Below are positions 1 through 64,000 of a DNA stretch of 64,000 nucleotides, in pieces. How positions within the stretch are numbered: position 1 is the stretch's first letter; each line of letters opens with the position of its first letter. The notes beneath the pieces were generated by a model. It saw only the letters and a program-made list of their open reading frames with translations. It ran no database searches and had not been told where the DNA came from. The position numbers and the translations under genes were made by a program. This stretch comes from Proteobacteria bacterium UBA664 (lineage in GTDB: Bacteria > Pseudomonadota > Gammaproteobacteria > UBA7966): contig DBNU01000061.1 of the NCBI GenBank assembly GCA_002299125.1, positions 514 through 64,513 on the forward strand, in the 5' to 3' direction.

Positions 1-768
1 GCCGGCTGCGATACCGTCATGCAACTGGCCGGCATCCTCAACGAGCACGGTGACGACGGCCGTGGCTTCCGCCGGGTGCACGTGGACCTGCCCCGGAAGG
101 TGGTCGCGACCTGCCGCCTCCTCGGCATCCGTCGCTACCTGCACATGAGCGCCCTGAACGCCCGGCCCGACGGCCCCAGCCACTACCTGCGAAGCAAGGG
201 CGAAGCGGAGGACTGGGTGCACGCAGAGGCCGGAGCGGACCTGCTGGTCACGAGCTTCCGACCCTCGGTCATCTTCGGGCCCGGAGATTCCTTCTACAAC
301 CGCTTTGCCGGACTGCTCGCGACCACCCCCTTCGTCTTTCCGCTGGCCTGTGCCGAGGCACGCTTCCAGCCGGTGTACGTGGGTGATGTGGCAGAGGCCT
401 TCCTGCGCGCCCTGGCCGATCCGGCCACTGCCGGGGCGCGCTACGAACTCTGCGGTCCGTCCGTCTACACACTCCGGGAGATCGTCGAGTACACCGCCCG
501 CACCCTCGGCCTCTGCCGCAAGGTGATCCCGCTTTCCGATCGGCTGTCGCGGCTGCAGGCGGAGGTGTTCGAGCGCATCCCGGGCAAGCCCTTCTCCCGC
601 GACAACTACCGCAGTGCGAGCGAAGACAGCGTGTGTCAGGGTGAGTGTGGCCTGTGCCGTCTCGGCATCACGCCGATGGCGGTCGAGGCCGTGGTCCCCG
701 GCTACCTCGCCGGCCACAGCGCGCGCGGTCGGCTGTCCGCCCTGCGGGCCTTTCCAGGGCAACGATGA
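1..768 (+). CDS. NAD(P)H-binding epimerase/dehydratase family protein (NDUFA9/NmrA-like Rossmann-fold); 5' end truncated by the window edge
   Basis: The frame is open from the window start (ORF 19..768). It shows C-terminal similarity to complex I 39 kDa/NDUFA9-like short-chain dehydrogenase family proteins. Its stop overlaps the cca start codon (ATGA). Confidence 0.55.
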   Translation, partial: AGCDTVMQLAGILNEHGDDGRGFRRVHVDLPRKVVATCRLLGIRRYLHMSALNARPDGPSHYLRSKGEAEDWVHAEAGADLLVTSFRPSVIFGPGDSFYNRFAGLLATTPFVFPLACAEARFQPVYVGDVAEAFLRALADPATAGARYELCGPSVYTLREIVEYTARTLGLCRKVIPLSDRLSRLQAEVFERIPGKPFSRDNYRSASEDSVCQGECGLCRLGITPMAVEAVVPGYLAGHSARGRLSALRAFPGQR

Positions 769-1946
769 AGGTCTACGCGGTCGGTGGGGCAGTGCGGGAT
801 CGCCTGCTCGGCCGGCCGGTCGGCGACCGTGACTGGGTGGTGGTGGGGAGTACCGCGGCGGCCATGGAGGCCATGGGCTTCCGGCGTGTCGGGCGGGATT
901 TCCCGGTCTTCCTGCATCCAGAGACCCACGAGGAATACGCCCTCGCCCGGCGCGAGCGCAAAATCGCCCCGGGCTACAGCGGCTTTGTCTTCGACGCGCA
1001 TCCGAATGTGACTCTGGAGGAAGACCTTAAGCGCCGCGACCTGACCATCAACGCCATGGCCGAGGCGGAGGATGGCCGGATCATCGATCCTTGGGGTGGT
1101 CAGGCCGATCTGGCGCTGCGCTGCCTGCGCCATGTGTCGCCCGCCTTCGCCGAAGATCCGGTGCGGATCCTGCGCACGGCGCGCTTCGCGGCCCGGTTCG
1201 ACTGGTCGGTCGCGCCGGCAACGCTGGCACTGATGCGCCAGATGGTCACTGCCGGGGAGGTGGATGCGCTGGTCCCCGAGCGGGTGTGGGCGGAATGGCA
1301 GCGCGCCCTGGAGGAGGCCCATCCGCAACGCTTCCTCGCGGTGCTCGAGGACTGCGGCGCGCTGCCACGCCTGTGGCCGGAACTGGCCACCCTGCTGGCG
1401 CCGGATAGCCCCGCGGGGTTGCAGGCACGCGCCTTTCTGGCCGCGGCGGTGGAACGCGGCGCCGATGCCTGCGTGCGCAACGCTGCCCTGCTGCACCCCA
1501 TGGCGGGCGCTGACGACAACAGCGCGACCGGCAGAGCAGATCCGCAACCGTTCACCAACCTCCTTACCCGTATGCGCGCCCCGCGGGAGTATCAGGAACT
1601 GGCCTTGCTGGCGGCGCAACACGCACCGGCGCTCGCGGACTGCCACGCACTCGACGCGGCATGCCTGTGGCAGGCCATGCAGGCCGGCGACGGCCTGCGG
1701 CGGCCCGAGCGTTTCCGGCAACTGGCCGAGGTGGTGGCAGCGCGGGTGCAGGCCGGCGCGGGCCGCCCGGTCGCAGACGCCGTGACCGAACGCCTGCTGG
1801 CTGCCCTGACGGTAGCGCGCCAGGTTAACTCCGCGGCCATGGCCCGGGCAGGCCTGTCCGGTCAGGCCCTGGGAGAGGCCCTGGCCACGGCGCGCTGCAC
1901 AGCGATCACGTGCTACCTGGCCGGGGAAAGATCGGAAGCGGAATAG
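765..1946 (+). CDS. cca: multifunctional CCA-adding tRNA nucleotidyltransferase
   Basis: MKVYAVGGAVRDRLLGRPVGDRDWVVVG...DLTINAMA is the hallmark poly(A) polymerase head domain of CCA enzymes (GGxVRD, RRD, DxTINA). An HD-like C-terminal region follows. The start was chosen at the internal ATG (residue 41 of ORF 645..1946) that aligns with CCA N-termini. Confidence 0.85.
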   Translation: MKVYAVGGAVRDRLLGRPVGDRDWVVVGSTAAAMEAMGFRRVGRDFPVFLHPETHEEYALARRERKIAPGYSGFVFDAHPNVTLEEDLKRRDLTINAMAEAEDGRIIDPWGGQADLALRCLRHVSPAFAEDPVRILRTARFAARFDWSVAPATLALMRQMVTAGEVDALVPERVWAEWQRALEEAHPQRFLAVLEDCGALPRLWPELATLLAPDSPAGLQARAFLAAAVERGADACVRNAALLHPMAGADDNSATGRADPQPFTNLLTRMRAPREYQELALLAAQHAPALADCHALDAACLWQAMQAGDGLRRPERFRQLAEVVAARVQAGAGRPVADAVTERLLAALTVARQVNSAAMARAGLSGQALGEALATARCTAITCYLAGERSEAE

Positions 1947-2192
1947 CGGGATGCGCGCCCCTTGGCACCCCTCGGGGCTGAAGCCTGGCTACGCGCGCAG
2001 CCGGAACAGGTGCCGACCGGCGTCGTAGCGGCTAGAGTGGAGGCCCGCCCTATCGAGGCCCGCACGCCGCATGGACAGTCCCAGTAGAACGCCGCCCCCG
2101 ACTCCTGACCCTGCCCTGAGCGAATCGCCGCAGGCAACGCATCCCCTCCCGGCAACGCGATCACGCGTGGCCACCTCCCCGGGTGAGCACCC

Positions 2193-3533
2193 GTGGAAGT
2201 TCTGATCCTGGTCGCACTCATCGTGCTCAACGGGCTCTTCGCCATGTCGGAGATCGCGCTCGTCACCGCACGCAAACCCCGACTGATGAAGCGGGTCGCC
2301 GATGGTGAAGGGTCTGCCTCCGTGGCCCTCAGTCTGGGCGAAGACCCGACCCGCTTCCTGTCCACGGTGCAGATCGGCATCACCTGTATCGGCATCCTGA
2401 GCGGCATCGTGGGCGAATCCGTACTCGCCGACCCCCTGTCGCTGGTCCTGCAGGAGCACGCTGGCCTGTCGGCCAAGGTGTCGGATCTGGGCTCGACCGC
2501 CCTCGTGGTGCTCCTCATCACCTACGTCTCCATCGTGGTGGGTGAGCTCGTGCCCAAGCGCATCGGGCAGGCCTACCCAGAGGCGATCGCCTGCCTCGTC
2601 GCCCGTCCGATGCAGCTACTGGCCCTGATGGTCCGGCCCTTCGTCGTGCTGCTTTCCGTTTCCACGCATACCGTGCTGCGCGCGGTGGGCGTAAGCAACG
2701 CGAACAACACCAGCGTGACCGAGGAGGAGATCCACGCCATGCTCAAGGAGGGCTCGGAATCCGGGCTCATCGAGCAGCACCAGCACACCATGGTACGAAA
2801 CGTATTCCGGCTGGACGACCGCCAGTTGGGCACCTTGATGGTGCCGCGCCCGGATATCATCTTCGTGGATCTCGAACTCCCCGCCGAGGAAAACCTCCGC
2901 ACACTCATCGAGTCCGGTCACTCGCGCTTCCCCGTCTGCCGTGGCGGGCTCGACGAACTGGTCGGCGTACTGCACGCGCGCCAGATCCTCGCCACCGTCG
3001 CCAGCGGTCGGCAGCCCGATTTCGAAAGCAACCTGCAGCCCTGCATGTTCGTCCCGGAGACACTCACCGGCATGGAACTGCTCGAACAGTTCCGCGCCCG
3101 CAACATGCCCATCGCCTTCGTCATCGACGAGTACGGCGAGGTGGAAGGCATCGTCACTCTGCGCGACATGCTGGAGGCCGTGACGGGCGAGTTCTCCCCA
3201 CGCAACGCTGATGACGTCTGGGCCACACAGCGCGAGGACGGCTCCTGGCTGCTCGACGGCCTCATCCCGATCCCGGAACTCAAGGACCGGCTCGAACTGG
3301 ATGAGCTGCCCGAGGAGGACCGCGACCGCTACAACACCCTGAGCGGCATGGTCATGCTGCTGCTGGGTCGGGTGCCCACCACCGGCGACCGGACGGACTG
3401 GGGCGGCTGGCGCTTCGAGGTCGTGGACATGGACGAGCAACGCATCGACAAGGTGCTCGCCACCACCCTGCGCAACATCGATGCCCCCGTCGAGCCTGCG
3501 GAGGAGCCGAGCGCCGGCACCGAGGCTCAGTAG
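2193..3533 (+). CDS. hemolysin/CNNM family protein (DUF21 transmembrane domain, CBS pair and CorC_HlyC transporter-associated domain)
   Basis: It has a hydrophobic N-terminal DUF21-like region, a central CBS-pair region and a C-terminal CorC/HlyC-like domain, as in TlyC/CorC magnesium/cobalt efflux proteins. The start codon is GTG. Confidence 0.75.
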   Translation: MEVLILVALIVLNGLFAMSEIALVTARKPRLMKRVADGEGSASVALSLGEDPTRFLSTVQIGITCIGILSGIVGESVLADPLSLVLQEHAGLSAKVSDLGSTALVVLLITYVSIVVGELVPKRIGQAYPEAIACLVARPMQLLALMVRPFVVLLSVSTHTVLRAVGVSNANNTSVTEEEIHAMLKEGSESGLIEQHQHTMVRNVFRLDDRQLGTLMVPRPDIIFVDLELPAEENLRTLIESGHSRFPVCRGGLDELVGVLHARQILATVASGRQPDFESNLQPCMFVPETLTGMELLEQFRARNMPIAFVIDEYGEVEGIVTLRDMLEAVTGEFSPRNADDVWATQREDGSWLLDGLIPIPELKDRLELDELPEEDRDRYNTLSGMVMLLLGRVPTTGDRTDWGGWRFEVVDMDEQRIDKVLATTLRNIDAPVEPAEEPSAGTEAQ

Positions 3534-3733
3534 CGGTTGCGGGAATCGGGCGGACAGTCGCGCCGAGAGGCGACCGGCGAGCCCGGGCCTCAGAGGGTGT
3601 GAATAAATCTGCTGCGGGTCCCGATAACTGCGTTGGGCAGTGCTCGCTCCTCGCCTATCTATCTGATATGTCTCGTCGCTGTGCGCCGCCCGCCTTGCTC
3701 TCGGGCCGCTCGCGACGATTTCTTCACACCCCC

Positions 3734-4903
3734 TCAGGCCGCCGCCGAACGGCCGCGGGCGAGGATCAGCACCTTGAAGCGGGTGCCCATCTCGCCGGGC
3801 AGGAGCAGGCGCTCTGCCTCCCGCACCAGTGCCAGGTGCGCGGCGGTCGAGGTCGAATCCTGCTGGGCCGCTGCCAGCGCCTCGAGCAGGCCATGCTGCA
3901 TCAGGAACTGCGTCTGGGTCGCGAAGGTGTGCACCGTGAGGCCGGCGGCGAGCGCCGCCTCGGCCACGGCGTCGAAGTCCACCCAGGCACTGATGTCCTC
4001 GGCACCGGGGGCATGGAAGGGGTCGTCGTGGGCGCGGTGGCGGCTGTGGCAGACGAGCGTCCCCTGACTGCGCTCGGGGTGGTAGTAATCGCGCCGCTCG
4101 TAGCCGTAGTCGGCGAAGAGGATTGCACCGTGTTCCAGCCGGGCCGCCACGGAACGCACGAAGGGGCCAAGCCAGGGCGACCACTCACTCGCATAGCCAG
4201 GCGGCAGTTTGCGACCGAGCGCCTCCTCGATCCCGGCCACCCGCCGCGCGAGGGTCGGTGGGGCGGGTATTTCGACCCAGCGGAAGCCCTCGGAGGCCGT
4301 ACCGGTGACGGCCCGCTGCCTGAGCCCCGCCTCGCGCACAACAAAGCAATCCACGGGCAGGGCATCGAGTACCTCGTTGGCCAGGACGACCCCGCGGAAT
4401 ACCTCCGGCAACTGGTTGAGCCAGCCGACCGCGGCCTCCTCGCTCAGGCATTCGCGCTGGTCGGCGGCCAGGGCCGCACTCGGTTCCAGGATGGCGTAAG
4501 CCGCCTGCGGACGACCAAAGCGGCGGCAGGCGGCCAGCAGATCGGCCGCCAGTGCCCCGCTGCCGGCACCCAGCTCGAGCACTTGCGCGGGCAGCTCGAA
4601 CTCGTCCTGCAGAGCACCCACGGCCCGGGCCAGCGCGGTGGCGAACAGGGCCCCGAGTTCCGGGGCCGTAGTGAAATCGCCGCGCGGCCCGATGGGCGTT
4701 TCCCGGCGATGGTAGTAACCGAGACCCGGCTCGTTCAGCACGAGCTGCATGTAGTCGGCGAAAGGTAGCGCCCCACCGGCGCTCGCGATGGCGGTCTCGA
4801 CGCGCGCGAGCAAGGCCGGATCGCTGGGCAAAGCGCTCACGGCTCGGCCGGCAACAAAAACGGATCCTGCACGAACCACCGCCCGCTGACCGGTTCGCGC
4901 CAC
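3734..4903 (-). CDS. SAM-dependent methyltransferase, MidA/NDUFAF7 (DUF185) family
   Basis: FADYMQLVLNEPGLGYY...GDFTTAPE...LELGAGSGALAADLL matches the MidA family N-terminus and its GxGxG SAM-binding loop. An alternative GTG start at about 4842 (VSALPSDPA...) would remove the 67 nt overlap with the upstream lipoprotein gene. Confidence 0.7.
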   Translation of the reverse strand: MARTGQRAVVRAGSVFVAGRAVSALPSDPALLARVETAIASAGGALPFADYMQLVLNEPGLGYYHRRETPIGPRGDFTTAPELGALFATALARAVGALQDEFELPAQVLELGAGSGALAADLLAACRRFGRPQAAYAILEPSAALAADQRECLSEEAAVGWLNQLPEVFRGVVLANEVLDALPVDCFVVREAGLRQRAVTGTASEGFRWVEIPAPPTLARRVAGIEEALGRKLPPGYASEWSPWLGPFVRSVAARLEHGAILFADYGYERRDYYHPERSQGTLVCHSRHRAHDDPFHAPGAEDISAWVDFDAVAEAALAAGLTVHTFATQTQFLMQHGLLEALAAAQQDSTSTAAHLALVREAERLLLPGEMGTRFKVLILARGRSAAA

Positions 4904-5481
4904 CAGCGCATGTTGTGCTCGGCCCGACGCACGATGTTGCTGCTGTCCGAGTAGTAGTTGATGATCACGGGAACGACATACTCCGTGGGCACCCCGGGCT
5001 GGGTCGGGTCGGCCGGCATGGCCACGCCGAACTCGAAACCCGAGACCCGCCAGTCGGTCGCTGGCGCTGCCTCGACGAGCGCGCGGGCGTCCGGTGGGGC
5101 ACGATGCAGGGCCGCGGCCTCGGCGTAACCACCCCAGCGCATCAGGCGCGCGTAGCGCAACAGCGTGAACTCGAGATCCTGGGCCTCGTCCTGTTGGCGC
5201 ATGCCCGCGCAGGCCGTGAGCCCGAGCGTCAGCACGAGCACAAGGCCGATGCAGCGGTGCCAGCGCCCAGCCGACGATCGACGTGACGGTGGCGCGGATG
5301 GGTCGGAGCCACGGCTGACCGTGGCCAAGGCGGCCAACGAGCGGTGCGGCAAGGTCTTCACCTCAGTCGGGATGCGGCGTGCGGGAGTGGCGGTCGGCCA
5401 CCAGCGGAGCGTAACCGCAAGTGCAGTGTTCCGGTGAGGTTGATGCAGGGTCGGAAGGGGGGTTACGCAGCCTCGGCCCAC
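4837..5481 (-). CDS. hypothetical lipoprotein (start codon unresolved)
   Basis: The reading frame contains a lipobox (LGLTAC) preceded by a hydrophobic stretch (IGLVLVLTL). The true start is probably internal (GTG/TTG) rather than at 5481. I recognise no conserved domain. Confidence 0.35.
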   Translation of the reverse strand: MGRGCVTPLPTLHQPHRNTALAVTLRWWPTATPARRIPTEVKTLPHRSLAALATVSRGSDPSAPPSRRSSAGRWHRCIGLVLVLTLGLTACAGMRQQDEAQDLEFTLLRYARLMRWGGYAEAAALHRAPPDARALVEAAPATDWRVSGFEFGVAMPADPTQPGVPTEYVVPVIINYYSDSSNIVRRAEHNMRWWREPVSGRWFVQDPFLLPAEP

Positions 5482-5577
5482 GCGCGTGCTCAGGGCCGAA
5501 GCACCCTTGCAACGAACGGGCGGTAGGGCGGCGAGGCGCAGCGTCTGGGTGCGGTGCCGACGCGCTCGCGCTCGCGC

Positions 5578-6222
5578 TCAGGCCACACTCGCGGCGGGCT
5601 GTGGCGCAAGCAAGCCTTCGCGTTCCAGCAGGGGGAGAAGCCCTGCCAGCACCAAGTTGGCGTAGTGATGGTTGCCGCGGGCGGAGAGGTGCAGCCCGTC
5701 AGGGCCGAGAAGCTCGGTTGCAGCCAAGCTGGCCCCGCGGGCCAGCGCCGGCAGGTCGATGGCGTCGGCTCCCAGTTCCGCGATCACGCTCCTGAGCACG
5801 TTCGCGTAGGGGGCATGGTTCTGCTCGAAACTGAGCCCATTGCCTTGCGCCCCCGACACCTGCCTCGGCTCATGATCGACGACGAAGATCGCCCGCCCCT
5901 GGCCTCGTAAAACCAACTGGTGGATGTGGCGCAGGTTACGCTGGTACTCGACCAGACCGACCCGGGGCTCGAGCGCCCAGTCGCGAACATTGCAATCATT
6001 GAAGCCGAATTGGATGAGCACCCAGGCCGGCAGCAGCGGCAGGACATCTTCGGCAAAGCGGTCCAATCCCTGGGCCGAGGTGTGGCCACCCACCCCTCGG
6101 TTGTAGACCTTGGCCGGAAGGCCGAGGGAATGGAGGTGATCTCGCAGGCGCAGTGGCCAGCGGTCGGGTTCAGGGAAATCACAGGCGCGAGTAATCGAGT
6201 CACCGAAACAGACCAGACGCAT
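5578..6222 (-). CDS. SGNH/GDSL hydrolase family protein
   Basis: The N-terminal block-I motif CFGDSIT is present, as is a block-III GxND (FGFNDC). Confidence 0.75.
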   Translation of the reverse strand: MRLVCFGDSITRACDFPEPDRWPLRLRDHLHSLGLPAKVYNRGVGGHTSAQGLDRFAEDVLPLLPAWVLIQFGFNDCNVRDWALEPRVGLVEYQRNLRHIHQLVLRGQGRAIFVVDHEPRQVSGAQGNGLSFEQNHAPYANVLRSVIAELGADAIDLPALARGASLAATELLGPDGLHLSARGNHHYANLVLAGLLPLLEREGLLAPQPAASVA

Positions 6223-6811
6223 CAGAGGACTCCGGGCGCGAGACGGGATCCGAAACGGAATCGGCAGAGATGACAGCGGGCATCGCAGATACGGCGGGAG
6301 CGGAAACGATATCGGGCACGGCAGGGGCGAACGTCACGGGTGCCAGCCCAGGGGTGCTGGCACGCGGGAAGTCCGCCCAGATCTCGCGAAAGGTTCGCCC
6401 ATCCACAGGGTGGCGCGACTCGCCATCGAGCTCGGCGAGCGGCCACAGCACATACGCGAACCGTGTCACATCTTCGCGCGGTATGCGGAACGATTCTGTG
6501 ACGGCCACCACATCTCCGTAGAGCAGCAGGTCGAGATCGAGGGTGCGCGGCGCGAGTTTGACGGCCTGCGCCGGCCGACCATGGGCGAACTCGATTTCGC
6601 GCAGCCTCAGGGCTACGGTCGCCGGTGGCAGGGTGGTCTCGAAGCTCACCACCAGGTTGTAGAACGGCTCACCCACGAAGCCCACGGCCACGCTTTCGAA
6701 GACCCGGGACACCCGGAGCGGGCCGAAGGTGGTCGCGAGGCTGACCAGTCCGGAACGTACGTTCCGCTCGCGATCGATGTTGCTGCCAACGCCCACGTGC
6801 ACGCGGGTCAT
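6200..6811 (-). CDS. folK: 2-amino-4-hydroxy-6-hydroxymethyldihydropteridine diphosphokinase (HPPK) with a roughly 40 aa Pro/Ala/Ser-rich C-terminal extension
   Basis: The N-terminus MTRVHVGVGSNIDRERN...LDLDLLLYGD is typical of FolK. The gene sits next to folB with a 4 nt overlap. Confidence 0.8.
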   Translation of the reverse strand: MTRVHVGVGSNIDRERNVRSGLVSLATTFGPLRVSRVFESVAVGFVGEPFYNLVVSFETTLPPATVALRLREIEFAHGRPAQAVKLAPRTLDLDLLLYGDVVAVTESFRIPREDVTRFAYVLWPLAELDGESRHPVDGRTFREIWADFPRASTPGLAPVTFAPAVPDIVSAPAVSAMPAVISADSVSDPVSRPESSDASGLFR

Positions 6812-7170
6812 CGGTGGGAGGCCAGCCTTTCCACTTGCACGGCGACACTGCCGGCTTCGGGAACCGCACCCGGTTTGGCCACCCGCACCCGCACCCGGGC
6901 GAGGGGGAAGTCTGCCAGCAGATGCTCGGCCACGCGTACGGCGAGGGTCTCGAGCAACTGGGCGCGCGCCGCGTGCACCAGTGCGGTGACGCCGGCGCAG
7001 ACGGCGACGTAGTCGATCGTGTCTGCAACCTGGTCGGTCAGGGCTGCGGCGGCCACGCAGTCACTGCCGAGTTCGAGATCGAACACCAGCCGCTGCTCGA
7101 TCTGTCGCTCCCAGGCATGCACACCGATGACCGCGTGGACCTCGAGTTCACGAATGAAGATGGTATCCAC
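6808..7170 (-). CDS. folB: dihydroneopterin aldolase
   Basis: MDTIFIRELEVHAVIGVHAWERQIEQRLVFDLEL is a classic FolB N-terminus. The folB-folK pair is divergent from plsY, as in many Gammaproteobacteria. Confidence 0.8.
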   Translation of the reverse strand: MDTIFIRELEVHAVIGVHAWERQIEQRLVFDLELGSDCVAAAALTDQVADTIDYVAVCAGVTALVHAARAQLLETLAVRVAEHLLADFPLARVRVRVAKPGAVPEAGSVAVQVERLASHR

Positions 7171-7289
7171 GCTACCTCGTCCCGAGCGGCTGCACGAAAG
7201 GAAAGCCCGCCGGACCGGCCGGCGACGCTCAGGGTTTAGCGCCTCGTCGACTTGACCGTCAAGCGGTGGCTGGTCGAGAGTGCCGTGCC

Positions 7290-7886
7290 ATGTGGATCCT
7301 GCTGACCTCCGTACTCGCCGCCTATCTGCTGGGCTCGCTCTGCGCCGCCATCCTGGTCTGTCGTGCCCTTGGACTCGCCGATCCGCGCTCCGGTGGCTCG
7401 GGCAACCCGGGTGCCACCAACGTGCTCCGCCTGCACGGCAAGGTCGCCGCCGCGCTGACCCTGGCCGGCGATCTGCTGAAGGGCCTCGTGCCCGTCGGCG
7501 CGGCGGCCCTGCTCGGCGCTACGCCCACGCTGCTGGCGGCCACCGCCGTTGCGGCTGTGCTCGGCCACCTCTACCCCGTGTTCTTCGGCTTTCGCGGCGG
7601 CAAGGGCGTGGCCACCTTCATCGGCGTGCTGTTCGGCCTGCATTGGGCGCTCGGCCTTGCGCACGTGGGCACCTGGCTCATCATTGCGCGGCTATTGGGC
7701 TACTCCTCGCTGGCGGCCCTGGTGGCGGCCCCCGCCCCCTTCGTCACCAGCCTTCTTCTGGCAGAGCCGCTCCCGATCCGCATCGCCTGCGGCCTGCTCG
7801 GCCTCATCGTGCTGGCGCGCCATCACGACAACATCCGGCGACTTCTGACCGGGACCGAGGGCCGGGTCGGGGACGCGCAGGGCTGA
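7290..7886 (+). CDS. plsY: glycerol-3-phosphate acyltransferase PlsY
   Basis: MWILLTSVLAAYLLGS...SGNPGATNVLR...FRGGKGVAT are PlsY family motifs. The internal ATG was chosen over the longer ORF start at 7266. Confidence 0.85.
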   Translation: MWILLTSVLAAYLLGSLCAAILVCRALGLADPRSGGSGNPGATNVLRLHGKVAAALTLAGDLLKGLVPVGAAALLGATPTLLAATAVAAVLGHLYPVFFGFRGGKGVATFIGVLFGLHWALGLAHVGTWLIIARLLGYSSLAALVAAPAPFVTSLLLAEPLPIRIACGLLGLIVLARHHDNIRRLLTGTEGRVGDAQG

Positions 7887-7961
7887 GCGACGCGGCGCGG
7901 CGCTCGCACGATTCCTGGGAGTCCGAGCCTGGGATGAGTTTCCGGAGGGCCTTGACCGAGG

Positions 7962-8306
7962 TCACGCCGGGCCTGCGAACAGGCGGGCAAGTGCGGCCTG
8001 CACCCGCTCGGCATCCGATGTCAGCAGGCGGCCGAGCGGGCCACGAACCAGACGGTGGTCAAGCGTGAAGAGCTTGAAGCGTACGACGGAGGGTGCCGGC
8101 AGGCCGGCGCTGGCAAGATCTTCGATGGGACAGTCGAGCGGCCAGGCGGAGTGGGCGGCGGAGGTAATCATCGCCAGCACCGAGTGGCCGGCCGGCCCGT
8201 TGAACACGGCCGCGCCCGACAGCACCAGCGCCGGTCGGTTTTTCGTGGACGCACGGTCGGTAAACGGGAAGGGCACCCTCAGTACCGTGTAGCGTTCATA
8301 ACCCAC
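7962..8306 (-). CDS. type II toxin-antitoxin system toxin, PemK/MazF family
   Basis: The product is about 110 aa with PemK/MazF-like sequence (YERYTVLRVPFPFTD...RPALVLS). It overlaps the upstream antitoxin gene by 11 nt. Confidence 0.7.
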   Translation of the reverse strand: MGYERYTVLRVPFPFTDRASTKNRPALVLSGAAVFNGPAGHSVLAMITSAAHSAWPLDCPIEDLASAGLPAPSVVRFKLFTLDHRLVRGPLGRLLTSDAERVQAALARLFAGPA

Positions 8307-8526
8307 GGTAGGCCTCCTCGTCAGAGGCGCTTGCCCACTCGGACAGCGTGCCTTCCACGGCCTTCAGATACTCGATGTCGAGCGACTGCACGCGCCGGAT
8401 ACGTGCGCTGCCGTCGTCCAGCACCTCCCACGCGATCAAGTCCCCTGGCCCGACCTGCAGTGCCGCCCGCACCGCCGCGGGTATCGTGGTCTGGCCCTTG
8501 GAAGTGACTTTCGCGATGGCCGTCAT
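8296..8526 (-). CDS. type II antitoxin, AbrB/MazE/SpoVT family
   Basis: The 76 aa product has a SpoVT/AbrB swapped-hairpin N-terminus (IAKVTSKGQTTIPAAVRAAL). It lies immediately upstream of, and overlaps, the PemK toxin. Confidence 0.7.
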   Translation of the reverse strand: MTAIAKVTSKGQTTIPAAVRAALQVGPGDLIAWEVLDDGSARIRRVQSLDIEYLKAVEGTLSEWASASDEEAYRGL

Positions 8527-8825
8527 GGCATGCCCCTTACAGTAAGGATGGCATTACCGTATGGCAATCCTTTCACCGCCGCAAGCCGAAGGTCAAGACC
8601 GAGTGGTCGCGGTGGGAACGGAGTGCTCCCCGCCCGCCTCGACAGAGAGGCGTACGAGCGGCTCTAGCGCCTATCGAGGCCGATCACCCCTCTTCGCTCC
8701 CGCCAGCCGAGTTGAGGATGGCTTCGTCCATCTGCTCGAGGGTCACCGTCTGGGTGACACGGCCGGCGAAACGCCCCTTGAGGGCGCGCACGTCCCGGTG
8801 CAGAGGCACCAACTTGAAGCCGCCC

Positions 8826-9899
8826 TCAGGCCCCGGCAACGATGGCCGGCGGGGCGAGGGTATCGAGCGGCCAGCGCGGGCGCACCGTGAATCCAGGCCC
8901 GGCGCGCTCCCCGGCAAGCAGGCGGTGATAGCCGGCCAGGGCCACCATGGCGCCGTTGTCGGTGCAGAAGGCGAGCCGGGGGAAGCTCACCTGCACCCCA
9001 TGGGAGTCGGTGAGCCCGGTCAGGCGGCTGCGCAGGCGGCGATTGGCGCTGACGCCGCCCGCCACCACCAGTCGCGCGCAGCCGGTCTCCTCCAGCGCGC
9101 GCCGGGTCTTGCCCAGCAGGGTCTCCACCACCGCCTCCTCGAAGGCGAGGGCGATGTCGTCGCAGCGAGCGGCCAGATCCGCCTCGGCCTGCACACAGGT
9201 GAGGACCGCGGTCTTCAGGCCACTGAAGGAGAAATCCAGTCCGGGCCGATCCAGCATGGGGCGCGGGAAGCGATAGCGACCCGTCGTGCCACGCTGGGCG
9301 GCCGCTTGGATCTGCGGGCCACCGGGATAGCCGAGGCCGAGCAGCTTGGCGGTCTTGTCGAAGGCCTCGCCGGCGGCGTCGTCCAGCGACTCGCCCAGGA
9401 TCTGGTACTGGCCGAGACCTTCCACCGCCACCAGTTGGGTGTGGCCACCACTCACCAAAAGCGCCAGGAAGGGGAAGTCGGGCGGGGCGTCCTCCAGCAG
9501 CGGGGCCAGCAGGTGCGCCTCCAGGTGGTGCACGGCCACCGCGGGCAGGCCCAGGGCCCAGGCCAGGGACTGGGCGAAACCGCAGCCGGTGAGGAGCGCG
9601 CCGGCCAGGCCCGGGCCGGCGGTATAGGCGATGGCGTCCACCTCGGCCAGGGTCAGGCCGGCCTGGCGCAGGCACTCCGCCGTGAGCGGGATGAGGCGAT
9701 AGAGGTGTTCGCGGGAGGCGAGCTCCGGGACCACCCCGCCCCACTGGGCGTGCATGGCGGTCTGGCTGTGCAGGGTGTGGGCGAGGAGGCCCCGCTCGCC
9801 GCAGTAGAGGGCGAGGCCGGTCTCGTCGCAGGAGGTTTCGACGCCGAGCACGCAAGGCCGGCGTGTCGCGGTTGTGGTAGTGCTTGTCGGAGTGCTCAT
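8826..9899 (-). CDS. tsaD: tRNA N6-adenosine threonylcarbamoyltransferase TsaD
   Basis: [15 protein letters not shown]...[10 protein letters not shown]...SGGHTQL are Kae1/TsaD motifs. The start was set at the internal ATG ([10 protein letters not shown]...); the upstream part of the ORF is a non-coding extension. Confidence 0.9.
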
Positions 9900-9977
9900 G
9901 GGCCGCCTAAGATACGCGCCCCTCGCGCTCTGCGCAGGCCCCCTCGCGTCGCGAGTCCACAACCCAGGTAAATCTGC

Positions 9978-10193
9978 ATGCCGAGTGTCAAGGTCCGGGA
10001 AAACGAACCCTTCGATGTCGCCCTGCGCCGCTTCAAGCGTGCTTGCGAAAAGGCCGGTGTGCTGGCCGAGGTCCACCGCCGCGAGTTCTACGAGAAGCCG
10101 ACGCAGGTGCGCAAGCGCAAGGCTGCCGCTGCGGTCAAGCGCTGGCAGAAGAAGCTCTCCCGCACCCAGGTACGGCGCACCCGCACCCACTGA
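9978..10193 (+). CDS. rpsU: 30S ribosomal protein S21
   Basis: [42 protein letters not shown] is a near-canonical S21 sequence. The gene is divergent from tsaD, as in E. coli. Confidence 0.95.
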
Positions 10194-10276
10194 TTGACAT
10201 CCCTTCCCGGCGGCCCCGTGCCCAAGCGCCCCGGCTGGGGTAACTGGCACCCCCCCGGCACCGATCAGGTCAGCGC

Positions 10277-10723
10277 ATGAGCCTCAAGACCCGCATCCAG
10301 GAGGACATCAAGTCCGCCATGAAGGCGCGCGAAGGCGATCGCCTGGGTGCGCTCCGGCTGATCGCTGCTGCCATCAAGCAGCGCGAGGTGGATGAACGCA
10401 TCGACATGCAGGATGCGGATGTCCTCACGGTGCTGGAAAAGATGGTGAAGCAGCGGCGCGAGTCCATCAGCCAGTTCGATGCCGCCGGCCGCCAGGACCT
10501 CGCCGACAAGGAGCGCTTCGAGCTCTCGGTCATCGGGGCCTACCTGCCGGAGCCGCTGGACGCGGCCAGCCTGGCGGCCGAGGTCACGGCCGCCATCGCC
10601 GAGGCTGGTGCCACTTCGGCCCGCGACATGGGTGCGGTGATGGCCCTGCTGCGGCCGCGGCTCCTGGGCCGCGCCGACATGGCGGTGGTGAGCCAGCAGG
10701 TCAAGGCCCTCCTCGCCGGCTGA
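10277..10723 (+). CDS. GatB/YqeY domain-containing protein
   Basis: The 148 aa product has a YqeY-like sequence ([25 protein letters not shown]...) and follows rpsU, as is commonly seen. Confidence 0.85.
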
Positions 10724-10752
10724 GTCAAGCAGGCCCGGGGGGGCTTTGAGCC

Positions 10753-11916
10753 TCAACTCCCGGGCCGGGGTGCTGCGGTGCGCCCACCCGCGAGCAGCAC
10801 GACCATCAGCGCAGCGATACTCGCCACGGCCGCCAGGTGGAAGGCCGCCGCCGGCTGCCACGCCTCCCACAACCAGCCACCGCTGACCGTACCCACCGCC
10901 CCGCCGAGTCCGAAGCTCAGGCTGCTGTAGAGCGCCTGCGCGAGCCCGGCGTGCCGGCGCGGCACCGAGTGATGCACCAGCACCACGGCGGTGGCGTGAT
11001 GCACGCCGAAGGTGGCCGCGTGCAGCAACTGCGCCAGGACCAGCAACACCGGCTCCGTCGGGAAACTCGCGATGAGCCACCAGCGCAGTACGCCGCCCCC
11101 GGCACCGATGGCGAGCAGGGTCTCCGGCGCGAGTCGCCGCGCCAGGCGCGGCAGGGCAAGAAACAGCGCCACCTCGGCCATCACGCCCACACTCCAGAGC
11201 GTCGCCACCAGCGGGCTCGGGTAACCGAGGTCCTTCAGGTACACGGTGAAGAAGCCGTAGTAGGGGCCGTGGGCGATCTGCATCAGCACCGAGACGGCCA
11301 GGACCATCAGGTAGCGGCGATTCAGCAGTCGGGGTGGCCGGTCGGTCGTCGCGGCCGCCGTGTGCGGCAGCGTCACCGGCACGCGCAGGAGCAGGGTCGA
11401 GAGGAACGCACCGGCGAGTGTCATGGCCAACAGCAACGGCACCTGCGCCACGTCCTGGATGGCACCGGTCGCCATCACCGCGGCGATGAAGCCGAAGGAG
11501 CCCCCGAGGCGGATGCGCGTGTAACGCTCCGGGCGATCCGCAAGCCCCGCCAGGGTGATCGACTCCACCAGCGGCAGCGAGACACTCCACAGGCAGCCGA
11601 AGATCGTGAGGATGATCGCCTCCCACAGCAGGCCCTCCCCGAGTGGCAGCAGGGTAAAGGCCACCAGCGCCAGGGCACTGGCCACGCGCACGACCAGTAG
11701 ATGCTGACCGCGCAGATCGGCGAGGCGGGCCGAGAGCACAGGGGCGACGATGCGGCCGATGGTGAGGCAGGCGATGAGCCAGCCGATGGTCTCGATGCCG
11801 CGCCCGCGCGCCGCGAGCCAGGCGGGCAGATAGGGTACGGCCACCCCCACCGAGGCGAAATAGCAGAAGTAGAAGGCCGTGAGCGAACCTGTCGGCAGCC
11901 GCTCCGGCGCACTCAT
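10753..11916 (-). CDS. MFS transporter
   Basis: The roughly 388 aa product has 12 predicted hydrophobic segments. The start was set at the internal ATG (MSAPERLPTGSL...) because the upstream part of ORF 10753..12396 overlaps aroC and has Arg/Pro-rich composition. Confidence 0.65.
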   Translation of the reverse strand: MSAPERLPTGSLTAFYFCYFASVGVAVPYLPAWLAARGRGIETIGWLIACLTIGRIVAPVLSARLADLRGQHLLVVRVASALALVAFTLLPLGEGLLWEAIILTIFGCLWSVSLPLVESITLAGLADRPERYTRIRLGGSFGFIAAVMATGAIQDVAQVPLLLAMTLAGAFLSTLLLRVPVTLPHTAAATTDRPPRLLNRRYLMVLAVSVLMQIAHGPYYGFFTVYLKDLGYPSPLVATLWSVGVMAEVALFLALPRLARRLAPETLLAIGAGGGVLRWWLIASFPTEPVLLVLAQLLHAATFGVHHATAVVLVHHSVPRRHAGLAQALYSSLSFGLGGAVGTVSGGWLWEAWQPAAAFHLAAVASIAALMVVLLAGGRTAAPRPGS

Positions 11917-11995
11917 CGCGGGCAGTCTCCAGCGTGGCGCGGACGCGCGCAGAGGATCGTTCGACCCGGGTCGAACAGCAGCCGGGCAGTGATCG

Positions 11996-13108
11996 TCAGC
12001 GCCCGTCGGGGCGGACGGAGGCCGGGATGCGCGGCGTCGGGGATTGGACCTCCCCGCACTGGCCACGATGCCGCAGCCAGTGGTCCAGCAGCACGAGGGC
12101 GAGCATGGCCTCGGCGATGGGCGTAGCGCGGATGCCGACGCAGGGGTCGTGGCGGCCGGTGGTGATGACCTCCGTGGCCGCACCCCGCACGTCGATGCTG
12201 CGACCGGGCAGGCGGATGCTCGAGGTAGGCTTGAGCGCGATCGACACGAGGATGTCCTGACCGGTGGAGATCCCACCCAGCACGCCTCCGGCGTGATTCG
12301 ACAGGAAGCCCTCGGGCGTGATCTCGTCGCGATGCTCAGTGCCATGTTGTGCGACGGCGTCGAAACCGGCGCCAATCGCCACCGCCTTGACCGCATTGAT
12401 GCCCATCATCGCGCTGGCAATCTCGGCGTCGAGCCGCCCGAAGACCGGCTCACCGAGCCCCACCGGCACCCCGCTCGCGACGACCGACACCCGCGCACCC
12501 ACGGACTCGCCGCTCTTGCGCAAGGCATCCATGAAGGCCTCGAGCTCTGGCACGCGGGCAGGTTCGGCGCAAAAAAAGGGATTCCCCGCCACCGCCGACC
12601 AGTCCTCGAGGGCCAGTACGTGCGGCCCGAGCTGGCTCAGGTAGCCGCGCACCTCGATGCCGAGACGCTCACGCAGGTATTTCTTTGCGATGCCGCCGGC
12701 TGCCACCCGCATGCAGGTCTCGCGGGCCGAGGCGCGGCCGCCACCGCGCGGATCGCGGATGCCGTACTTCTGCTGGTAGGTGTAGTCGGCATGACCGGGG
12801 CGGAAGGTCTCGCTGATCTTCGCGTAGTCCTTCGAACGCTGGTCGGTGTTCTCGATGAGGAGCCCGATGGGTGTGCCGGTGGTGAGCCCCTCGTACACGC
12901 CGGAGAGGATGCGCACGCGGTCCTCCTCCTGGCGCTGGGTGGTATGGCGCGAGGTGCCGGGCTTGCGCCGATCAAGGTCGTGTTGCAGATCCGCCTCGGT
13001 GAGCGGCAATCCCGGCGGGCAGCCATCCACGATCCCGACATAGGCCGGGCCGTGACTCTCGCCGGCCGTGGTCAGGGTGAAGGCGCGGCCGAAGGTGTTT
13101 CCAGACAT
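11996..13108 (-). CDS. aroC: chorismate synthase
   Basis: [36 protein letters not shown]...[14 protein letters not shown] match AroC motifs. The start was set at the internal ATG. Confidence 0.9.
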
Positions 13109-13286
13109 GGGGGCTTCCGGGGCATGGTGGGTGGAGCGGTGATGATCGATGGCGGTGGCGTCACGCCGACGGCCAGCGGTCGTGCCATCCGCGCGGGGCG
13201 AACCAGCCGGCAGGCCACGGATGCTACCCCGACTGGCAGACCCTGTGTGATCGAGCGACCACCCGCAGGCACACCCTGCCCGTGGC

Positions 13287-14207
13287 TCAGCCTGCTCCCA
13301 GACGGGCGAGGGCCGCGGCCTCCAGCACGAACACCCCGTCACCACCGTTCTCGAACTCCACCCAGGTGACCGGCAGCCGCGGATAGCGGGCCTCGAAGCG
13401 ATCCATGCCGTCGCCCACCTCGCAGACCAGCAGGCCGCCCGCGGCCAGGCGCGTACGGCACTGATGCAGCAGACTATCGACCAGCGTGAGCCCATCCGCG
13501 CCACCGCCGTCGAGAGCAAGCCGGGGCTCGTGCCGGTACTCGGCCGGCAGATCATCCAGCTCGGTCGCCGGCACATAAGGCAGGTTGGCGACGACCACGT
13601 CCAGCCGCAGGCCTTCCGGCAGGGGATTCAGCAGATCGCCCTGCAGCAGCGTCACCTGGTTGGCGACGCCATGGCGCGCCACATTGCGCGCCGCCACCAC
13701 CAGCGCCTCCGGGGAGACATCCGTAGCAAACACGCGCACATCGGGCATGGCCAGCGCCGTCGCGATGGCGATGCAGCCAGAGCCGGTGCCCACATCCGCC
13801 ACGCTCCGCACGCGCTCCGGGTCGATCCAGGGATGGAAGCCCGCCTCGATGAGTTCACTCACCGGCGAGCGCGGGATGAGCGTGTGTCCGTTCACCTCGA
13901 AGGGCAGACCGCAGAACCAGGCCTCGCCGAACAGATAGGCCACCGGCAGACGTTCGCGGATGCGCCGCTCGGCCATGGCCTCGATGGCCTGCCGCTCGGC
14001 GGGGGTCACGTCGTGTTCACGCCAATCGCGATCGAAGGGTAGCCCGAGCGTGGCGAGTGCCAGATACCAGGCCTCGTCCTCGGCGTTGTCCGTGCCGTGC
14101 CCGTAGTGGAGTGACGCGGCCCGGAAACGGGCCACGAGCCCAAGCACCAGCTCCTCGAGGCGCAGGTGCGCGGCACGCGGGGTCGAATCGCCGCCGGGAT
14201 CGCTCAT
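13287..14207 (-). CDS. prmB: 50S ribosomal protein L3 N5-glutamine methyltransferase
   Basis: [11 protein letters not shown]...NLPYV (NPPY-like motif) matches the HemK/PrmB family. It is adjacent to aroC, as the E. coli prmB-aroC operon is. Confidence 0.8.
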
Positions 14208-15841
14208 ACAAGGGCCGCGGGGCGGTTGCCGCCATAGCCCGGGATGCGCGACTCGTCCACCGCATCGATCTGCGCCGGATCGAGGAAACGCTCCGCATAG
14301 CGCAGGTAGACCTTCTGGCCGATGAAGACATCGAAGAGATCCGCATCCACGTGATTGGCGAGCCGCATGCCGCCCAGGATCTCGAGCGAACGCGATAGCG
14401 GCAGAGGCTGCTTGTAGGGGCGGTCGGGCGCGGTGAGGGCCTCGAAGATATCGGCGATGGCCATCATGCGCGCGGGAATGGACATCTGCTCACGGGTGAG
14501 CTGGTTCGGATAGCCGCTGCCATCCATGCGCTCGTGATGACCGCCAGCATATTCGGGCACTCGCCGCAGATGCCGAGGATAGGGCAGGGATTCCAGCATC
14601 TTGATGGTGACCACCACGTGATTGTTGATGATGCAACGCTCGGCATCGTTCAAGGTGCCGCGAGCGATGAGCAGATTGCCGAGTTCTTCTTCACTGAGCA
14701 GACCCTGGGTGCTGCCATCGGCGGCAGTCCATGCCAACGCCGCGAGTTCCCGCAAGCGCGTGGCATCCGCCGCGTCGAGGTGCTCACCACCCTGATTGAT
14801 CCGCTCGAGGAAGGCCCCCATCTCCGCAAGTCGGGCATCCTCCGCAGCCAAGGTGGCCCGATCAGCAGGCTCGCTCCCGGGGTCGATCGCCGCGAGACGT
14901 GCCTCGAGGAGCCTGATGTGGATGTCACGCCGCAGGATTTCGAGCCGGAGTCGAACCAGTTCCACCCGGTCGAAGATGGTTTGGAGCTTGGTCGCCTTGT
15001 CCACCACATACTCGGGCGTCGTGATCTTGCCGCAGTCGTGCAGCCAGGCCGCAACATTGAGCTCGTAGCGTTCGTCCTCGGTCATGCTGAAGTTGGCCAG
15101 CGGCCCATCCCGCACCTGGCAGGCGGCCTCGGCGAGCAGATCCGTGAGCACGGGTACTCGCCGGCAATGCCCGGCCGTGTAAGGAGATTTTTCGTCGACC
15201 GCATTGGCGATGAGCTGAATGAGCGCGTCGAAGAGCTTGCGCTGGGCATCGATGAGCTGCTTGTTGCTGAGCGCGACCGCAGCCAGCGAGGCCAGGGCCT
15301 CGATGAGCCGCGTGAGTGTCGCGTCGAAGGGCACGACCGCACCCGTCTCCCGATCGAGCGCATTCAGCAGTTGCAAAACACCGATTACCACGCCCTCATG
15401 GTTGGTCATCGGCACGGTCAGAAAGGAACGGGAGCGATAACCCGTGCGAGTATCGAAGCTGCGAGTGCCGGAGAAATCGAATTCCTCGTTGGCGTAGACA
15501 TCGGGCACGTTGATGGTCGCCCGCAGGTTGGCGGCTCGGGCCGCCACATGGTGCAGATTGGGCACTCCCGCCGCATCGCTGAGCCGCACATGCGGCAGAT
15601 CGATGGGCGCACCGTCCACTCCGCCAAGTCTTATTCCCAGCGAGTTGGTGTGCATGATCTCGAAGCGAAGCTGACCGGAGCCGTCCTCGAGATAGAGCGT
15701 GCCGGCATCCGCGCCTGCGAGTCGCTGCGCCTCGTCCAGGATGAGTTCGAGCAGACGGTCGTGATTGCGCTCGGCCGAGAGCGCAATCCCGATCCGCACC
15801 AGGTCCTCGATCAGGCGATAGGGGTCATTCGTTCCGGTCAT
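14204..15841 (-). CDS. GAF domain / HD-GYP domain cyclic-di-GMP phosphodiesterase
   Basis: An N-terminal GAF-like region is followed by HD (HDCGK) and GYP (HHERMDGSGYP) motifs. The start was set at MTGTNDPYRL. It overlaps prmB by 4 nt. Confidence 0.8.
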   Translation of the reverse strand: MTGTNDPYRLIEDLVRIGIALSAERNHDRLLELILDEAQRLAGADAGTLYLEDGSGQLRFEIMHTNSLGIRLGGVDGAPIDLPHVRLSDAAGVPNLHHVAARAANLRATINVPDVYANEEFDFSGTRSFDTRTGYRSRSFLTVPMTNHEGVVIGVLQLLNALDRETGAVVPFDATLTRLIEALASLAAVALSNKQLIDAQRKLFDALIQLIANAVDEKSPYTAGHCRRVPVLTDLLAEAACQVRDGPLANFSMTEDERYELNVAAWLHDCGKITTPEYVVDKATKLQTIFDRVELVRLRLEILRRDIHIRLLEARLAAIDPGSEPADRATLAAEDARLAEMGAFLERINQGGEHLDAADATRLRELAALAWTAADGSTQGLLSEEELGNLLIARGTLNDAERCIINNHVVVTIKMLESLPYPRHLRRVPEYAGGHHERMDGSGYPNQLTREQMSIPARMMAIADIFEALTAPDRPYKQPLPLSRSLEILGGMRLANHVDADLFDVFIGQKVYLRYAERFLDPAQIDAVDESRIPGYGGNRPAALV

Positions 15842-15999
15842 CCGTGACTCCTCAGGCCGCATGCTCTGCTTCCGTTGGCTGGCCCGTCAGTGCCACGAGT
15901 GAACGAGGCCTGGCAGGCTGGATCCTGCGCCAGCCAGCGGTCGATTCAAGCCCCATCGGAGGTCTTCCCCCCAACCTCGCTGGTCGCAAGCGCCTGCTC

Positions 16000-17937
16000 T
16001 CATCCGGGCCCGGACTCCAGCCGCACTCCCGCAGGCAGAGGGACCTCGCTGTGCGTAGTGGCACCGTTGGCCGCGGCCCGCAGGGCGACGCGGTTCAGCA
16101 CTTCCACGAAGCGCGCCGGCTCCGCCAGCCGACCGCTTTCGACCAGCTCGGCCTGGGCCAGCAGCAGCTCCGCACCATCGGCCAGCGGGGCGTCGGTGAG
16201 GGCGGCAAGTGCCACCAGCAACGGATGCGCGAGATTCACTTCGAGCACCCGGGGTTGCTTCGGCGGGGCCTCGCCAGAGGCGGCGAGCAGCCGCTGCATG
16301 CGCGCCGTGAGGGCACCATCCGCCGCCACCAGACAACTGGGGGAGTTCGTCAGACGGGCACTCGGACGTACCTCCACCACGCGCCCGCCGAGGGCCGCCT
16401 TGAGCCGCGCGCAGAGCGCTGCGTCCACGACCTCGGCCGCTGGATCGCCGCCCGGCGCATCGGCGGCCTGTGGCAAGGCCTGGACATCGAGGTCCTCGGC
16501 GGCCACCGACACCAGCGGCAGGTCGCGGAACTCGCGCAGATGCATGACCAGCCAGTCGTCGATGGGCTCGGCGAGCAGCAACACCTCGATGCCGCGGGCG
16601 GCGAAGATCTCGAGCTGCGGATTGGCCCGCGCCGCCGTGATGCCCTCGCCGGTGACGTAATAGATGGCCTTCTGACCCTCGGGCGCACGTTCCAGGTACG
16701 TGGCGAGACTCACCTGCCCCTCGGGCTCGCGGGTGGTACTGAAGCGCAGCAGCCCCGCCAGAGTTTCGCGCTCGCCGGCGTCCTCGATGATGCCTTCCTT
16801 CAACAGGGCACCGAAGGTCTTCCAGAAGGCCGGATAGCGATCATCGCCTGCCATCTCGCCGAGCAGCGTGAGCACACGCCGCGTCGCTGCCGTACGGATC
16901 TGGTCCAGCAGGCGATGGTTCTGCAGGGTCTCACGCGATACGTTGAGTGGCAGATCGTCGGTATCGATGATGCCGCGCACGAAGCGCAACCAGCGCGGCA
17001 GCAGCCGCTCGGCATCATCGGTGATGAACACGCGCTTCACGTAGAGCTTCACACCACCCCGCGTATCACGGTCCCACAGGCCGAAGGGTGCACGCTTCGG
17101 GATGTAGAGCAACAGACGGTACTCGAGTCGGCCCTCGACCTGGGCATGTACCCACGCCGCCGGTTCCTCCCAGTCGTGGGCGAGGTGCTGGTAGAAGTCG
17201 CGGTACTCCGCGTCCGTCACCTCGGTCTTGCGCCGCAACCAAAGCGCGTCCGCGCGGTTTACGCGCTCTGGCGGGCCATCGCCCTTCTCACCTGAGGGTA
17301 ACAACACGGGCAAGGGCAGATGATCAGAATGCTGCTGCACCATGTGGCGTAGCCGGGCAACCTCCAGATACTCGGATGCGTCCTCGCGCAGATGCAGGAT
17401 GATCTCGGTCCCGCGCCGCTTCACCCGCGCGCCTTCCACGGTGAACTCGCCGCGGCCGTCCGATTCCCAGCGCACGCCCTCGTCCTCGGCGAGTCCGGCC
17501 CGACGGCTGTAGACCACCACCCTCTCCGCCACCATGAAGGCCGCGTAGAAGCCCACGCCGAACTGACCGATGAGGGCGCTGTCACGCTGCCGTTCGCCGG
17601 AGAGTCGGTTGAGAAACTCGCGCGTGCCGGAGTGGGCGATCGTGCCCAGGCAGCGGGTCACCTCGTCGCGGGACATGCCGATGCCGTTGTCACGCACCGT
17701 GAGCGTGCGCTGGGCCGCAGAGATCTCGAGCTCCACCCGCAGTTCAGACTCCCCCTCCAGCAGCGCTTCGTCGCCGAGGGCGTCGAAACGCAGCTTGTCG
17801 CAGGCATCGGCCGCGTTGGAGAGCAGTTCCCGCAGGAACACCTCCCGGTCCTGGTAGAGCGAGTGCACGACCAGGTCGAGCACCTGTGAGACGTCGGATT
17901 CGAAGTGCTGGGTGGATCGGTTGAGTTCTACCGTCAT
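16000..17937 (-). CDS. htpG: molecular chaperone HtpG (Hsp90)
   Basis: LLSNAADACDKLRF...NGIGMSRDEV...GQFGVGFYAAFMVAERV are HATPase/Hsp90 motifs. The start is at the internal ATG (MTVELNRSTQ); the remaining 5' part of the 1110 aa ORF is antisense to mutS. Confidence 0.9.
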   Translation of the reverse strand: MTVELNRSTQHFESDVSQVLDLVVHSLYQDREVFLRELLSNAADACDKLRFDALGDEALLEGESELRVELEISAAQRTLTVRDNGIGMSRDEVTRCLGTIAHSGTREFLNRLSGERQRDSALIGQFGVGFYAAFMVAERVVVYSRRAGLAEDEGVRWESDGRGEFTVEGARVKRRGTEIILHLREDASEYLEVARLRHMVQQHSDHLPLPVLLPSGEKGDGPPERVNRADALWLRRKTEVTDAEYRDFYQHLAHDWEEPAAWVHAQVEGRLEYRLLLYIPKRAPFGLWDRDTRGGVKLYVKRVFITDDAERLLPRWLRFVRGIIDTDDLPLNVSRETLQNHRLLDQIRTAATRRVLTLLGEMAGDDRYPAFWKTFGALLKEGIIEDAGERETLAGLLRFSTTREPEGQVSLATYLERAPEGQKAIYYVTGEGITAARANPQLEIFAARGIEVLLLAEPIDDWLVMHLREFRDLPLVSVAAEDLDVQALPQAADAPGGDPAAEVVDAALCARLKAALGGRVVEVRPSARLTNSPSCLVAADGALTARMQRLLAASGEAPPKQPRVLEVNLAHPLLVALAALTDAPLADGAELLLAQAELVESGRLAEPARFVEVLNRVALRAAANGATTHSEVPLPAGVRLESGPG

Positions 17938-18117
17938 GGCGTGTCCTGCCTGAGTATCACGATTCAAATTGGAGTGGCCGCGTCCCGGCAGCCGATCGGC
18001 AACGCACGAATGGGCGCGGGCAGCGCCGAAGGATAGCGGAGTCGGCCGCTGCAGCAGGGGGAACGCGCAGCGCCACCCGCATGCGCCGGGTCCCGGCTGG
18101 GGGGTACCATCGCACAC

Positions 18118-20763
18118 ATGTCGCTTCACGCTCCGGACCCACCACCCGTCCACGACCCGGTTGGGAAGTCCGCCCACACGCCGATGATGCAGCAGTACCT
18201 GGCCATGAAGGCCGAATATCCGGACTGGCTGCTCTTCTACCGGATGGGCGACTTCTACGAACTGTTCTTCGAGGACGCGGCCCGGGCCGCGCGGCTGCTC
18301 GGCATCACCCTCACTACCCGCGGGGCCTCTGCCGGGGCGCCCATTCCGATGGCGGGGGTACCGGCCCATGCCGCCGATGGTTATCTCGCCCGACTCATCG
18401 AGTTGGGCGAGCCGGTGGTGGTCTGCGAGCAGGTGGGCGAGCCGGATGGGCGCGGCCCGGTCGAGCGGCGCATCACCCGGATCGTCACGCCCGGCACCCT
18501 CACCGATGACACCCTCCTCGATGCCCTGAGCGACCGCCCGTTGGCGGCACTCTGGCCCGTGGGGTCGCGCGCCGGTCTGGCGGTGCTCGATCTGGCGGCC
18601 GGGAGACTCAGCGCGCGCGAATGTGCCGACGGCGAGGCGCTGGAGACCGAGCTTGCACGGCTGCGGCCGGCCGAGATCCTGTTGCCGGAGAGTGCCCCCG
18701 ACGAAATGCTCTCGGCCTTGGCGCCTGGCGACGTGGCCCGGCGCCTGCGGCGGCGGGAATCCTTTGACGGCACCGACGCCCGGCGCGCCCTCGAACTGCA
18801 GTTCGGCACGGCCGAGGCCGCCCTGCTCGGCCTTGGCGACCGTCCGCTGGCGCTGGCGGCCGCCGCAGCGGCGCTCGCTTACGCGCAGGAGACCCAGCGC
18901 GGGCGCTTGCCCCACATCGAACATCTCGAGGCCGCGGCTGACGAGTCGCTGCTCGTCCTCGATGCCCAGGCGCGTCGCCAGCTCGAAGTGGATACGGCGC
19001 TCGTCGCAACGACCGGGCACTCGCTCTTCGCCGTACTCGACATCACCCGCACGGCGGCCGGTGCGCGCTGCCTGCGCCGCTGGCTGGCGCGGCCAACGCG
19101 CTCGCTGGAGGAACTCGCCCGCCGCCAGGACGCCATCGCCTGGCTGCTTGACACAGCGAATCTCGCCACGCTCACGGCCGAAGTGGCGGCGGTGGTGGAC
19201 CTCGAGCGCATCGTCACCCGGGTCTCCCTGCTGAGCGCTCGCCCGCGTGACCTCTACCGGCTGCGGACCGGCCTGCGTGCGCTCGCGCGCGTGGCCGCTG
19301 CTCTGCCCGTGCGTGGACTGCCCGGTGACCATCCCCTGGCAACACTCGCCGCCGCGCTGCCCCCGCCCGCGGCACTCAGCGAGCTGCTGGAACGTGCCAT
19401 TGGCGAGGGCCAGGTCGAACCATCATTCGAAACCGGTTTCTTCGCCACGGGCTTCGATGCCGAACTCGATCGCTTGCGCCTGCTTGCCTTCGACTCCGAC
19501 CAGGCCCTGCGGGCCCTGGAGGCCGCGGAGCGCGAACGCACCGGCATCGCCACGCTGCGGGTCGGCTACAACCGGGTGCACGGTTATTACATCGAACTGC
19601 CGCGCCGTCTGGCTGAGCGCGTGCCGGCACATTATCACCGCCGCCAGACGCTCAAACAGACCGAGCGCTACGCAACCCCCGAACTCGCAGAGTTCGAAAG
19701 TCGCGCACTCGCCGCCGGCGCCGGAGCACGGGCGCGCGAACGCACACTTTATCGCGGCCTGCTCGAAGCCGTCGACGCCGAACGTGCCGCCCTGCGCCGG
19801 GCGGCCGCGGCCAGCGCCGAACTCGACGTGCTGCTCGCCCTCACCGACCGCGCCCGTACCTTCGGCTGGACCCGGCCCACCTTCAGCGACCGGCCCGGGA
19901 TCCGCATCCGCGCGGGCCGTCATCCGGTGGTCGAGGCCGCCGGCGGTCACCCCTTCGTGCCCAACGATCTCGAGATCGGCTGCGAACAGCGGCTGCTGGT
20001 GCTGACCGGCCCGAACATGGGCGGCAAGTCCACCTACCTGCGCCAGGCGGGACTCATCGTGCTGCTCGCCCACATCGGCAGTTTCGTCCCCGCCACCGCC
20101 GCCACGATCGGTCCCGTGGACCGTATCTTCACCCGCATCGGCGCGGCCGACGACATCGCGGGTGGGCGCTCCACCTTCATGGTCGAGATGCACGAGAGCG
20201 CGCGGTTCCTGCGTCTCGCCGGTCCGGAGAGTCTGGTGCTGGTGGACGAGATCGGTCGCGGCACGAGCACCGCTGATGGCCTCGCGCTCGCGTGGGCGAT
20301 CGCCGAGCATCTGGCCCTGCACAACCGCGCCCTCGCCATCCTCTCCACGCACTATCTGGAGCTGACGGCGCTGGCCGACGCCCATCCGGCCATCTTGAAC
20401 CTGTGCACCGAGGTACTCGAGGATGGGGCGGAGGTGGTCTTCACCCATCGCGTGCTGCCCGGCGCTGCCGATCGCAGCCACGGTGTGCTGGTGGCGCGGC
20501 GCGCGGGCCTGCCGATGGCGGTCATCGAGCGCGCCTGCGACCGCCTCAGGCTGCACGAGGCGAGCACGGTGCCGTCACGGCCGGATGCGCCCGCACCAGG
20601 AACTGCGAAGGAGACTGAGGCGGCAACCACGGGATGGCTGGAAGCCGTGCATGCCCGGTTGCTCGCCATCGAGCCTGATCGCTGCGCCCCGCGCGATGCG
20701 CTGGCACTGCTCTACGATCTACACGCCATCATGCAGGGACGGGTACCGCCGTCAGAGGGCTGA
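18118..20763 (+). CDS. mutS: DNA mismatch repair protein MutS
   Basis: [35 protein letters not shown] matches the MutS N-terminus and is followed by the Walker [10 protein letters not shown]. It is divergent from htpG. Confidence 0.9.
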
Positions 20764-20981
20764 GCGGGTTCACCGCCCCGGCGGAACTCGTGTACCACAA
20801 CGCGCGCGAGGGCCGGATGACCCGGGGTTCCGGGGCGGGCGGCGAGGAGCGGGTCGTGAGTCTCCCTGGCACGCCCGTGCCAAGGCTGCGGCCATGACGT
20901 ATGATTACCAACCGGTGTTGGCGTGGGTCATCCACACACGCCGCCTTTCACGTTTTCCTGAACCAACGAGATTCCGCTGCC

Positions 20982-21305
20982 ATGGCGTTTGTGGTCACCG
21001 AGGCCTGTATCAAGTGCAAGTTCACCGACTGTGTCGAGGTGTGCCCGGTCGACTGCTTCCATGAAGGCCCCAACATGCTCGTCATCGACCCGGACGAGTG
21101 CATCGATTGCACCTTGTGTGAGCCCGAGTGCCCGGTCGAGGCCATCGTGTCCGAAGACGACGTCCCGAAGTCACAACAAGCCTTCATCGAACTGAACCGC
21201 GAACTCGCGAAGGCTTGGCCGGTGCTCAGCCACCGTAAGGAGCCCCTGCCCGAGGCCGAGGAATTCCGCAGTGTGAAAGACAAGTCGCATCTCATCGAGC
21301 GCTGA
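20982..21305 (+). CDS. fdxA: 7Fe ferredoxin (Azotobacter-type ferredoxin I)
   Basis: [51 protein letters not shown] gives the 3Fe-4S plus 4Fe-4S cysteine pattern of FdxA. It lies downstream of mutS, as in pseudomonads. Confidence 0.85.
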
Positions 21306-21442
21306 GGGCGGGCGGCGGCTCGGGTGGGTGCGGCCGACCACAGGCTGGCGGTAAGTGGAGCGTGGTGATTACGTAGACGGGGTGCCAATCCATTGGCCGG
21401 CGACCCGGCGGCGATACCGGTCAGGCGAGGGGGCTAGCGAAG

Positions 21443-23956
21443 GTGTCTCAAGGCATGAAGACCCCCTTCTGGAAATCCCAATGGTTTGCGACCGTCATTC
21501 TGGCTGTATTGCTGACGGCCTTCGCCCGGGACATCACCGACGCCCTCGACCGGGCTGCCTACGACCTCGGTGTACGTCACTCGGTACGTGAGCCCTCGCC
21601 CGACGTATCCGTCATCGCCATAGACGATCAGTCGATCGCCAACATCGGTCGCTGGCCATGGCCGCGCACCGTGCTGGCGGAGGTCATAGACCGGCTCGCC
21701 GAGGCGAAGGCAAAGGTGATTGCCCCGCTCATCTTCCTCTCCGAGCCGCAGGTCGATCCGGGCCTGCTTAAGCTGCGCGATCTGGCGCGCGAGTTCGCAC
21801 AGTTGGGGCTGCCCGGAGAGCCCGCTGCGGCCTTCGGTACGCGCCTGGGCGAGGCCGAGGCCGCACTGGACACCGACTCCCGCCTGGCTGCGGCGCTCAC
21901 CCGTGCACGGAACGTCATCCTGCCGATGCAGTTCGACAAGGGTGAGCCCCTCGGCAATCCGAGTGAGGCCCTCCCGGACACCGTTCTGGCAAACGCCCTC
22001 CCCACCGTGGTGGACGAGATCAGCGCACTCGAAACGCAGCAACTCCCCACCAGCACCATCCGCATCGAGCCCCCCATCCCGCTCCTGGCAGAAGCGGCGA
22101 CCGGACTCGGGGCCCTCATCTTCAATGTCGAACCCGACGGCGGTATCCGCAGTGACCCCTTGGTGGTCAGCTACTACGACCGCTACTTCCCCAGCCAGTC
22201 CCTGCTGGTGGCCGCGAGGAGTCTCAACCTGACATTGGCGGACATTCGCGTGCGGCTGGGCGAGGGCGTCCAGCTCGGGCGCCTGAACATCCCGACCGAC
22301 CCGGCACTGCAGATGCGCACCTTCTTCTACTCCCAACAGGGTGACCGCGCGCCCTTCAGCAAGGACAGCTTCTACGATGTCTACGCGGGCAAGGTGCCGC
22401 TCACGAAGTACGCCGGGAAGGTGGTCGTCATCGGGCCCACTGCCTTCGGCGTCGGGCAGGCCATCAAGACGCCGACCGACGAGGCCATGCAGCCGGTGGA
22501 GATCATGGCCCATCAGGTCTCGAGCATCCTGTCAGAGCATTTCTTCGTGGTTCCGGCCTGGGGCATGCCCGTCGAGATATTCGTGTGGCTTGCGGTTCTC
22601 GCCTATGTCGCATTCGCGCTGCCACGCCTGGGTGCCGGTCCCAGCGCCCTGCTGACCGCCATCCTCCTTATCGTATTGCTGGGCACGCAGCTCACGATGA
22701 TGACCACCCACGGCATGGCACTCCGTTTCATGGCCGCCATCGTGCTGCTCACAGCCGGCTATGTGATGGTCACGGTGCGCCGCTATCTGGTCACCGAGCG
22801 CGGCAAGCTACGCGCCGACAGCACGGCCGCCGAGGGCAATCGCATGCTGGCCATCCAGTTCCAGCAACAGGGTCAGCTCGATATGGCCTTTGACAAGCTG
22901 CGCGCCTGTCCGCTCGATGAAACACTGCTGGAGCCGCTCTACTCGCTGGCGCTCGATTTCGAGAACAAGCGCCACTGGGCCAAGGCGAACAGCGTCTACG
23001 AGTACATCGCACGGGCGGATCCAGGCTTTCGCGACATCAAGGATCGCAAGAAGCAGAACGAGGATCGTACCCAGTTCTTCGGTGCCTCCGGCGGCGGCGG
23101 CGCTACGGTGGCGCTCGGCCCGGGCTCGATGCTGGGGCGCTACCAGGTGGAGAAGGAACTCGGCAAGGGTGCCATGGGCGTCGTCTATCTGGGGCGGGAT
23201 CCCAAGATCAACCGCGTCGTCGCCATCAAGACGATGGCCCTGTCGCAGGAGTTCGAGGCGGATGAACTCGAAGAAGTGAAGTCGCGCTTCTTCCGCGAGG
23301 CCGAGACTGCCGGGCGCCTCACCCATCCCAACATCGTGACCATCTACGACGCCGGCGAGGAACACGACCTCGCCTACATCGCGATGGAGTTCCTGCAGGG
23401 GCACGACCTCACGCGCTACACCAAGGAGGGCGGCCTGCTTCCCGTCCCGGTGGTCATGGGCATCATCTACAAGGCGGCGCTTGCCCTGCACTACGCCCAC
23501 GGCAACAACGTCGTGCACCGCGATATCAAGCCCGCCAACATCATGTACGAACCGGAAGCCAAGAAGGTCAAGCTCACCGACTTCGGCATCGCCCGCATCA
23601 CGGACTCGAGCAGGACCAAGACCGGCATGGTGCTCGGCACACCGTCCTATATGTCGCCGGAGCAGCTCTCGGGCCGGAAGGTCGATGGTCGCTCGGACCT
23701 CTTCTCGCTGGGTGTGATGCTCTACCAGATGGTCACGGGCCGGCTGCCCTTCAAGGGCGAATCAATGGCCACGCTGATGTACAAGATCGCCAATGAGCCG
23801 CATGCAAGCGTTCTCGACGTCCGTCCGGAACTGCGCGAGCTCAAGCCCTGCCTGTCGGCGATCATCGACCGCGCCCTGAAGAAGGATGTCGATGCCCGCT
23901 ACCAGACGGGCGAGGACCTGGCGCGTGACCTGCAGGAATGCGCGCGCGCGCGCTGA
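21443..23956 (+). CDS. CHASE2 sensor domain-containing Hanks-type serine/threonine protein kinase
   Basis: The N-terminal roughly 400 aa are CHASE2-like (an N-terminal TM segment, a periplasmic region, then a cluster of TM helices). The C-terminal kinase carries GKGAMGVVY, VAIK, HRDIKPAN, DFG and SPEQ motifs. Confidence 0.8.
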   Translation: MSQGMKTPFWKSQWFATVILAVLLTAFARDITDALDRAAYDLGVRHSVREPSPDVSVIAIDDQSIANIGRWPWPRTVLAEVIDRLAEAKAKVIAPLIFLSEPQVDPGLLKLRDLAREFAQLGLPGEPAAAFGTRLGEAEAALDTDSRLAAALTRARNVILPMQFDKGEPLGNPSEALPDTVLANALPTVVDEISALETQQLPTSTIRIEPPIPLLAEAATGLGALIFNVEPDGGIRSDPLVVSYYDRYFPSQSLLVAARSLNLTLADIRVRLGEGVQLGRLNIPTDPALQMRTFFYSQQGDRAPFSKDSFYDVYAGKVPLTKYAGKVVVIGPTAFGVGQAIKTPTDEAMQPVEIMAHQVSSILSEHFFVVPAWGMPVEIFVWLAVLAYVAFALPRLGAGPSALLTAILLIVLLGTQLTMMTTHGMALRFMAAIVLLTAGYVMVTVRRYLVTERGKLRADSTAAEGNRMLAIQFQQQGQLDMAFDKLRACPLDETLLEPLYSLALDFENKRHWAKANSVYEYIARADPGFRDIKDRKKQNEDRTQFFGASGGGGATVALGPGSMLGRYQVEKELGKGAMGVVYLGRDPKINRVVAIKTMALSQEFEADELEEVKSRFFREAETAGRLTHPNIVTIYDAGEEHDLAYIAMEFLQGHDLTRYTKEGGLLPVPVVMGIIYKAALALHYAHGNNVVHRDIKPANIMYEPEAKKVKLTDFGIARITDSSRTKTGMVLGTPSYMSPEQLSGRKVDGRSDLFSLGVMLYQMVTGRLPFKGESMATLMYKIANEPHASVLDVRPELRELKPCLSAIIDRALKKDVDARYQTGEDLARDLQECARAR

Positions 23957-24005
23957 GGCTGGCTGCGGCCGGCGGGCGCAGACCCAACCCATGCGATCCG
24001 GCACG

Positions 24006-24815
24006 ATGAACACCACCCTCGAACTGGTCGGGCTGTCCGATACCGGCAGACGGCGCCCCCACAACGAAGACTCCACCGTCATCGACCCCGAGCTCGGATT
24101 GGCCGTGGTTGCGGATGGCATGGGTGGTTACAAGGCCGGCGAACTCGCGAGTGCCATCGCGGTGGTCACGATCTGGACCGAATTGCAGGCCGCCCTGCCA
24201 GGCCTGGCCCCCACCGACCGGAACAGCGAGAGCGGTCGGCTCAGCTTCGGCATCCTGCTGGAACGGGCCATCGACAAGGCCAACCGGCTCATCCATGAAA
24301 CCCAGGAGCGGGAGCAGGAGACCCGCGGCATGGGCACGACGGTGGCCTGCCTGCTCGCCCGTGGCGACCGCCTGGTCATCGCCCACGTGGGTGATTCGCG
24401 CGTCTACCGGCTGCGGGGCGAAGCCCTCGAACGGGTGACCAACGACCACTCGCTCATCCAGGAACTCATCGATCGAGGCTTCTACACCCCGGAAGAGGCA
24501 GCCGAGAACGCACCGAAGAACCTCGTTACGCGCGCACTCGGCATAGAATCCTCAGTGGAGGTGACGATGCGCGAGGAGGCCTGCGTCCCGGGGGAGATGT
24601 TTCTTCTGTGCTCGGACGGCCTCAATGATATGGTTTCCGATGAAGAAATCCGTCTAACCCTGTGTAAGGCTGGCGCTAATCTGCTTGATGCCGCGCGGGA
24701 TTTGGTTAGACTGGCAAACGAAGGTGGTGGGCGCGACAACGTCTCCGTGGTGCTCTGTCGAGTTGGCGGGCACACTGCTCGTCGCGACAGGCCCGATGGG
24801 GTAGTCGCTCGATGA
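24006..24815 (+). CDS. PP2C-family serine/threonine phosphatase (Stp1-like)
   Basis: VADGMGGYKAGELAS...CSDGLNDMV are PPM motifs. The start was set at MNTTLELVGLSD within ORF 23886..24815. Confidence 0.8.
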   Translation: MNTTLELVGLSDTGRRRPHNEDSTVIDPELGLAVVADGMGGYKAGELASAIAVVTIWTELQAALPGLAPTDRNSESGRLSFGILLERAIDKANRLIHETQEREQETRGMGTTVACLLARGDRLVIAHVGDSRVYRLRGEALERVTNDHSLIQELIDRGFYTPEEAAENAPKNLVTRALGIESSVEVTMREEACVPGEMFLLCSDGLNDMVSDEEIRLTLCKAGANLLDAARDLVRLANEGGGRDNVSVVLCRVGGHTARRDRPDGVVAR

Positions 24816-24863
24816 GGGCAGGTTCACCCGAAGGGTGGGGCTCTGCAGAGGTCAGGGGCAACG

Positions 24864-25601
24864 ATGGCTAAGCTAGTCCTCAGTCTCAACGGCACCGTCC
24901 AATCCGAGCACCTGCTCGGCAAGGAACGCATCACCATCGGTCGCAAGCCCGACAACGACGTCCAGATCGATAATCTGGCCGTCAGCGGCAAGCACGCACT
25001 GGTTATAACCATCCTCGACGACTCCTTTCTCGAGGATTTGGGCAGCACCAACGGCACCTACGTCAACGGCAAGCTGATCAAGAAGCACGCGCTGCGTAAC
25101 GGCGACGTCATCGGGATCGGCAAGCACGAACTCAAGTACATCAACGAAGCGGCGACCGCGACCGAGGACGACGACTTCGAGGCCACCATCGTCATTCCGC
25201 CGCGCAATGCCTCGGCGGCGCGCGAGGCAGCCCAGGCTGCGGCCCAACAAGGTGCCAGTGCTGCGGGTATCAGCTCTGCAGCGCGGAGTGCAGCCGGGAT
25301 CCCGCCCGTTGCAGCCGCTGCGGGTATGCCCCTCGGGCGCCTGCGGGTCCTGAATGGACCCATCGCCGGGCGCGAGCTCGAACTCACCAAGGCCCTCATC
25401 ACCCTCGGCAAACCGGGCGTGCAGGTGGCCGTGATTTCGCGGCGGCCGCAAGGCTATGTGCTGACACACATCGAGGGCGGCACACCCAACAATTTCCCGA
25501 TCGTGAACGGGCAGCCCATCGGGCCGAATGCCTACCCGCTCAAGGATTCGGACATCATCGAGCTGGCCGGCATCAAGATGGAGTTCTTCCTCTCGCGTTG
25601 A
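24864..25601 (+). CDS. FHA domain-containing protein (two FHA-like domains)
   Basis: The N-terminal FHA is ITIGRKPDNDVQID...GSTNGTYVNG. The C-terminal half is a second FHA-like fold (RVLNGPIAGRELEL...VNGQPIG). The two are separated by an Ala-rich linker. Confidence 0.75.
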   Translation: MAKLVLSLNGTVQSEHLLGKERITIGRKPDNDVQIDNLAVSGKHALVITILDDSFLEDLGSTNGTYVNGKLIKKHALRNGDVIGIGKHELKYINEAATATEDDDFEATIVIPPRNASAAREAAQAAAQQGASAAGISSAARSAAGIPPVAAAAGMPLGRLRVLNGPIAGRELELTKALITLGKPGVQVAVISRRPQGYVLTHIEGGTPNNFPIVNGQPIGPNAYPLKDSDIIELAGIKMEFFLSR

Positions 25602-25668
25602 GGTGTGGTTGCCTCGTCACAGCCGGCTGGATCACGGTCGACCTGCCTGATGGCCATCCCCGCGCCGA

Positions 25669-27930
25669 TCACTTCGTCTTGAAGGCGAAGACCCCGGTCC
25701 AGTCCTGACCAGGCGGATTTTGCCGCAACCATGCGCAACGCTCGGCGTACTTCCGGTAAAGCCCCGGATTCTTCGTCTGTTTGACGAGCGTCAGGAACTG
25801 CATCTCGGCCAGGTCCCAATTGCGGTTCCGGTAGTACTCGAGGCCCTGTCGATACACCTTGAGTTCATCCTTGAGCTCCTTCGTGAGTTCCCCCGTGCGG
25901 CAGAGCGGCTCATGAATGGTGACCGACTGCTCCTTGCCCTTCACCTTGACGAGATCGAGCTCCCGGTAAATGAATCCCGGTGCCGCCTTGCGGGTGCTCT
26001 CACTCACGATGATGGAAACGCCGTATTCCTTGGTTAGGCCTTCGAGCCGCGATCCCAGGTTGACCGCGTCACCGAGCACCGTGTAGGCCATGCGAAACTC
26101 GGAGCCCATGTTGCCAACGGACATCTGACCGGTATTGAGTCCGACGCCGATGGAGATCGCCGGCAGCCCCCTGGCGGTGAATTCCGCGGAAAGCTGCTCT
26201 GCACGCCGCACCATCTCCAGTGCCGTCTGCACCGCATGGGTCGCGTGGTCGGGGTCGTCGACCGGAGCACCCCAGAAGGCCATCACGGCATCGCCCATGT
26301 ATTTATCGATGGTGCCGCGATTGGCGTGGATGATGCGCGTCATGGGCGTCAGGAAATCATTGATGAGGCGCGCGAGCTTTGGTGGCGACAGCCCCTCCGA
26401 GATGGAAGTGAAACCGCGAACGTCGGAGAAGAGCACGGTCAGCTCGCGCGATTCCGCTTCCAGGGAGTAGTTCTCCGGGGCACGGGACATCTCATCCACC
26501 AGTTCGGGTGGCACGTACTGGCCGAAGAGGTTGGTGAGCTGGCGCTTGCCCCGGGTCTCCAGGAAGTAGCCATAGGACATCTGCAACACGAACTGCAACG
26601 TCATCATGGCGAGCGGTGATGCGAGCGGCAGCACGAGGCCGTTGCTCCACACCAGGAGGTTGGTGGCAGTGAGCAGCAGCGTGGCGCCGGCATAGGTGGC
26701 CGTCGCCTGTATCGGACTCACCAGGGGCAGGACCAGCGCCAGCAGCAGCCCGGCGAGGGCGAGCATCACCGCCTCGGCACCCAGTACGTAGGCGGGCCGG
26801 GCCTTGATGGCCCCGTCGAGGATGCCGGTGATGAGGTTCGCATGCACCTCGACCCCCGGATAGTTTTCCTGCACGGGCGTTGCCCGCAGGTCGAAAAGGC
26901 CCGGTGCCGTGGTGCCCACCAGCACGATGCGATCGCGCATGAGAGCGGGCGGAAGATCCGCCGCACCCCGCAGCACGTCCGTGGCCGAGACGTAAGTGAA
27001 GCCACCCTGCCGGCTGCGGTAGGGGATGAGGGCCTGGACGTTCTCGTCCACCGGAATGCGATGAGCACCGATCTCCAGCCACTCCAGGCCTGCGTAGGTC
27101 CGACTTGCCCCCCACGGGGCATCCTCGAAGTGCAGGCGGAGTTCCTCGACTCCGAGTGCCGCCTTGGCGATGGCGATGCTGAGGGACTCGTAGTAGTTGC
27201 CCGCGTACTCGTAGAGCATCGGTACCCGGCGTACGATGCCGTCGATGTCCAGTACCGGATTGAAGTGCCCTGCGCCCCGGGCAGCTTGCTGGAAGGCCTC
27301 GAGATTCGCCCCGAAGCCCTGGGCGCGAGCGACGTTCACCCGGCGGCCCTGAAAGCTGCCGGCCACCAGTGTGGGCCGGGGCAGCACGCCCGAGCGCGTG
27401 GCTTCCTCCCGCGCGACCTCCGCGTTGAAGTAGTAGCCGAGCACCACCGGGTAGCGGGCGATGGTGCTGGCGAACAGTCGATCGTGGTCGAGGCTGGGGC
27501 GCAGTAACTCGAGTTGCTCCTTGAATGCCGCATTCCCCGCCAGTTCGTTCCGGGCGAGGCGTTCGAGTTGCGGCAGACCTGAACTCGTATCGGGCTCGGC
27601 AAAGACGATATCGAAGCCGAGCACTGCCGCGCCGTGCACATCGAAGATCCGCTGCACAAGTTCGGCAAGGGTGTCCCGACTCCAGGGCCAGCGGCCTTCC
27701 CGGGCCAGGGAGCGCTCGTCGATGTCCACGATGACGACCCGCGGATCGGTGCCTGACTGCAGACCCGCGAGCACGCGCCAGTCGTAGGTGATGAGTTCCA
27801 GGCGGTCGATGAGGCCCACCTGGACGTAACCGGCCGCGCGCGCGATGGCGAACAGGACGATGACGAGTGACAGGGACACGGGCAGCCAGCGCTCGGCGAG
27901 ACGCTCGCACAGCCGCTCCATCAATCCCAT
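25669..27930 (-). CDS. CHASE2 domain-containing class III adenylate/guanylate cyclase
   Basis: The N-terminus is CHASE2-like (the similar GRWPWSR motif appears in the adjacent CHASE2 kinase). The C-terminal cyclase catalytic domain carries FSDVRGFT, KYMGDAVMAFWGAP and GLNTG. Confidence 0.8.
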   Translation of the reverse strand: MGLMERLCERLAERWLPVSLSLVIVLFAIARAAGYVQVGLIDRLELITYDWRVLAGLQSGTDPRVVIVDIDERSLAREGRWPWSRDTLAELVQRIFDVHGAAVLGFDIVFAEPDTSSGLPQLERLARNELAGNAAFKEQLELLRPSLDHDRLFASTIARYPVVLGYYFNAEVAREEATRSGVLPRPTLVAGSFQGRRVNVARAQGFGANLEAFQQAARGAGHFNPVLDIDGIVRRVPMLYEYAGNYYESLSIAIAKAALGVEELRLHFEDAPWGASRTYAGLEWLEIGAHRIPVDENVQALIPYRSRQGGFTYVSATDVLRGAADLPPALMRDRIVLVGTTAPGLFDLRATPVQENYPGVEVHANLITGILDGAIKARPAYVLGAEAVMLALAGLLLALVLPLVSPIQATATYAGATLLLTATNLLVWSNGLVLPLASPLAMMTLQFVLQMSYGYFLETRGKRQLTNLFGQYVPPELVDEMSRAPENYSLEAESRELTVLFSDVRGFTSISEGLSPPKLARLINDFLTPMTRIIHANRGTIDKYMGDAVMAFWGAPVDDPDHATHAVQTALEMVRRAEQLSAEFTARGLPAISIGVGLNTGQMSVGNMGSEFRMAYTVLGDAVNLGSRLEGLTKEYGVSIIVSESTRKAAPGFIYRELDLVKVKGKEQSVTIHEPLCRTGELTKELKDELKVYRQGLEYYRNRNWDLAEMQFLTLVKQTKNPGLYRKYAERCAWLRQNPPGQDWTGVFAFKTK

Positions 27931-28004
27931 CGCTCATACCTCACTATCTGAGCCGCGCCTGCGAGGCCAATCGCCCAGTGCGCCTTGCGGACCACGCGTC
28001 GCAC

Positions 28005-28637
28005 TCAGGGCAGCAGGTCCCCGGTGATGATGCCGGCCCGTAGCTCACGCGCCACATCGTTCCATACTTTATCGAACGAATCCGCGAAAGCTTGCACAAC
28101 CGCCTCCACCGAGGCCCCCACCACGACGGGCTGTAACACCTCGAAGCGATGCTGCAGGCGCGCTGCATCCTCCCCAGCCTGTCCCGCCTGAAGATCGATG
28201 GCGACGTGTACCCGGGGCTCGCCGGATCCCACCTCGTGCTCCATGCGCACGATGCGCCCCCGCAGCCAGATCCCGCTGCCGGCCGGGGTGTGATCGGCAG
28301 CAGTGACCTTCCCGGCGATGCCGTGGACGCGCAACCAGTCGGCGAGGTGCTGCTGGAGCAGGCGCGGCGGGGGGTCCACCCAGAAGTGATAGTGCGATTG
28401 CTGCAGGGTCAGATGCGGGGCCGCGGGCGAATAGACGATGGCGCGATCCTGGCGCAGATCATCCGCCTTGAAGGGCAGAACAACGATCTGCGCGATGATC
28501 GGTACGGCGGTCGCCCGGTCGGTTACCGGCAACGGGAGTTGATGGTACTGGGTCTCCGGTACGGGAGGGGCCGTGCCACACGCGCCGAGTGCAACCACAG
28601 TGACCAGAGCGACCGCCCGCCAGAAATGACGCCTCAT
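28005..28637 (-). CDS. ABC-type transport auxiliary lipoprotein (PqiC/YmbA-like, DUF330)
   Basis: It has a signal peptide with lipobox (VALGAC) and is about 210 aa. It sits immediately downstream of the MCE gene with a 4 nt overlap, as pqiC/ymbA-type genes do. Confidence 0.6.
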   Translation of the reverse strand: MRRHFWRAVALVTVVALGACGTAPPVPETQYHQLPLPVTDRATAVPIIAQIVVLPFKADDLRQDRAIVYSPAAPHLTLQQSHYHFWVDPPPRLLQQHLADWLRVHGIAGKVTAADHTPAGSGIWLRGRIVRMEHEVGSGEPRVHVAIDLQAGQAGEDAARLQHRFEVLQPVVVGASVEAVVQAFADSFDKVWNDVARELRAGIITGDLLP

Positions 28638-29653
28638 GGGACGGCACCCTCTGCCCCCCGGGCCGGCCGACTGAACAGTAGCCCGGGCCGCTCGCGCAAC
28701 TGCCTGGAGAACTCGTTCAGGTTGCGGGCCGAACCATCCAGGTTGTGCATGATGGTCCCCATCCGCTCGGCCAGGGTGCCCGATGCCCGCTCGAGCTGGC
28801 CACTTGCCCGGGCCAGACCCGACACCGAAACAGCCACTTCACCACGATTCTCGGCCAGCAGGCCGTGGACATCGCGCAGCACGTCATCCACACCCGCGCG
28901 CGTGGTCGAAAGCTCGGCCGTGAGCTGGTTGAGCCGACCCGAGGTCTGCTCCAGGTGGCTGAGGGCGCGCGTCACGCGCTGCACGTTGGCCGGGTCGAGC
29001 ACTTGCTCCAGCCCGTCGGCCGCCTCGTGCAGGCTCTGCAGCAGCGCCGTGGAGCCCGCGAGCATTTCGCCCAATTGATCGATGCGCGAGCGGCTGCCTG
29101 CGAGCAATGGCCGCAGCTCATCGCGGGACAGTGTCGTCAGTTCCTCGACCAGGGTGCTCAGTTGCTCACGCACGGTGTCCAGCGCCGGGCGGATGCCCTC
29201 GCGCGCGAGCGAGCGGAGCTCCGCGGCTGCCTCGTCGACCACCGCGAAGAGGTTCGCCCGCTCGCGGCCCGGGAGTTCGGCACCGGGGCGCGCGAGGCTC
29301 GTTGCGCTGCCCTCCTCGATCGCGACCGACAGCGCGGCGACGAGGCCGCTGGAGGCGAGGCGCGCGACACTGTCACTGGGTATGGGCCAGTCACTGCGCA
29401 CGGCCAGATGCACCCGGAAGGCCACGTCGCCGGGTGAGAACAGCGGTTCGATGTGACTCACCCGGCCGACCGGGAAACCCTCGAAACTCACCACGGCACC
29501 GTCGCCGAGGCCGCTGACGTCCTGGTAGACCACGCTGTAATGGGTAGTCGGCCCGCTCGCACCCGTCAGCCGATCAAGCACGTACAGCGCCGTTGCCAGC
29601 ATGGCGAGCACGAAGGAGCCGACCAGCAAGTAGTTGACGCGCTCGGATCTCAT
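28634..29653 (-). CDS. MlaD/MCE family protein (outer membrane lipid asymmetry maintenance-like substrate-binding subunit) with extended C-terminal helical region
   Basis: An N-terminal TM anchor and MCE domain (VNYLLVGSFVLAMLATALYVL...YQDVSGLGDGAVVSFEGFPVGRV) are followed by a long Leu/Ala/Arg-rich region. The start was set at MRSERVNYLL; the alternatives are 29671 and 29725. Confidence 0.75.
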   Translation of the reverse strand: MRSERVNYLLVGSFVLAMLATALYVLDRLTGASGPTTHYSVVYQDVSGLGDGAVVSFEGFPVGRVSHIEPLFSPGDVAFRVHLAVRSDWPIPSDSVARLASSGLVAALSVAIEEGSATSLARPGAELPGRERANLFAVVDEAAAELRSLAREGIRPALDTVREQLSTLVEELTTLSRDELRPLLAGSRSRIDQLGEMLAGSTALLQSLHEAADGLEQVLDPANVQRVTRALSHLEQTSGRLNQLTAELSTTRAGVDDVLRDVHGLLAENRGEVAVSVSGLARASGQLERASGTLAERMGTIMHNLDGSARNLNEFSRQLRERPGLLFSRPARGAEGAVP

Positions 29654-29769
29654 CGCCTGATGGTAGGCCATCCGCCCCAGCGGCTTAAGGGCAATTGGCA
29701 GCCACACGCCGATCGGACCGCGCACGGCAAGCCTGCGCTCGGCCCGGATGCAACACCGTCGAAGGACGC

Positions 29770-30600
29770 TCAGGCACGCGTCAGCCGGTCGAGGTAGGCC
29801 TCGGGATCGAAATCCGGAACGCTTGGCTGACGATTGAGCAAGGCCTGGACCCGCGGACTCTGGCTGGCACGCACCTCGGCCACCGTCCCCGTCGCCACGA
29901 TGCGGCCGCCGTCGAGCACGATGAGACGATCCGCGATCGTGAGGGCGCTCTCGATCTCGTGGGTCACGACCACGATGCTCATGTGCATGGCGTCGCGGAG
30001 CTGCAGGATCAGTCGATCGAGTTCGGCCGCGACCACCGGATCCAGGCCCGCACTCGGCTCATCGAAGAAGAGCAGTGGCGGGTCCATCACCACCGCCCGA
30101 GCAATGGCGGCCCGCTTGACCATGCCTCCGGAGAGCTCGGCCGGCAGCAGATCCTCACTACCGGCAAGGTTCACCACCTCGAGCTTGAGTCTGGCCATGA
30201 TGTGCATGGTCGCGGGCGCGAGGCGGGTGTGCTCCTGCAGGGGCAGGATCACGTTCTCCAGCACCGTGAGCGAACTGAACAGCGCCCCGCCCTGGAAGGC
30301 CACCCCCATGTGTCGGCGCAGGCGGTGCATGGCGCGTGCGCTGGCCGTGCGCAAGTCGGTGCCGAGTACTTCCACCCGGCCGGCGGTCGGCCGCGCAAGC
30401 CCCACGAGGTGGCGCAGCAAGGTGCTCTTGCCCGAGCCGCTGCCGCCCATGATGACGACGATTTCACCCGACCCCACCTGCAGGCTGATGTCATGCAGCA
30501 CCTGCCGCTCGCCCCAGTGCGCAGCAAGCCCTTCGACCGCGATCACCGTACTGCCCGGCACCAGCCGGTGCGCGTCGTCCCGGTCGAACAGTCCGCTCAT
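29770..30600 (-). CDS. ABC transporter ATP-binding protein (MlaF-like)
   Basis: It has Walker A (GGSGSGKST), the ABC signature (LSGGMVKRAA) and Walker B (LLFFDEP). The start is at the internal ATG (MSGLFDRDD). Confidence 0.85.
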   Translation of the reverse strand: MSGLFDRDDAHRLVPGSTVIAVEGLAAHWGERQVLHDISLQVGSGEIVVIMGGSGSGKSTLLRHLVGLARPTAGRVEVLGTDLRTASARAMHRLRRHMGVAFQGGALFSSLTVLENVILPLQEHTRLAPATMHIMARLKLEVVNLAGSEDLLPAELSGGMVKRAAIARAVVMDPPLLFFDEPSAGLDPVVAAELDRLILQLRDAMHMSIVVVTHEIESALTIADRLIVLDGGRIVATGTVAEVRASQSPRVQALLNRQPSVPDFDPEAYLDRLTRA

Positions 30601-31394
30601 CACCCCGGACGGCTCATGAGCCAGGTGAAGATCATGTCGGCCACCACGATGTAGGACAGGCTCTGCACCACGGCCCGGGTCGTGGCACGCCCGACCCCAT
30701 CGGCCCCGCCGGTCACGGCAAAGCCGTTGCTCACGCCCACCAGCGCGATGATGATGCCGAAGGTCAAGCCCTTGCCCAGCCCCTGCAGGACATCCGCCAC
30801 CTGCAGGATGGCGAAGGTCTGGGCGATGAAGGCCTCGAAGGACAACCCCAGCACCTGGTTGCAGTACACCGCCGAACCGGCCAGGGCAGCGACACTGGAC
30901 AGCACCGTCAGACACGGCACCATCACGATGGCCGCCACCAGTGGCGGTGCCACCAGATGCCGCACCGGACTGATGCCCATCACGGCCAGTGCGTCCACCT
31001 CCTGCGAGATCTGCATGGCACTGATGCGCGCGGCGAGAGCAGATCCGGAACGACCGGCCACCATGATGCCGCTGATGAGTGCACCGAATTCACGCGTGAT
31101 CGACAGCACCAGGGCCATGACCACCTGGGATTCGGCGCCGAAGGCCTTGAGCGAATACACGCCCTGGATGGCGAGCATCACGCCGACGGAGAAGGACAGC
31201 ACACTCAGGATCGGCACGGCGGCGAGGCCGATCGCCACCAGCTCGTTCAGGATGAGTCGCGCATGCACCGGCTGTCGCAGGAAGGGCCCGAAGAGGAGCC
31301 ACCACAGCGACTCGACCAACAGGCTCGCGCAATAGCCGATCTCCTCGACCAGCACCCGGGCGAGCGACGGCCGCGGGGCGCCGCTGCGTGACAT
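30600..31394 (-). CDS. ABC transporter permease (MlaE-like)
   Basis: About 264 aa with multiple TM segments. The length and the MlaE-like conserved core (…GALISGIMVAGRSGSALAARISAMQISQEVDAL…) match MlaE. The alternative start is 31424. Confidence 0.8.
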   Translation of the reverse strand: MSRSGAPRPSLARVLVEEIGYCASLLVESLWWLLFGPFLRQPVHARLILNELVAIGLAAVPILSVLSFSVGVMLAIQGVYSLKAFGAESQVVMALVLSITREFGALISGIMVAGRSGSALAARISAMQISQEVDALAVMGISPVRHLVAPPLVAAIVMVPCLTVLSSVAALAGSAVYCNQVLGLSFEAFIAQTFAILQVADVLQGLGKGLTFGIIIALVGVSNGFAVTGGADGVGRATTRAVVQSLSYIVVADMIFTWLMSRPG

Positions 31395-31407
31395 GAACGG
31401 ACGGGCT

Positions 31408-31731
31408 TCAACCCTTGCCATCACTGCCGGTTGCGATCGGAAATACCCGATCCAGGCGCGCCAGCCGGAGCACGCTCAAGGCCGCCTCGCTCACCTCCGT
31501 GAGTTGGAAGTCTAGGCCGAGCTTGCGGGCAAGCTGGTAGGCCTCCACGAGGCTTGCGACACCCGAGCTGTCAATGTAGCTGACGGCCGCCATGCGCACA
31601 CTGACCGCGTGTCCTGCCCGGAGCTGCGCGAGCAGCGCGCTGCGCACGGTCTGGGAGCAGGAGAGGTCGATGTCTCCCTCCAGCGCGACGGTGGCGTGAT
31701 CCTCGACCAGGGTGGTCTGCGGTGTCGTCAT
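31408..31731 (-). CDS. STAS domain protein (anti-sigma factor antagonist, RsbV/SpoIIAA-like)
   Basis: The 107 aa product has the STAS pattern (VALEGDIDLSCSQTVRSAL...VSYIDSSGVASLVEA) and a conserved phosphorylatable Ser region (DSSG). It overlaps the upstream kinase by 4 nt. Confidence 0.7.
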   Translation of the reverse strand: MTTPQTTLVEDHATVALEGDIDLSCSQTVRSALLAQLRAGHAVSVRMAAVSYIDSSGVASLVEAYQLARKLGLDFQLTEVSEAALSVLRLARLDRVFPIATGSDGKG

Positions 31732-32180
31732 CGAGCGTCCCCCACCGGTTGCGCCGCGCCGCGCAGCCGCTTCAGCATGCGCAGCCAATTGCCATTCCCG
31801 CCTGCGCTGTGGCCGTAGCAGGACTCGTCCATCAAGGTGCGGATGAAATGGGTGCCCAGCCCACCCGGGCGGAGGTCATCGAGGGCCCGCGGACAGATGC
31901 GACTGAAATCCACCGGCGGCGCGAAGTCCTCCAGCAGCACTTCGATGCAGCCCGCATTATTTCCGATGTGCAGAACGATTTCACCGTCGTCGCAACCGGC
32001 GTAGGCATGCTGGATGACGTTCATGCAGGCCTCGTTGACGGCCAGGACGATGTCGGCGGCCTCGTCCTCAGCACAACCCAGCCCCAGCGTCGCAGACCGC
32101 ACGTGGGCGCGGATGGTGCGGAGGTTCTCCGGGCAGGCCTTCATGCGCCAGCTCGACACGGTCGGGGTGGACAGGCTCAT
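31728..32180 (-). CDS. anti-sigma regulatory factor serine protein kinase (RsbW/SpoIIAB-like HATPase_c)
   Basis: About 150 aa with an N-box (EACMNVIQHA) and a G-box (PGGLGTHFIRTLMDE). It is flanked by a PP2C phosphatase and a STAS protein, each with a 4 nt overlap. Confidence 0.75.
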   Translation of the reverse strand: MSLSTPTVSSWRMKACPENLRTIRAHVRSATLGLGCAEDEAADIVLAVNEACMNVIQHAYAGCDDGEIVLHIGNNAGCIEVLLEDFAPPVDFSRICPRALDDLRPGGLGTHFIRTLMDESCYGHSAGGNGNWLRMLKRLRGAAQPVGDAR

Positions 32181-33445
32181 CGGGGTGCCTCGAGCACGAG
32201 CACCGTGAGGTCGTCGCTCCAGTACGCCCCATTGTTGCGCAGGCATTCCACCAGTCGCGGCAATCGCAATCCAAGTGGCTCGGCCGCGACCAGCTCGAGC
32301 CAATGCGAAAGCCCATCGAGCCCCAGCGGTCGCCCCTTCAACCGGGCTTCGAGCAGGCCGTCGCTGTAGAGGTAGAGCGCCCCATCCGCGAGCGCGAGCT
32401 GTCGGGTCGGACAAGCGAGATCCGGCTCGATGCCGAGCGGCGGCGCGTCGCATTCCAGCACCTCCCAGGCCCCCGAGCGACGGTGCAGCAGGGCCGGTGG
32501 ATGGCCGGCGTTCGCCAGCCTCACCTCGCCGCTCTGCAGATCGAGCAGGCCGACCACGACGGTCACGAACATGCCCCGCGTGGCCGTCTGGAAGATCTCG
32601 CGGTTGACCCGCGCGAGCAGTTCCGAGGGGTCATCGATGCTACGGGCGAGACAGCGCAGGAGCCCGCAGGTCTGGGCCATCAACAGCGCGGCGTTCATGC
32701 CCTTGCCAGAGACATCCCCGATGCTGAAATAGCAGTGGTGCGCGCCGACCGGCTGGAAATCGAAGAAGTCCCCGGAGACGCCATCGGCCGCGAGGTTGAG
32801 TCCGGCGACCGGCAGACCGGTATCCGGATCGGGCAGGAGCCGCTCCTGGATCTCGCGGGCCAGATGCAGCTCGCGCCGAATGCGGTCGCGCTCCACCAGC
32901 GCGACGGTGGTGCGCGCATTGCGCACCGCCATGGCCGCAGCCGAGGCGAACATGCTGAGGAGATATTGATCGCGACTGCCGAAGAGCCCATCCGCGCTGC
33001 GCTTGTTGATGCACTCGACCGCACCGAGACATTCGTCCGCCAGCAGCAGCGGGGCACAGAGCAGCGAGCGGGTCTCGAAGCCCGTGCCGGCATCCACGGA
33101 GGCGGCGAAATCGGGATGTGCGCGCACATCCCGCACCATGAGGCAGCTCTTCTCCCGGACCGCGCGCCCGACGATGCCGTACCGTGCATCGATGCGCAGC
33201 CCCCGGATATCGACCGGGCCGACACAATCGCGACAGCGCAGGATGCGATCATCATCCTCGAGGAAGAAGATCGACGCCGCCTCGGCATCCAGGTGCGCCG
33301 CAATCCGCAGCAGCGCCGTGCGCAGCGTGGCGTCGAGATTGAGCGTACGGGCGAAACCGTCGGCCAGCTCGGCGAACAGCGCCGCCTGCGCCTCCAGCTC
33401 GGTCGCCCGCGCCGCCACCGGCGGTGCTTCGATCTCGCCATCCAT
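32177..33445 (-). CDS. GAF domain-containing PP2C/SpoIIE-type serine phosphatase (RsbU-like)
   Basis: An N-terminal GAF-like region is followed by a C-terminal SpoIIE/PP2C domain (GDVSGKGMNAALLMAQ...LYSDGL). The start is at the internal ATG (MDGEIEAPP). Confidence 0.8.
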   Translation of the reverse strand: MDGEIEAPPVAARATELEAQAALFAELADGFARTLNLDATLRTALLRIAAHLDAEAASIFFLEDDDRILRCRDCVGPVDIRGLRIDARYGIVGRAVREKSCLMVRDVRAHPDFAASVDAGTGFETRSLLCAPLLLADECLGAVECINKRSADGLFGSRDQYLLSMFASAAAMAVRNARTTVALVERDRIRRELHLAREIQERLLPDPDTGLPVAGLNLAADGVSGDFFDFQPVGAHHCYFSIGDVSGKGMNAALLMAQTCGLLRCLARSIDDPSELLARVNREIFQTATRGMFVTVVVGLLDLQSGEVRLANAGHPPALLHRRSGAWEVLECDAPPLGIEPDLACPTRQLALADGALYLYSDGLLEARLKGRPLGLDGLSHWLELVAAEPLGLRLPRLVECLRNNGAYWSDDLTVLVLEAPR

Positions 33446-33553
33446 CCACAGTCCTCCGCGCGGGCCGGGCACCACCACATGCAGGCCCGGACGGCCCGCA
33501 GCCGTTGAAGTTGAGCGTAGCCCGGGCCGAGGGCACCCGCGCGGCATCCCCTC

Positions 33554-33970
33554 TCAGCCAAGCCCTCGCCACGCCGCGAGCAGTGCCTGCGGATCCGGTG
33601 CCCGGCCCGCGCGGGCAGCCGCAAGGAGCTCTTCGTGAAGGCCCTCCAGCAGGGCGTGCTCGGCGTCCATGGGCGCGACACCGCGTGCCAGCAGTTGCTC
33701 CAGCGCGCTCCGTGCGCCGGGCGGGTGGTCGGCCCCCACCGCCTCGCGCACGGCCACGTGCAGGGACAGGTGCAGGAAGATCGCACTGCAGCCGGCATCG
33801 TCGCGCACGAGGAGTTCCGGATCGGCCAGCAGGTCATGGCACTCCGGATGCGCCGCCACGACGTCTGCAACCAGCGCCTGCAGCGGCGTCAGCACGTGGC
33901 CTGCCCGCGCGGCCGCCCAGGCATCGCGGAAGAAGGCACGCACCTCCCCGGGGCTCGATGGGTTCAACAT
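33554..33970 (-). CDS. DUF1841 family protein
   Basis: The 138 aa product resembles the DUF1841 family, recalled from memory. It overlaps the nth stop by 7 nt. Confidence 0.45.
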   Translation of the reverse strand: MLNPSSPGEVRAFFRDAWAAARAGHVLTPLQALVADVVAAHPECHDLLADPELLVRDDAGCSAIFLHLSLHVAVREAVGADHPPGARSALEQLLARGVAPMDAEHALLEGLHEELLAAARAGRAPDPQALLAAWRGLG

Positions 33971-34611
33971 GCGACGGCCATGGAATGGCGCTGCGGATAG
34001 CGGCAGAGATCAAGGACGGGGCAATCCGCACAGGCTGGTCGTCGCGCCTTGCAGACATAGCGCCCGTGCAGGATGAGCCAGTGGTGCGCGTGCTGGAGAT
34101 AGCGGGCGGGCACGCGCCGCATGAGCGCATCCTCCACCGCGCGCACGGTGCGCCCCGGGGCGAGCCCGGTGCGATTGGCCACGCGGAAGATGTGGGTGTC
34201 CACCGCCATGACCGGCAGGCCGTAAAGCGTGTTGAGCAGCACGTTGGCCGTCTTGCGACCGACCCCGGGGAGGCGCTCGAGCAGTTCACGCTCGGCCGGC
34301 ACGCCGCCACCGTACTCGCGGGCCAGAATCGTCGCGGTCTGCCACAGGTGTCGCGCCTTCGCGTTGCAGAGACCGAGGGTACGGATGTGCCGCGCGATGC
34401 CCTCCACACCCAGGGCGTGCACGGCTGCGGCATCCGGGGCCGCGGCGAACAGTGTCTCGGTGCAGCGGTTGACGGCGCGATCGGTTGATTGCGCCGACAA
34501 CAGCACGGCGGCGAGCAACTGGAACGGGGTCGCATAGTGCAACTCCGTCTGCGGCTCGGGATTGCGGGCCGCCAGACGCTCGAAGAAGGCCGCGCGCGCC
34601 GTAGGCGCCAT
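33964..34611 (-). CDS. nth: endonuclease III
   Basis: LHYATPFQLLAAVLLSAQSTD...GVGRKTANV...CxxxxxxCxxC at the C-terminus (CKARRPACADCPVLDLC, the 4Fe-4S cluster loop). The start was set at MAPTARAAFFERLA. Confidence 0.9.
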   Translation of the reverse strand: MAPTARAAFFERLAARNPEPQTELHYATPFQLLAAVLLSAQSTDRAVNRCTETLFAAAPDAAAVHALGVEGIARHIRTLGLCNAKARHLWQTATILAREYGGGVPAERELLERLPGVGRKTANVLLNTLYGLPVMAVDTHIFRVANRTGLAPGRTVRAVEDALMRRVPARYLQHAHHWLILHGRYVCKARRPACADCPVLDLCRYPQRHSMAVAC

Positions 34612-34804
34612 GCCGCGGGCGGAGCGTGGGTCCTCGCGATCGGTGCTGGTTCCGGAGGATGCGGACGAAGGCCTTCTCGAATGGCTCATGTCGGGGTCGA
34701 TGCCTCTGGCTACCTGGGCCGCTCACCGCGATGTCCGCGTCGGGCACAAGTCAGCATGGAAGCTTGATTATACTGCCGGCCCCGCTCCGCCAACGGCACA
34801 CCTC

Positions 34805-35992
34805 ATGGAACTCACCCAAATCCGCTTGCGCAAGGACCAGGACCGCCGTCTGCGTGGAGGACACCTCTGGGTTTACAGCAACGAGATCGACACCGCGATC
34901 AGCCCCCTCAGCGCCTTCACTGCCGGTCAGTGCGTGCAGGTGGTGAACTACATGGGGCGCGCGATCGCGAACGGCTACATCAACCCCAACTCGCTCATCT
35001 GTGTGCGCCTGATGAGCGGCCCGGACACGCACCCCTTCGATGCGGATCACTTGCGTGAGCGAGTGCGGCAGGCGCTGTCGCTGCGCGAGCGCTGCTTTAC
35101 CGAGCCGTTCTACCGGCTGGTGTTCGGGGAGTCCGATCTCCTGCCCGGGCTGGTCGTGGACCGCTACGGCGAGGTTTTGACGGTTCAGCTCAACAGTGCC
35201 GGCATGGAGGCAGCGCGCGAGCCGGTGCTGGATGCGCTCCGTGACGTCCTCCAGCCAGCCTGCATCCTGCTGCGCAACGACAGCCCGGCACGCCTCGTCG
35301 AGGGGCTGCCGATAAGTGTCGAGGTGGCCTTCGGCGATTGTCCCGATACCGTGATGATCCGCGAGAACGACGCGCGCTTCGAGGTCGCCATGGAGGGGGG
35401 GCAAAAGACCGGCTGGTATTTCGATCATCGCGAGAATCGCCGCCGCCTCAAGCGCTGGGTGACCGGGGCACGAGTGCTGGATGTGTGCAGCTACCAGGGG
35501 GCCTGGGGCATCCAGGCTGCCCTCGCCGGGGCCCGCGAGGTGCGCTGCGTGGACGCCTCCGATCACGCGCTGACGCGCGTATTCCTCAACGCCCGCCTGA
35601 ACGGCGTCGGGGCCCGGGTCGACACCGAGGCCGGTGACGCCTTCCGTGTGCTCAAGCAGTACGCTCAGGCGGGCGAACGCTTCGATGTCGTCGTGCTCGA
35701 TCCGCCCGCCTTCGTGAAGCGGCGCAAGGACCTGAACGGCGGTCTCGAGGCCTACCAGCGGCTGAATGGCCTCGCACTCTCACTCATCCCGAGTGGGGGC
35801 ATGCTGGTGTCCGCCTCCTGCTCTTCGCATGTGGACCCCGCCAGCTTCCTCAACGTGATCAGGCAGGCTGGAGTCAACCGCAATCGCCGCCTGCAATTGA
35901 TCGAACGCGGCCATCAGGGCCCCGATCATCCCGTGCACCCGACCATCCCGGAGACCGACTACCTCAAGTGCTACTGGTTGCGGGTGCTTTAG
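34805..35992 (+). CDS. rlmI: class I SAM-dependent 23S rRNA (cytosine-C5) methyltransferase, RlmI/RlmK-like
   Basis: PUA-like N-terminus with LRGGHLWVYSNEI, then a Rossmann region with DPPAF. The start is at the internal ATG (MELTQIRL). Confidence 0.75.
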   Translation: MELTQIRLRKDQDRRLRGGHLWVYSNEIDTAISPLSAFTAGQCVQVVNYMGRAIANGYINPNSLICVRLMSGPDTHPFDADHLRERVRQALSLRERCFTEPFYRLVFGESDLLPGLVVDRYGEVLTVQLNSAGMEAAREPVLDALRDVLQPACILLRNDSPARLVEGLPISVEVAFGDCPDTVMIRENDARFEVAMEGGQKTGWYFDHRENRRRLKRWVTGARVLDVCSYQGAWGIQAALAGAREVRCVDASDHALTRVFLNARLNGVGARVDTEAGDAFRVLKQYAQAGERFDVVVLDPPAFVKRRKDLNGGLEAYQRLNGLALSLIPSGGMLVSASCSSHVDPASFLNVIRQAGVNRNRRLQLIERGHQGPDHPVHPTIPETDYLKCYWLRVL

Positions 35993-36328
35993 GGAATCGC
36001 TGAACGGTGCCTACCTTGAGCTGCAAGTGGGGGGCTTGGCGATTCTGAGGCAGAGGGCCGGAGCGGGCAAAGCCCGGCGCATCGAGCCCTTGGCACCATG
36101 TCTCGGTCGGTACGCTGGCCGGTTGGGCATGCTGACGCGTCGGCCATGTCGCCCTCAATCTCGCACCGGAGGCGGTCGGCTGCTTCGTGCTCGAGCCGCC
36201 CGGCATGCAACTGCACCGGTGGAGCGAAGAGGCGCTCGTCACCCACACCGCCTACATTGGCGACCGCGACAGTCTCTATCCGCTCCGCGCGGGCGGGCGC
36301 GCCAGGCTTGCCCGGGTGAGCCAGGTCT

Positions 36329-39079
36329 CTACCCTGTCCATGCCGTCGTCATCAACACCACGAAATCCCGGCGCGACAGCACGGCCGTGCAGTCGCGCCA
36401 GTCCTTGTCGGGCGGTGCCATCGTGGCGGTGTAGCGAAGGTCGAAGCCGGTCGCCTCGCGCTGGGCGTCGATGTACTCGTCCATCTTCAGGCCCAGTGCC
36501 TCGATGTCGGCTATCCACTCGTCCTTGATGGTGTCCGGGACGGAACCGAACAGGTCGTAGCGGTCGCGCATGCGGTCCGAGAGGCGGTCGTAGATCTTCT
36601 CGTCGACGGTCTGCTCGTTGACCAGGTTGAGCATATCCACGGTGTCGCGCTTCTGGCCGAAGCGCTTGATGCGACCGATGCGCTGTTCGAGCCGAGTCGG
36701 GTTCCAGGGGAGATCGACGTTCACCAGCGTGCCCAGGGTCTGCAGGTTCAGGCCCTCGCAGGCGGCGTCCGTGGCCACCATGATCCGGATCTGGTGCTCG
36801 GCCACCCTCTTCTTGAGCGTCTCGCGTTCGCAAGACACGCTGTCGCCGCGCTGGTAGAGCCGGCTGCGGCCGGCACCGGCGTACAGACCAATCGCTTCGT
36901 CCGGGTAGCGCCGGGCGAGCTGCTCCACCACCCAGCGCGCGGTGTCGTAGTACTGGCTGAAGATGATCACACCCAGATCCAGCCACTTCTCGCGGGCCAG
37001 GTAGTACAGCAGTGCCGCCAGCTTGGGGTCGGACTCGATCCGCTCCAGCCGGTTCAGCAGCCGTTCCAGGGCCTCGCGCTCTTCGCCCGTTTCAACGGCC
37101 AGTTCTGCGTCGCCCTCTTCTTCCTCGTCGCGCAGGGTCTGGCCCTGCAGCAGCGCTCGCACGGTGTTCAGCCCGGCGTGGATCGACGAGCAGATGCGCT
37201 GCTCGACCAGGTTCTTCATGAACCCGCCGCCGCCCCCGCGACCCTGGCCACGCGCGCTCAACGCCTTGCCGAAGGCGCGTGCCTCACGGTACGCCTCGCG
37301 AAAGTCGTCGCTGGTGCGCAGGGCCTTGGCCTCGAACAACGCATCGAAGCCCTGGGGCTCGCGGACGAGCTGCCGATCGGGATGCACGTCCACGCCCACC
37401 CGTGCCAGCAGGCCGGCGTCCTCCAGGCTGACACGCTTGCGCAGCACCACGTGGCGCACCAGGGGGTTCTCGCGCTGGAAGAAGGTGGCGCCGGACACCT
37501 GACGGTGCAGTTCGTCTTCCAGGATCTCGCGCGTGTCCTCGCTCAGGTCGGCCAGCGACCGGGCGGTCTGGGTCTCGTCGTTCACCAGTCCCAGATCCTG
37601 GCGGATCGCGCTGAACAGCCGTCTTGCGCGCGGTTCGCGTGTGGAGTCCACCAACGGCAGCGGGGACCGCAGCAGCTCCCACGCATGTTCGGCCGAGGTC
37701 ACCTCCTGCCGGCCCGACAGAATCTCCAGCACCTCGCCAGCCCGGTGCCAGGCTGCGAAGTCGTTGCCCAGCACGAAGTTGCCGCGCCCCTGGTGCAGGA
37801 TGCCGATCAGGTCCCACAGGTCCTGCGGTTGGGTCTGGATGGGCGTCGCCGTGCCCAGCAACACATGCTCGGATCGGGCCGCGATCTCGCGCATGAAGGC
37901 CAGCAGTTCGTTCGGCGTGCCCGCGTCGGTGCCGAAGCCCTGCCGCGTGCGGGCCTTGTGCGCCTCGTCCAGGATCACCAGGCCAAAGCGCAGGCCCAGC
38001 AGATGCTGCTTCTCGGCCGACTGACGCATCATCAGCCCGGTCGAGACGATGCCGATGCGCAGCGGGCAGCGCGCGATGTGCTCGCGGCCGGCAGGCGAGA
38101 TGGCCCGTTCCTGGTCATCGAGCCAGACCTTGCGCACGGTGTCCCAGCGCGCGCACGGGATGCCCAGCTTGTCCAGCATCTCGGTCTGCCACTGCTCGCA
38201 CAGCGTGGCCGGGGCGAAGATCACCACCGGCCGCCGGGCTTGCTGCTCACGGTCGGCCAGCAGGCACAGCGTCAGCGCCGCGGTGCCGAGCGACAGCGTC
38301 TTGCCCAGGCCTACCTCGTCGGCCAGCAGCAGGCGCACCACCCTGTGCATCTGGTGGTGGCGCAGGCACTCGGTCACGAAGCCTTGCTGCCACGGCTGCA
38401 GCGCCAGGCCCTCGCGGTACAGCGGCGACTCGATCAGCGCGGCCGGCGCCACGTCGTCAACGCCCTCGATCTCATCGAACACCACCTCGCGGCGGTAGCC
38501 ACGCCGGTGCACCTCACGGATCACGGCCTCGGGCAGCGGGCGCGCGACGTTCCACAGGAAGTCGAACTCGCTCTCGATCCAGGCCACACCTTCGGGCGAC
38601 TCGTCTTCCCACAGGATCTCGTAGTGGCGCTGCCAGCCGCTGCGGGTCTCGTTCATCGAGCCGATGAAGCCCAGCCTGCGCCCATCGGCCAGATCGATGA
38701 CGCCGGCCTTGCCGTGCACGAAGCCGCACACGCTGTCGGGCGCCACGCGCACCGCCTGGCCGTGCCGCTGCAGGAAGGCATCCAGCCGGCGGTAGCGGTC
38801 GCGGTTCAGCAGTGCCTCGGCCTCGATGGCACCCTCGTTCCAGCGGCCCAGCATGCGGGCCTCGCGCAGTTGAGCCACCTTCAGGTCGTCGGGGTGGATG
38901 TCGACGTTGCACACGATGCGGACGTGCGGAATGCCTTCCAGCAGCTCGTGCGCCACCTCGAACAGCGAGCTGGTGAAGTAGCCCGCGATGCGCCGGTAGC
39001 TGCGCGCGCCCTGCAGGTGCTCCAGCAGAAAGCTGGCGTCCAGCCGGTGCGTGCGTGACGAGAAGCGCCGAATCGACAC
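36329..39079 (-). CDS. SNF2-family helicase with N-terminal phospholipase D-like (HKD) nuclease domain
   Basis: The HKD motif is FVHGKAGVIDLADGRRLGFIGSMNET. SNF2 motif I is LLADEVGLGKTL, motif II is LDEAHKAR, and helicase C motif VI is QRIGRIKRFGQ. It is the last gene of the co-directional island. Confidence 0.85.
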   Translation of the reverse strand: MSIRRFSSRTHRLDASFLLEHLQGARSYRRIAGYFTSSLFEVAHELLEGIPHVRIVCNVDIHPDDLKVAQLREARMLGRWNEGAIEAEALLNRDRYRRLDAFLQRHGQAVRVAPDSVCGFVHGKAGVIDLADGRRLGFIGSMNETRSGWQRHYEILWEDESPEGVAWIESEFDFLWNVARPLPEAVIREVHRRGYRREVVFDEIEGVDDVAPAALIESPLYREGLALQPWQQGFVTECLRHHQMHRVVRLLLADEVGLGKTLSLGTAALTLCLLADREQQARRPVVIFAPATLCEQWQTEMLDKLGIPCARWDTVRKVWLDDQERAISPAGREHIARCPLRIGIVSTGLMMRQSAEKQHLLGLRFGLVILDEAHKARTRQGFGTDAGTPNELLAFMREIAARSEHVLLGTATPIQTQPQDLWDLIGILHQGRGNFVLGNDFAAWHRAGEVLEILSGRQEVTSAEHAWELLRSPLPLVDSTREPRARRLFSAIRQDLGLVNDETQTARSLADLSEDTREILEDELHRQVSGATFFQRENPLVRHVVLRKRVSLEDAGLLARVGVDVHPDRQLVREPQGFDALFEAKALRTSDDFREAYREARAFGKALSARGQGRGGGGGFMKNLVEQRICSSIHAGLNTVRALLQGQTLRDEEEEGDAELAVETGEEREALERLLNRLERIESDPKLAALLYYLAREKWLDLGVIIFSQYYDTARWVVEQLARRYPDEAIGLYAGAGRSRLYQRGDSVSCERETLKKRVAEHQIRIMVATDAACEGLNLQTLGTLVNVDLPWNPTRLEQRIGRIKRFGQKRDTVDMLNLVNEQTVDEKIYDRLSDRMRDRYDLFGSVPDTIKDEWIADIEALGLKMDEYIDAQREATGFDLRYTATMAPPDKDWRDCTAVLSRRDFVVLMTTAWTG

Positions 39080-39083
39080 CGGT

Positions 39084-40505
39084 TCAGTGCCCCGGCCTCA
39101 CGCCGCCCTTGCGTCCGAGGCCGAAGCCCACACGGTATAGATCAGGCATGTCGACGCAGCCATCCTTCTTCATCTCCATCAGCCCTAGGCGTTGCAGGTC
39201 CTCGCGAAGCCCATCCCATCCGCGAGCCTGCGCGGGGAGTCGATCTGAAGGAATGCTCTGAGGTCCATCGGGAAATCTTGCGGACCAACGCGCCACGACC
39301 GCTTCGAATTCACCAGGGACGTTCATCCCTTTGAGCTCTGACAGCACTTCAGGAATCCACTGATAGTCCTCAGCAATTTCCTGAACACGAATCTCCGAGG
39401 CCTTCTGGATACCCCGTTTGATGCTCTCGTAATGCAGCGCGAACACATGCTCTGCATGGCGTTCAGCGGAATCCTCGGCGCTCTTCCGAATTGCAGCAAG
39501 GAACGAGCGGGGGGAGGTACGGCCTTGACCGTCGGCCAAATGGCTGACGGACCACGTATACGGTACTCCCCGTCGCTTGTCGCGACCCATCCACGGGCCC
39601 GCCAGACGCTCGAAGGCCTTGCGCTGCGCTTCCGATTCGATCTTCATTTCATCAGCAACGCGCCAGGTTCCTTGCTGATCACTGTGAGCGCACAGGGCAC
39701 GCATACGCTCGCCATGTACGGCGGGTGCATTGATCAAGCGTTGCCAGAGCAGCCCGTGCAAATCGTGGCGAGCCCAAGTCAATTCGGCCTTGGTCGCAGT
39801 GAGCTTGGAGGCATCGGGAAAGTTGAACACCGTGCGTTCAGCTTGGTCCTCCCGAAGGAAGACCTTGCCGTAGAGCCCGGGGAAGGACTTCAGCCAAAGG
39901 ATGGCCCGCAATAATCCACGTACGATCTCGTCCATCCGTTGCCAGATGCTGCTGGTGCGGTCCAGCGCGTCAAAGACGACAAGGCAACGCGGGTGTCTGG
40001 GCAGTTGCATCAGCCGTGCGGCCCCCTCGGGGTCGGACTTGAGCCAGGCAACCGTCTCGCCCCAGTCCTGGCAGGGAACTCTCTGACCGGACATATCTGC
40101 CACCCATCGAAGGATCACTGCACGCCACAAGTCATATGGATCACCGTCATGGTCCAGGAATGTCGCGAACACGTCGGCATTTGGGTAATTTGCGATGTTC
40201 TCGGTATTGGCGAAACCGAGCCTGACGGCGGCACCGGTGAGTTCGGATGCTCCGCTCCCCAGGAGCAGCCGCAACGAATCCAACTGCAAAGCAGCCGTCC
40301 AGAAGGACTTTCCCACGCCGCGGCCGCCGACGACGACATGCGCATCAAGACGCAGCGCCTTCAGGTGCGACGGCGGGACGTAGAGCAGCCCTGGCTCCGG
40401 TGTCTCGCCGAAACTGCTGGTCTCGAGCGGTGCGGCAAGAATGGCTGCCCGCAAGGCTTGAGCTTCCGTCAGGTTCTCAGTCATGGAGTATCCCCCTGAC
40501 TCCAT
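39084..40505 (-). CDS. uncharacterised P-loop NTPase (Walker A GGRGVGKS; candidate Walker B LVVFDALD)
   Basis: 473 aa. I recognise no family. It is tightly coupled to its neighbours, 4 nt from the SNF2 start and overlapping the ParA-like stop. Confidence 0.45.
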   Translation of the reverse strand: MESGGYSMTENLTEAQALRAAILAAPLETSSFGETPEPGLLYVPPSHLKALRLDAHVVVGGRGVGKSFWTAALQLDSLRLLLGSGASELTGAAVRLGFANTENIANYPNADVFATFLDHDGDPYDLWRAVILRWVADMSGQRVPCQDWGETVAWLKSDPEGAARLMQLPRHPRCLVVFDALDRTSSIWQRMDEIVRGLLRAILWLKSFPGLYGKVFLREDQAERTVFNFPDASKLTATKAELTWARHDLHGLLWQRLINAPAVHGERMRALCAHSDQQGTWRVADEMKIESEAQRKAFERLAGPWMGRDKRRGVPYTWSVSHLADGQGRTSPRSFLAAIRKSAEDSAERHAEHVFALHYESIKRGIQKASEIRVQEIAEDYQWIPEVLSELKGMNVPGEFEAVVARWSARFPDGPQSIPSDRLPAQARGWDGLREDLQRLGLMEMKKDGCVDMPDLYRVGFGLGRKGGVRPGH

Positions 40506-41817
40506 CGATCAGAGGCCCGAAGATGCTGTTGACTTCTGCATCGTCGATGACAGCCAAGCGCCCCTGCAGAGATTGCAGTCCGGCGAAGCTCCGGTGCCAG
40601 TGCACGACCCACGGGTAATGCGGGGCACCTTCGTCGGCCTCGTCGAAATTCCATCCCTCCACTACTTCACCGACTCGCCAAACCGCGTGACCGCCCACCC
40701 TCTCGTAGGAGATAGTGCCAGGGTCCGGAGGTGGAATATCGTCGTACAGCGTATCGGAAAAGACGCGATAGGCCCGCTCACGCAGCCCTGCGAGATATGC
40801 GATCCGGTCCACTTCCGGAATCATGGCGGCAACATGCCTCAGGCGCTCTCGGATCTGGGGTGCCACACCGCCCTGCCGCCAGTGCTCAAACAGAATTCGA
40901 TAGCCAGTCCACGTCTGACTTCCCTCGAAGGCGAACAGCAGTACCAGATTGGCACCAAGATCGGTGACACACGCCGATGCGACCTCATCGATCCCGGCTC
41001 GCGAATCAATGAGCACGACATCGGGCTGCGTACGCACCTCGAGCATTTGCAAGAGCCTTTGCAAGCGAGCAGACCAGGTCTCGCGAGAGCCATCATCGCT
41101 GACCTTGGGCATCCAGATGCGACCAAGCTTGAGCACATACTCTCCCGGTTCTGCCCCATGGGCTGGCACCACGTAGATCTGCCCATCCCGCGACAGATCG
41201 CTAGTCGCAACCATGCCGTCGAGCACGCTGTCCGCGTTGTCGACCAAGTCTTCCACCAGCCAGTCGGTGATCCCATACATGGGCTGGCGCCCCGCGGGCA
41301 GCAGACTGGACGACAGCCCGGGGGATTCCAAGTCCAGATCGAGCACCAGCACCCGCTTACCCAGCTGGGCGAGCTTCCAGGCACAAGCTGCAAGCGCAGT
41401 GGAGCGTCCAACGCCCCCCTTGATGGAGAAGAACACGACGCGCGGCGCACCTACGGTTTCAGGGGCGATCTGCGTCCAGTTGCCCTCCGTCGCCAGCCGA
41501 TCAACGACCCACACATGATCGAATCCTTGTAGCAGGCGGCGGGCCCCACCGGCGCAAGCCGTCTCCAGATCCACATCGTAGAGAACGCTGACTTCTGCCT
41601 CATACGCGTGGGGACAGATTCGCCCGGCGAGCACCTGGTAAAGCGCCTGAAGCGATTCGCGCAATACGTCGTCGGTCTCGACATTCTCTGGCGCGATGAA
41701 TCGAACGCGGCCGTTGAGGTCGCGGTTGATCACCAGCCAGTCCAGTTGCGTGAGCTGGCGGCGCTGCGCCTCCAGCACCTCGGCGACCGCAGGCAGGATC
41801 TGATCGAAGATCGTCAT
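40477..41817 (-). CDS. ParA/MinD-like ATPase with about 150 aa N-terminal extension and atypical deviant Walker A (KGGVGRST)
   Basis: FSIKGGVGRSTALAACAWKLAQLGKRVLVLDLDLESPG has the ParA/MinD-type P-loop with the signature Lys, but with Arg at the canonical GK[ST] position. The start is at the internal ATG (MTIFDQILP). Confidence 0.55.
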   Translation of the reverse strand: MTIFDQILPAVAEVLEAQRRQLTQLDWLVINRDLNGRVRFIAPENVETDDVLRESLQALYQVLAGRICPHAYEAEVSVLYDVDLETACAGGARRLLQGFDHVWVVDRLATEGNWTQIAPETVGAPRVVFFSIKGGVGRSTALAACAWKLAQLGKRVLVLDLDLESPGLSSSLLPAGRQPMYGITDWLVEDLVDNADSVLDGMVATSDLSRDGQIYVVPAHGAEPGEYVLKLGRIWMPKVSDDGSRETWSARLQRLLQMLEVRTQPDVVLIDSRAGIDEVASACVTDLGANLVLLFAFEGSQTWTGYRILFEHWRQGGVAPQIRERLRHVAAMIPEVDRIAYLAGLRERAYRVFSDTLYDDIPPPDPGTISYERVGGHAVWRVGEVVEGWNFDEADEGAPHYPWVVHWHRSFAGLQSLQGRLAVIDDAEVNSIFGPLIDGVRGILHD

Positions 41818-42254
41818 ATCTTCAAACCTTCCTTGCGGGCGGTCTGCATGAGATTCGCAACAAGAGTCGCACCACGCCGATGCCTTTCCACACATAGCAG
41901 ATCGAAGCAGGACTCATGGGCGTATCGCTGCGATACGGACCAGTCCGAAAAAGGATTCGATGTCGGCACAGACAACCTGGTGGCCAGCGCATGGCCCACC
42001 AAGTGCGTCTGATAGCGCGACCAGGCAGTCGCCGGCTTCTTGTCTTCCATGATGTGGACGAAATCCTGCTTCGGTTCAAGGATGCCGCTTGGAACCAGCT
42101 TCTCGCTGAGCGCCTTCAGCCCACATTCGGCTGCCAGTCCGTACAGATGATCCGCATTCGCCAATCGGCCGGCCAGGAACAAGCGCTCTGCATCGTCCAT
42201 GTGCCGTTCATGTGCATTCAGGAAGTCCGCCTGCATCCTCTCACCTTCACACAC
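41814..42254 (-). CDS. hypothetical protein (about 140-146 aa), no recognised domain
   Basis: The ORF overlaps the MTase stop by 8 nt and the ParA-like start by 4 nt (translational coupling). An alternative start at 42236 is possible. Confidence 0.35.
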   Translation of the reverse strand: MCEGERMQADFLNAHERHMDDAERLFLAGRLANADHLYGLAAECGLKALSEKLVPSGILEPKQDFVHIMEDKKPATAWSRYQTHLVGHALATRLSVPTSNPFSDWSVSQRYAHESCFDLLCVERHRRGATLVANLMQTARKEGLKI

Positions 42255-45204
42255 CGAAGCGCTGGTTCTTCAGCCGGGCACCCAGCACCTCGGCCGCCGT
42301 GCGCACGTCGGCCGAGGGCGCCTTGCGCTCCACGAAGGCCAGCAGGTCCACCAGCAGCGGCCGGGCCTCCAGGAAGTCGGGCATCTCGGCCTGCAACTGG
42401 CTGATGATGGTCTGCGGCTCCAGCTCGGCGCGCATCTGCTGCAGCGCAATCACCAGCCGGCCCAGGCGCGTGGCGCCGAGCTCGGTGCTGTCGGTCAGGT
42501 CGCGCGAGGCGAACTCGCTCACCTGCTTCAACCGGGCCTCGTTGGGCGCCACGTTGGCCATCACGCGAGCGTAGTCCTGCACGCGGAAGGCCTTGGCGAA
42601 GTTCTGGTAGTTGTCCAGCTTGCGCGCCCCCGTGGTCTCCATGTCCATCATGCGCAGCACGAAGCGCTCGATGCCGGACAGCTTGCCCCAGGTGTCTGCC
42701 GCCAGGCCCTCGGGCACCAGCAGGTTGCTGGCCGCTTCCGCAGCCTGTTGCACGATCTCGTCCACCACCGTGACCTCGCCCTTCACGCGCGGGCGCAGCG
42801 CGAAGCTGGTGACGTCTTCGCCGCCGATGTGGGTGTAGCCGGTCAGCACCTTCAGCGCCGCGGCGTAGCCGGCCATCTGCAGGTCGGAGTCGTTGAACAC
42901 GGGTTCGCCGTGATGGGCCTTCACGGCGGTGTTCAGGTGCATCATGGTCCGGATCTGCCGGTCCACCTCCTGCCGCACGGCCGGCAGCAGGCGCTGCTTG
43001 AAGGCGGGCCGGTCCCCAGCCGGGCGCTTGCGCAGCATCAGCGTCACCGTGCCTTGCACGTAGCCGCCCTTCTTCAGTTCGGACGTGGTCTCGGTGGCGA
43101 TGTACCAGGCCGCCACCACCTGCAGCCCCGCGGCCCAGAAGATGCCGACGAGGTCGCTCCAGACACCGGTGTCCTGGTGCGTGAACATCACGCACTGCAT
43201 GCCGTTTTCGGGCATGTGCGTGGCCATCGTGGAGTAGGCCGCCACCATGTTGCGGCGGAAATCTTCGCCCGAGCCCTTAATGGCCAATGCTCGACGCGAG
43301 TCCCAGACCCATTCGTCGAAGGGCTTGGGTGGGTTCTTGCGCAGCCAGGCGATGAAGAATTCGGTAATCTCGTGGTAGTTGACGGCGTCGGCGTAAGGCG
43401 GGTCGGTGATCCAGAACTCGCATTCTTTATCGGTTTGCGCAGCGGATTCTGTGGATACTTCCGCAGCGCCAAAACCCCGAACGGTGTTAAGAGAGCGAAA
43501 TTCGCGAAACAGAAAAGCTCCGACAAATGAATCTGCGGTCCTCACTCCCCAGTTGTAGAGCGTGTTCAATGCCTGATTGACGAAGACGCGGAGCGGGATG
43601 TCCTGGGCGTGCGTACTACTCCATTGGCACAGTTTCGCTGATCGGTCGAGGGACTTCGCAAATGCAACCGTAAGTTCAGTCCTCAATGAACTTGCCGACA
43701 CCTGCTGATAGAGCAACGCCAAACACGTCAACTGCCGTGCATTGAACAAATGTTGCCAATGCGTCCAGCCGCGCGTGCGGATGGGTTCATCGGTCTTGTC
43801 ACCCGGCTCGATGGACATATCCGGCGCCAGGCCATCTTCCTGCCATCGGCCCAGGTTCTCGGCGACGAGGGCTTCGATGCACCGCTCACGTTCCAGGTCG
43901 GCCTCGGTGGCGGCGGCGAAAAAGGTTTCCTGCCGGGATTGGTTCAGGCTTTTCTGGGTGATCCACTGAATGCAATACAGGCGTTCCTGAAAGATGTCAT
44001 CGGGCCGGGGCTTGAAATCCGCCTTCTTCCAGCGGCGCAGGCGATTGCCCGTGGTGCCATCCGGCAACCGATAGTCGCCGCGCAGGGTCTTGATGGGGGT
44101 GCGCCAGGTCTTGCCGTCCAGTTCATAGACCAGACCGCCGTCCCGGACCGTGCCCTTTTCGGCGGCTTTCATCTCGGCGTCCGCCACGCCCGAGCGAATC
44201 TCTATGTCGAAGCGCCTTTTGGTGTGATCGGGTTTCAAACGCGCAATGACGCGCTTGTCTTGTGAGATGACCCAACTCGGTGACATGGGGATCGTCCAGC
44301 CGGTTTCCGGGCAGCGGGTTTCCAGGCAGTAGAGATACGCCTTGGCGCGGTTGCCCTGTTCGTCGTGTTCGATGCCGAGCGCGGTGATCTCGCGGTCCAC
44401 CGCCTCGGCGACTTCGCGTTGCGCCTTCTCGACCTCGGCACGACGCTCTGGGCTGGCGCCGATGATGTTGAGCGCGCCCCAGGTGAGCATGCACGCTATC
44501 GGGTTGAGGTCCGCGGCGTAGACATCGCAGCCCAGCCGCGCCGCTTCAAAGGGGATGGAGCCGCCGCCGCAGAAGGTGTCGCCCACGCGCGGGCGGTGGC
44601 CGTAGCGCAGGATGCCGAGCTGCTCGATGAGTTCCGGGAAGGAATGCGCCTCGATACCGAAGCGTGCATAGTGCCGGTTGACGACCGGCCACACCGGCGC
44701 ATAGAGCCAGTCCTGATCGACTTCTTCGGGACGCTTGCAAAGGCTCGCCTTCTCTTCGTAGCTTGCGAATGTGGCCAATGCCCTGCGGTACAGCACGAGC
44801 TTGTCTTCGTCGGTCACGCCTCGTCGCCAACCACGACCGCCAAAGTACCGTTCCGGATCGGGGATTGAGATGAGTTGCTGTAGCGCGGTGGCAGAGAATG
44901 CGGTGGCCGCCAGCGCACGGCGAGCGAGGCTCTCGTCGTCAAACGCCAACAGCGCTTCGAATATCGCGAGGCCGCTTTCTGCGTCGTCCGTGGGCGGCAA
45001 CAGGCTGCCCAGGACAATGGCGCGGACCAGGATCAGGGGCTTCCTGCCCTTCCAGTAGGAGCCCAGGCCCGTCAGGGTCTGTCCCAAGTTGGCCTTACGT
45101 TCCTTCTGCGCTTCGAAGGAAACCTTCTGGACAGGGAAGACCGATTCGATCAAGGCGGGCGCGTCGCGCAGCGCGCCAGCGTTGAGGGGTGGACGATGGG
45201 TCAT
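42247..45204 (-). CDS. DUF1156 domain-containing N6-adenine DNA methyltransferase (defence-island associated)
   Basis: 985 aa. It has a SAM-binding loop (FCGGGSIPFEAARLG) and the catalytic DPPY motif (FWITDPPYADAVNYHE). Its overall length and organisation match the large DUF1156 methylases found with DUF499 ATPases. Confidence 0.8.
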   Translation of the reverse strand: MTHRPPLNAGALRDAPALIESVFPVQKVSFEAQKERKANLGQTLTGLGSYWKGRKPLILVRAIVLGSLLPPTDDAESGLAIFEALLAFDDESLARRALAATAFSATALQQLISIPDPERYFGGRGWRRGVTDEDKLVLYRRALATFASYEEKASLCKRPEEVDQDWLYAPVWPVVNRHYARFGIEAHSFPELIEQLGILRYGHRPRVGDTFCGGGSIPFEAARLGCDVYAADLNPIACMLTWGALNIIGASPERRAEVEKAQREVAEAVDREITALGIEHDEQGNRAKAYLYCLETRCPETGWTIPMSPSWVISQDKRVIARLKPDHTKRRFDIEIRSGVADAEMKAAEKGTVRDGGLVYELDGKTWRTPIKTLRGDYRLPDGTTGNRLRRWKKADFKPRPDDIFQERLYCIQWITQKSLNQSRQETFFAAATEADLERERCIEALVAENLGRWQEDGLAPDMSIEPGDKTDEPIRTRGWTHWQHLFNARQLTCLALLYQQVSASSLRTELTVAFAKSLDRSAKLCQWSSTHAQDIPLRVFVNQALNTLYNWGVRTADSFVGAFLFREFRSLNTVRGFGAAEVSTESAAQTDKECEFWITDPPYADAVNYHEITEFFIAWLRKNPPKPFDEWVWDSRRALAIKGSGEDFRRNMVAAYSTMATHMPENGMQCVMFTHQDTGVWSDLVGIFWAAGLQVVAAWYIATETTSELKKGGYVQGTVTLMLRKRPAGDRPAFKQRLLPAVRQEVDRQIRTMMHLNTAVKAHHGEPVFNDSDLQMAGYAAALKVLTGYTHIGGEDVTSFALRPRVKGEVTVVDEIVQQAAEAASNLLVPEGLAADTWGKLSGIERFVLRMMDMETTGARKLDNYQNFAKAFRVQDYARVMANVAPNEARLKQVSEFASRDLTDSTELGATRLGRLVIALQQMRAELEPQTIISQLQAEMPDFLEARPLLVDLLAFVERKAPSADVRTAAEVLGARLKNQRFGV

Positions 45205-45213
45205 GTGGCGGCT

Positions 45214-45456
45214 TCAGGCGCGGCAGGCCTGGTCCGGATCATTGGGTTTGTCGGGCCGGGTCATGGCGACCCGGCCGGCGCGCAGCAGGGGGCGCAGGTC
45301 GTTCTGGCGCACGGTCTCGGCCTTGCGGCCCGGCAGCGCCGCGATCTCCGCCGCCCGCCAGGGGCGCAACTCGCAGAGCGCCACCACCAGGTCTTGCACC
45401 TCCTGGGGCGGGCGGCGCTGGCTGATGGCGCCGAGCCGCGCGGCCAGGGCGTCCAC
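45214..45456 (-). CDS. standalone winged-helix DNA-binding domain protein (Fic/ATPase C-terminal-like wHTH); possibly a gene remnant
   Basis: 80 aa. LRPLLRAGRVAMTRPDKPNDPDQ matches the conserved ...GLIEMTIPDKPNS..QKY C-terminal HTH tail seen in many Fic and AlbA_2/ATPase proteins. It lies 9 nt upstream of the MTase start. Confidence 0.4.
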   Translation of the reverse strand: MDALAARLGAISQRRPPQEVQDLVVALCELRPWRAAEIAALPGRKAETVRQNDLRPLLRAGRVAMTRPDKPNDPDQACRA

Positions 45457-45459
45457 GGC

Positions 45460-45882
45460 TCATGCCCCCCGAATCGAGCGCACGGCGATGCTCTGCACCC
45501 GGAACATCGGCTTGGTGGGCTTCTCGGCGCTGATGAGCTCTGCTACGCCCGCCTTCGCTGCGTGTGCCACATGGATCGCATCCATCGCAGCGACGCCATG
45601 GCTCTCGGCGATGACAAGCGCCTGTTGCAAGGCCGTGGGGTCCCACGCGATGTTCTCGGCTTGGCTGAAGACTTCCTCGTAGAACTGCACTTCTTCTTGC
45701 TGCTTGTGAAAGCGCGCCTTGGGCACGGCCTCCAGACGAACCGCATCGCTGACGACCAGAGAGCGCTCTGGATCGTCAAGCACACTCAGCGCCCTGCGTC
45801 CAAGTTCACCCTCCCCCTTGAAGGCAGCGATCAGCAGACAAGTGTCGATGTAGGTGCGCTTAGGCATCGCCCACTCCGCCAC
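45460..45882 (-). CDS. PIN domain nuclease (VapC-like toxin)
   Basis: YIDTCLLIAA (the first acidic residue of the PIN fold) and AMDAIHVAHA give the PIN signature. The real start may be MPKRTYIDT at 45867. Confidence 0.65.
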   Translation of the reverse strand: MAEWAMPKRTYIDTCLLIAAFKGEGELGRRALSVLDDPERSLVVSDAVRLEAVPKARFHKQQEEVQFYEEVFSQAENIAWDPTALQQALVIAESHGVAAMDAIHVAHAAKAGVAELISAEKPTKPMFRVQSIAVRSIRGA

Positions 45883-46192
45883 GGCGATGCCGCAACTCGT
45901 CGTCCAGCGCGGTCGCGGACATCAGCTTCCCACCGCTGGCGATATATGCCTGGCGCAGGGCCAAGAGCTTTTTGCCCAGTCCCGTTCTGGGCTGGAACCC
46001 GACAATCCAGTCTTCGGCCTGCAAGGACGCGCGCGAACCGGTCGTCAAAGCGGTGCCTGCTTCGTAGCGAATGGCCCAGTCGGCCACGCGTGCAGGTTGT
46101 TCTGGTCGATCTGTGGCTTCATGCCGATAGGCAAGGACCGGCGTGCTCCAGAGTGGCAGCGGTGGTACGTCCAATGCGAAGGCAAACATCAT
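45860..46192 (-). CDS. putative antitoxin partner of the PIN protein (family not recognised)
   Basis: A small ORF upstream of and overlapping the PIN gene, in the usual antitoxin-toxin order. Its start codon abuts the TIGR04255-like stop. The true start may be internal. Confidence 0.3.
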   Translation of the reverse strand: MMFAFALDVPPLPLWSTPVLAYRHEATDRPEQPARVADWAIRYEAGTALTTGSRASLQAEDWIVGFQPRTGLGKKLLALRQAYIASGGKLMSATALDDELRHRRGGVGDA

Positions 46193-46932
46193 CAGTACTC
46201 CGGGTCCAACCTGGCGACTGATTCTTCAGTCAGGATCTGGCGGAAGAACATGGCCTTCGAGCGGTCATGCAGCTCGTCGAGCTGCGCGCGAACTGAGCTC
46301 CAATCGCCTGTCGGGTTCTCTGGCAGGGTCTCCAGATCAACGATGGTGCCTTTCAGTTGCGACCCCGAAAGGTTGACCTGCGCTGCGGTAGCGATCTGGA
46401 CAACATGCAGGTAGTCGTCGTCAGGTATCTCAACCCGCAACTGCACGCGGTCGCTGATCGTGCGGTCGCCCACTGTCAAGGCCACTCTGAGCACTGAAAG
46501 ATCGTCCGCCAGCTCCTCACCAAGCAGGTCGATGTAGCGCAGCGAATGACGCTGAAGCTGAGGGATGAGGGTGCTGCCTTCGACAATCCTGGAGAGCGCC
46601 TCGACAGCATCCTTGAATCGAGCCCATCCTACGTAAGGCCTGCGGCAGTTGAGGGTGATCACGCGATCGCCTACTTGCCAGATGAAGCCCCCCCCCGGCT
46701 CCTCCATCAGCACCTTCGGTGTGAACCGCAGGTTGGGGTCGATCTGGGCGATCACCGCTGGAATGTCGGCCGACGGCAGTCGCCGCAGTTGCAGGGCAGG
46801 ATGGCTCTTCCTCAGCTCGGTAAAAAGAATCCCAGGCAAGACATCACCGATGCCCTGACCGCTGTCGAACTGGGCCTGCCAGATCGCTTCGATGATGGGC
46901 TCTTTCCTCAGCCGCTTCGGCAGTGCGTTCAT
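46192..46932 (-). CDS. hypothetical protein, TIGR04255-like (about 246 aa)
   Basis: The N-terminus LPKRLRKEPIIEAIWQAQFD resembles the conserved start of TIGR04255-family proteins, as far as I recall; this family assignment is unverified. Confidence 0.4.
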   Translation of the reverse strand: MNALPKRLRKEPIIEAIWQAQFDSGQGIGDVLPGILFTELRKSHPALQLRRLPSADIPAVIAQIDPNLRFTPKVLMEEPGGGFIWQVGDRVITLNCRRPYVGWARFKDAVEALSRIVEGSTLIPQLQRHSLRYIDLLGEELADDLSVLRVALTVGDRTISDRVQLRVEIPDDDYLHVVQIATAAQVNLSGSQLKGTIVDLETLPENPTGDWSSVRAQLDELHDRSKAMFFRQILTEESVARLDPEY

Positions 46933-46956
46933 CGGCTCACCTCTGCTTCCTCGTCT

Positions 46957-47661
46957 TCATATCGTTGTCCCGTCGCCGAATAGGTCCAAAGTGGGGCGAC
47001 CAACTTCTTGAGTGTGACCGCCGCGCCTGGCGCGGGGAGAGAGCAACTCGCTCTGCGCCACGTCGCCCAGCGCGTGGCGCAGGGCCAGCCGCCAGCCCTT
47101 GTCGCCATCACCGATGCCGCCCGTGCTCATCGCGGTCATGCCGAACAGCCACCAGCGCTCCTCGGGGCGCAGCGCCAACCAGTTGCGCACGGCGACGGGG
47201 ATCTTCTCCATCTCCATGTGCTCGACGGCCCAGACCAGCACGCAGAGCTCCTTGCCCAGCAGCCGATCGACCAGGTTGTCGCCGGCCTTCCAGGCGCTGG
47301 GCTTCAGGTTGTGCGTGCTGAGCCGGGCATTGAAGGCGCGTTGCACCTCGGCGCGGATGGCGGTCCAGCGCGCGCGGTTGAGCACGGCCCGGTCGATCAC
47401 GGAGTGCTCGTCGCTCAGGGCCTGCAGGCCGAGGTACTCGCTCACCTGCACGGGGGCGGTGTTGCTGCGCGGAACGATCACCTTGAAGTGGTGCGGATCC
47501 GACGTGGCAGGCACACCGAAGCCCAGGGTTGGGCGTGCGTCGGCCGCCGCAGCTCTGGCCGTGGCCGATGCGGGCGCTGCGGCGTTGGCGTTGAGTACCG
47601 CGGCCGCGCGGGTGGTCCTGGGCTTGGTCACGATCGGTGATGCCCGGCCGCCCGAAGCCAC
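46957..47661 (-). CDS. DUF3780-like protein
   Basis: About 200-234 aa, immediately downstream of the DUF499 gene, which is the usual position of DUF3780 in DUF1156/DUF499 loci. The assignment rests on context and general resemblance and is not motif-verified. The Ala-rich N-terminal 40 aa may be non-coding. Confidence 0.4.
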   Translation of the reverse strand: MASGGRASPIVTKPRTTRAAAVLNANAAAPASATARAAAADARPTLGFGVPATSDPHHFKVIVPRSNTAPVQVSEYLGLQALSDEHSVIDRAVLNRARWTAIRAEVQRAFNARLSTHNLKPSAWKAGDNLVDRLLGKELCVLVWAVEHMEMEKIPVAVRNWLALRPEERWWLFGMTAMSTGGIGDGDKGWRLALRHALGDVAQSELLSPRARRGGHTQEVGRPTLDLFGDGTTI

Positions 47662-47712
47662 AGAGCGCTCCCTCGGGGGGCAGCGAGCGAGAGCGAGCTT
47701 GGGGGTCTCATG

Positions 47713-50700
47713 TCATGCCTCCTGCACTACGTCGCCGGGCTTGAGCTCTAGGCCCACCAGCCTGGCGAAATCCTTGGCCGCAAAGCCGGTGTCGAAGTGG
47801 GCGCCGTCACTGATGTTCACGACCACCGGCGCCTGGTCTTCGGCCAGCAGCTGGCGCAGGCTGTTGATCACGCCCTCGATCACGCTGGCAGTGACCTCGC
47901 GCTCCTGGAAGCGTACGGTCACGGTCTTCTCGCCTTCACCGATCTCGATGCGCACGCCCTTGAACAGCGTGCCGGGTTGATCGCGGAAACGGTTGATGAC
48001 CCCGAACACGCGGTCGGTGGTGTCCAGGCCGATGCGCTTGGGCTGCAGCTTGACGGACTTGGTGTCATTGATCTGGACGGTCTTGTCGCCGCTGGCCGGG
48101 ATCTGGAAGTCCGCCGTCTTGTTGGCCTCGCCGGCGTGGGCGTAGACGAGCAGTCGGGCCGCGGCGGCACCGATCTCGAACGGGCCCTCGTAGGGCAGGC
48201 CATCGCGCGGGTTGGAGCCGTCGAGCGTGTAGGTGAGCGTGGCCTTGGGCGTGCACGCCAGCGTGACGCGGCGCTTGTCGGCGGCCGGCTCCACCTGGTG
48301 ACGGATCTTCAGTTCGGCGGTCCAGCGAACGGGCGTGCCGGTTTCGTAGTGGCCGGTGGTGTCGCGGGCCAGGAAGTACAGCGTGCCTTCCGTCGTGGTG
48401 AAGCTGTCGAGGTTGTCGATGGACTGGCCGTTGACCAGCCCCTCGGGGCGGGTGGCGTAGACCACCACCGGGCTCTCACCCGCGTGGCGCGGCGTGAGGC
48501 TCAGGATGGTGGCGCCGGTGTCCGGCTGGCTGCCGACGACCGAGACGTTGACCGTGGTCTTGTCCTTCGGGAACGGGCCCTTTTCGATGTACCCGTCCTC
48601 ACCCAGGCGCCAGCGGCCTTGCCTGAGGGCCTCGGCCTTCAGCGTGTCCATGCCGCCCGAGCCGGGCATCCAGGGCCAGTCGGGATTGCTCTTGGCGCGC
48701 GCCACCACATCCTTCCAGGGCGTGCGGCGGTTGTCCTTGCCCGAGGGCCACAGCACCTCTTCCGCCATGGCGAAGTACTCGCCGAAGCTGTCAGTCAGGT
48801 TGGCGGCCAGCTTGTAGTTGGCGCGCGGGCTGGCAAGCAGGGTTTCGATCTGCGCCTCGGCGGACTGCTCGCCCTTGCCGAGCTTGAGGCCGTTGTCGAT
48901 GGTGACGTTGGCCAGGAAGTGCCGACCGTCGATGGGTTCGGTGCTCGGGAAGTAGACGCGGTTGTAGGCCGCAGACAGAGCCTTCGCGAAACGGTCCTCG
49001 GCCTCCTCGAGCCGATCACGCGCCTCCTCGAAGAGGGTGTCGCCAGCCTTCAGACGCTTGTGGATCTGCTCGATGGCGTATAGCTCTCGCAGGCGGTCTT
49101 CCACGGCTTCGGCCAGGTGACTGTCCTGGCCGGTGAGCACGAGGAGGTTGTTCTTCTCCTGCTGGTAGTCGAAGAAGTTCTGCAGCTCGCTGGGCGGCAC
49201 CTTGCCGTCCGGCTTGATGACGATGAGGGTGCGCGGGCCGCTCAGGCGGATCTCGTCGAGGCGAGGCAGCACCTGCACGTCCTGGTACGCCCGGCGCCGA
49301 TCCGGCTGGAGGATGCCGGTGAGCCGGTTGATCAGCGCCTGGTCGATCTTGGGCTGCGGTACTTCCTTGGCGTTGCGCTCGATCTGGCGCGAGAGGTTCT
49401 CGGTCTCCTTGACGAACAGGCGCTGGTCTTCGCGGTGCAGGTACCAAGCTTGCTCGCGCAGACGCTGCAGCGCTTGCAGGAACTCGTCGGGCTTGCGACC
49501 GGGCGCGGCGAGGAACTCGATGACCTCGCTCTCTGACAGGCCGATGCGGCCACCCACCGCGCGTGACAGCGACGATGCCAGCAGCAGCGTCATCACCTGG
49601 CGGGATGCGTCGGTATCAAGTTCGAAGTCGATGATCTCGGCAATGGCGTTGCCTTTGTCGGCGATGTCCCGCGTGACAGCCGGCAGCAGCTTGGGGGCGA
49701 TGCGCTCGATCTCGTCACGCACCTGGTCATCGTTCAGAGCCAGGTGCTGGGTGCCGATGAGGTGGACGTCATCGTCCTCGCGCAGCGCCACGCTCTTGAG
49801 CAGCCGCGCCGTGAACTGCATCAAGCCGCGGGTCTGACGGAAGCCCTCGTTCTCCTTGAACAGGGCAACGAGGTGCTTGAACGACGGATGGAAGGGGTAG
49901 GTCTCCCGCACCTGTTCGGCGATCTGCTCAATGCTGGCTGCGACGATGTAGCCCGCGTCTTCGGCTTTTTTGATCTGCTGGGCATACTCCTCGGCCACGT
50001 CGGCGATGACGCGATCGTCGGGCATCATGTCTATGAGACGCGTCTTCAGGATCTCATAGATCTCGTTGCCTGCCAGTTGCACCGGCGTGATCGTCATCGC
50101 CTGGCGGCGGGTTTCCTGCTGCAGGTTCGAGATCGCGTCGGCCAGCGCCTTGGTCTGCGCCTGGTAGCTACCGGAGAGGTTGGCGACGACGATGCAGCAG
50201 TTAGGCAGTTCCAGCGCCGCGCTCATCAGCGTGGCCAGCGAGAACACCACCATGTTGGCCAGCGTTCCCTGTCCGAAGACTTGGGTGCTGGCGTTGTCTA
50301 GGTAGGGCGGGAGTTCGTCGAGGAGGATGAGGGTCGGCTTGTTGCCGATGATCTCTTTCCACTTCGCCTGGTCGACCGACTTCGGGCCGTTTACCCAGTA
50401 GGCCTTGATGGCTTCGGGCTCGCCGAGCTGCGTCGCGATATCGCCCCAGATGTAGTTGTCGGGGGTGATCCGGCCATTGAAGGCCGCTATTCGCGCCTGG
50501 CCGAAGTCGATGCGGTCCTTCAGGTCGGCAGGCAACACCTCCTGCCGCAAGTGCGGGTGGCGCGCCAGCAGGCCCAGCGCGATCATCATATGCGTCTTGC
50601 CGCCGCCCATCGCCTGGGTCAGTTCGAAGACCGCCTGGTCCGACTTGCCGGACAGGCGCAGCAGGCCCTCGCGGAACAACTGCGCCATGCCGTGGGTGAC

Positions 50701-50778
50701 GAAGTTGCGCGAGAAGAACTCGCGCCCGTCTCCAGCGTCGTGAATGACGTCGGCCAGGTTCTCGATGCCCTGGCTCAT
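47713..50778 (-). CDS. DUF499 domain-containing AAA/P-loop ATPase (defence-island associated)
   Basis: It has a Walker A (MGGGKTHMMIALGLL) near the N-terminus and is about 1021 aa, consistent with DUF499. The start was set at the internal ATG (MSQGIENLADVIHD); the frame stays open upstream to 51207. Confidence 0.75.
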   Translation of the reverse strand: MSQGIENLADVIHDAGDGREFFSRNFVTHGMAQLFREGLLRLSGKSDQAVFELTQAMGGGKTHMMIALGLLARHPHLRQEVLPADLKDRIDFGQARIAAFNGRITPDNYIWGDIATQLGEPEAIKAYWVNGPKSVDQAKWKEIIGNKPTLILLDELPPYLDNASTQVFGQGTLANMVVFSLATLMSAALELPNCCIVVANLSGSYQAQTKALADAISNLQQETRRQAMTITPVQLAGNEIYEILKTRLIDMMPDDRVIADVAEEYAQQIKKAEDAGYIVAASIEQIAEQVRETYPFHPSFKHLVALFKENEGFRQTRGLMQFTARLLKSVALREDDDVHLIGTQHLALNDDQVRDEIERIAPKLLPAVTRDIADKGNAIAEIIDFELDTDASRQVMTLLLASSLSRAVGGRIGLSESEVIEFLAAPGRKPDEFLQALQRLREQAWYLHREDQRLFVKETENLSRQIERNAKEVPQPKIDQALINRLTGILQPDRRRAYQDVQVLPRLDEIRLSGPRTLIVIKPDGKVPPSELQNFFDYQQEKNNLLVLTGQDSHLAEAVEDRLRELYAIEQIHKRLKAGDTLFEEARDRLEEAEDRFAKALSAAYNRVYFPSTEPIDGRHFLANVTIDNGLKLGKGEQSAEAQIETLLASPRANYKLAANLTDSFGEYFAMAEEVLWPSGKDNRRTPWKDVVARAKSNPDWPWMPGSGGMDTLKAEALRQGRWRLGEDGYIEKGPFPKDKTTVNVSVVGSQPDTGATILSLTPRHAGESPVVVYATRPEGLVNGQSIDNLDSFTTTEGTLYFLARDTTGHYETGTPVRWTAELKIRHQVEPAADKRRVTLACTPKATLTYTLDGSNPRDGLPYEGPFEIGAAAARLLVYAHAGEANKTADFQIPASGDKTVQINDTKSVKLQPKRIGLDTTDRVFGVINRFRDQPGTLFKGVRIEIGEGEKTVTVRFQEREVTASVIEGVINSLRQLLAEDQAPVVVNISDGAHFDTGFAAKDFARLVGLELKPGDVVQEA

Positions 50779-51304
50779 CCGGTAGTCGTGGATGGCCGCG
50801 TTGAAGCGGCAGGCCTGCTTGACGGTCTTGATCACGCAGTGGCTCCCTTGGCCGCGCGTTTTTTGTTGGCGCAGGCACCGGTGGCGGTGCCCTTGACCCG
50901 GTAGTGCTTGCGGATCGGCAGAGCGTGGTCTCGTCCGGGCGCGTCGTCCAGTAGTTCGAGCCCCGCAAAGCGGCGCATTGGCTTCTCCTCGCAGGGTGAT
51001 CTTCCAGCGCCGGACCCGACAGCGCGCGCCACTATTGCAGGAAGCAGATCGTGGCAGGGTCGCGAGCGGATCAGTGGACGAACCGCGCGACCCGCCGCCG
51101 GGTAGTGCGGCCCGACGACCGTCGGCAGCGTTGCCCAGGGCACCACGGACTCCCTCTCCGCCAAGAATAACTCCCGGCGCGCCTGCCTCGTCTGCCCTCC
51201 CAAGCAATGCTGGCAGAGGTCATCCACTTCATCTTCATTGCCTCCACCACATCTTGGGCCACAGCGCCGCATACATCCAGATCACCGAGTTATTCTGCGG
51301 TTCC

Positions 51305-51907
51305 TTAGCCCGTGGTCGAGTCACCGGCTCGCCGCGCGGCCCGTGCTCGCGTGATCGCTGCCTGCACGCGCTCCCGCCGCTCGGCGGCATCGGCCGGCAC
51401 CTCTTCGAGCAGTGGTCCGGTGGTCTCCTCACGCGCACGGCGTGCATGCTGTGCCGCGTGGCGCAGACGCCAGCGGAGCACGAGCGCGGACTCCGGTTCC
51501 GCCGCCGGCTCCGGATGGATGCAGTCCACCGGGCAGGGCGGCAGGCACAACCCGCAACCGTTGCACTCCGCCGCGAGGATGTCGTGCATCTGGCGTGCGG
51601 CCCCGACGATGGCGTCCACGGGGCAGACGGCGAGGCACTTCGTGCAGCCGATGCAGGCCGTGGGGTCGATGCGGAAGCGACGCGGCCCGGCCCAGGCGGG
51701 GCCCGTCACGACCGGCGGACGTGGCAGGCCGGTGAGCGCGGCGAGGGCATCGAGCAGCGCGTCGCCCCCGGGCGGGCAACGGTCGATGCCGGCCTCGCCC
51801 CGGCTGATCGCCTCCGCGTAGGGCAAACAACCGGCGTGGCCGCAGGCCCGGCACTGCAACTGGGGCAGCAGGGCATCGATGGCAACGGCGAGCGCCTCGG
51901 TGGACAT
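51305..51907 (-). CDS. RnfB-like 4Fe-4S ferredoxin-type protein (Rnf/Rsx subunit B homologue lacking the N-terminal membrane anchor)
   Basis: LPQLQCRACGHAGCLPYAEAISRGEAGIDRCPPGG (the RnfB Cys-rich domain) is followed by two CxxCxxCxxxCP ferredoxin motifs. Confidence 0.7.
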   Translation of the reverse strand: MSTEALAVAIDALLPQLQCRACGHAGCLPYAEAISRGEAGIDRCPPGGDALLDALAALTGLPRPPVVTGPAWAGPRRFRIDPTACIGCTKCLAVCPVDAIVGAARQMHDILAAECNGCGLCLPPCPVDCIHPEPAAEPESALVLRWRLRHAAQHARRAREETTGPLLEEVPADAAERRERVQAAITRARAARRAGDSTTG

Positions 51908-51920
51908 GACCGCGCCGCGC

Positions 51921-54116
51921 CTACTTCACCCGCATGCCGGGCCGCGCGCCGGCGTCGGGTGCCAGCAGCAGCGGGCCACCTTGTGCATCACTCGCGGCGA
52001 GCACCATGCCTTCGGAGACTCCGAAGCGCATCTTGCGCGGTTCGAGGTTGGCCACCACCAGCACCAGCCGACCGACGAGGGACTCGGGGGCGTAGGCCGA
52101 GCGGATCCCGGCGAAGACGTTGCGCTCACCCAGTTCGCCCACGTCGAGCCGGAGCCGGAGCAGGCGATCGGCCCCCTCGACGCACTCGGCCGCGAGGATG
52201 CGTGCGATGCGCAGATCGATGGCGGCGAACTGCTCGATGCCGACCTGCGCCCCGGCCGCCTGCCCCGCCCCTGCATTCGCTTGTTCGGCGACCGGCACGG
52301 ATGCGGATGCCGCCGGCGCGACAGCAGCGTCCGCCGCAACCACCGGCCCTGACTCGGTCGCCGTCAGGTGCTGACGGTTCGCCTCAACCAGCGCATCGAG
52401 CCGTGCACGCTCGAGCCGCTGCATGAGGTGCCGGTAGGGTTCGACGCGCCCGGGCACCAGAGCGGCATCCGCCCAGAGGAAGTCGCGATCCATGCCAAAG
52501 AGTTCGCGTGCGACGCGCCGGGCCAGCTGCGGCAGGATGGGTGCGAGACACACGGCGAGCAGATGGAAGCCGGCGAGTGCCACGCTGCAGACGTGCTGGA
52601 GTTCAGCGACGCGCCCCGTGTCCTTCGCCAGCAGCCAGGGCTTGCGGGCGTCGAAGTACTCGTTCACCTCGTCGGCCACGCGCATGATCTCGCGCACGGC
52701 CTGGGAGTATTCGCGGGCCTCGAACAGGACACCGATGCGGCGGGCGATCTCGCGGCGGGCTGCAACCTGGGCGAAGGGCGGCAGGGGCTCATCCGGATGC
52801 AGCACCAGCACCCCCGCACAGAGGCGGGTGACGAAGCCCGCGGCGCGCGAGGCGATGTTGACGAACTTGCCCACCAGATCGGCATTCACCCGTTGGGCGA
52901 AGTCATCGAGCGAGAGATCGATGTCCTCGGCCGTGGCGTTCAGCTTGGCGCAGTAGTAGTAACGCAACTGCTCCGGATCGAGGCCGCACTCCAGATAGGA
53001 GGCGGCGGTGATGAAGGTGCCGCGCGATTTGGACATCTTCGCGCCGTTCACGGTCAGGAACCCATGCACGTTGACGGCGCTGGGTGTGCGCAATCCGGCG
53101 TGTTGCAGCATGGCCGGCCAGAACAGCGCGTGAAAATACAGGATGTCCTTGCCGATGAAATGCACCATCTCCGTGACCGATGCCGCCGCTGGATCGCGGG
53201 CGCGCGCGGCGATCTGGGCCGCGACGGCCTCGGCATCCAGCCAGGCGTCGAGATCGATGTCGCCACGACGGGCCGCATGCGCCGCAAAGGAGCCGAGATA
53301 GCCGACCGGCGCATCCAGCCAGACGTAGAAGAACTTGCCCGGCGCATCCGGGATGCCGAAGCCGAAATAGGGCGCATCGCGCGAGATGTCCCAGTCCTGC
53401 AGGCCGCTGGTGAGCCACTCGGCGAGCTTGTTGCGGGACTCGTCCTGCAGGACCCCGGGCCGCGCCAGCCATTCACGCAGGAAGGCCTCACAGGCCGAAA
53501 GCCGGAAGAAGTGGTGCTCGGAGGCGCGCAGCTCCGGCCGCGCCCCCGAGACTACGGAACGTGGCTCCAGCAGATCGGTGGGGCGATAGGTAGCGCCACA
53601 CTTCTCGCAGGCATCACCGTACTGATCCGCTGCGCCGCAACGCGGGCAGTTTCCCTTGACGAAACGATCGGGCAGGAACATGCCCCGCTCGGGGTCGTAG
53701 AGCTGCTCGATGGTGCGCCTGGCGATCATCCCGGCCGCGACCAGCCGCTGGTGGATCGCGTGGACGTAGTGGCGCGTCTCCTCGCTGTGCGTGGAGTGAT
53801 AGTGGTCGAAGCCAATCATGAAGCCGGCCAGTTCGCCGGCCGCGAGTGCCGCCTGGCCGCCGAAGAAATCGCGCTCGTGCTCGAGACGCACCCGGGCGAT
53901 GAGCGCCTCGGGCGAGCAACCCTCGCGATCCGCCCGCAACATGATGGGCGTGCCATGGGCATCGTCCGCCCCCACGTAATGCACCTCGTGGCCGCACATG
54001 CGCAGATAGCGCACCCAGACATCCGTCTGGATGTACTCGAGGAGATGGCCGATGTGGATGGGCCCGTTGGCGTAGGGCAGTGCGCTGGTGACCAGCAGTC
54101 GTCGATGATCGCTCAT
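51921..54116 (-). CDS. metG: methionine--tRNA ligase (with C-terminal tRNA-binding/EMAP-like domain)
   Basis: [18 protein letters not shown] (HIGH motif) and KMSKS are present, and the C-terminal end has the ...[13 protein letters not shown] tRNA-binding domain. The start is at the internal ATG ([11 protein letters not shown]). Confidence 0.9.
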
Positions 54117-54343
54117 GCAGGGGGTCTCGATCCGGTGCCCGGGCGACTCACCAGCCGCGGCGCCACAGGCTAGCAGCACTGGCCCCAGCTTGCCGCAGGC
54201 GCGGGCCGCACCACGTCCCGGCAAGCGATCCGCCGCCCGACCCTGCTTCAGCTAAACTCCGCGGCCCATCGGCGGCACGCGGATTACTCCAGAAGGCGTC
54301 CCACCCCGCCGCCGGTGCCCCCTCAAGCCCATCAGGCAGGCCC

Positions 54344-55432
54344 ATGACCTTCAACGATTCTCCACTCGCGGCTGCCATCGCGGCCTGTCACGACCCCTGG
54401 CTCGACACCACGCTCGGCGCGGCGAAGGCCGTGCGCGAGGCGGCGCTGGTGGACGGCCTGGCGCGGGTGGTCGTCGAACTCGGCTTTCCCGCCGCCGGCT
54501 ATGCGTCCGAGCTGGCCGCCCGGCTCGAGGCCGTGGCGCGTGCCGTGCCCGGGGTCAGCCGGGTGCAGGTCGAGGTGCGCTGGCAGGTGCTGGCGCATGC
54601 CGTGCAGCAGGGTGTGAAGCCCCTGCCCGAGGTGAAGAACCTCATCGCCGTGGCCTCCGGCAAGGGCGGGGTGGGCAAGTCCACGGTGGCGGCGAATCTC
54701 GCCCTCGCCCTCGCCCACGAAGGCGCGAACGTGGGTGTGCTCGACGCCGACATCTACGGCCCGAGTCAGCCACGCATGCTCGGTTGCCCGGGCCGCCCCG
54801 AACTGGGTGCGGACAACAAGATCGAACCGCAGCGCGCACACGGGTTGCAGGTGATGTCCATCGGCAATCTGGTCGAGGAAGACAAGCCGATGATCTGGCG
54901 CGGCCCGATGGTCACCAGCGCCCTGCAGCAACTGCTCGGTGAGACGCGCTGGCAGGGCCTCGACTACCTCATCGTCGATCTGCCACCCGGCACCGGCGAC
55001 ATCCATCTCACGCTCGCCCAGAAGGTGCCGGTGGCCGGTGCCGTGATCGTCACCACACCGCAGGACATCGCGTTCCTCGATGCCCGCAAGGGCTTGCGGA
55101 TGTTCGAACAGGTGGGCGTGCCGGTGCTCGGTGTGGTCGAGAACATGTCCACCCATGTGTGCAGCCACTGCGGACACGAGGAGGCCGTGTTCGGCACCGG
55201 TGGCGGTGAGCGCCTGGCGCAGGAGACGGGCGTGCCGCTGCTCGGTCAGATCCCGCTCGAGGCCGCCATCCGCGACGACGCCGACAGCGGCCGCCCGAGT
55301 GTCGTGGCCGCACCCGACTCCGCAACCGCGCGCCGCTTCATCGAGATCGCCCGCCGCGCCAGCGCGCGTCTCGCCCTGCGCGGCCGCGACTACTCCAGCC
55401 GCTTCCCCAACATCGTGGTCCAGGGCACATGA
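54344..55432 (+). CDS. apbC: iron-sulfur cluster carrier ATPase ApbC/Mrp
   Basis: The deviant Walker A is [16 protein letters not shown], with a CxxC-type motif (CSHCGHE). It is divergent from metG, as in E. coli. Confidence 0.9.
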
Positions 55433-55995
55433 GCGTCAAATCCGATCGATGGATCCGTCGCATGGCGATGGAGCACGGCATGATCGAACCCTTCGTGGAT
55501 GGCCAGGTGCGCACGCACGCCGGCCAGCGGGTGATCTCCTACGGCACGTCGAGCTACGGCTACGACGTGCGCTGCGCGAATGAATTCAAGATCTTCACCA
55601 ACATCAACTCGGCGATCGTCGACCCGAAGGACTTCGACGCCAACAGCTTCGTGGACATCACGGCGGATGTCTGCATCATCCCGCCCAATTCCTTCGCCCT
55701 CGCCCGCACGGTGGAGTACCTGCGCATTCCGCGCCGGGTCCTGACCATCTGCCTCGGCAAATCCACTTACGCCCGCTGCGGGATCATCGTCAATGTCACG
55801 CCGCTCGAGCCCGAATGGGAAGGTCACGTGACCCTCGAGTTCTCGAACACCACACCGCTGCCGGCGCGCGTGTACGCGAACGAAGGCGTGGCGCAGATCG
55901 TGTTCCTGGAATCGGACGAGGACTGCCTCGTCTCCTACCGTGATCGCGGCGGCAAATATCAGCGCCAGACCGGTGTGACCCTGCCACGCGCCTGA
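55429..55995 (+). CDS. dcd: dCTP deaminase
   Basis: [13 protein letters not shown]...FEPFV... matches the Dcd family over 188 aa. It overlaps apbC by 4 nt. Confidence 0.9.
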
Positions 55996-56026
55996 GATGC
56001 GCCACGGCGACCCTGAACCCGCCGGC

Positions 56027-57442
56027 ATGAGCGCGGAAGGCCTGCACTACCTGCCCATCTTCCTGGCCGTGACCGGGCGACGCTGCGTGATCATCGGTGG
56101 CGGCGAGGTCGCCCTGCGCAAGGCGGAGCGTTGTCTGCGTTGCAACGCGCGGGTGGAGGTGATCGCGCCCGCGCTGTGCACGCCGCTGGCCCGGCTGGCG
56201 CAGGCGGGGCGAATCCAGCACTGGGCGCGACCTTACACACCGGGCGATCTGGCGGGTGCGGTCGTGGTCTACGCGGCCACCGACCAGCACGCGGTGAACG
56301 TGGCGGTCGCAGCGGAGGCCGCTGAGCGCGGCATCCCGGTCAACGTGGTCGACACGCCGGATCTCTGCAGCTTCATCTCGCCCTCGATCATCGAACGACC
56401 ACCGCTGCAGGTGGCCATCTCCAGCAGCGGCGCATCGCCGGTGCTGGCGCGCCTGCTGCGGGCGCGGCTGGAGAGCTTCATCCCCGCTGCCTACGGCGAG
56501 CTCGCCACCCTCATGCGCCGGGCACGCGCGGCCGTGGCCCAGCGCTTCCCCGACGGGCGCCTCAGGCGGCGCTTCTGGGAGCGGATCCTGCTCGGACCCG
56601 TGGCCGAGCTGATGTTCGGTGGCCGGGCGCGGGAGGCCGAGGCGCGACTACTGGCGGAGATCGACGCCGGGCTACCGTCGACAGCGGCTCAGGGCGAGGT
56701 CTGGCTGGTCGGTGCCGGACCGGGTGATCCGGATCTGCTCACCTTCCGCGCACTGCGTTTGATGCAACAGGCAGATGTCGTCGTTCACGACCGGCTGGTG
56801 GCCCCTGCCCTGCTCGACCTCGTGCGCCGGGACGCGGAACGCATCTACGTGGGCAAGGAGCGCGACCAGCACACCGTGCCGCAGGAGGACATCAACGCCC
56901 TGCTGGTCGCCCGGGCGCGGGCCGGCCAGCGCGTGCTAAGGCTCAAGGGCGGCGACCCCTTCATCTTCGGTCGCGGTGGCGAGGAGATCGCCACGCTCCG
57001 GGCCGAAGGGATCCCCTTCCAGGTGGTGCCCGGCATCACTGCGGCCAGTGGCTGCTCAGCCTACGCCGGCATTCCGCTCACCCATCGCGATCACGCCCAG
57101 GCCGTGGTGCTCGTGACCGGTCACATGAAGGACGGCCAGCTCGCGCTCGACTGGCGCGCGCTGGCGAGCTCGCGCACCACGCGCGTGTTCTACATGGGCG
57201 TGCAGGCGGTGCCGGTCATCAGCCGGGAACTCATCGCGGCCGGCCTCGCGGGCACCACCCCCGCCGCCATCGTGGAACAGGGTACCCAGGCGAGCCAGCG
57301 GGTCATCGTGAGCACCCTGGCGGGGCTGCCCGCAGCGGTGGCGGACGCCGGCATCCGCCCGCCCAGCCTGCTCATCGTGGGCGAGGTGGTCGCGCTGCAC
57401 GAGGCCCTGGCATGGTTCGAGCCTCGAACGGCGAGTGAGTGA
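56027..57442 (+). CDS. cysG: siroheme synthase (uroporphyrinogen-III C-methyltransferase / precorrin-2 dehydrogenase / sirohydrochlorin ferrochelatase)
   Basis: LPIFLAVTGRRCVIIGGGEVALRKA aligns with the CysG N-terminus, and VWLVGAGPGDPDLLT is the methyltransferase motif. The start was set at MSAEGLHYLP; the ORF begins at 55997. Confidence 0.85.
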   Translation: MSAEGLHYLPIFLAVTGRRCVIIGGGEVALRKAERCLRCNARVEVIAPALCTPLARLAQAGRIQHWARPYTPGDLAGAVVVYAATDQHAVNVAVAAEAAERGIPVNVVDTPDLCSFISPSIIERPPLQVAISSSGASPVLARLLRARLESFIPAAYGELATLMRRARAAVAQRFPDGRLRRRFWERILLGPVAELMFGGRAREAEARLLAEIDAGLPSTAAQGEVWLVGAGPGDPDLLTFRALRLMQQADVVVHDRLVAPALLDLVRRDAERIYVGKERDQHTVPQEDINALLVARARAGQRVLRLKGGDPFIFGRGGEEIATLRAEGIPFQVVPGITAASGCSAYAGIPLTHRDHAQAVVLVTGHMKDGQLALDWRALASSRTTRVFYMGVQAVPVISRELIAAGLAGTTPAAIVEQGTQASQRVIVSTLAGLPAAVADAGIRPPSLLIVGEVVALHEALAWFEPRTASE

Positions 57443-57490
57443 AAACAACTCCGCCGCACGGCCCCTGATGCATGCCACAGCGGGCGGACT

Positions 57491-57928
57491 TCAGCGGGTA
57501 GCGGGGCCATCCTTTGCGATGGCTGCAGCCGCCAACGATTTGCCCTTCACCGCGGCGAGGAAGTCGAGTGCGAGTGAATTGATGCAATAACGCAAACCCG
57601 TGGGCTGCGGCCCATCCGGAAACACATGCCCCAGATGGGCATCACAGGCGGCGCAGCGCACCTCGGTGCGCACCATCCCGTGCGAGGTGTCCCGGAGCTC
57701 GCGCAGACAACTATCCGCGAGTGCGCGCCAGAAGCTCGGCCAGCCGCAGCCGGAATCGAACTTGGCGGAGGAGTCGAACAGGGCCGCGCCACAACCCACA
57801 CAGGCGTAGACACCTTCCCCTTTCTGGTGCAACCAGCGCCCGGTGAAGGGCGGCTCCGTGCCCTGAAGTCGGCAGATGAAATCCTGCTCGGGTGTGAGAT
57901 CCTGACGCCCGCGATAGTCCGTTGCCAT
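57491..57928 (-). CDS. msrB: peptide-methionine (R)-S-oxide reductase
   Basis: It has the CxxC...CxxC zinc motif (CVGCGAALF...[12 protein letters not shown]) and the catalytic RYCINS. The start was set at [12 protein letters not shown]. Confidence 0.85.
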
Positions 57929-58207
57929 CGTTGTCCTCCCTTGCCGGTCCGGTCGGCGGTCGGTTCGCCGGATTCTTTTTGCCCGCTGCCATAGTGTCGT
58001 CGACCGACGCACACCGTGCATTGCCCCCGCCGCTCACGCCGACCTCTCCCACCGACGTGTCGCGGTGTGTTGGTCAAGCCCGGGGCTCTGGCGGCCGTTA
58101 CTTGCGTGGTCACGGTCTCATTCAGGGTCTAGGCTGGTACGTTGACCCCTACACTGGTCCTGGCGTGGAGCCGCCCTCGGCCCCCGCAGTCATGGAGTCT
58201 CGCCGCT

Positions 58208-58942
58208 GTGCGCATAGCCATCCTTGAAGACGACGCCGATCAGGCCAGGCTCGTGAGTGCCCTGCTCACGAATGCCGGCTACCACTGCTCGGTTTTTGAT
58301 TCCGGGCATAGCTGCATCCAGCACATCAAGCGTGACAGCTTCGATATCCTCATTCTCGACTGGCTGGTCGCGGACCTCTCCGGCCTCGAAGTCCTGCGCT
58401 GGACCCGTCAGCATCTGGACTGGCAGATCCCGGTGCTCTTTCTGACGGCCATGGAACACGAAGAGGACGTGGTCCGCGCCCTGCAGGATGGCGCAGACGA
58501 CTACCTCGTGAAACCAGCGCGCCCACGTGAACTGGTGGCACGGGTAAGTGCGCTGGCCCGGCGCGTCGCATCGCCCGAGTCCTCACGCGAGTTGATGAGC
58601 TTCCCGCCCTTCACGATTGATCGCGCCGTGCGTCAGGTGCGCCGCGAGGGCCAGACCATCGATCTCACGCAGAAGGAGTACGAACTCGTCCTGTTCCTTT
58701 TTCGTAACCACGGGCGGGTTCTTTCCCGGGGCCATATCCTCGAGAGCGTCTGGGGCCGCAGCCCCACCATCAACACCCGCACGGTCGATACCCACGTGAG
58801 CCGTCTGCGCACAAAGATGGGCCTCGAAGCCGCGAATGGCTGGCGTCTCACCTCGATCTACCAGCACGGCTACCGGCTTGAACGTGTCGAGGGGGGCATG
58901 GGAGCAGGTGAGGCGGCACCGGTGGCCCAGCTCGCCCACTGA
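58208..58942 (+). CDS. OmpR-family two-component response regulator (orphan)
   Basis: The receiver is VRIAILEDDADQ...ILDWLV with the phospho-acceptor Asp in ILILD. The C-terminal winged helix is RVLSRGHILESVWG...VDTHVSRLRTK. GTG start with GGAG 12 nt upstream. Confidence 0.75.
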   Translation: MRIAILEDDADQARLVSALLTNAGYHCSVFDSGHSCIQHIKRDSFDILILDWLVADLSGLEVLRWTRQHLDWQIPVLFLTAMEHEEDVVRALQDGADDYLVKPARPRELVARVSALARRVASPESSRELMSFPPFTIDRAVRQVRREGQTIDLTQKEYELVLFLFRNHGRVLSRGHILESVWGRSPTINTRTVDTHVSRLRTKMGLEAANGWRLTSIYQHGYRLERVEGGMGAGEAAPVAQLAH

Positions 58943-58991
58943 CAACGGCGATCCGCCCGATGGTCTCCGGTGCGGGTAGAATCACGGTCGC

Positions 58992-59912
58992 ATGGACAAG
59001 CTAAGCACCATTCGCACCTTCGTGCGCGTGACCCAGGTGGGCAGCCTCGCCGGTGCCGGCGAGGAACTCGGCCTGTCCCGCTCGGCGGTCACCAAGCAGA
59101 TCATGTGGCTCGAAGACCAACTCGGCGTGCGGCTGCTCAATCGCACGACCCGGTCCCTGAGCCTCACCGAAGCCGGTGTGATCTACCGCGACCGCTGCGT
59201 GCAGATCCTCGACGACCTCGAGGATGCCGAGGCTGAACTCGCCGAGGGCAGCACGGCAGTGAAGGGGACGCTGCAGATCCACGCGCCGCCTGCCTTCGGC
59301 ATGCTGCACATCGCGCCCATGCTCGCCCACTTCCTCGAGGCGCACCCGGGGCTCGTCGGGCGGCTGGCGCTCTCGGACCGCCAGCCCGATCTGGCCGAGG
59401 AAGGCATCGATGTCGCCATCCGGCTCGGCAACCTGCCCGATTCCTCGCTGGTCGCGCACCACATCGCCACCACGAGTCTCGTCATCTGCGCCGCACCGCG
59501 TTACCTCGATGCCCATGGCGCACCGGACCACCCCACCGCGCTCGCCGCCCACAACTGCCTGACCTGGCGCCACGGGCCCCTGGAGCGGCAAGCATGGACC
59601 TTCGACGCCGGCGGCTCAGAGCTCGAGATCACGGTACGCGGGACGCTGGAATCCAACATCGCCGATGTCCTGCGGATGGCGGCGCTGGAGGGGCTGGGAC
59701 TGGTCATCCTGCCGGTGTACATGGTCTTCGATGACCTCGCAGCCGGACGACTGCGCCCGGTGCTCGAGGCCTACCCGCCACCGGACATGCCCATCCACGC
59801 CGTGTACCTCAACCGGCGCCATCTGCCGGGCAAGGTGCGTCTGTTCGTGGAAGATCTCAAACGCCGCTTCAGCGGGCGCACGGACTGGTCGCGGCAGCAG
59901 GCGGATGCCTAG
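58992..59912 (+). CDS. LysR family transcriptional regulator
   Basis: The N-terminal HTH is LSTIRTFVRVTQVGSLAGAGEELGLSRSAVTKQIMWLEDQLGVRLL, followed by a LysR substrate-binding domain. Confidence 0.85.
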   Translation: MDKLSTIRTFVRVTQVGSLAGAGEELGLSRSAVTKQIMWLEDQLGVRLLNRTTRSLSLTEAGVIYRDRCVQILDDLEDAEAELAEGSTAVKGTLQIHAPPAFGMLHIAPMLAHFLEAHPGLVGRLALSDRQPDLAEEGIDVAIRLGNLPDSSLVAHHIATTSLVICAAPRYLDAHGAPDHPTALAAHNCLTWRHGPLERQAWTFDAGGSELEITVRGTLESNIADVLRMAALEGLGLVILPVYMVFDDLAAGRLRPVLEAYPPPDMPIHAVYLNRRHLPGKVRLFVEDLKRRFSGRTDWSRQQADA

Positions 59913-60877
59913 TCGCTGGCAGCGCCGATCCCGGCGGCGATGAGCGCCGCACCGATTGCCGGGCCCGCCGGGCCGAATCGCCCCACCTCGACGCGCGGCG
60001 CGCTGCGGCCACCGTAGCGAAATGCCGCCACCAGCGGTCCGAGGTCAGCGACCAGTTCCGGCACGCTCGCAAGGCCACCCCCGACGAAAATGCAGTCGGG
60101 GTCGAGGAGATCGGCCCACAGGGCGAAGGCCCGGGCCAGTCGATCACGGTAGTCCGCCCGGGCCGCGAGCGCCGCTGCGTGCCCGTGGCGGAGCGCCCCC
60201 ACTGCGGCCTCCGGCGAGTCCACGGCGAGCCCGCGTGCACGCGCTGCCCAGAGCCAACCCCGGCCGCCGAGGAGCGCATCGATGCAACCCGAGCGGCCAC
60301 AGCCACAGGGCACGCCGAGGGCATCGGGGTCGGCTTCGCGCGGCGGCGGCAAGTGACCCCATTCACCTGCCAGGCCGTGCGGGCCGGTACGCACCCGGCC
60401 AGCGAAGGCCAGCGCGCCACCCACGCCGGTGCCGAGCACAACCCCGACGGCACAGCCCGGGATGGGGCCGGAGGTGCCGTGCAGCTCGGCGTGCAGGAAG
60501 GCATTGCCGTCGTTCACGACCCGGACCGTGGCGCCAGCCGTGGCCTCGGTGAGCCAGCGGGCGAGCAGATCACCGGCCGGCGCACCGAGGTTGGGCGACG
60601 CCCCGACCCGGCCTGCGGGCGTGACGGCCGCCGCCACGGCGAGCCCGACGGCGGCGGGTGCACCGTGGGCGGCGCGCAGCGTCACAACGGCCTCGTCGAT
60701 ACAGGCGCGCAGATCATGCGGACTCCGCCCCGGGAGCGGCCACAGCCGCTGCGCCACCGGTTCGACGACATCCCGGAGCACGCCCGCACGGATCGGCAGC
60801 ACGACCGCAGCCAGCTTGCTGCCGCCGAGGTCGAAACCCCATGTGGTGTTCCCTGCCTTCTGCCGCCTCATCCCCAC
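59909..60877 (-). CDS. ROK family sugar kinase/regulator-like protein
   Basis: FDLGGSKLAAV and the zinc motif CGCGRSGCIDAL are ROK signatures. Confidence 0.65.
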   Translation of the reverse strand: MGMRRQKAGNTTWGFDLGGSKLAAVVLPIRAGVLRDVVEPVAQRLWPLPGRSPHDLRACIDEAVVTLRAAHGAPAAVGLAVAAAVTPAGRVGASPNLGAPAGDLLARWLTEATAGATVRVVNDGNAFLHAELHGTSGPIPGCAVGVVLGTGVGGALAFAGRVRTGPHGLAGEWGHLPPPREADPDALGVPCGCGRSGCIDALLGGRGWLWAARARGLAVDSPEAAVGALRHGHAAALAARADYRDRLARAFALWADLLDPDCIFVGGGLASVPELVADLGPLVAAFRYGGRSAPRVEVGRFGPAGPAIGAALIAAGIGAASD

Positions 60878-60941
60878 GCCCGCGAATCATCTCCCGCAAG
60901 GGTAGCGCGGGGCCTTCGTGGCGGCGTGGGTGCGGCAGCGG

Positions 60942-61313
60942 CTAGCGATCCTCGATCCGGTAACCCGGCCGGCTGAAGTCCCGGATGCCCGAACCAGGCA
61001 GCGTCGGGTGCACGAGGTCGCCATCGATCACATAACCCGGCCGACTGAAATCGCGGATGCTCGAACCCTGGAAGGTCGGGTGCATGCGGTCACCGTCGAT
61101 CACGTAACCGGGCCGCGTGAAATCCCGGACACTCGTTCCAGGCAGTGTCGGGTGCACGACATCACCATCGATCACATAACCCGGTCGACTGAAATCGCGG
61201 ATGCTCGAACCCTGAAAGGTTGGGTGGACTTGCGTCTCGTCCCAGCCACCGGCGGATGCCGTGGCGGACAAGGTTGCAGAGGTCAGCAGTGCCACAGTCT
61301 TCCTGGAAATCAT
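60942..61313 (-). CDS. small secreted protein made of four 25-aa tandem repeats
   Basis: A signal peptide (MISRKTVALLTSATLSATASA) is followed by four copies of HPT(F/L)(Q/P)G(S/T)(S/G)(I/V)RDF(S/T)RPGY(V/R)I(D/E)(G)D. The DNA shows the matching 75-bp tandem repeats. Confidence 0.5.
   Translation of the reverse strand: MISRKTVALLTSATLSATASAGGWDETQVHPTFQGSSIRDFSRPGYVIDGDVVHPTLPGTSVRDFTRPGYVIDGDRMHPTFQGSSIRDFSRPGYVIDGDLVHPTLPGSGIRDFSRPGYRIEDR
60945..61232. repeat. four tandem direct repeats of 75 bp each (coding, inside the small secreted protein gene)
   Basis: Near-identical units are visible directly, for example ...atcgatcacataacccggccgactgaaatcgcggatgctcgaaccctggaaggtcgggtgcat... recurs with few substitutions. 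Confidence 0.7.
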
Positions 61314-61596
61314 GCGCGTCACCTCTTGACGGAGGAGCGACCGAAAATCTGAGGGGATAGCACGTAGGTTGGGGTGAGCTTGCGAACCCCAACATCGGCA
61401 ATGTACTGACCGGACGTCGGGGTTCCTGACGTCATCCCAACCTGCCAGCCGAACCGGACAGCACGTAGAGTGACCATTCCGCGCGCAACAGGTTGCGCAG
61501 CGCCACCCCGCCAGCCGATCAACCACCGTCAGCCTGCCGCCGCCCGGGCTCACCCGATGAGCCTGGGCGCCAGTGCCCGGAGCGCCTGCCGGCGTT

Positions 61597-62235
61597 TCAG
61601 ACGCCAACCTTCGACCGCAGGATGCGGGCTGCGCGCAACATGCGCAGGGTCTCCTCGCGCTCCACGCCGTCGATGGCCCCAAGCAGGGTGAATACCAGCA
61701 CATCCTGGCCGAGTGCGGCCGCCCCCTGCACCAGCAGCGGATAGCCGTTCGGCCCCGGTGCCGCCTCCTCGTCCTTGAGTTCAAAGACGAAGGCCCCCGT
61801 GATCCCCCCGGGCCACGGACGCACCTGCAGCGCCTGTTCGGGCGCAAGCCGCAATGCCTCACGGCCGGCGCGCTCGACCATGGCATGCACGGTCTCGGGT
61901 GCCATCGGTAGCCCGCCGGGGGCCTCGTAGACCGAGATGATGAGTTCGAAGCCTCGACCCTCCAGTGGCGTGAGGTAGAGGCTGGGCGGCGAACCATCGT
62001 CAGCCCGCACGTAGACCACTTGCCAGGACAGTGGCACATCCAGCAGGAGCTGCCCACCGGAGGGGAGGTCGTAGCGCTCGCTGGCGACCGGCAACTGCGT
62101 GGGCAGCGGCGGGGCCGGTGGTGCGGCGATTGGCGCAACGGGGAACCATGCCAGCACGCAGCCCAGCAGCGCCGGCAGCAGACTCGCTGCCCGGCGGAAG
62201 ACGCTTTGCCGCTGCTCGGCGGGCTGGTTTACCAT
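61597..62235 (-). CDS. hypothetical secreted/membrane-anchored protein
   Basis: A hydrophobic N-terminus follows the candidate start [10 protein letters not shown]...[18 protein letters not shown] recognise no domain. The longer ORF reaches 62376 but would abut ispG. Confidence 0.3.
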
Positions 62236-62375
62236 CTCACGCACTCTCCTCGCGCGGACACCCCATAGTTGCGGTTCAAGTCTGCCCGTCACCGCAGCAC
62301 CCAGCGCGATCAGGGACCGCTCGCGCACCGCCATCGTTCCGCTCCCCACACCAGCACCCTCCCAGGTATCCCGCA

Positions 62376-63620
62376 TTGACCCAGTTGCTGCTCAAGCCCA
62401 GGCGCCACTCCGTGGCCGTGAAGGTCGACTCCGTCATGGTGGGCGGGGGCCATCCCGTGGTGGTGCAGTCCATGACCAACACCGATACCGCCGACATCGC
62501 CGCAAGCGTCAAGCAGGTGCAGTCGCTCGCCGCTGCCGGCTCCGAGGTAGTGCGGCTCACCGTCAATAACGAGGAGTCCGCAGCCGCCATCCCGCATATC
62601 CGCGATCGGCTGGCGGCCGTGGGCTGTCGTGTGCCGCTGGTCGGGGACTTCCACTACAACGGCCATACGCTGTTGACGAAACACCCGGCCTGCGCCGAGG
62701 CCCTGGCGAAGTACCGCATCAATCCCGGCAATGTAGGTTTCGGTCGTAAGAAGGACACCCAGTTTGCCACGCTCATCGAGCTCGCCCTCCAGTATGGCAA
62801 GCCGATCCGGATCGGCGTGAACTGGGGCAGTCTCGATGGTGAACTCGTGCTCAGAATGATGGATGAAAACGCCCGTCGCGATGAACCCTGGGATGCTGCG
62901 GCCGTCACCCGCGAGGCCCTCATCGTCTCCGCGCTGGACAGCGCCGCGCGCGCCGAGGAACTCGGCCTGCCGCGCAACCGCATCGTGCTGTCATGCAAGG
63001 TTTCGGGCGTGCAGGACCTCATCTCCATCTACACCAGCCTCGCGGCCCGCTGCGACTACGCCCTGCACCTCGGTCTGACCGAGGCCGGCATGGGCTCCAA
63101 GGGCATCGTCGCCTCCACCGCCGCGCTCGCCGTACTGCTACAGCAGGGCATCGGCGACACCATCCGCGTCTCGCTCACGCCGGAACCGGGTGGCGATCGC
63201 GCCAAGGAAGTCATCGTGGCGCAGGAGATCCTGCAGACCATGGGCCTGCGCTCCTTCACGCCGCTGGTCACTGCCTGCCCGGGCTGCGGCCGCACCACCA
63301 GCTCCTTCTTCCAGGAACTCGCCGAGCAGATCCAGGCGCATGTGCGCAGCCAGATGCCCATCTGGCGGGAGCAGTACGTGGGTGTGGAAGACATGACCCT
63401 CGCCGTGATGGGCTGCGTCGTGAACGGCCCGGGTGAGAGCAAGCACGCGAACATCGGCATCAGCCTGCCCGGCACGGGCGAGGCCCCGGTGGCACCGGTC
63501 TTCATCGATGGCGAGAAGGCCACGACGCTGCGCGGAGAGCACATCGCGGAGGAGTTCAAGGAGATGGTCGAGGACTACGTGCGCACCCATTACCCGCGCC
63601 GGGAGGCACTGGCCGGCTGA
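62376..63620 (+). CDS. ispG: 4-hydroxy-3-methylbut-2-enyl diphosphate synthase (flavodoxin)
   Basis: [19 protein letters not shown]...[12 protein letters not shown]...RINPGNVG and the C-terminal cluster ligands TACPGCGRT fit IspG. A TTG start fits alignment to the E. coli IspG N-terminus. Confidence 0.85.
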
Positions 63621-63662
63621 GGCCACCCGTCCTCTCTCGCGAGCCTGACCCGGGGTACCGTC

Positions 63663-64000
63663 TTGCATCTGCACATCCTCGGCATCTGCGGCACCTTCAT
63701 GGCGGGCCTCGCCCGGCTGGCGCTGGAACGCGGCCACCGCGTCACCGGTGCCGACCGCGCCGCCTGGCCGCCCATGAGCACGGAACTCGAACGGCTCGGG
63801 ATCCCCGTCGCCCCCTACCGCGTGGAAGACCTCGCCCCCGCACCCGATCTCGTCCTCATCGGCAATGCGCTCTCGCGTGGCAATCCGGTGGTCGAGGCGG
63901 TGCTGGACCGCGGCCTGCCCTACCTGTCCGGCCCCGAGTGGCTCGGCCGCGAGGTGCTGGCCGGGCGGCATGTGGTGGCGGTGGCCGGCACCCACGGCAA
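63663..64000 (+). CDS. mpl: UDP-N-acetylmuramate:L-alanyl-gamma-D-glutamyl-meso-diaminopimelate ligase; 3' end truncated at the window edge
   Basis: LHLHILGICGTFMAGLA...TGADRAAWPPMSTELERLGI...GNALSRGNPVVEAVLDRGLPYLSGPEWL aligns closely with the E. coli Mpl N-terminus. The start is probably TTG. Confidence 0.75.
   Translation, partial: MHLHILGICGTFMAGLARLALERGHRVTGADRAAWPPMSTELERLGIPVAPYRVEDLAPAPDLVLIGNALSRGNPVVEAVLDRGLPYLSGPEWLGREVLAGRHVVAVAGTHG

Follow-up and report, generated by a model that had tools for sequence, protein, structure and literature searches.

A conserved proteobacterial gene cluster that combines a CHASE2 receptor kinase, a PP2C phosphatase and an FHA adaptor with a predicted CHASE2 adenylate cyclase

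The window analysed here, the whole stretch of 64,000 nucleotides, contains four genes at positions 21455-27930. They encode a CHASE2 Hanks kinase, a Stp1-type PP2C phosphatase, a 245-aa FHA protein and, in convergent orientation, a CHASE2 class III cyclase (Table 1). All four had been named in the original prediction and were confirmed, apart from small corrections of start codons, which follow the gene calls publicly available for an identical metagenome contig: the kinase starts with the ATG at 21455 and not with the GTG at 21443, and the phosphatase starts at 24006 and not at the longest-ORF start, 23886. The cyclase gene lies on the opposite strand, 74 bp downstream of a string of Mla-like transporter genes, and thus is not co-transcribed with the kinase. 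No promoter or terminator signals above background were found at the locus.

Table 1. Features of the signaling locus in the window.
Feature	Position	Strand	Evidence
CHASE2 receptor Ser/Thr kinase, 833 aa	21455..23956	+	Pfam CHASE2 and Pkinase; gene call on identical contig
CHASE2 domain of the kinase, with GRWPWPR	21497..22603	+	Pfam PF05226; motif invariant among orthologs
Hanks-type kinase catalytic domain	23141..23908	+	Pfam PF00069 (Pkinase), E=3.2e-56
PP2C Ser/Thr phosphatase, 269 aa, Stp1/IreP family	24006..24815	+	Pfam PP2C_2, NCBIfam NF033484
Cytoplasmic FHA adaptor, 245 aa	24864..25601	+	Pfam, profile comparison, AlphaFold2 model; ortholog in 58/60 loci
Canonical FHA domain	24930..25121	+	Pfam PF00498, E=1.9e-23
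Thr108 codon in linker motif D-F-E-x-T-x-x-I-x-P	25185..25187	+	Ortholog conservation
Second FHA-fold domain (model)	25326..25598	+	hhalign, AlphaFold2, Foldseek
CHASE2 receptor adenylate cyclase (predicted), 753 aa	25669..27930	-	Pfam CHASE2 and Guanylate_cyc; PDB alignments; 51 orthologs
Class III nucleotide cyclase catalytic domain	25918..26451	-	Pfam PF00211 (Guanylate_cyc), E=8.6e-22
CHASE2 domain of the cyclase, with GRWPWSR	26740..27858	-	Pfam PF05226; invariant columns in ortholog set
GAF-HD-GYP phosphodiesterase (predicted), 552 aa, outside the region of the original prediction	14204..15862	-	53% identity, full length, to the operon gene of locus L069

The kinase is composed of a first transmembrane segment (TM1), a periplasmic CHASE2 domain, three further TMs, a conserved TPR-like juxtamembrane segment and the Hanks kinase domain. 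The catalytic motifs GKGAMG, VAIK, HRD (HRDIKPAN), DFG and SPE are present and conserved across 80 orthologs. The phosphatase matches Pfam PP2C_2 (E=8.6e-17) and, with 232.6 bits at a cut-off of 230, NCBIfam NF033484 (Stp1/IreP); its translation contains RPHNED, DGMGG, GDSR, DGLND and RDN, the metal-binding Asp motifs included.

The second receptor has TM1 and a periplasmic CHASE2 domain, and three TMs lead on to a class IIIb cyclase domain, behind which a conserved helical tail forms the C terminus. That this protein is a class III cyclase, as originally predicted, is borne out by the Guanylate_cyc match and the aligned catalytic residues. The metal-binding Asp residues are found in FSDVRGFT and MGDAVM, the Lys in DKYMGD, the Thr in AYTVLGDAVN and the transition-state Asn and Arg in VNLGSR. 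Alignment to Cya2 (2w01, 6fht) and CyaB (3r5g) places D503, D547, K543, T617, N624 and R628 at the expected positions. The product had been left as either cAMP or cGMP. It is now predicted to be cAMP and not cGMP, because the substrate pair is Lys plus Thr as in the class IIIb adenylate cyclases CyaB and CyaC, whereas these positions are Glu and Gly in the guanylate-specific Cya2. The cytoplasmic linker and the tail are conserved in the 51 orthologs; a conserved T-x-x-I/L site was not found in the cytoplasmic part of the ortholog alignment.

The FHA protein consists of a canonical FHA domain, a conserved linker site, an Ala-rich variable linker and, at its C terminus, a further domain of FHA fold. 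Pfam recognizes a single FHA domain (residues 23-86), in which the residues binding phospho-Thr (G26 R27, S41 H44 of the Ser-x-x-His motif, and N63) are invariant in orthologs. The linker motif is conserved among 67 orthologs from genome loci, and 24 homologs show no variation at T108, I111 and P113. Thr108 is thus a candidate site of phosphorylation that could serve as an FHA ligand of the pT-x-x-I type. The C-terminal domain has no FHA match in Pfam. Compared with the profile of the N-terminal FHA domain it scored 94.6% in hhalign (E=7e-8), and it was modeled by AlphaFold2 with a pLDDT of 88; the best PDB matches of the model in Foldseek were the FHA domains of GarA, OdhI, Ki67 and DgcB (TM 0.72-0.78). 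The model thus confidently predicts an FHA beta-sandwich. However, all orthologs have Lys183 where FHA domains carry the phosphate-binding Arg, the profile alignment shows a deletion of the Ser-x-x-His segment, and the model lacks the matching strand (beta-4). The description as a two-FHA phospho-threonine reader was therefore right about the second FHA fold and the canonical first domain but overstated the binding capacity of the second, which lacks the Ser-x-x-His loop and has Lys for Arg.

How far these genes belong together was examined in the 80 best matches of more than 588 loci, mostly from MAGs, so the percentages describe the orthologous clade and not all CHASE2 kinases. In the 60 species-representative loci with at least 5.5 kb downstream of the kinase, its ortholog is adjoined by the PP2C gene in all 60 and by the FHA gene in 58, which substantiates the predicted kinase, PP2C and FHA cassette, and by the CHASE2 cyclase in 48. 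Seen from the other side, on metagenome contigs with cyclase orthologs of at least 47% identity, the FHA gene was found beside the cyclase in 25/34 cases, the kinase in 15/22, a class-II-type phosphodiesterase in 23/29 and a GAF-T2SSE ATPase in 13/17; below 47% identity this linkage weakens. Co-conservation across related genomes, on which the original prediction had staked its case, is thus clear from the kinase side and from the cyclase side. Pairwise distances of kinase and cyclase are congruent over 52 genomes (r=0.81, reached in 0/999 Mantel permutations). The flanks are mutS-fdxA in the gammaproteobacterial relatives and other genes in the betaproteobacterial ones. Hence the cluster itself is retained, beyond local synteny. 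The arrangement had been regarded as uncommon, but the cluster is widespread and conserved among Beta- and Gammaproteobacteria. All its components belong to known families; we found no publication describing the conserved combination of kinase, PP2C, FHA protein and cyclase.

The convergent orientation in the window is real but derived. Among the 48 cyclase genes linked to the kinase, 36 share its strand, while the other 12 are convergent; the same-strand operons have median intergenic gaps of 7-89 bp, and in Betaproteobacteria all four core genes share one strand. There the operon continues after the core with a class-II-type cAMP phosphodiesterase, a cNMP-binding/rhodanese protein, a GAF-MshEN-T2SSE ATPase and a GAF-HD-GYP phosphodiesterase. 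The first three of these genes are absent from the 64-kb window, whereas the GAF-HD-GYP gene of the window is judged from its full-length identity to be the ortholog of the final operon gene. The coordinates of the original prediction accordingly leave out the rest of the system. The window represents a derived state with an inverted cyclase gene, in which the GAF-HD-GYP gene alone is still nearby; locus L009 shows the same layout. Of the 80 genome loci, 43 have a GAF-HD-GYP ortholog no more than 10 kb away from the kinase. The window protein matches Pfam GAF and HD/HD_5, its motifs HDCGK and HHERMDGSGYP (pattern HHExxDGxGYP) are intact, its best PDB match is PmGH (4mcw, E=8.5e-30), and by family it is predicted to be an HD-GYP c-di-GMP phosphodiesterase. 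Its GAF domain resembles cNMP-binding GAF domains.

We propose that the four genes form the core of a conserved signaling cluster whose two receptor branches most likely act on a common cyclic-nucleotide network, a reading to which we assign a probability of roughly 0.55. The gene linkage suggests that Thr phosphorylation may be coupled to cAMP and c-di-GMP signaling. What was observed directly are the identities of the domains, their catalytic motifs, the topology, the paralogy and the linkage of the genes; from these we infer who might phosphorylate or bind whom, the step from cAMP to the HD-GYP enzyme and the nature of the signal. In the first branch, the membrane kinase would sense a cue through its periplasmic CHASE2 domain, with the Stp1-type PP2C and the FHA adaptor as its partners. 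The second branch would be an anciently paralogous CHASE2 receptor fused to a class IIIb adenylate cyclase. Upon CHASE2 input the cyclase would produce cAMP, which would be read by GAF or cNMP-binding proteins, among them the HD-GYP enzyme, leading to hydrolysis of c-di-GMP. The kinase would autophosphorylate and then phosphorylate the linker Thr of the adaptor; the phospho-Thr would be bound by the FHA domain of the adaptor, the second domain of which could then alter the activity of the cyclase or of the HD-GYP enzyme, and PP2C would reset the system. Precedents exist for single steps; one is the cAMP signaling driven by CHASE2 cyclases in Sinorhizobium meliloti (PMC13001267). According to the titles of PDB entries 6hc0, 6hc1 and 6hbz, the FHA domain of Bdellovibrio DgcB binds DgcB's own phosphorylated N-terminal peptide. 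In the GAF-HD-GYP protein Tlr0485, cAMP at the GAF domain is required for c-di-GMP hydrolysis (preprint 10.1101/2021.11.05.467447). A more specific version, in which the tandem FHA adaptor couples both CHASE2 receptors into a single integrated device and phospho-Thr gates cAMP synthesis and/or cAMP-dependent c-di-GMP hydrolysis, is put forward tentatively.

The original prediction had seen in the two receptors duplicated CHASE2 sensors of one signal that are wired to two outputs. Its identification of both N-terminal regions as CHASE2 was correct, with matches to Pfam PF05226 far above the curated cut-off of 26.3 bits (kinase, E=7.9e-46, 157.1 bits; cyclase, E=3.2e-63, 214.1 bits). The topology agrees too: in each receptor a single hydrophobic segment near the N terminus precedes a loop of 335-350 residues, which leads to a hydrophobic block ahead of the output domain. 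In this block three segments were scored in the kinase and two in the cyclase, the third cyclase segment (about 408-428) being assigned by eye. A simple hydropathy scan, in place of a dedicated topology predictor, thus points to a 1+3 TM arrangement that puts CHASE2 on the outer side of the membrane and the output domain on the inner. The motif GRWPW(P/S)R is indeed common to both (GRWPWPR, kinase residues 65-71; GRWPWSR, cyclase residues 79-85) and shows little or no variation within either set of orthologs. It is, however, the hallmark of the Pfam CHASE2 family and implies no special tie between kinase and cyclase. Their CHASE2 regions are 27% identical over about 390 residues (E=2e-23). Kinase and cyclase domains from the same genome share 24.9% identity and those from different genomes 25.1%, as against 53-54% among orthologs, and the CHASE2 tree splits cleanly into two clades. 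There was thus no local duplication, and the two domains are old paralogs with no recent duplication or gene conversion. Co-inheritance of kinase and cyclase and the family motif in both speak for sensing of one signal. With 25% identity, no same-genome excess and two old clades, however, there was ample time for ligand specificities to diverge. The signals recognized by CHASE2 were reported in 2016 to be unknown (PMC5192318), so there is no ligand to judge by, and we regard a single common signal as doubtful.

The two receptors could also be independent systems that lie side by side, respond to different cues and act on unrelated targets, their adjacency being inherited synteny without coupling. 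The genes in the window are convergent and separately transcribed, the CHASE2 domains are just 25% identical, and congruent trees are expected of any two vertically inherited genes. Moreover, the cyclase is missing beside the kinase cassette in 12 of the 60 loci, and in several Methylophilaceae the FHA gene is followed directly by the GAF-HD-GYP gene. The cyclase is therefore not obligatory for the kinase branch. Yet the adjacency has been retained in two proteobacterial classes despite different flanks, 36 loci have the genes on the same strand with short gaps, the linkage is recovered from the cyclase side too, and the operon runs on into more cyclic-nucleotide genes. Independence therefore seems unlikely.

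Co-conservation and congruent divergence of kinase and cyclase would also fit a heteromeric complex of the two CHASE2 receptors in the membrane, in which the cyclase would be a direct substrate of the kinase, and docking of the FHA adaptor on the phosphorylated cyclase would switch cAMP synthesis. Both receptors read as 1+3 TM, with one cyclase segment placed by eye, and the cyclase has a conserved cytoplasmic linker and tail. Its cytoplasmic part, however, has no conserved T-x-x-I/L, whereas the adaptor itself has a T-x-x-I; Methylophilaceae retain the kinase cassette without the cyclase; and class III cyclases and Hanks kinases are homodimers as a rule. Such a complex is improbable. That the cassette governs a secretion or envelope machine (type VI secretion or the Mla-like lipid transporter) and not cyclic nucleotides is very unlikely, since the JGI label 'predicted component of type VI protein secretion system' on some FHA orthologs, a weak, sub-threshold match of the FHA protein to NCBIfam TagH (44.9 bits; cut-off 120.25) and the Mla-like genes adjoining the cyclase in the window and in gammaproteobacterial relatives are set against the lack of type VI genes in the scanned ORFs of the window and in the conserved flanks of the 80 loci, the betaproteobacterial loci that retain the cluster without Mla-like genes, and cyclic-nucleotide enzymes as the conserved partners.

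Acting of both branches on one cyclic-nucleotide network is thus the reading we prefer. The cluster resembles several known systems but differs from each of them. Hanks kinase, PP2C and FHA modules are known from Pseudomonas aeruginosa, where PpkA-PppA-Fha1 form the Thr phosphorylation pathway of type VI secretion, and from mycobacteria, where PknB-PstP act with FhaA/FhaB. The present cassette shares with them a membrane-bound Ser/Thr kinase that carries an extracytoplasmic sensor and is encoded together with its cognate PP2C and an FHA reader; the catalytic and phospho-Thr-binding motifs are intact. In contrast to them, the sensor is CHASE2, the neighbors are cyclic-nucleotide enzymes and not secretion or cell-wall genes, and the adaptor has its own architecture of FHA, T-x-x-I linker and truncated FHA fold; with no linked type VI genes and TagH below threshold, the cassette was not assigned to the PpkA/PppA/Fha1 pathway. 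An FHA domain with a nearby phospho-acceptor Thr serves as a switch in GarA/OdhI and in the diguanylate cyclase DgcB, which are among the best structural matches of the second adaptor domain, and M. tuberculosis Rv1747 has a tandem-FHA regulatory module. Here, by contrast, a stand-alone protein serves as the adaptor, its candidate acceptor site lies C-terminal to the FHA domain, and Ser-x-x-His is missing from its second FHA fold.

Among solved structures, the best sequence matches of the window cyclase are P. aeruginosa CyaB (3r5g) and Spirulina CyaC (1wc0). With CyaB it shares in the alignment the Lys/Thr substrate pair, the metal-binding Asp residues and the Asn/Arg; CyaC has the Lys/Thr pair as well. 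The sensor modules are MASE2 in CyaB and receiver/HK-like domains in CyaC, unlike the CHASE2 of the window protein. The GAF-HD-GYP protein has the domains of Tlr0485 and PmGH with intact motifs, but its HD-GYP domain, unlike theirs, is interrupted by an insertion of some 110 residues. The same architecture, with CHASE2 and a class III cyclase, is found in CyaD1, CyaD2 and CyaK, the drivers of cAMP signaling in Sinorhizobium meliloti, which make cAMP upon an external cue and work with the outer-membrane protein NsrA and the Crp-like Clr (PMC13001267). Neither NsrA nor Clr was seen here; instead, the cyclase is linked to the kinase/PP2C/FHA cassette and the GAF-HD-GYP gene.

Few targets are known for the eukaryote-like Ser/Thr kinases of Proteobacteria, and CHASE2 is a widespread bacterial sensor domain. 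The cluster, which is kept in dozens of species-level genomes, offers candidate substrates and readouts, namely cAMP, c-di-GMP and the equivalent of adaptor Thr108. If the proposed coupling is false, the locus would comprise two ordinary receptors of known types. If it is true, the cluster would represent a hard-wired three-way crosstalk between phospho-Thr, cAMP and c-di-GMP across Beta- and Gammaproteobacteria, and a single integrated device, should it exist, would provide an experimental handle on the signals of CHASE2.

Since the G+C content of the window is about 67%, it contains many spurious open reading frames. The four genes described in the original prediction between 21443 and 27930 are real, as the Pfam matches bear out: a CHASE2 Hanks kinase, a PP2C phosphatase and an FHA protein (referred to below as the adaptor) are followed by a CHASE2 class III cyclase on the minus strand. 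The starts of the kinase gene (an ATG) and the PP2C gene were set according to the product lengths called on an identical JGI metagenome contig. A GTG start of the kinase was rejected; exact look-up gave no record for it, and the recorded protein starts at the ATG. The PP2C scored above the NCBIfam cut-off for Stp1/IreP (232.6 versus 230 bits), and no dedicated NCBIfam family was found for the kinase, the adaptor or the cyclase. The genes are separated by 49, 48 and 67 bp, the last being the convergent gap. A scan of positions 20700-28700 for promoter and terminator signals returned counts equal to the shuffled expectation, and no hairpin was found in the 67-bp gap. Lying on opposite strands, the kinase and the cyclase of the window are not co-transcribed.

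Features of the window discussed in the text. Product lengths of the first four genes are those called on the identical JGI metagenome contig.
Feature	Position	Strand	Assignment
CHASE2 kinase	21455-23956	+	833 aa; Pfam CHASE2 (E=7.9e-46), Pkinase (E=3.2e-56)
PP2C	24006-24815	+	269 aa; Pfam PP2C_2 (E=8.6e-17)
FHA adaptor	24864-25601	+	245 aa; Pfam FHA (E=1.9e-23), single domain, residues 23-86
CHASE2 cyclase	25669-27930	-	753 aa; Pfam CHASE2 (E=3.2e-63), Guanylate_cyc (E=8.6e-22)
GAF-HD-GYP ortholog	14204-15862	-	53% identity, full length; GAF and HD_5
Mla-like transporter genes	28005-31424	-	MlaE, ABC ATPase, MlaD, lipoprotein
STAS protein	31408-31788	-	
RsbW-like kinase	within 31728-32453	-	
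GAF-SpoIIE phosphatase	32177-33547	-	
PLD_Helicase	36329-39079	-	PADLOC
Candidate PDC-M28C	39084-40505	-	PADLOC
PDC-M28B, ParA-like	40477-41895	-	PADLOC
DUF1156 methyltransferase	42247-45204	-	PADLOC
DUF3780	46957-47661	-	PADLOC
DUF499 ATPase	47713-51207	-	PADLOC

The original prediction had made its reading depend on co-conservation in related genomes, and the genes were indeed found to be co-conserved. In a genome scan with one genome per GTDB species, the best 80 of more than 588 loci with kinase orthologs were kept, most of them from MAGs. Neighbours were counted by tblastn with the window proteins at the 60 loci with 5.5 kb or more of sequence downstream of the kinase. PP2C was present beside the kinase ortholog in all 60 and the FHA protein in 58. 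The CHASE2 cyclase was found in 48 of the 60, on the kinase strand in 36 and convergent, as in the window, in 12; about one locus in five had no cyclase beside the kinase. The convergent form occurred in Gammaproteobacteria MAGs only, mostly with mutS-fdxA upstream. The same-strand form was found in Rhodocyclaceae, Gallionellaceae, Sulfuritalea, Sterolibacterium, Methyloversatilis, Ca. Propionivibrio and other Burkholderiales, in which the genes on either side are not those of the convergent form. The linkage was also seen from the opposite direction: near cyclase orthologs of at least 47% identity in metagenome contigs, the FHA gene was present in 25 of 34 cases, the kinase in 15 of 22 and the phosphodiesterase described below in 23 of 29. 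Below 47% identity the linkage to the cyclase weakened. Finally, kinase and cyclase distances were congruent (r=0.81; none of 999 Mantel permutations was as high).

One of the loci (L013), labelled 'MAG: Klebsiella pneumoniae isolate MaH-04nov19-186', carries the order mutS-fdxA-kinase-PP2C-FHA-cyclase-Mla as in uncultured Gammaproteobacteria MAGs, and its proteins are 55-70% identical to those of the window. Its organism label looks wrong, by mis-binning or mislabelling.

The CHASE2 regions of the window kinase and cyclase align over about 390 residues with 27% identity. Both contain GRWPW(P/S)R, as had been noticed from the sequence, and this motif is invariant or nearly so in both ortholog sets; we take it to be a hallmark of the entire CHASE2 family. 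A phylogeny had been suggested to check for duplication of the two domains, and the result speaks against a local event. Among 52 genomes with both genes, the window included, identity was 54% within the kinase set, 53% within the cyclase set and 25% between them, and a neighbour-joining tree split cleanly into a kinase and a cyclase clade. A recent tandem duplication of the sensors is rejected because kinase and cyclase domains from the same genome were no closer to each other (24.9%) than those from different genomes (25.1%). The two CHASE2 domains are old paralogs which have been inherited together.

According to a hydropathy scan, both receptors have one N-terminal transmembrane segment, followed by the CHASE2-bearing loop of 335-350 residues and by more transmembrane segments ahead of the output domain; of the latter, the scan scored three for the kinase and two for the cyclase, where a third was read by eye. 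In the kinase the Gly-rich loop, VAIK, HRD, DFG and SPE motifs are intact and kept in the 80 orthologs; the PP2C retains its metal-binding Asp motifs. Full-length kinase homologs with the same architecture number in the thousands in Gamma- and Betaproteobacteria (55-60% identity), several of them named 'CHASE2 domain-containing serine/threonine-protein kinase' by NCBI.

The closest alignments of the cyclase domain were to Cya2 (2w01; engineered form 6fht), P. aeruginosa CyaB (3r5g) and Spirulina CyaC (1wc0). The original prediction had left open whether it is an adenylate or a guanylate cyclase. Class III stands, and the substrate-defining residues favour the former: they are Lys (in DKYMGD) and Thr (in AYTVLGDAVN), as in CyaB in the printed alignment, whereas the guanylate-specific Cya2 has Glu and Gly. 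On these residues a guanylate cyclase is rejected, and a class IIIb adenylate cyclase is predicted.

The adaptor had been described as a phospho-threonine reader with two FHA domains. Its N-terminal FHA domain has every phospho-Thr-binding residue, all of them invariant. Directly behind it lies the motif D-F-E-x-T-x-x-I-x-P, in which T108, I111 and P113 are invariant; as this is of the classic pT-x-x-I type of FHA ligands, we infer that it is a candidate phospho-acceptor. An Ala-rich variable linker leads to a C-terminal domain (residues 155-245) which is conserved to the same degree as the first and has no match in Pfam. BLASTP between the two halves was marginal (E=0.008), and profile comparison matched the second domain to the N-terminal FHA domain with 94.6% probability (E=7e-8). 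An AlphaFold2 model of the full-length adaptor had a mean pLDDT of 61, with fold matches not assignable to either domain; it was too uncertain and was set aside, and the C-terminal domain was modelled alone (pLDDT 88, pTM 0.79). The top PDB matches of this model were the FHA domains of GarA, OdhI, Ki67, FhaA and the diguanylate cyclase DgcB (TM 0.72-0.78). The second domain therefore is an FHA fold, and to this extent the description holds. Its binding of phospho-Thr is doubtful: Lys replaces the phosphate-binding Arg, and the strand and loop bearing Ser-x-x-His are missing. Full-length homologs of the adaptor share 70-75% of their residues with the window protein (kinase 55-60%, PP2C 41-62%); judged by these identities, conservation within the cluster is highest for the adaptor.

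Clustering of the open reading frames flanking the 80 loci revealed that the same-strand operon runs on past the cyclase with four further gene families: a 255-aa protein of the metallo-beta-lactamase fold, which matches class II cAMP phosphodiesterases (PDEase_II); a cNMP-binding and rhodanese protein (about 19 loci); a GAF-MshEN-T2SSE ATPase (37 loci); and a GAF-HD/HD_5 protein (40 loci). Median gaps among the operon genes are 2-89 bp, and 137 bp from the phosphodiesterase to the ATPase across the optional cNMP gene. By eye, the MshEN region of the ATPase in this betaproteobacterial operon showed no obvious fit to the c-di-GMP-binding motif. The phosphodiesterase, the cNMP-binding/rhodanese protein and the ATPase were not found in the 64-kb window.

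The fourth family does have an ortholog in the window, 5.6 kb upstream of the kinase gene and beyond htpG, mutS and fdxA. This ortholog keeps intact HD and HHERMDGSGYP motifs; among PDB entries the GAF-HD-GYP enzyme PmGH matches it best, and its GAF domain is similar to those that bind cNMP in PDE5, CyaB2, PDE2A and PDE10A. About 110 inserted residues interrupt its HD-GYP domain between the HD and the GYP part; a Leptospira paper (PMC12943098) describes an insertion that is widespread in HD-GYP domains located behind a GAF domain. The gene lies within 10 kb of the kinase gene in 43 of the 80 loci, and one locus (L009) has a layout identical to that of the window. In several gammaproteobacterial relatives prmC and htpG appear to be adjacent, with no HD-GYP match in between; hence the gene may be an insertion between them in the window and L009.

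Other arrangements exist. In Methylophilaceae and relatives (L014, L028, L029, L033, L056, L081), kinase, PP2C, FHA and GAF-HD-GYP genes follow each other directly and the cyclase is missing, a hint that the kinase branch may have its constant partner in the HD-GYP enzyme and not in the cyclase. In an Ectothiorhodospiraceae MAG (L007, 4312-5208), the FHA gene is separated from the inverted cyclase by a class-II-type cAMP phosphodiesterase gene, which has the orientation of the cyclase; cyclase and phosphodiesterase thus appear to have been inverted together. In three Gammaproteobacteria or Pseudomonadota MAGs (L019, L030, L064; about 7000-9870), the cNMP-binding/rhodanese and GAF-HD-GYP genes lie immediately upstream of the kinase, the latter divergent, so that the gene set occurs in a third order.

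In the window, the cyclase lies 74 bp downstream of a same-strand string of Mla-like transporter genes. It may therefore be transcribed with this string in this lineage, as its last gene. The Mla-like genes and the cyclase are syntenic in L003, L005, L006, L007, L009, L013 and L068. On the same minus strand, the transporter genes are immediately preceded by a partner-switching set of GAF-SpoIIE phosphatase, RsbW-like kinase and STAS protein; set and transporter genes together span 28005-33547. Farther on, PADLOC models mark a minus-strand defence island (36329-51207); G+C falls to 0.615-0.656 over 40-48 kb of the window. A link to type VI secretion was rejected, as none of its genes turned up among the window open reading frames scanned or in the conserved flanks of the 80 loci, and the score for TagH lay far below the cut-off.

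The cluster thus comprises two CHASE2 receptors, one with a kinase and the other with an adenylate cyclase as its cytoplasmic output, together with a cognate phosphatase and an FHA adaptor that has a conserved candidate phospho-site; over long times its core genes have stayed linked to one another and to cyclic-nucleotide enzymes. That the kinase branch is coupled to these enzymes we infer wholly from gene neighbourhood. The most likely scheme is that the cyclase would raise cAMP, which would be read by those proteins of the cluster that have GAF or cNMP-binding domains, and that the GAF-HD-GYP enzyme would hydrolyse c-di-GMP upon cAMP binding. The kinase would phosphorylate itself and the adaptor; the adaptor, via its FHA domain and its second domain, could modulate the cyclase or the HD-GYP enzyme; and PP2C would reset the system. 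There are two precedents for this scheme. According to PDB titles, the FHA domain of Bdellovibrio DgcB binds a phosphorylated peptide from the N-terminus of DgcB itself, and in the GAF-HD-GYP enzyme Tlr0485 c-di-GMP hydrolysis requires cAMP at the GAF domain (preprint 10.1101/2021.11.05.467447).

The signals recognised by CHASE2 have been reported as unknown (PMC5192318). Work on CHASE2 cyclases exists for S. meliloti, where they answer a plant protein via an outer-membrane protein (PMC13001267); no such partner was seen here. CHASE2 kinases have been listed in cyanobacteria (PMC2176072). Each protein belongs to a known family, and both receptor architectures are already on record. For the conserved cluster of kinase, PP2C, tandem FHA adaptor and CHASE2 cyclase with its extension, we found no describing paper in the searchable literature, which covers few subscription journals. 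The cluster is a well-supported lead from comparative genomics, and it makes CHASE2 signaling and the targets of proteobacterial Ser/Thr kinases testable.

Follow-up and report, generated by a model that had tools for sequence, protein, structure and literature searches.

A partner-switching-type gene cluster linked to an MCE-family ABC transporter in a gammaproteobacterial genome

The Mla transporter of Escherichia coli, MlaFEDB, carries a STAS-domain subunit, MlaB (Thong 2016, PMC5016091; Kolich 2020, PMC7367683). The C-terminal extension of the E. coli ATPase MlaF wraps around the partner subunit, docking at the MlaF-MlaB interface, with ATPase dimerisation proposed as its main role, and Thr52 of MlaB lies at the centre of this interface, where the phosphomimetic mutation T52E weakens MlaF binding (PMC7367683). 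The idea that MlaB is regulated by phosphorylation was raised in 2020 and is still an open question (PMC7367683); no kinase or phosphatase is known for it. STAS-MlaE (DUF140) fusion proteins also exist, and mce-like operons with DUF330 lipoproteins have been described in Gram-negative bacteria (Casali and Riley 2007, PMC1810536).

In the Bacillus subtilis partner switches RsbU-RsbV-RsbW/sigma-B and SpoIIE-SpoIIAA-SpoIIAB/sigma-F, overlapping genes in one operon encode three components: a PP2C phosphatase that carries an N-terminal input domain, a serine kinase of the GHKL type and a STAS antagonist whose phospho-site reads DS(S/T)G. Partner-switching-like modules with outputs other than a sigma factor have been reported for Anabaena, where the module acts directly on an envelope-biosynthesis enzyme (HenR/All4160 glycosyltransferase; 2026, PMC13555669), and for Vibrio fischeri (SypE/SypA; PMC10120452, PMC4517449). 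Our literature search returned no described ABC transporter under partner-switch control, nor the cluster presented here. This cluster occupies positions 28005-33445 of a 64-kb window, the whole stretch of DNA that was analysed, and we favour, with modest confidence and on the strength of sequence comparisons, the reading that it encodes a partner-switching-type phospho-switch whose output would be an MCE-family ABC transporter and not a sigma factor.

Gene content and junctions of the cluster

All seven open reading frames of the cluster lie on the minus strand, and their Pfam families match the domain content given in a preliminary description of the locus (Table 1). The 4-nt overlaps claimed there between phosphatase, kinase and STAS genes are borne out by an ATGA at both junctions, and the 13-nt spacing between the STAS stop and the MlaE start was likewise confirmed from the sequence. 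Overlaps of 1-4 nt had also been claimed for the transporter genes; these exist at the MlaE/MlaF junction (1 nt with an ATG start, 4 nt with a GTG start) and at the MCE/lipoprotein junction (again ATGA), but not between MlaF and MCE, where a gap of 44-116 nt is found that varies with the chosen start codon. The phosphatase start at 33445 is backed by a GGAGGA located 6 nt before the ATG.

Table 1. Genes of the cluster and the adjoining cyclase gene, with positions in the 64-kb window
Product	Length (aa)	Position	Strand	Matches
GAF-PP2C (SpoIIE-family) serine phosphatase	422	32177..33445	-	SpoIIE 2e-41, GAF 3.5e-15
RsbW/SpoIIAB-like GHKL serine kinase	150	31728..32180	-	HATPase_c_2 8e-25, full model
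Single-domain STAS protein	107	31408..31731	-	Pfam STAS 1.4e-14
MlaE-family ABC permease	264	30600..31394	-	Pfam MlaE 1e-63
MlaF-clade ABC ATPase	276	29770..30600	-	ABC ATPase 4.7e-31; best PDB matches MlaF
MCE (MlaD-family) protein	~339-363	28634..29671	-	Pfam MlaD 2.8e-11, residues 42-121
PqiC/YmbA-like (ABC_trans_aux, DUF330) lipoprotein	210	28005..28637	-	ABC_trans_aux 8.2e-6
CHASE2-domain class III adenylate cyclase	753	25669..27930	-	CHASE2 3.2e-63, Guanylate_cyc 8.6e-22

As in the B. subtilis switches, the operon has overlapping genes for a PP2C phosphatase, whose input domain is N-terminal, for a GHKL serine kinase and for a STAS protein with the phospho-site motif. The order phosphatase-kinase-STAS-transporter, however, differs from the order antagonist-kinase-sigma in B. 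subtilis, and a sigma gene is absent from the operon, the window and the related loci. None of the about 57 predicted genes of the window carries a Sigma70 or Sigma54 Pfam domain, and six-frame tblastn searches of the window with RpoE, SigB and RpoD regions 2-4 returned nothing below E=1. Sigma genes were also missing from 165 related loci by tblastn and from the Pfam-annotated flanks of related loci. The earlier claim that no sigma factor lies nearby thus holds across the 64-kb window by both methods.

Switch and transporter proteins

The metal-binding motifs of the phosphatase (DVSGKG, (S/T)DG and DD.T) are kept across 88 orthologues, and the enzyme is predicted to dephosphorylate the STAS protein. 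The kinase, which retains its N-box (EAC.N..QH.Y) and an RPGGLG motif across 81 orthologues, is predicted to phosphorylate Ser55 of the STAS protein, the predicted phospho-acceptor. Within the STAS family, 31 columns are invariant in an alignment of 29 sequences, and the YIDSSG motif is invariant as well. The STAS protein scores above the cut-off of the TIGR00377 anti-sigma-factor antagonist model (60.1 versus 53.45 bits), and its PDB profile matches are led by TM1442 (1.9e-19), with RsbV and SpoIIAA, while MlaB reaches only 4e-4. An AF2 model (pLDDT 89.7) has RsbV as its best fold match (TM 0.87-0.94, superposing at 1.3 Å), compared with TM 0.56-0.66 for MlaB. By sequence and predicted fold, the protein is therefore classed as an RsbV/SpoIIAA-type antagonist with a distant likeness to MlaB. 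In an hhalign comparison with E. coli MlaB (probability 89%), S55 lies opposite T52, so that both proteins carry a Ser or Thr at the same position, the start of helix 2. In contrast to MlaB, the STAS protein is encoded upstream of the transporter.

These properties also suit a classical partner switch, in which the RsbW-like kinase would be an anti-sigma (or anti-X) factor holding a regulator encoded elsewhere, dephosphorylated STAS protein would free that regulator, and the transporter genes would merely be co-transcribed or members of the regulon. The best structural match of the STAS protein is RsbV in complex with RsbW, the weak best NCBIfam matches of the kinase are RsbW and SpoIIAB, and the targets of partner switches in Gram-negative bacteria are often unlinked (HsbA/FlgM, CrsR/RpoS). 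We nevertheless regard this explanation as unlikely. Sigma genes are absent from the window and the related loci, the kinase, unlike RsbW itself, falls far under the RsbW equivalog cut-off (53 versus 145 bits), and two arrangements described below, in which the STAS family precedes mlaB-less mlaFEDC operons or pairs with a lone MlaF-clade ATPase, would be left unexplained.

The transporter resembles E. coli MlaFEDB in its permease of the MlaE family, its MlaF-type ATPase and its MCE-domain protein, and in the small STAS protein encoded beside them. The permease lies barely above the cut-off of the NCBIfam MlaE family TIGR00056 (213.6 versus 212.2 bits) and misses the MlaE exception model (147.6 versus 315); its PDB matches are MlaE of P. 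aeruginosa (111 bits) and of E. coli (96 bits). The best PDB match of the ATPase is A. baumannii MlaF (203 bits, 42% identity), aligned through the extreme C-terminus and joined by MlaF of P. aeruginosa and of E. coli (41% identity), while the NCBIfam MlaF equivalog is missed (204.5 versus 441). Like E. coli MlaF, the ATPase contains the LSGGM signature and is extended at its C-terminus, here by ~25 conserved residues that end in Y(L/M)xRLT. The pattern R(I/V)QxLLNRRp....D.d.Y(L/M)xRLT is kept in 58/58 orthologues, and the AF2 model shows, at low confidence, a coil (256-265) followed by a helix (266-274). By analogy with E. coli MlaF, this extension may serve only in ATPase dimerisation.

The MCE protein has an N-terminal membrane anchor and one MCE domain, followed by ~200 residues that are probably helical. 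It matches the MCE family TIGR00996 best among NCBIfam models (82.7 bits) and misses the MlaD equivalog (47.7 versus a cut-off of 135). The lipoprotein carries a signal peptide plus Cys (…LGAC) and a marginal ABC_trans_aux score (25.9 versus a cut-off of 26 bits), and its orthologues in five related loci (L001, L003, L166, L172, L174) are clear members of that family. With MlaC and MlaA absent, a long MCE tail and a PqiC-like lipoprotein, the transporter of the window is a non-canonical Mla system. In layout it resembles the ATPase-permease-MCE clusters with a DUF330 (ABC_trans_aux) lipoprotein surveyed in PMC1810536; that survey leaves an accompanying kinase or phosphatase unmentioned, and the cluster here has a separate STAS protein with an intact phospho-site. 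The STAS-MlaE fusions (PMC1810536) likewise tie a STAS domain to an MlaE-type permease, and they provide a precedent for the proposed link between a STAS protein and an Mla-type transporter.

Conservation of the linkage

The STAS family is present in >583 species-level genomes, and record titles assign the loci to Alpha-, Beta- and Gammaproteobacteria, to a Myxococcota MAG and to MAGs that bear the label Marinimicrobia. We counted upstream genes in 120 related loci and downstream layouts in the 101 non-redundant loci whose sequence extends 3.7 kb or more 3' of the STAS gene. A kinase lies upstream of the STAS gene in 119/120 loci and a PP2C phosphatase in 112, a near-constant company that sets this STAS protein apart from MlaB. 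An Mla-type transporter lies directly 3' of the STAS gene in 84/101 loci. Most of these (75 loci) have the layout of the window, STAS-MlaE-MlaF-MCE-PqiC-like lipoprotein, and the gene order proposed for a synteny check in other genomes does therefore recur. The same order turns up independently in well over 100 loci, far more than chance would give, and because the flanking genes differ between lineages, the cluster moves as a unit.

Nine loci have the canonical mlaFEDC order (STAS-MlaF-MlaE-MlaD-MlaC), usually with kinase and phosphatase accompanying the STAS gene, and none of the nine has a STAS-sized open reading frame after mlaC, the usual place of mlaB. A third layout is represented by one locus (L106), where kinase-STAS-MlaF stand alone and are followed by an unrelated convergent gene. 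L075, one of the nine mlaFEDC loci, has a permease close to the canonical type, which scores 183 bits against P. aeruginosa MlaE (111 for the window permease), yet its ATPase belongs to the clade of the window ATPase (56-66% identity and the same tail, compared with 41-42% identity to E. coli and A. baumannii MlaF). One ATPase clade is co-inherited with the STAS family across the three layouts. We propose, on these grounds, that the STAS protein is a regulatory subunit of the transporter. The linkage with an Mla/MCE transporter, together with the absence of a sigma factor, suggests an on-off control of the transporter by phosphorylation.

Some observations bear against this proposal. No transporter adjoins the STAS gene in 16/101 loci, which keep PP2C-kinase-STAS and are closely related to transporter-linked loci (PP2C proteins 80-90% identical), and their STAS proteins retain every conserved position; the transporter may therefore be encoded elsewhere, or the switch may have another target, as the classical partner switch would have it. 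A sigma factor or a different target may also be encoded at a distance that a 64-kb window does not reach. All seven proteins do co-vary (r 0.58-0.89), and the residual co-variation of the STAS protein is strongest with MlaE (partial r 0.53), which speaks for the proposal. Within the main layout, however, its residual co-variation with the ATPase is about zero, so that this test does not single out the ATPase as the STAS contact. The preliminary description had inferred phospho-control of a lipid or envelope ABC transporter in place of a sigma factor, and the comparisons bear this out in part. The conserved linkage, the mlaB-less mlaFEDC operons, the lone MlaF, the MlaF-type tail, the S55/T52 alignment and the lack of sigma genes speak for that inference, and the transporter-less loci, the RsbV-like STAS protein and the non-canonical transporter speak against it.

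The same linkage would also fit a reversed flow of information, in which the transporter would be the sensor: the STAS protein would leave the ATPase depending on transport flux or lipid load and engage the kinase, and the switch would report envelope lipid status to cAMP signalling, gene expression or a similar output. Flux-sensing ABC transporters are known (Bce type), and the cluster lies amid CHASE2 signalling proteins, namely the adenylate cyclase and a Ser/Thr kinase that has FHA and PP2C proteins as partners. We give this direction little credence, as the phosphatase bears its own sensory domain, which argues for signal entry at that point, and no conserved downstream output gene is found beyond one gammaproteobacterial clade. 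This domain varies (GAF in the window, HDOD in L174), and L001 and L172 encode phosphatase and kinase as one fused protein, while STAS protein and transporter are unchanged in all of these loci; a changing input with a constant output favours the reading in which the switch acts on the transporter.

Cyclic-nucleotide input and the proposed mechanism

The best PDB matches of the phosphatase GAF domain are cNMP-binding GAF domains, with PDE2A GAF-B (6e-18) followed by PDE5, PDE10 and CyaB2, and its NK-x(5-6)-F-x3-D motif is conserved. These matches mark it as a GAF domain of the cyclic-nucleotide-binding type. The CHASE2 cyclase gene begins 74 nt 3' of the lipoprotein gene on the same strand, and no terminator-like site was seen between the two. 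Its best PDB matches are Cya2 and P. aeruginosa CyaB, and the window protein has a Lys (IDKYMGD) where the wild-type guanylate cyclase Cya2 has a Glu. We infer that this cyclase is a probable source of the signal sensed by the GAF domain. Neither the GAF type nor the downstream cyclase figured in the preliminary description.

In the mechanism that we favour, in which the switch acts on the transporter, the protein-protein contacts, the phosphorylation, the sign of regulation, the GAF ligand and the transporter substrate are all inferred. The kinase would add phosphate to Ser55, and binding of a cyclic nucleotide to the GAF domain would cause the phosphatase to strip it; the likely ligand would be cAMP from the neighbouring cyclase, which itself would sense a cue from the envelope or periplasm. 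Unphosphorylated STAS protein would dock on the transporter from its cytoplasmic side, in the way that MlaB docks on MlaF in E. coli, contacting the helical subdomain of one ATPase and the C-terminal tail of its partner, and would thereby permit transporter assembly or ATPase activity. Phosphorylated STAS protein could not dock, and transport would be off. In the transporter itself, MlaE2-MlaF2 would be joined by a hexameric MCE ring that bears a helical tube and by the PqiC-like outer-membrane lipoprotein, and its cargo would presumably be lipids or other hydrophobic molecules that pass between the two membranes. Such a cycle of STAS kinase and PP2C phosphatase controlling a non-sigma target would parallel the Anabaena and Vibrio fischeri modules, from which it would differ in that the presumed target is an ABC transporter.

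The CHASE2 neighbourhood also raises the alternative that the switch serves cAMP signalling, for example with the STAS protein or the kinase controlling the cyclase, and that the Mla-like cassette is a passenger in some lineages. A CHASE2 adenylate cyclase adjoins in 24 loci, in 15 after the whole cluster and in nine directly after the STAS gene; these nine are among the 16 transporter-less loci, and in the other seven, with neither cyclase nor transporter, the STAS gene abuts the convergent FHA/PP2C/CHASE2-kinase genes. The presence of the cassette varies among close relatives, and the GAF type would fit a cAMP circuit. Even so, we hold this alternative to be quite improbable. Where present, the cassette always lies directly after the STAS gene and never between kinase and STAS, and the transporter occurs without the cyclase in 60/75 main-layout loci, which are alphaproteobacterial, betaproteobacterial or from other Gammaproteobacteria. 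The CHASE2 neighbours are limited to one gammaproteobacterial clade, in which a DUF1841 gene lies upstream as well.

Gene content and conservation of the cluster

The seven genes lie on the minus strand of a window with a G+C content of ~68%, and the preliminary description of their arrangement is confirmed. All seven claimed products are borne out by Pfam, the ATGA of the 4-nt phosphatase/kinase and kinase/STAS overlaps can be read in the sequence at both junctions, and the 13-nt spacer between the STAS and MlaE genes is likewise present. The transporter genes had been described as overlapping throughout. This holds for MlaE and MlaF (1 nt with an ATG start or 4 nt with a GTG start) and for the MCE and lipoprotein genes (ATGA), whereas the ATPase and MCE genes are separated by a gap of 44-116 nt, the sole factual error in that observation. 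A promoter and terminator scan gave an output no better than shuffled sequence, so the argument for co-transcription is one of gene spacing alone.

Features of the window and their positions
Feature	Position	Strand	Evidence or remark
PemK/MazF-like toxin	7962-8306	-	short ORF just upstream (pair spans 7962-8526)
GAF-HD_5 protein (HD-GYP-like)	14204-15862	-	beside htpG
CHASE2-domain Ser/Thr kinase	21443-23956	+
PP2C	23886-24815	+
FHA protein	24864-25601	+
CHASE2 class III cyclase	25669-27930	-
ABC_trans_aux lipoprotein	28005-28637	-	Pfam 8.2e-6, marginal in window
MlaD/MCE protein	28634-29671	-	Pfam 2.8e-11
ABC ATPase	29770-30600	-	Pfam 4.7e-31
MlaE permease	30600-31394	-	Pfam 1e-63
STAS protein	31408-31731	-	Pfam 1.4e-14
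HATPase_c_2 kinase	31728-32180	-	Pfam 8e-25
GAF + SpoIIE/PP2C phosphatase	32177-33445	-	Pfam SpoIIE 2e-41, GAF 3.5e-15
DUF1841 protein	33554-33970	-	immediately upstream of phosphatase gene
Defence-type island	36329-51207	-	PADLOC matches
PLD_Helicase	36329-39079	-
Candidate system PDC-M28 C/B/A	39084-42254	-
DUF1156 methyltransferase	42247-45204	-
Fic-like_C + PIN toxin	45214-45882	-	PIN-domain part 45460-45882; 110-aa ORF upstream (pair spans 45460-46192)
DUF3780	46957-47661	-
DUF499 ATPase	47713-51207	-

Relatives of the STAS protein occur in more than 583 species-level genomes, and the family is unusually conserved, 31 columns being invariant across 29 diverse sequences. We fetched 80 genome and 80 metagenome loci, placed nine window proteins on them by tblastn, and counted layouts in those 101 non-redundant loci whose sequence extends 3.7 kb or more past STAS. 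The window layout (STAS-MlaE-MlaF-MCE-lipoprotein) was present in 75, STAS-MlaF-MlaE-MlaD-MlaC in nine, STAS with a CHASE2 cyclase as the very next gene in nine and kinase-STAS-MlaF alone in one; seven had none of these after STAS. Upstream of STAS, the kinase was found in 119 of 120 loci and the PP2C phosphatase in 112. The counted loci are drawn from the closest relatives and are phylogenetically non-independent, and the STAS-MlaF-MlaE-MlaD-MlaC layout is enriched in the metagenome scan, because a STAS sequence of that layout served as the reference for ranking. Independent gene calls and Pfam place the same unit in very unlike neighbourhoods, for instance in Caenispirillum salinarum and in three MAGs (Ectothiorhodospiraceae, Legionellales and alphaproteobacterial), where the spacing of STAS and MlaE varies between an overlap of 14 nt and a gap of 43 nt. 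At least one carrier, C. salinarum (GCA_000315795.1), has been cultured.

The phosphatase is the variable part of the unit. It is fused to the kinase (557-578 aa) in two related loci, L001 (6267-7940) and L172 (7275-9011), and carries an HDOD domain in place of GAF in a third, L174 (6880-8571); the STAS protein and the transporter are constant in all three despite these changes. The protein P0137 (424 aa), at first taken for a fusion, proved to be an internal duplication.

The switch proteins and their candidate input

By sequence and predicted fold, the STAS protein belongs with the RsbV-type antagonists and is only remotely MlaB-like. Its profile matched TM1442 at 1.9e-19 as against 4e-4 for MlaB, and its AF2 model (pLDDT 89.7) gave TM-scores of 0.87-0.94 to RsbV from the RsbV/RsbW complex as against 0.56-0.66 to MlaB. 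The protein also passes TIGR00377. The YIDSSG motif shows no variation in sets of 29 and 84 family members, and S55, the predicted site of action of the kinase and phosphatase, is located at the start of helix 55-71 of the model. In the kinase, the Pfam HATPase_c_2 match covers the full length, and the N-box and an RPGGLG motif are conserved; the G1 box reads D-F-A and differs from DxGxG, and the protein scores below the NCBIfam cut-offs for the RsbW equivalogs. The phosphatase joins an N-terminal GAF domain to a SpoIIE domain whose catalytic Asp motifs are kept in 88 orthologues.

The GAF domain returned cyclic-nucleotide-binding GAF domains as its best PDB matches, with PDE2A GAF-B first (6e-18), followed by PDE5, PDE10 and CyaB2. 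The motif NK-x(5-6)-F-x3-D is kept across the 88 orthologues, and the final E of NKFDE is Q in the window. A CHASE2 class III cyclase is encoded 74 nt downstream of the cluster on the same strand. Among proteins of known structure it is most closely related to Cya2 and CyaB, and a Lys takes the place of the Glu of the guanylate cyclase Cya2, which in class III cyclases points to cAMP as the product. In the clade that carries the cyclase, the phosphatase would have cAMP from this neighbour as its ligand. In 15 loci the cyclase comes after the cluster, and in nine directly after STAS. The switch could be read as part of a CHASE2/cAMP module in which the transporter cassette is a passenger; we regard this as improbable.

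On the plus strand, a CHASE2-domain Ser/Thr kinase, a PP2C and an FHA protein face the cyclase, so that two CHASE2 sensors with different outputs are neighbours beside the switch. This set is also found in L001, and ORFs matched in size and orientation abut STAS in relatives that have no transporter. The second GAF protein of the window, fused to HD_5, may likewise take part in nucleotide-second-messenger signalling in this neighbourhood.

The transporter as a proposed target of the switch

The transporter departs from the canonical Mla system. The ATPase and MlaE have Mla subunits as their best PDB matches, and among the NCBIfam models the MlaE family model was barely passed (213.6 vs 212.2 bits), while the MlaE exception model (147.6 vs 315), the MlaF equivalog (204.5 vs 441) and, for the MCE protein, the MlaD equivalog (47.7 vs 135) were missed. 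MlaE, and MlaF with its LSGGM signature and C-terminal extension, thus resemble the Mla system at the family level only. In contrast to that system, there is no short MlaD, the MCE protein having ~200 extra C-terminal residues, and a PqiC-like lipoprotein is present where MlaC and MlaA, whose domains Pfam did not find among the window genes, are missing. The lipoprotein (ABC_trans_aux/DUF330) scores 25.9 vs 26 bits in the window and is clear in orthologues. Compared to PqiABC, the cluster lacks PqiA, has a single MCE domain where PqiB has several, and possesses an ABC ATPase and permease.

The ATPase ends in a tail of ~25 residues, R(I/V)QxLLNRRp....D.d.Y(L/M)xRLT, which is conserved in 58/58 orthologues and can be aligned to that of A. 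baumannii MlaF. In E. coli MlaF, such an extension wraps the partner subunit, and its terminal helix (Tyr261, Leu265, Leu266) enters the MlaF-MlaB groove (PMC7367683). The AF2 model of the ATPase is of moderate quality only (pLDDT 69.5) and served solely to assign secondary structure to the tail. When the ATPase was modelled alone, its catalytic core was confident, and the helical subdomain (104-155), which in E. coli MlaF is the place where MlaB binds, fell below a pLDDT of 50 together with the tail; the alignment was shallow and this may mean nothing.

In nine loci the STAS gene, usually with the kinase and PP2C, stands ahead of an mlaFEDC operon of canonical order, and no STAS-sized ORF was found after mlaC, the usual place of mlaB, in these loci. 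At one of them, L075, the permease is canonical-like (183 bits to P. aeruginosa MlaE vs 111 for the window permease); its ATPase is no nearer to canonical MlaF than that of the window and belongs to the same clade, members of which are 56-69% identical in both layouts vs 41-42% to E. coli or A. baumannii MlaF. Another locus, L106, carries a lone kinase-STAS-MlaF trio (4973-6702) followed by a convergent gene for an unrelated CitMHS transporter; neither a permease nor an MCE gene lies in the vicinity. Taken with the window layout, these loci indicate that the STAS family accompanies one ATPase clade on three chassis. The mlaFEDC-linked STAS and ATPase sequences form no single clean clade in NJ trees, and we therefore make no claim of a single origin.

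Like MlaB, the STAS protein is encoded next to the transporter, and S55 lies opposite MlaB Thr52 in a profile alignment (the MlaB sequence used agrees with the coordinates of the PDB match), although the match itself is remote. Thr52 occupies a central position where MlaF and MlaB meet, and the phosphomimetic T52E weakens binding; whether MlaB is phosphoregulated, and by which enzyme, was posed as an open question (PMC7367683). In a mirror-tree test of 43 loci all seven proteins co-vary, and the partial correlations of STAS peak at 0.53 for MlaE, with a value of ~0 for MlaF, which is weak evidence for coupling of STAS to the transporter and does not single out the ATPase. We assign little probability to a reading in which the transporter is the sensor; the phosphatase has a GAF domain of its own.

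Sixteen loci keep the switch without an adjacent transporter. Like the RsbV-type character of STAS, its missing residual correlation with MlaF and the departures from canonical Mla, they speak against the transporter as target. Their PP2C is 80-90% identical to that of transporter-linked relatives, their STAS is unchanged at every conserved position, and no STAS residue was found that distinguishes the two groups, hence there is no interface signature. Here STAS abuts the convergent FHA, PP2C and CHASE2-kinase genes that the window also contains. A search for a relocated cassette in these genomes with the MlaF of L011, a related locus, turned up no such cassette in a database that may lack them, and the one gene context inspected showed the standard layout only. 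Either the transporter lies elsewhere in the genome or the switch acts on a second target.

The latter bears on the possibility that the target is a remote sigma factor or another regulator. The cluster shares with the RsbU/V/W and SpoIIE/AA/AB partner switches a STAS antagonist with DS(S/T)G, a GHKL kinase and a sensory PP2C, but differs from them in that no sigma factor was found in the window or in 165 related loci. That none lies nearby, as had been noted previously, agrees with the Pfam count of zero sigma-factor domains in ~57 predicted window genes and with the lack of any match in a six-frame tblastn of the window using three sigma factors; the tblastn search over the 165 loci, likewise without a match, covered these loci only and leaves room for a distant target. 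We consider a regulator of this kind unlikely. A partner switch that acts on the transporter, as originally suggested, is the best-supported reading from comparative genomics and is, on balance, probable.

In such a mechanism, cAMP from the CHASE2 cyclase, or another input, would set the phosphorylation state of the STAS protein, and this state would turn inter-membrane lipid transport on or off post-translationally. More tentatively, and with somewhat less than even likelihood, this may be the first natural case in which a partner-switching phospho-relay gates an ABC transporter, with STAS as the MlaB equivalent and enterobacterial MlaB as a degenerate descendant without kinase and phosphatase. 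Such a descent would account for the conserved and unexplained Thr52. A full-text literature search found no description of partner switching (RsbU/RsbW) combined with an Mla, MCE or ABC transporter, and a review of STAS-only proteins mentions neither Mla nor ABC transporters. The closest precedents comprise MlaB itself, the STAS-MlaE fusions described in 2007 (PMC1810536) and partner-switching-like modules whose output is not a sigma factor, one of which, from 2026, targets a glycosyltransferase (PMC13555669).

The findings bear on the regulation of MCE/Mla lipid transporters, to which the question of MlaB phosphorylation, raised with the MlaFB structure, belongs (PMC7367683). The gene family offers a candidate kinase and phosphatase, a Thr52-equivalent site and a plausible signal, which hundreds of species encode together with the transporter, and with a cultured carrier at hand the question becomes directly testable. 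If confirmed, ABC transporters would join the short list of non-sigma partner-switching outputs, and cyclic-nucleotide signalling would be tied to outer-membrane lipid homeostasis.

Other genes in the window

Upstream of the cluster, the G+C content falls to 0.615-0.65 in the defence-type island. In L001 and in L166, a further related locus, nth directly adjoins the MetG/Fer4 or Rnf genes of the flank, and together with the drop in G+C this makes the island look like an insertion; no tRNA gene was found in the window. The DUF1841 gene has the same position after nth in ~35 of the 83 genome loci, and every one of these belongs to a single gammaproteobacterial clade. A toxin gene of the PemK/MazF type, paired with a short ORF, lies apart from the island near the start of the window.

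What the first reader, a model, noticed from the sequence alone, without database searches (positions are those of the whole stretch)
36329..51207. 15 kb, 11-gene co-directional island: DUF1156 methylase, DUF499 ATPase, DUF3780 and PLD-SNF2 helicase core with extra ATPases, a PIN toxin-antitoxin and a wHTH; a candidate multi-component phage-defence system
Eleven minus-strand genes run from 51.2 kb down to 36.3 kb with tiny gaps or 1-29 nt overlaps, which is the signature of a single operon. In order they encode a DUF499 P-loop ATPase (Walker A GGGKTH), a DUF3780-like protein, a TIGR04255-like protein, a small antitoxin-like protein, a PIN nuclease, a standalone wHTH, a roughly 985 aa DUF1156 N6-adenine methyltransferase (DPPY), a small unknown protein, a ParA-like ATPase, an unknown P-loop NTPase, and a helicase fusing a PLD HKD nuclease to SNF2 motifs. 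The DUF1156/DUF499/DUF3780/SNF2-PLD combination was predicted as a restriction-modification-like defence system in defence-island surveys, and I believe it corresponds to the recently characterised MADS system; I cannot verify gene-by-gene identity from memory. The accessory genes wedged inside the operon (PIN-antitoxin pair, wHTH, ParA-like, P-loop NTPase, small protein) are not part of that core as I remember it. They make this locus a compositionally unusual, possibly undescribed variant. The locus sits between housekeeping rlmI and rnfB-like/metG with no integrase or tRNA in the window.
Basis: partly seen in the sequence, partly recalled or inferred. Interest (0 to 1): 0.9.

Follow-up and report, generated by a model that had tools for sequence, protein, structure and literature searches.

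The report
MANTIS defence operon with nested cassettes
This 15-kb island is a copy of the known four-gene MANTIS (Gao_RL) methylation-and-restriction phage-defence system, and two separate, swappable gene cassettes sit between its genes, so it is a nested defence island and not a new 11-part machine.

Summary
The 11 co-directional minus-strand genes are real. One correction: mtsA starts at 50835, not 51207. The four core genes (DUF499, DUF3780, DUF1156 methylase, PLD-SNF2) pass NCBIfam equivalog cut-offs. They carry catalytic residues at the positions mutated in Pseudomonas MANTIS (MtsA K80/E174, MtsD H122/K260). This system is MANTIS (also called Gao_RL or BREX-related type 2), not MADS.

A 92%-identical relative has rnfB and rlmI abutting, so the island is a clean 15.3-kb insertion (about 35994-51326). 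It has no tRNA, integrase or flanking repeats.

The seven accessory genes form two autonomous cassettes plus one gene relic.
- Small protein + ParA-like + P-loop NTPase is the PADLOC candidate PDC-M28. It stands alone in 43 of 62 species-level loci and sits in MANTIS, always between mtsC and mtsD, in 15.
- TIGR04255 + 110-aa protein + PIN is a conserved triad. It is absent from PADLOC 2.0 and also occurs alone.
- The "wHTH" is the 3' remnant of a displaced Schlafen-type gene.

MANTIS backbones 93-94% identical to this one lack PDC-M28. In other MANTIS loci the same two slots hold DarTG, Schlafen or AIPR genes. Embedding of this kind is already described. The uncatalogued triad and the MANTIS/PDC-M28 link are the modest new leads.

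The parts
35994..51326 (.). Whole inserted island (about 15.3 kb) at the convergent rnfB|rlmI junction
   Evidence: Relative L175 is 92% identical over window 26076-35993 and 51327-62036. In L175, rnfB and rlmI abut with a 4-bp overlap. GC is 0.59-0.62 in four of the island's 1-kb bins (39-42, 43-44 and 46-47 kb), against about 0.68 in the flanks.
47713..50835 (-). mtsA: DUF499 AAA+ ATPase of the ORC/Cdc6 clade (1040 aa), with Walker A K80 and Walker B E174
   Evidence: NCBIfam NF042962 1518 bits (cut-off 1200). PADLOC DUF499 1436 bits. Fn3-like hits. Start and motifs.
46957..47661 (-). mtsB: DUF3780 protein, the co-activator of methylation
   Evidence: Pfam DUF3780 257.6 bits. NF042961 277.8 bits against a cut-off of 200.
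46192..46932 (-). Embedded cassette 1, gene 1: TIGR04255-family protein (246 aa)
45860..46192 (-). Embedded cassette 1, gene 2: conserved 110-aa protein of unknown family (putative antitoxin or adaptor)
   Evidence: No Pfam, NCBIfam, PADLOC or PHROG hit. Always lies between TIGR04255 and the toxin gene. The C-terminal half is conserved.
45460..45867 (-). Embedded cassette 1, gene 3: PIN-domain (VapC-like) RNase toxin
   Evidence: Pfam PIN 37.1 bits. Acidic residues D13, E51, D101 and E120 are invariant. 68-87% identical in other triads.
45214..45456 (-). wHTH ORF: 3' relic of a displaced Schlafen(AlbA_2)-HATPase_c_4-wHTH gene
   Evidence: 79-86% identical to the C-terminus of the intact 661-aa gene in L097/L098. 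DNA homology starts at 45447, just after the PIN stop. L095 keeps a relic 338 bp longer.
42247..45204 (-). mtsC: DUF1156 N6-adenine DNA methyltransferase (985 aa), DPPY 601-604, with a divergent target-recognition region
   Evidence: NF042963 1381 bits against a cut-off of 1000. PADLOC DUF1156_MTase 1419 bits. Motifs. Residues 601-985 are 90-100% identical to L095, but residues 501-600 only 34-36%.
41814..42236 (-). Embedded cassette 2, PDC-M28A: small protein (140 aa) of unknown fold
   Evidence: PADLOC PDC-M28A 134 bits. Conserved polar residues R17, H18, D21, R30, N33, D35, E43, K47, R110 and H125 in 75 homologues.
40477..41817 (-). Embedded cassette 2, PDC-M28B: ParA/MinD-like ATPase with an invariant KGGVGR deviant Walker A
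   Evidence: PADLOC PDC-M28B 591 bits. NF047398 200 bits. K159-G-G-V-G-R164-S is invariant in 63 homologues.
39084..40505 (-). Embedded cassette 2, PDC-M28C: ORC/Cdc6-STAND-like P-loop NTPase (473 aa)
36329..39079 (-). mtsD: PLD(HKD) nuclease fused to an SNF2/SF2 helicase (916 aa), with H122, K260 and DEAH at 371
   Evidence: NF042964 1196.5 bits against a cut-off of 1100. PADLOC PLD_Helicase 1364 bits. Pfam hits. Motifs.
50836..51304 (-). Non-coding leader upstream of mtsA, with no MtsR-like repressor gene
   Evidence: The translation looks non-coding. The 48-aa gene call here has no homologue in any of the fetched loci searched. Homology to sister MANTIS operons begins only 26 bp upstream of mtsA.

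Best explanation
The island is a complete MANTIS system (mtsA-mtsB-mtsC-mtsD; also called Gao_RL or BREX-related type 2). It was acquired horizontally at the rnfB|rlmI junction of an uncultured bacterium.

Inferred from the family's published mechanism, not shown here:
- MtsA (AAA+) loads the methyltransferase MtsC onto an asymmetric 6-bp site.
- MtsB stimulates adenine hemimethylation of host DNA.
- Unmodified sites on incoming DNA, especially inverted pairs, license the dimeric PLD-helicase MtsD to cut.
- This copy has its own MtsC target-recognition region, so it should have its own recognition motif.

Two self-contained modules ride inside the operon and are probably co-transcribed with it.
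1. Between mtsB and mtsC sits a TIGR04255 + 110-aa + PIN triad. I read it as a toxin-antitoxin-like or abortive-infection module. The PIN RNase would be the toxin, and the two upstream proteins would restrain it or sense infection.
2. Between mtsC and mtsD sits PDC-M28: a small protein, a KGGVGR ParA-like ATPase and an ORC/STAND-like NTPase. I read it as an independent NTPase-based sensor system whose effector is still unknown.

The 80-aa wHTH is a scar of an earlier tenant, a Schlafen-type gene. The cassettes are exchanged between related MANTIS operons, most simply by homologous recombination through the conserved flanking mts genes. They act as back-up layers, not as MANTIS subunits.
For: Core identity:
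- All four proteins pass NCBIfam equivalog cut-offs NF042961-4. They match the PADLOC DUF499, DUF3780, DUF1156_MTase and PLD_Helicase models end to end.
- MtsA K80/E174 and MtsD H122/K260 sit at exactly the residue numbers mutated in the P. aeruginosa system. DPPY is present.
- The architecture matches the type-2 definition: a standalone DUF3780, an N-terminal HKD on the helicase, and Fn3-like domains in DUF499.

Insertion: the empty site in L175, with 92% identical flanks.

Cassette autonomy:
- The PDC-M28 trio stands alone in Allochromatium and Aeromonas.
- It stands alone in 43 of 62 assessable species-level loci. Neighbours within about 1.2 kb of the non-MANTIS trios show almost no recurrence (89 of 97 are singletons).
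- The triad stands alone in Methylacidiphilum.

Recent gain or loss:
- The L095, L097 and L098 backbones are 93-94% identical from 26 bp upstream of mtsA to 9 bp past mtsD. They have a 14-bp mtsC-mtsD spacer in place of the 3168-bp M28 cassette.
- On an MtsD tree, loci with M28, with AIPR and with an empty slot are interleaved.

Slot usage in 80 MtsB-anchored loci:
- mtsB|mtsC (61 informative): empty 31, DarTG 22, TIGR04255-type cassette 3, Schlafen types 3.
- mtsC|mtsD (41 informative): empty 35, AIPR 4, M28 2.

Scars: the wHTH relic and DarG 3' relics.

Precedent: 7 of 9 Hma-embedded candidates gave phage defence, and auxiliary effectors are reported next to BR systems.
Against: - Nothing here is experimental. 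Methylation, restriction, toxicity and co-transcription are all inferred.
- PDC-M28 has no recognisable nuclease or toxin, and to my knowledge it is untested.
- MANTIS is PDC-M28's only recurrent neighbour: 15 of 62 loci, plus 4 with mtsC or mtsD fragments, and always in the same slot. Strict slot specificity could therefore mean functional coupling and not just recombination history.
- The 110-aa protein has no antitoxin signature.
- The samples are the 80 best matches per scan, not random draws.
- PADLOC-DB 2.0.0 dates from 2023 and DefenseFinder could not be run, so the triad may already have a name elsewhere.
- No promoter or terminator signal was informative.
Confidence: 0.8

Rival explanations
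1. All 11 genes form one integrated, novel multi-component system: a MANTIS variant in which the ATPases, PIN pair and wHTH are working subunits.
For: - Tight co-directional packing with overlaps.
- M28 is found only in the mtsC|mtsD slot. 24% of assessable species-level M28 loci are inside MANTIS, and 6% more carry mts fragments.
- The same two-cassette layout recurs in L059 and L093.
- M28C shares the ORC/Cdc6-BrxC-like fold with MtsA.
Against: - Both cassettes occur alone in unrelated contexts.
- Backbones 93-94% identical to this one lack M28.
- The slots hold unrelated tenants elsewhere: DarTG, AIPR and Schlafen genes.
- P. aeruginosa MANTIS works with only MtsABCD.
- The wHTH is a gene fragment.
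Confidence: 0.07
2. The embedded genes are not immune modules. They are selfish or maintenance elements: the PIN triad would be an addiction toxin-antitoxin stabilising the island, and the ParA-like trio a remnant partition or mobile-element function.
For: - The PIN domain is VapC-like. Some triads carry a MazF-like toxin instead, and IS605 has disrupted it.
- M28B is ParA/MinD-like.
- Distant M28C homologues lie on plasmids and next to an integrase.
Against: - No ParB or centromere partner is present.
- The catalytic P-loop lysine of M28B is invariably arginine.
- The M28 trio is chromosomal among housekeeping genes in L002.
- Genes embedded in such systems are mostly defence genes, with 7 of 9 tested positive.
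- A TIGR04255 homologue sits in the accessory region of a P2-like temperate phage.
Confidence: 0.15
3. The locus is a MADS (methylation-associated defence system) operon.
For: Both are methylation-based, multi-gene and ATPase-containing, and both were studied in P. aeruginosa.
Against: - No island protein hits a PADLOC mad model, among the best 25 families for MtsD and all listed families for the others.
- MADS is an eight-gene operon whose mandatory components are MAD6-8.
- The MANTIS paper lists MADS as a separate system.
Confidence: 0.01

Closest known systems
MANTIS (Gao_RL / Gao_29; Type-2 DUF499-centred BREX-related system), P. aeruginosa AZPAE15024 prototype
   Same: Same four genes in the same order. 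Same domain architectures. Catalytic residues at the same positions (MtsA K80/E174, MtsD H122/K260, MtsC DPPY). All four NCBIfam equivalogs passed.
   Different: This copy has no MtsR (Arc/CopG) repressor gene upstream. It has a different MtsC target-recognition region. Seven extra ORFs are nested in the mtsB|mtsC and mtsC|mtsD junctions. Activity is untested.
Embedded defence systems (Hma-embedded candidates and PADLOC PDC systems; Payne et al. 2024 preprint)
   Same: Co-oriented cassettes nested between genes of a methylase/ATPase/helicase system. Three of the genes here are PDC-M28A/B/C.
   Different: [quoted passage not shown] Here the host is MANTIS, the slots are tenant-specific, and one cassette (TIGR04255-small-PIN) is absent from PADLOC-DB 2.0.0.
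Hma (Type-1 BR) and Type-3 BREX
   Same: Homologous ATPase-methylase-helicase triad. MtsA hits HmaC, MtsC hits HmaB and PglXI, and MtsD hits HmaA and BrxHII.
   Different: Those systems lack DUF3780 and an N-terminal PLD on the helicase. BREX uses PglZ. The matches to their models are far weaker than to the MANTIS-type models.
VapBC type II toxin-antitoxin and tripartite TA modules; HEC-03 and HEC-07 RNase defences
   Same: A PIN (or MazF-like) RNase toxin gene preceded by small overlapping genes. There is a weak fold-level echo between TIGR04255 and the AdoMetDC-like sensor domain described for HEC-07.
   Different: The module has three genes, not two. The middle protein matches no antitoxin family. 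TIGR04255 has no assigned function. No toxicity or neutralisation data exist.
MADS (mad1-8)
   Same: [quoted passage not shown]
   Different: Different gene set and number, and no profile matches. It is not this system.

Membership tests
MANTIS / Gao_RL / BR type 2 | Four co-oriented genes: DUF499 AAA+ ATPase, standalone DUF3780, N6-adenine methyltransferase (DUF1156), PLD(HKD)-SF2 helicase | tested here: met
   Pfam, PADLOC and NCBIfam hits. NF042961-4 are all above their equivalog cut-offs. The order A-B-C-D is preserved.
MANTIS / Gao_RL / BR type 2 | Intact catalytic motifs needed for function: MtsA Walker A/B, MtsC DPPY, MtsD HKD His and Walker A Lys | tested here: met
   K80, E174, DPPY 601-604, H122 and K260 are present. 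The MtsA and MtsD positions equal those mutated in the prototype.
MANTIS / Gao_RL / BR type 2 | Type-2 hallmarks: the helicase has an N-terminal HKD where a TUDOR domain would be, and DUF499 often carries FnIII-like domains before its C-terminal RRM | tested here: met
   PLDc_2 at residues 19-176 of MtsD. CHB_HEX_C_1 and Fn3_assoc hits near the MtsA C-terminus. The RRM itself was not examined.
MANTIS / Gao_RL / BR type 2 | Adenine hemimethylation of an asymmetric 6-bp site that depends on MtsABC | not testable with these tools
   Needs methylome sequencing of a strain that expresses the operon.
MANTIS / Gao_RL / BR type 2 | Restriction of phages or plasmids that requires MtsABCD and favours inverted unmodified sites | not testable with these tools
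   Needs plaque and transformation assays.
PADLOC candidate PDC-M28 | Three adjacent co-oriented genes matching the PDC-M28A, B and C profiles | tested here: met
   134, 591 and 633 bits, essentially full length, in the order A-B-C. The trio is conserved in more than 60 fetched loci.
PADLOC candidate PDC-M28 | Anti-phage activity | not testable with these tools
   It is a candidate by guilt-by-embedding only. No paper mentions PDC-M28.
MADS (mad1-8) | Presence of the mandatory MAD6, MAD7 and MAD8 proteins and the eight-gene operon | tested here: not met
   No mad model appears among the PADLOC hits of any island protein. Only rlmI, outside the island, hits mad2 at 72 bits.
VapBC-type type II toxin-antitoxin | PIN toxin with conserved acidic residues | tested here: met
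   Pfam PIN hit. D13, E51, D101 and E120 are invariant.
VapBC-type type II toxin-antitoxin | Upstream antitoxin with a recognisable DNA-binding antitoxin domain (RHH, AbrB, Phd or HTH), in a two-gene module | tested here: not met
   The 110-aa protein has no family hit even at E <= 5. The conserved unit has three genes, including TIGR04255.
Hma (BR type 1) | Helicase with C-terminal REase (HmaA), no DUF3780, no PLD | tested here: not met
   DUF3780 and an N-terminal PLD are present. Matches to the Hma models are far weaker than to the MANTIS-type models.

The most novel reading that the evidence does not exclude
The TIGR04255 + ~110-aa + RNase toxin triad (PIN here, MazF-like in a sister clade) is an undescribed three-gene abortive-infection or toxin-antitoxin-type defence module. 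Together with PDC-M28, whose only recurrent genomic partner is the mtsC|mtsD junction of MANTIS, it forms slot-specific back-up layers that fire when phages evade or inhibit MANTIS. MANTIS operons would then act as exchangeable 'cassette racks' for second-line immunity.
Probability: 0.3. Interest if true: 0.6.

Novelty: new member of a known kind. Interest (0 to 1): 0.4.

Why it matters
The locus gives the correct name and a published mechanism to what looked like an exotic 11-gene system. It also shows, with an empty site and near-identical sister operons, how a MANTIS operon is inserted and how its internal cassettes are swapped.

If the embedded modules are real defences, the locus supplies two ready-made test cases for layered immunity:
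- an untested PADLOC candidate (PDC-M28) whose only recurrent genomic partner is MANTIS;
- an uncatalogued TIGR04255-small-RNase triad.

It also offers a natural MtsC specificity variant for methylome work.

Tried and rejected
- **Solved structures.** A PDB sequence search for MantiS-type structures (MtsB, MtsC, MtsD) found nothing specific. Searches with M28C and TIGR04255 also found nothing.
- **Literature.** Searches for PDC-M28, KGGVGR, TIGR04255 and Sll1717 returned no papers. The supplements of the BREX-related paper do not mention DarT, AIPR or a ParA-like partner.
- **Unavailable library.** The AFDB50 fold library could not be used.
- **Small proteins and ATPase termini.** Relaxed Pfam scans of M28A, the M28B termini, the M28C C-terminus and the 110-aa protein found nothing.
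- **Insertion signatures.** I looked for att sites, direct or inverted repeats, tRNA and integrase at the island borders. Only a 'CTAA' is shared between the two borders.
- **Promoters and terminators.** The scan was uninformative.
- **48-aa gene call upstream of mtsA.** It has no homologue and is probably spurious.
- **Organism name.** Exact look-ups gave only the metagenome contig. The nearest named rnfB relatives are about 56-60% identical (Casimicrobiaceae, Burkholderiales and Immundisolibacter MAGs), so taxonomy stays vague.
- **M28A as a HEPN-like RNase.** I considered this because of its conserved Arg and His residues. No profile supports it, so I do not claim it.

Full report
**1. Observation**

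The window has about 68% G+C. Eleven minus-strand ORFs run from 51.2 kb down to 36.3 kb.

The longest ORF (47713-51207) is over-extended. Three facts show this:
- Its DUF499 profile matches start at residue 126.
- The first 124 codons read like translated non-coding DNA.
- An in-frame GTG at 50835 follows an AGGGAG Shine-Dalgarno sequence.

The source contig (JGI metagenome 3300031990, Ga0326358_1000022, 73 kb) was annotated independently. Its gene calls agree: 1040 aa for this gene, 135 aa for PIN, 140 aa for M28A and 446 aa for M28B.

With these starts, the ten junctions are +51, +24, -1, -8, +3, +9, +10, -4, -29 and +4 nt. The window holds no tRNA gene.

**2. The core is MANTIS, not MADS**

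The four large core proteins pass NCBIfam equivalog cut-offs:

| Protein | NCBIfam model | Score (bits) | Cut-off |
|---|---|---|---|
| DUF499 | NF042962 | 1518 | 1200 |
| DUF3780 | NF042961 | 278 | 200 |
| DUF1156 | NF042963 | 1381 | 1000 |
| PLD-domain protein | NF042964 | 1196.5 | 1100 |

They also match the PADLOC DUF499, DUF3780, DUF1156_MTase and PLD_Helicase profiles essentially end to end.

Three papers place this gene set:
- A 2026 comparative study defines it as the Type-2 DUF499-centred BREX-related system. The definition includes a standalone DUF3780, an HKD nuclease at the helicase N-terminus and frequent FnIII-like domains in DUF499.
- A September 2026 preprint renames Gao_RL/Gao_29 as MANTIS and gives its mechanism. 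MtsA loads MtsC onto DNA, and MtsB stimulates hemimethylation of an asymmetric 6-bp site. Restriction needs all four proteins and favours inverted pairs of unmodified sites. That preprint writes 'DUF3870' for what Pfam calls DUF3780.
- MADS is a separate eight-gene system.

With the corrected start, MtsA carries Walker A K80 and Walker B E174, and MtsD carries HKD H122 and Walker A K260. These are the very residue numbers mutated in the Pseudomonas prototype. MtsC carries DPPY at 601-604.

No island protein hits a PADLOC mad model.

**3. It is an insertion, and the empty site exists**

A relative (L175, JGI 3300032103) is 92% identical in DNA over window 26076-35993 and 51327-62036. In L175, rnfB and rlmI abut, with their convergent stop codons overlapping by 4 bp. 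The inserted segment is therefore about 35994-51326.

The two borders share only 'CTAA', which preserves both stop codons. There are no long direct or inverted repeats.

A more distant relative (L177) carries a DUF3368/UPF0175 toxin-antitoxin pair and a Cas fragment at the same place. This junction therefore looks like a cargo hotspot.

G+C falls to 0.59-0.62 in four of the island's 1-kb bins. These bins cover the two embedded cassettes and the variable part of mtsC.

**4. Cassette 2 is PDC-M28**

The small protein, the ParA-like ATPase and the P-loop NTPase match PADLOC PDC-M28A, B and C at 134, 591 and 633 bits. PDC systems are 'phage defence candidates' proposed because they are embedded in BREX, DISARM or type I RM systems. 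They are untested, and no paper mentions PDC-M28.

What the three proteins look like:
- M28B is a ParA/MinD-class NTPase. Its deviant Walker A is invariably K-G-G-V-G-R-S, with arginine in place of the catalytic lysine.
- M28A has conserved polar residues but no detectable family.

M28C homologues are 52-93% identical across Proteobacteria, Acidobacteria, Chloroflexi, Spirochaetes and Chlorobi.

Where the trio is found:
- It stands alone among housekeeping genes in Allochromatium, and next to an integrase in Aeromonas.
- In one genome per species, 62 loci could be assessed. 43 are not in MANTIS. 15 are embedded in MANTIS, always between mtsC and mtsD. 4 carry only mtsC or mtsD fragments beside the trio.
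- Among the non-MANTIS trios there is no other recurrent neighbour: 89 of 97 flanking ORFs within about 1.2 kb are singletons.

**5. Cassette 1 is a conserved triad, and the wHTH is a relic**

TIGR04255 (98.9 bits), the 110-aa protein and PIN travel together:
- Embedded between mtsB and mtsC in Acidithiobacillus caldus. There AIPR occupies the mtsC|mtsD slot.
- Embedded in a Methylococcales MAG (L059), together with PDC-M28. This is nearly the window's layout.
- Standing alone in Methylacidiphilum caldifontis.

In Chloracidobacterium (L093) and in L172, TIGR04255 and a ~124-aa protein are followed by the two halves of a PemK/MazF-like toxin split by an IS605 TnpB. Each Pfam match is weak on its own (E 0.006 and 0.017), but the two cover complementary parts of the profile. 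This suggests a conserved two-protein front end with a swappable RNase toxin.

None of the three proteins hits PADLOC 2.0. No literature mentions TIGR04255.

A 29%-identical homologue lies in the accessory region between the integrase and the portal gene of the P2-like Pseudomonas phage Dobby. The family also matches phrog_5464.

The 80-aa 'standalone wHTH' is 79-86% identical to the C-terminus of an intact 661-aa Schlafen(AlbA_2)-HATPase_c_4-wHTH gene. That gene occupies the same slot in the sister operons L097 and L098. DNA homology begins at 45447, right after the PIN stop. L095 keeps a relic 338 bp longer. The wHTH ORF is therefore a scar of cassette replacement.

**6. The slots are general features of MANTIS**

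I examined 80 metagenomic loci anchored on MtsB.

| Slot | Informative loci | Contents |
|---|---|---|
| mtsB\|mtsC | 61 | empty 31, DarT-DarG 22, TIGR04255-type cassette 3, Schlafen-type genes 3, an MtsB-DUF4357 fusion 2 |
| mtsC\|mtsD | 41 | empty 35, AIPR 4, PDC-M28 2 |

Each tenant type was seen in only one of the two slots. DarG 3' fragments lie beside some TIGR04255 triads.

The operons closest to the window (L095, L097, L098) are 93-94% identical from 26 bp upstream of mtsA to 9 bp beyond the mtsD stop. They have 14 bp between mtsC and mtsD where the window has the 3168-bp M28 cassette.

On an MtsD neighbour-joining tree, loci with M28, with AIPR and with an empty slot interleave.

I infer repeated cassette exchange, most simply by homologous recombination between MANTIS operons through the conserved flanking genes. 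This step is inferred, not shown.

**7. Specificity**

Against L095, MtsC residues 601-985 are 90-100% identical. Residues 501-600 are only 34-36% identical, and residues 251-500 are 52-72%. The MANTIS preprint shows that swapping the MtsC target-recognition domain changes specificity. This copy probably recognises a different motif from its closest relatives. That is an inference.

**8. Regulation**

Many MANTIS loci carry a ~63-aa ribbon-helix-helix (Arc/CopG-like) ORF overlapping the start of mtsA. It fits the description of 'MtsR' in the preprint.

Homologues of this ORF also precede several standalone PDC-M28 trios.

The window has none. Its 469-bp leader is unique, and the 48-aa gene call in it has no homologue in the fetched loci searched.

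**9. Verdict**

The island is a defence island with the predicted core. But the system is MANTIS, not MADS. The accessory genes are two autonomous embedded cassettes plus one gene relic. They are not new subunits. The composite layout is rare but not unique.

The core is a new member of a known, experimentally characterised family. The modestly novel leads are:
- the uncatalogued TIGR04255-small-RNase triad;
- the slot-specific link between PDC-M28 and MANTIS.

I score interest at 0.4.

Noticed in passing
L089:3856-4047 (A. caldus); e.g. L112:6634-6810, L013:7957-8133, L017:7850-8023, L004:8115-8228: A ~63-aa ribbon-helix-helix (Arc/CopG-like) ORF overlaps the start of mtsA in many MANTIS loci and is probably MtsR. 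Homologues also sit directly upstream of standalone PDC-M28 trios. The window has no copy.
   Followed up: partly
L177:7303-8273 (relative with rnfB 80% identical): At the same site downstream of rnfB, this relative carries a DUF3368/UPF0175 toxin-antitoxin pair and a CRISPR-associated fragment in place of MANTIS. The rnfB|rlmI junction therefore looks like a hotspot for defence or TA cargo.
   Followed up: partly
window 43400-45200 (MtsC residues ~1-600): MtsC is a mosaic. Its C-terminal 385 residues are 90-100% identical to the sister operon L095, but residues 501-600 are only 34-36% identical. This looks like a swapped target-recognition region and suggests a different methylation motif.
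   Followed up: partly
L093:9571-10903 and L172:8226-9781: In two TIGR04255-containing loci, an IS605-family TnpB gene splits a PemK/MazF-like toxin gene into N- and C-terminal halves. In this clade the triad's toxin is MazF-like and not PIN, and it has been inactivated.
   Followed up: partly
L095-L174 (e.g. L112:10567-12287): DarT-DarG, a known anti-phage toxin-antitoxin system, is the commonest tenant of the mtsB|mtsC slot: 22 of 61 informative MANTIS loci. AIPR is the commonest tenant of the mtsC|mtsD slot (4 of 41).
   Followed up: yes
L010:1-11400 (Lysobacteraceae MAG): This looks like a decayed MANTIS. Only fragments of mtsA and mtsC remain, while DarTG, an AAA_21 + Schlafen pair and the PDC-M28 trio are retained in order. 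The cassettes seem to outlive their host system.
   Followed up: partly
L187:1108-1854 (Pseudomonas phage Dobby, MK034952.1): A full-length TIGR04255-family gene (29% identical, only partly annotated in the record) lies in the accessory region between the integrase and the portal gene of a P2-like temperate phage.
   Followed up: partly
window 60952-61226: A 72-bp tandem repeat (3.7 copies, 76% matches) lies in a region that, from the relative's gene calls, appears to fall in a 123-aa ORF without Pfam hits. The relative L175 has the repeat too.
   Followed up: no
window 14000-16000 and 21000-27000: Further stretches of lower G+C (0.63-0.65 against about 0.69). They might be other acquired segments but were not examined.
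   Followed up: no
L183, L184, L185 (IMG/VR contigs): M28C homologues (62-63% identical) occur on three viral or proviral contigs. Distant homologues (31-45%) occur on plasmids of Tistrella, Burkholderia, Enterobacter and Streptomyces. The Tistrella locus keeps the three-gene layout.
   Followed up: partly
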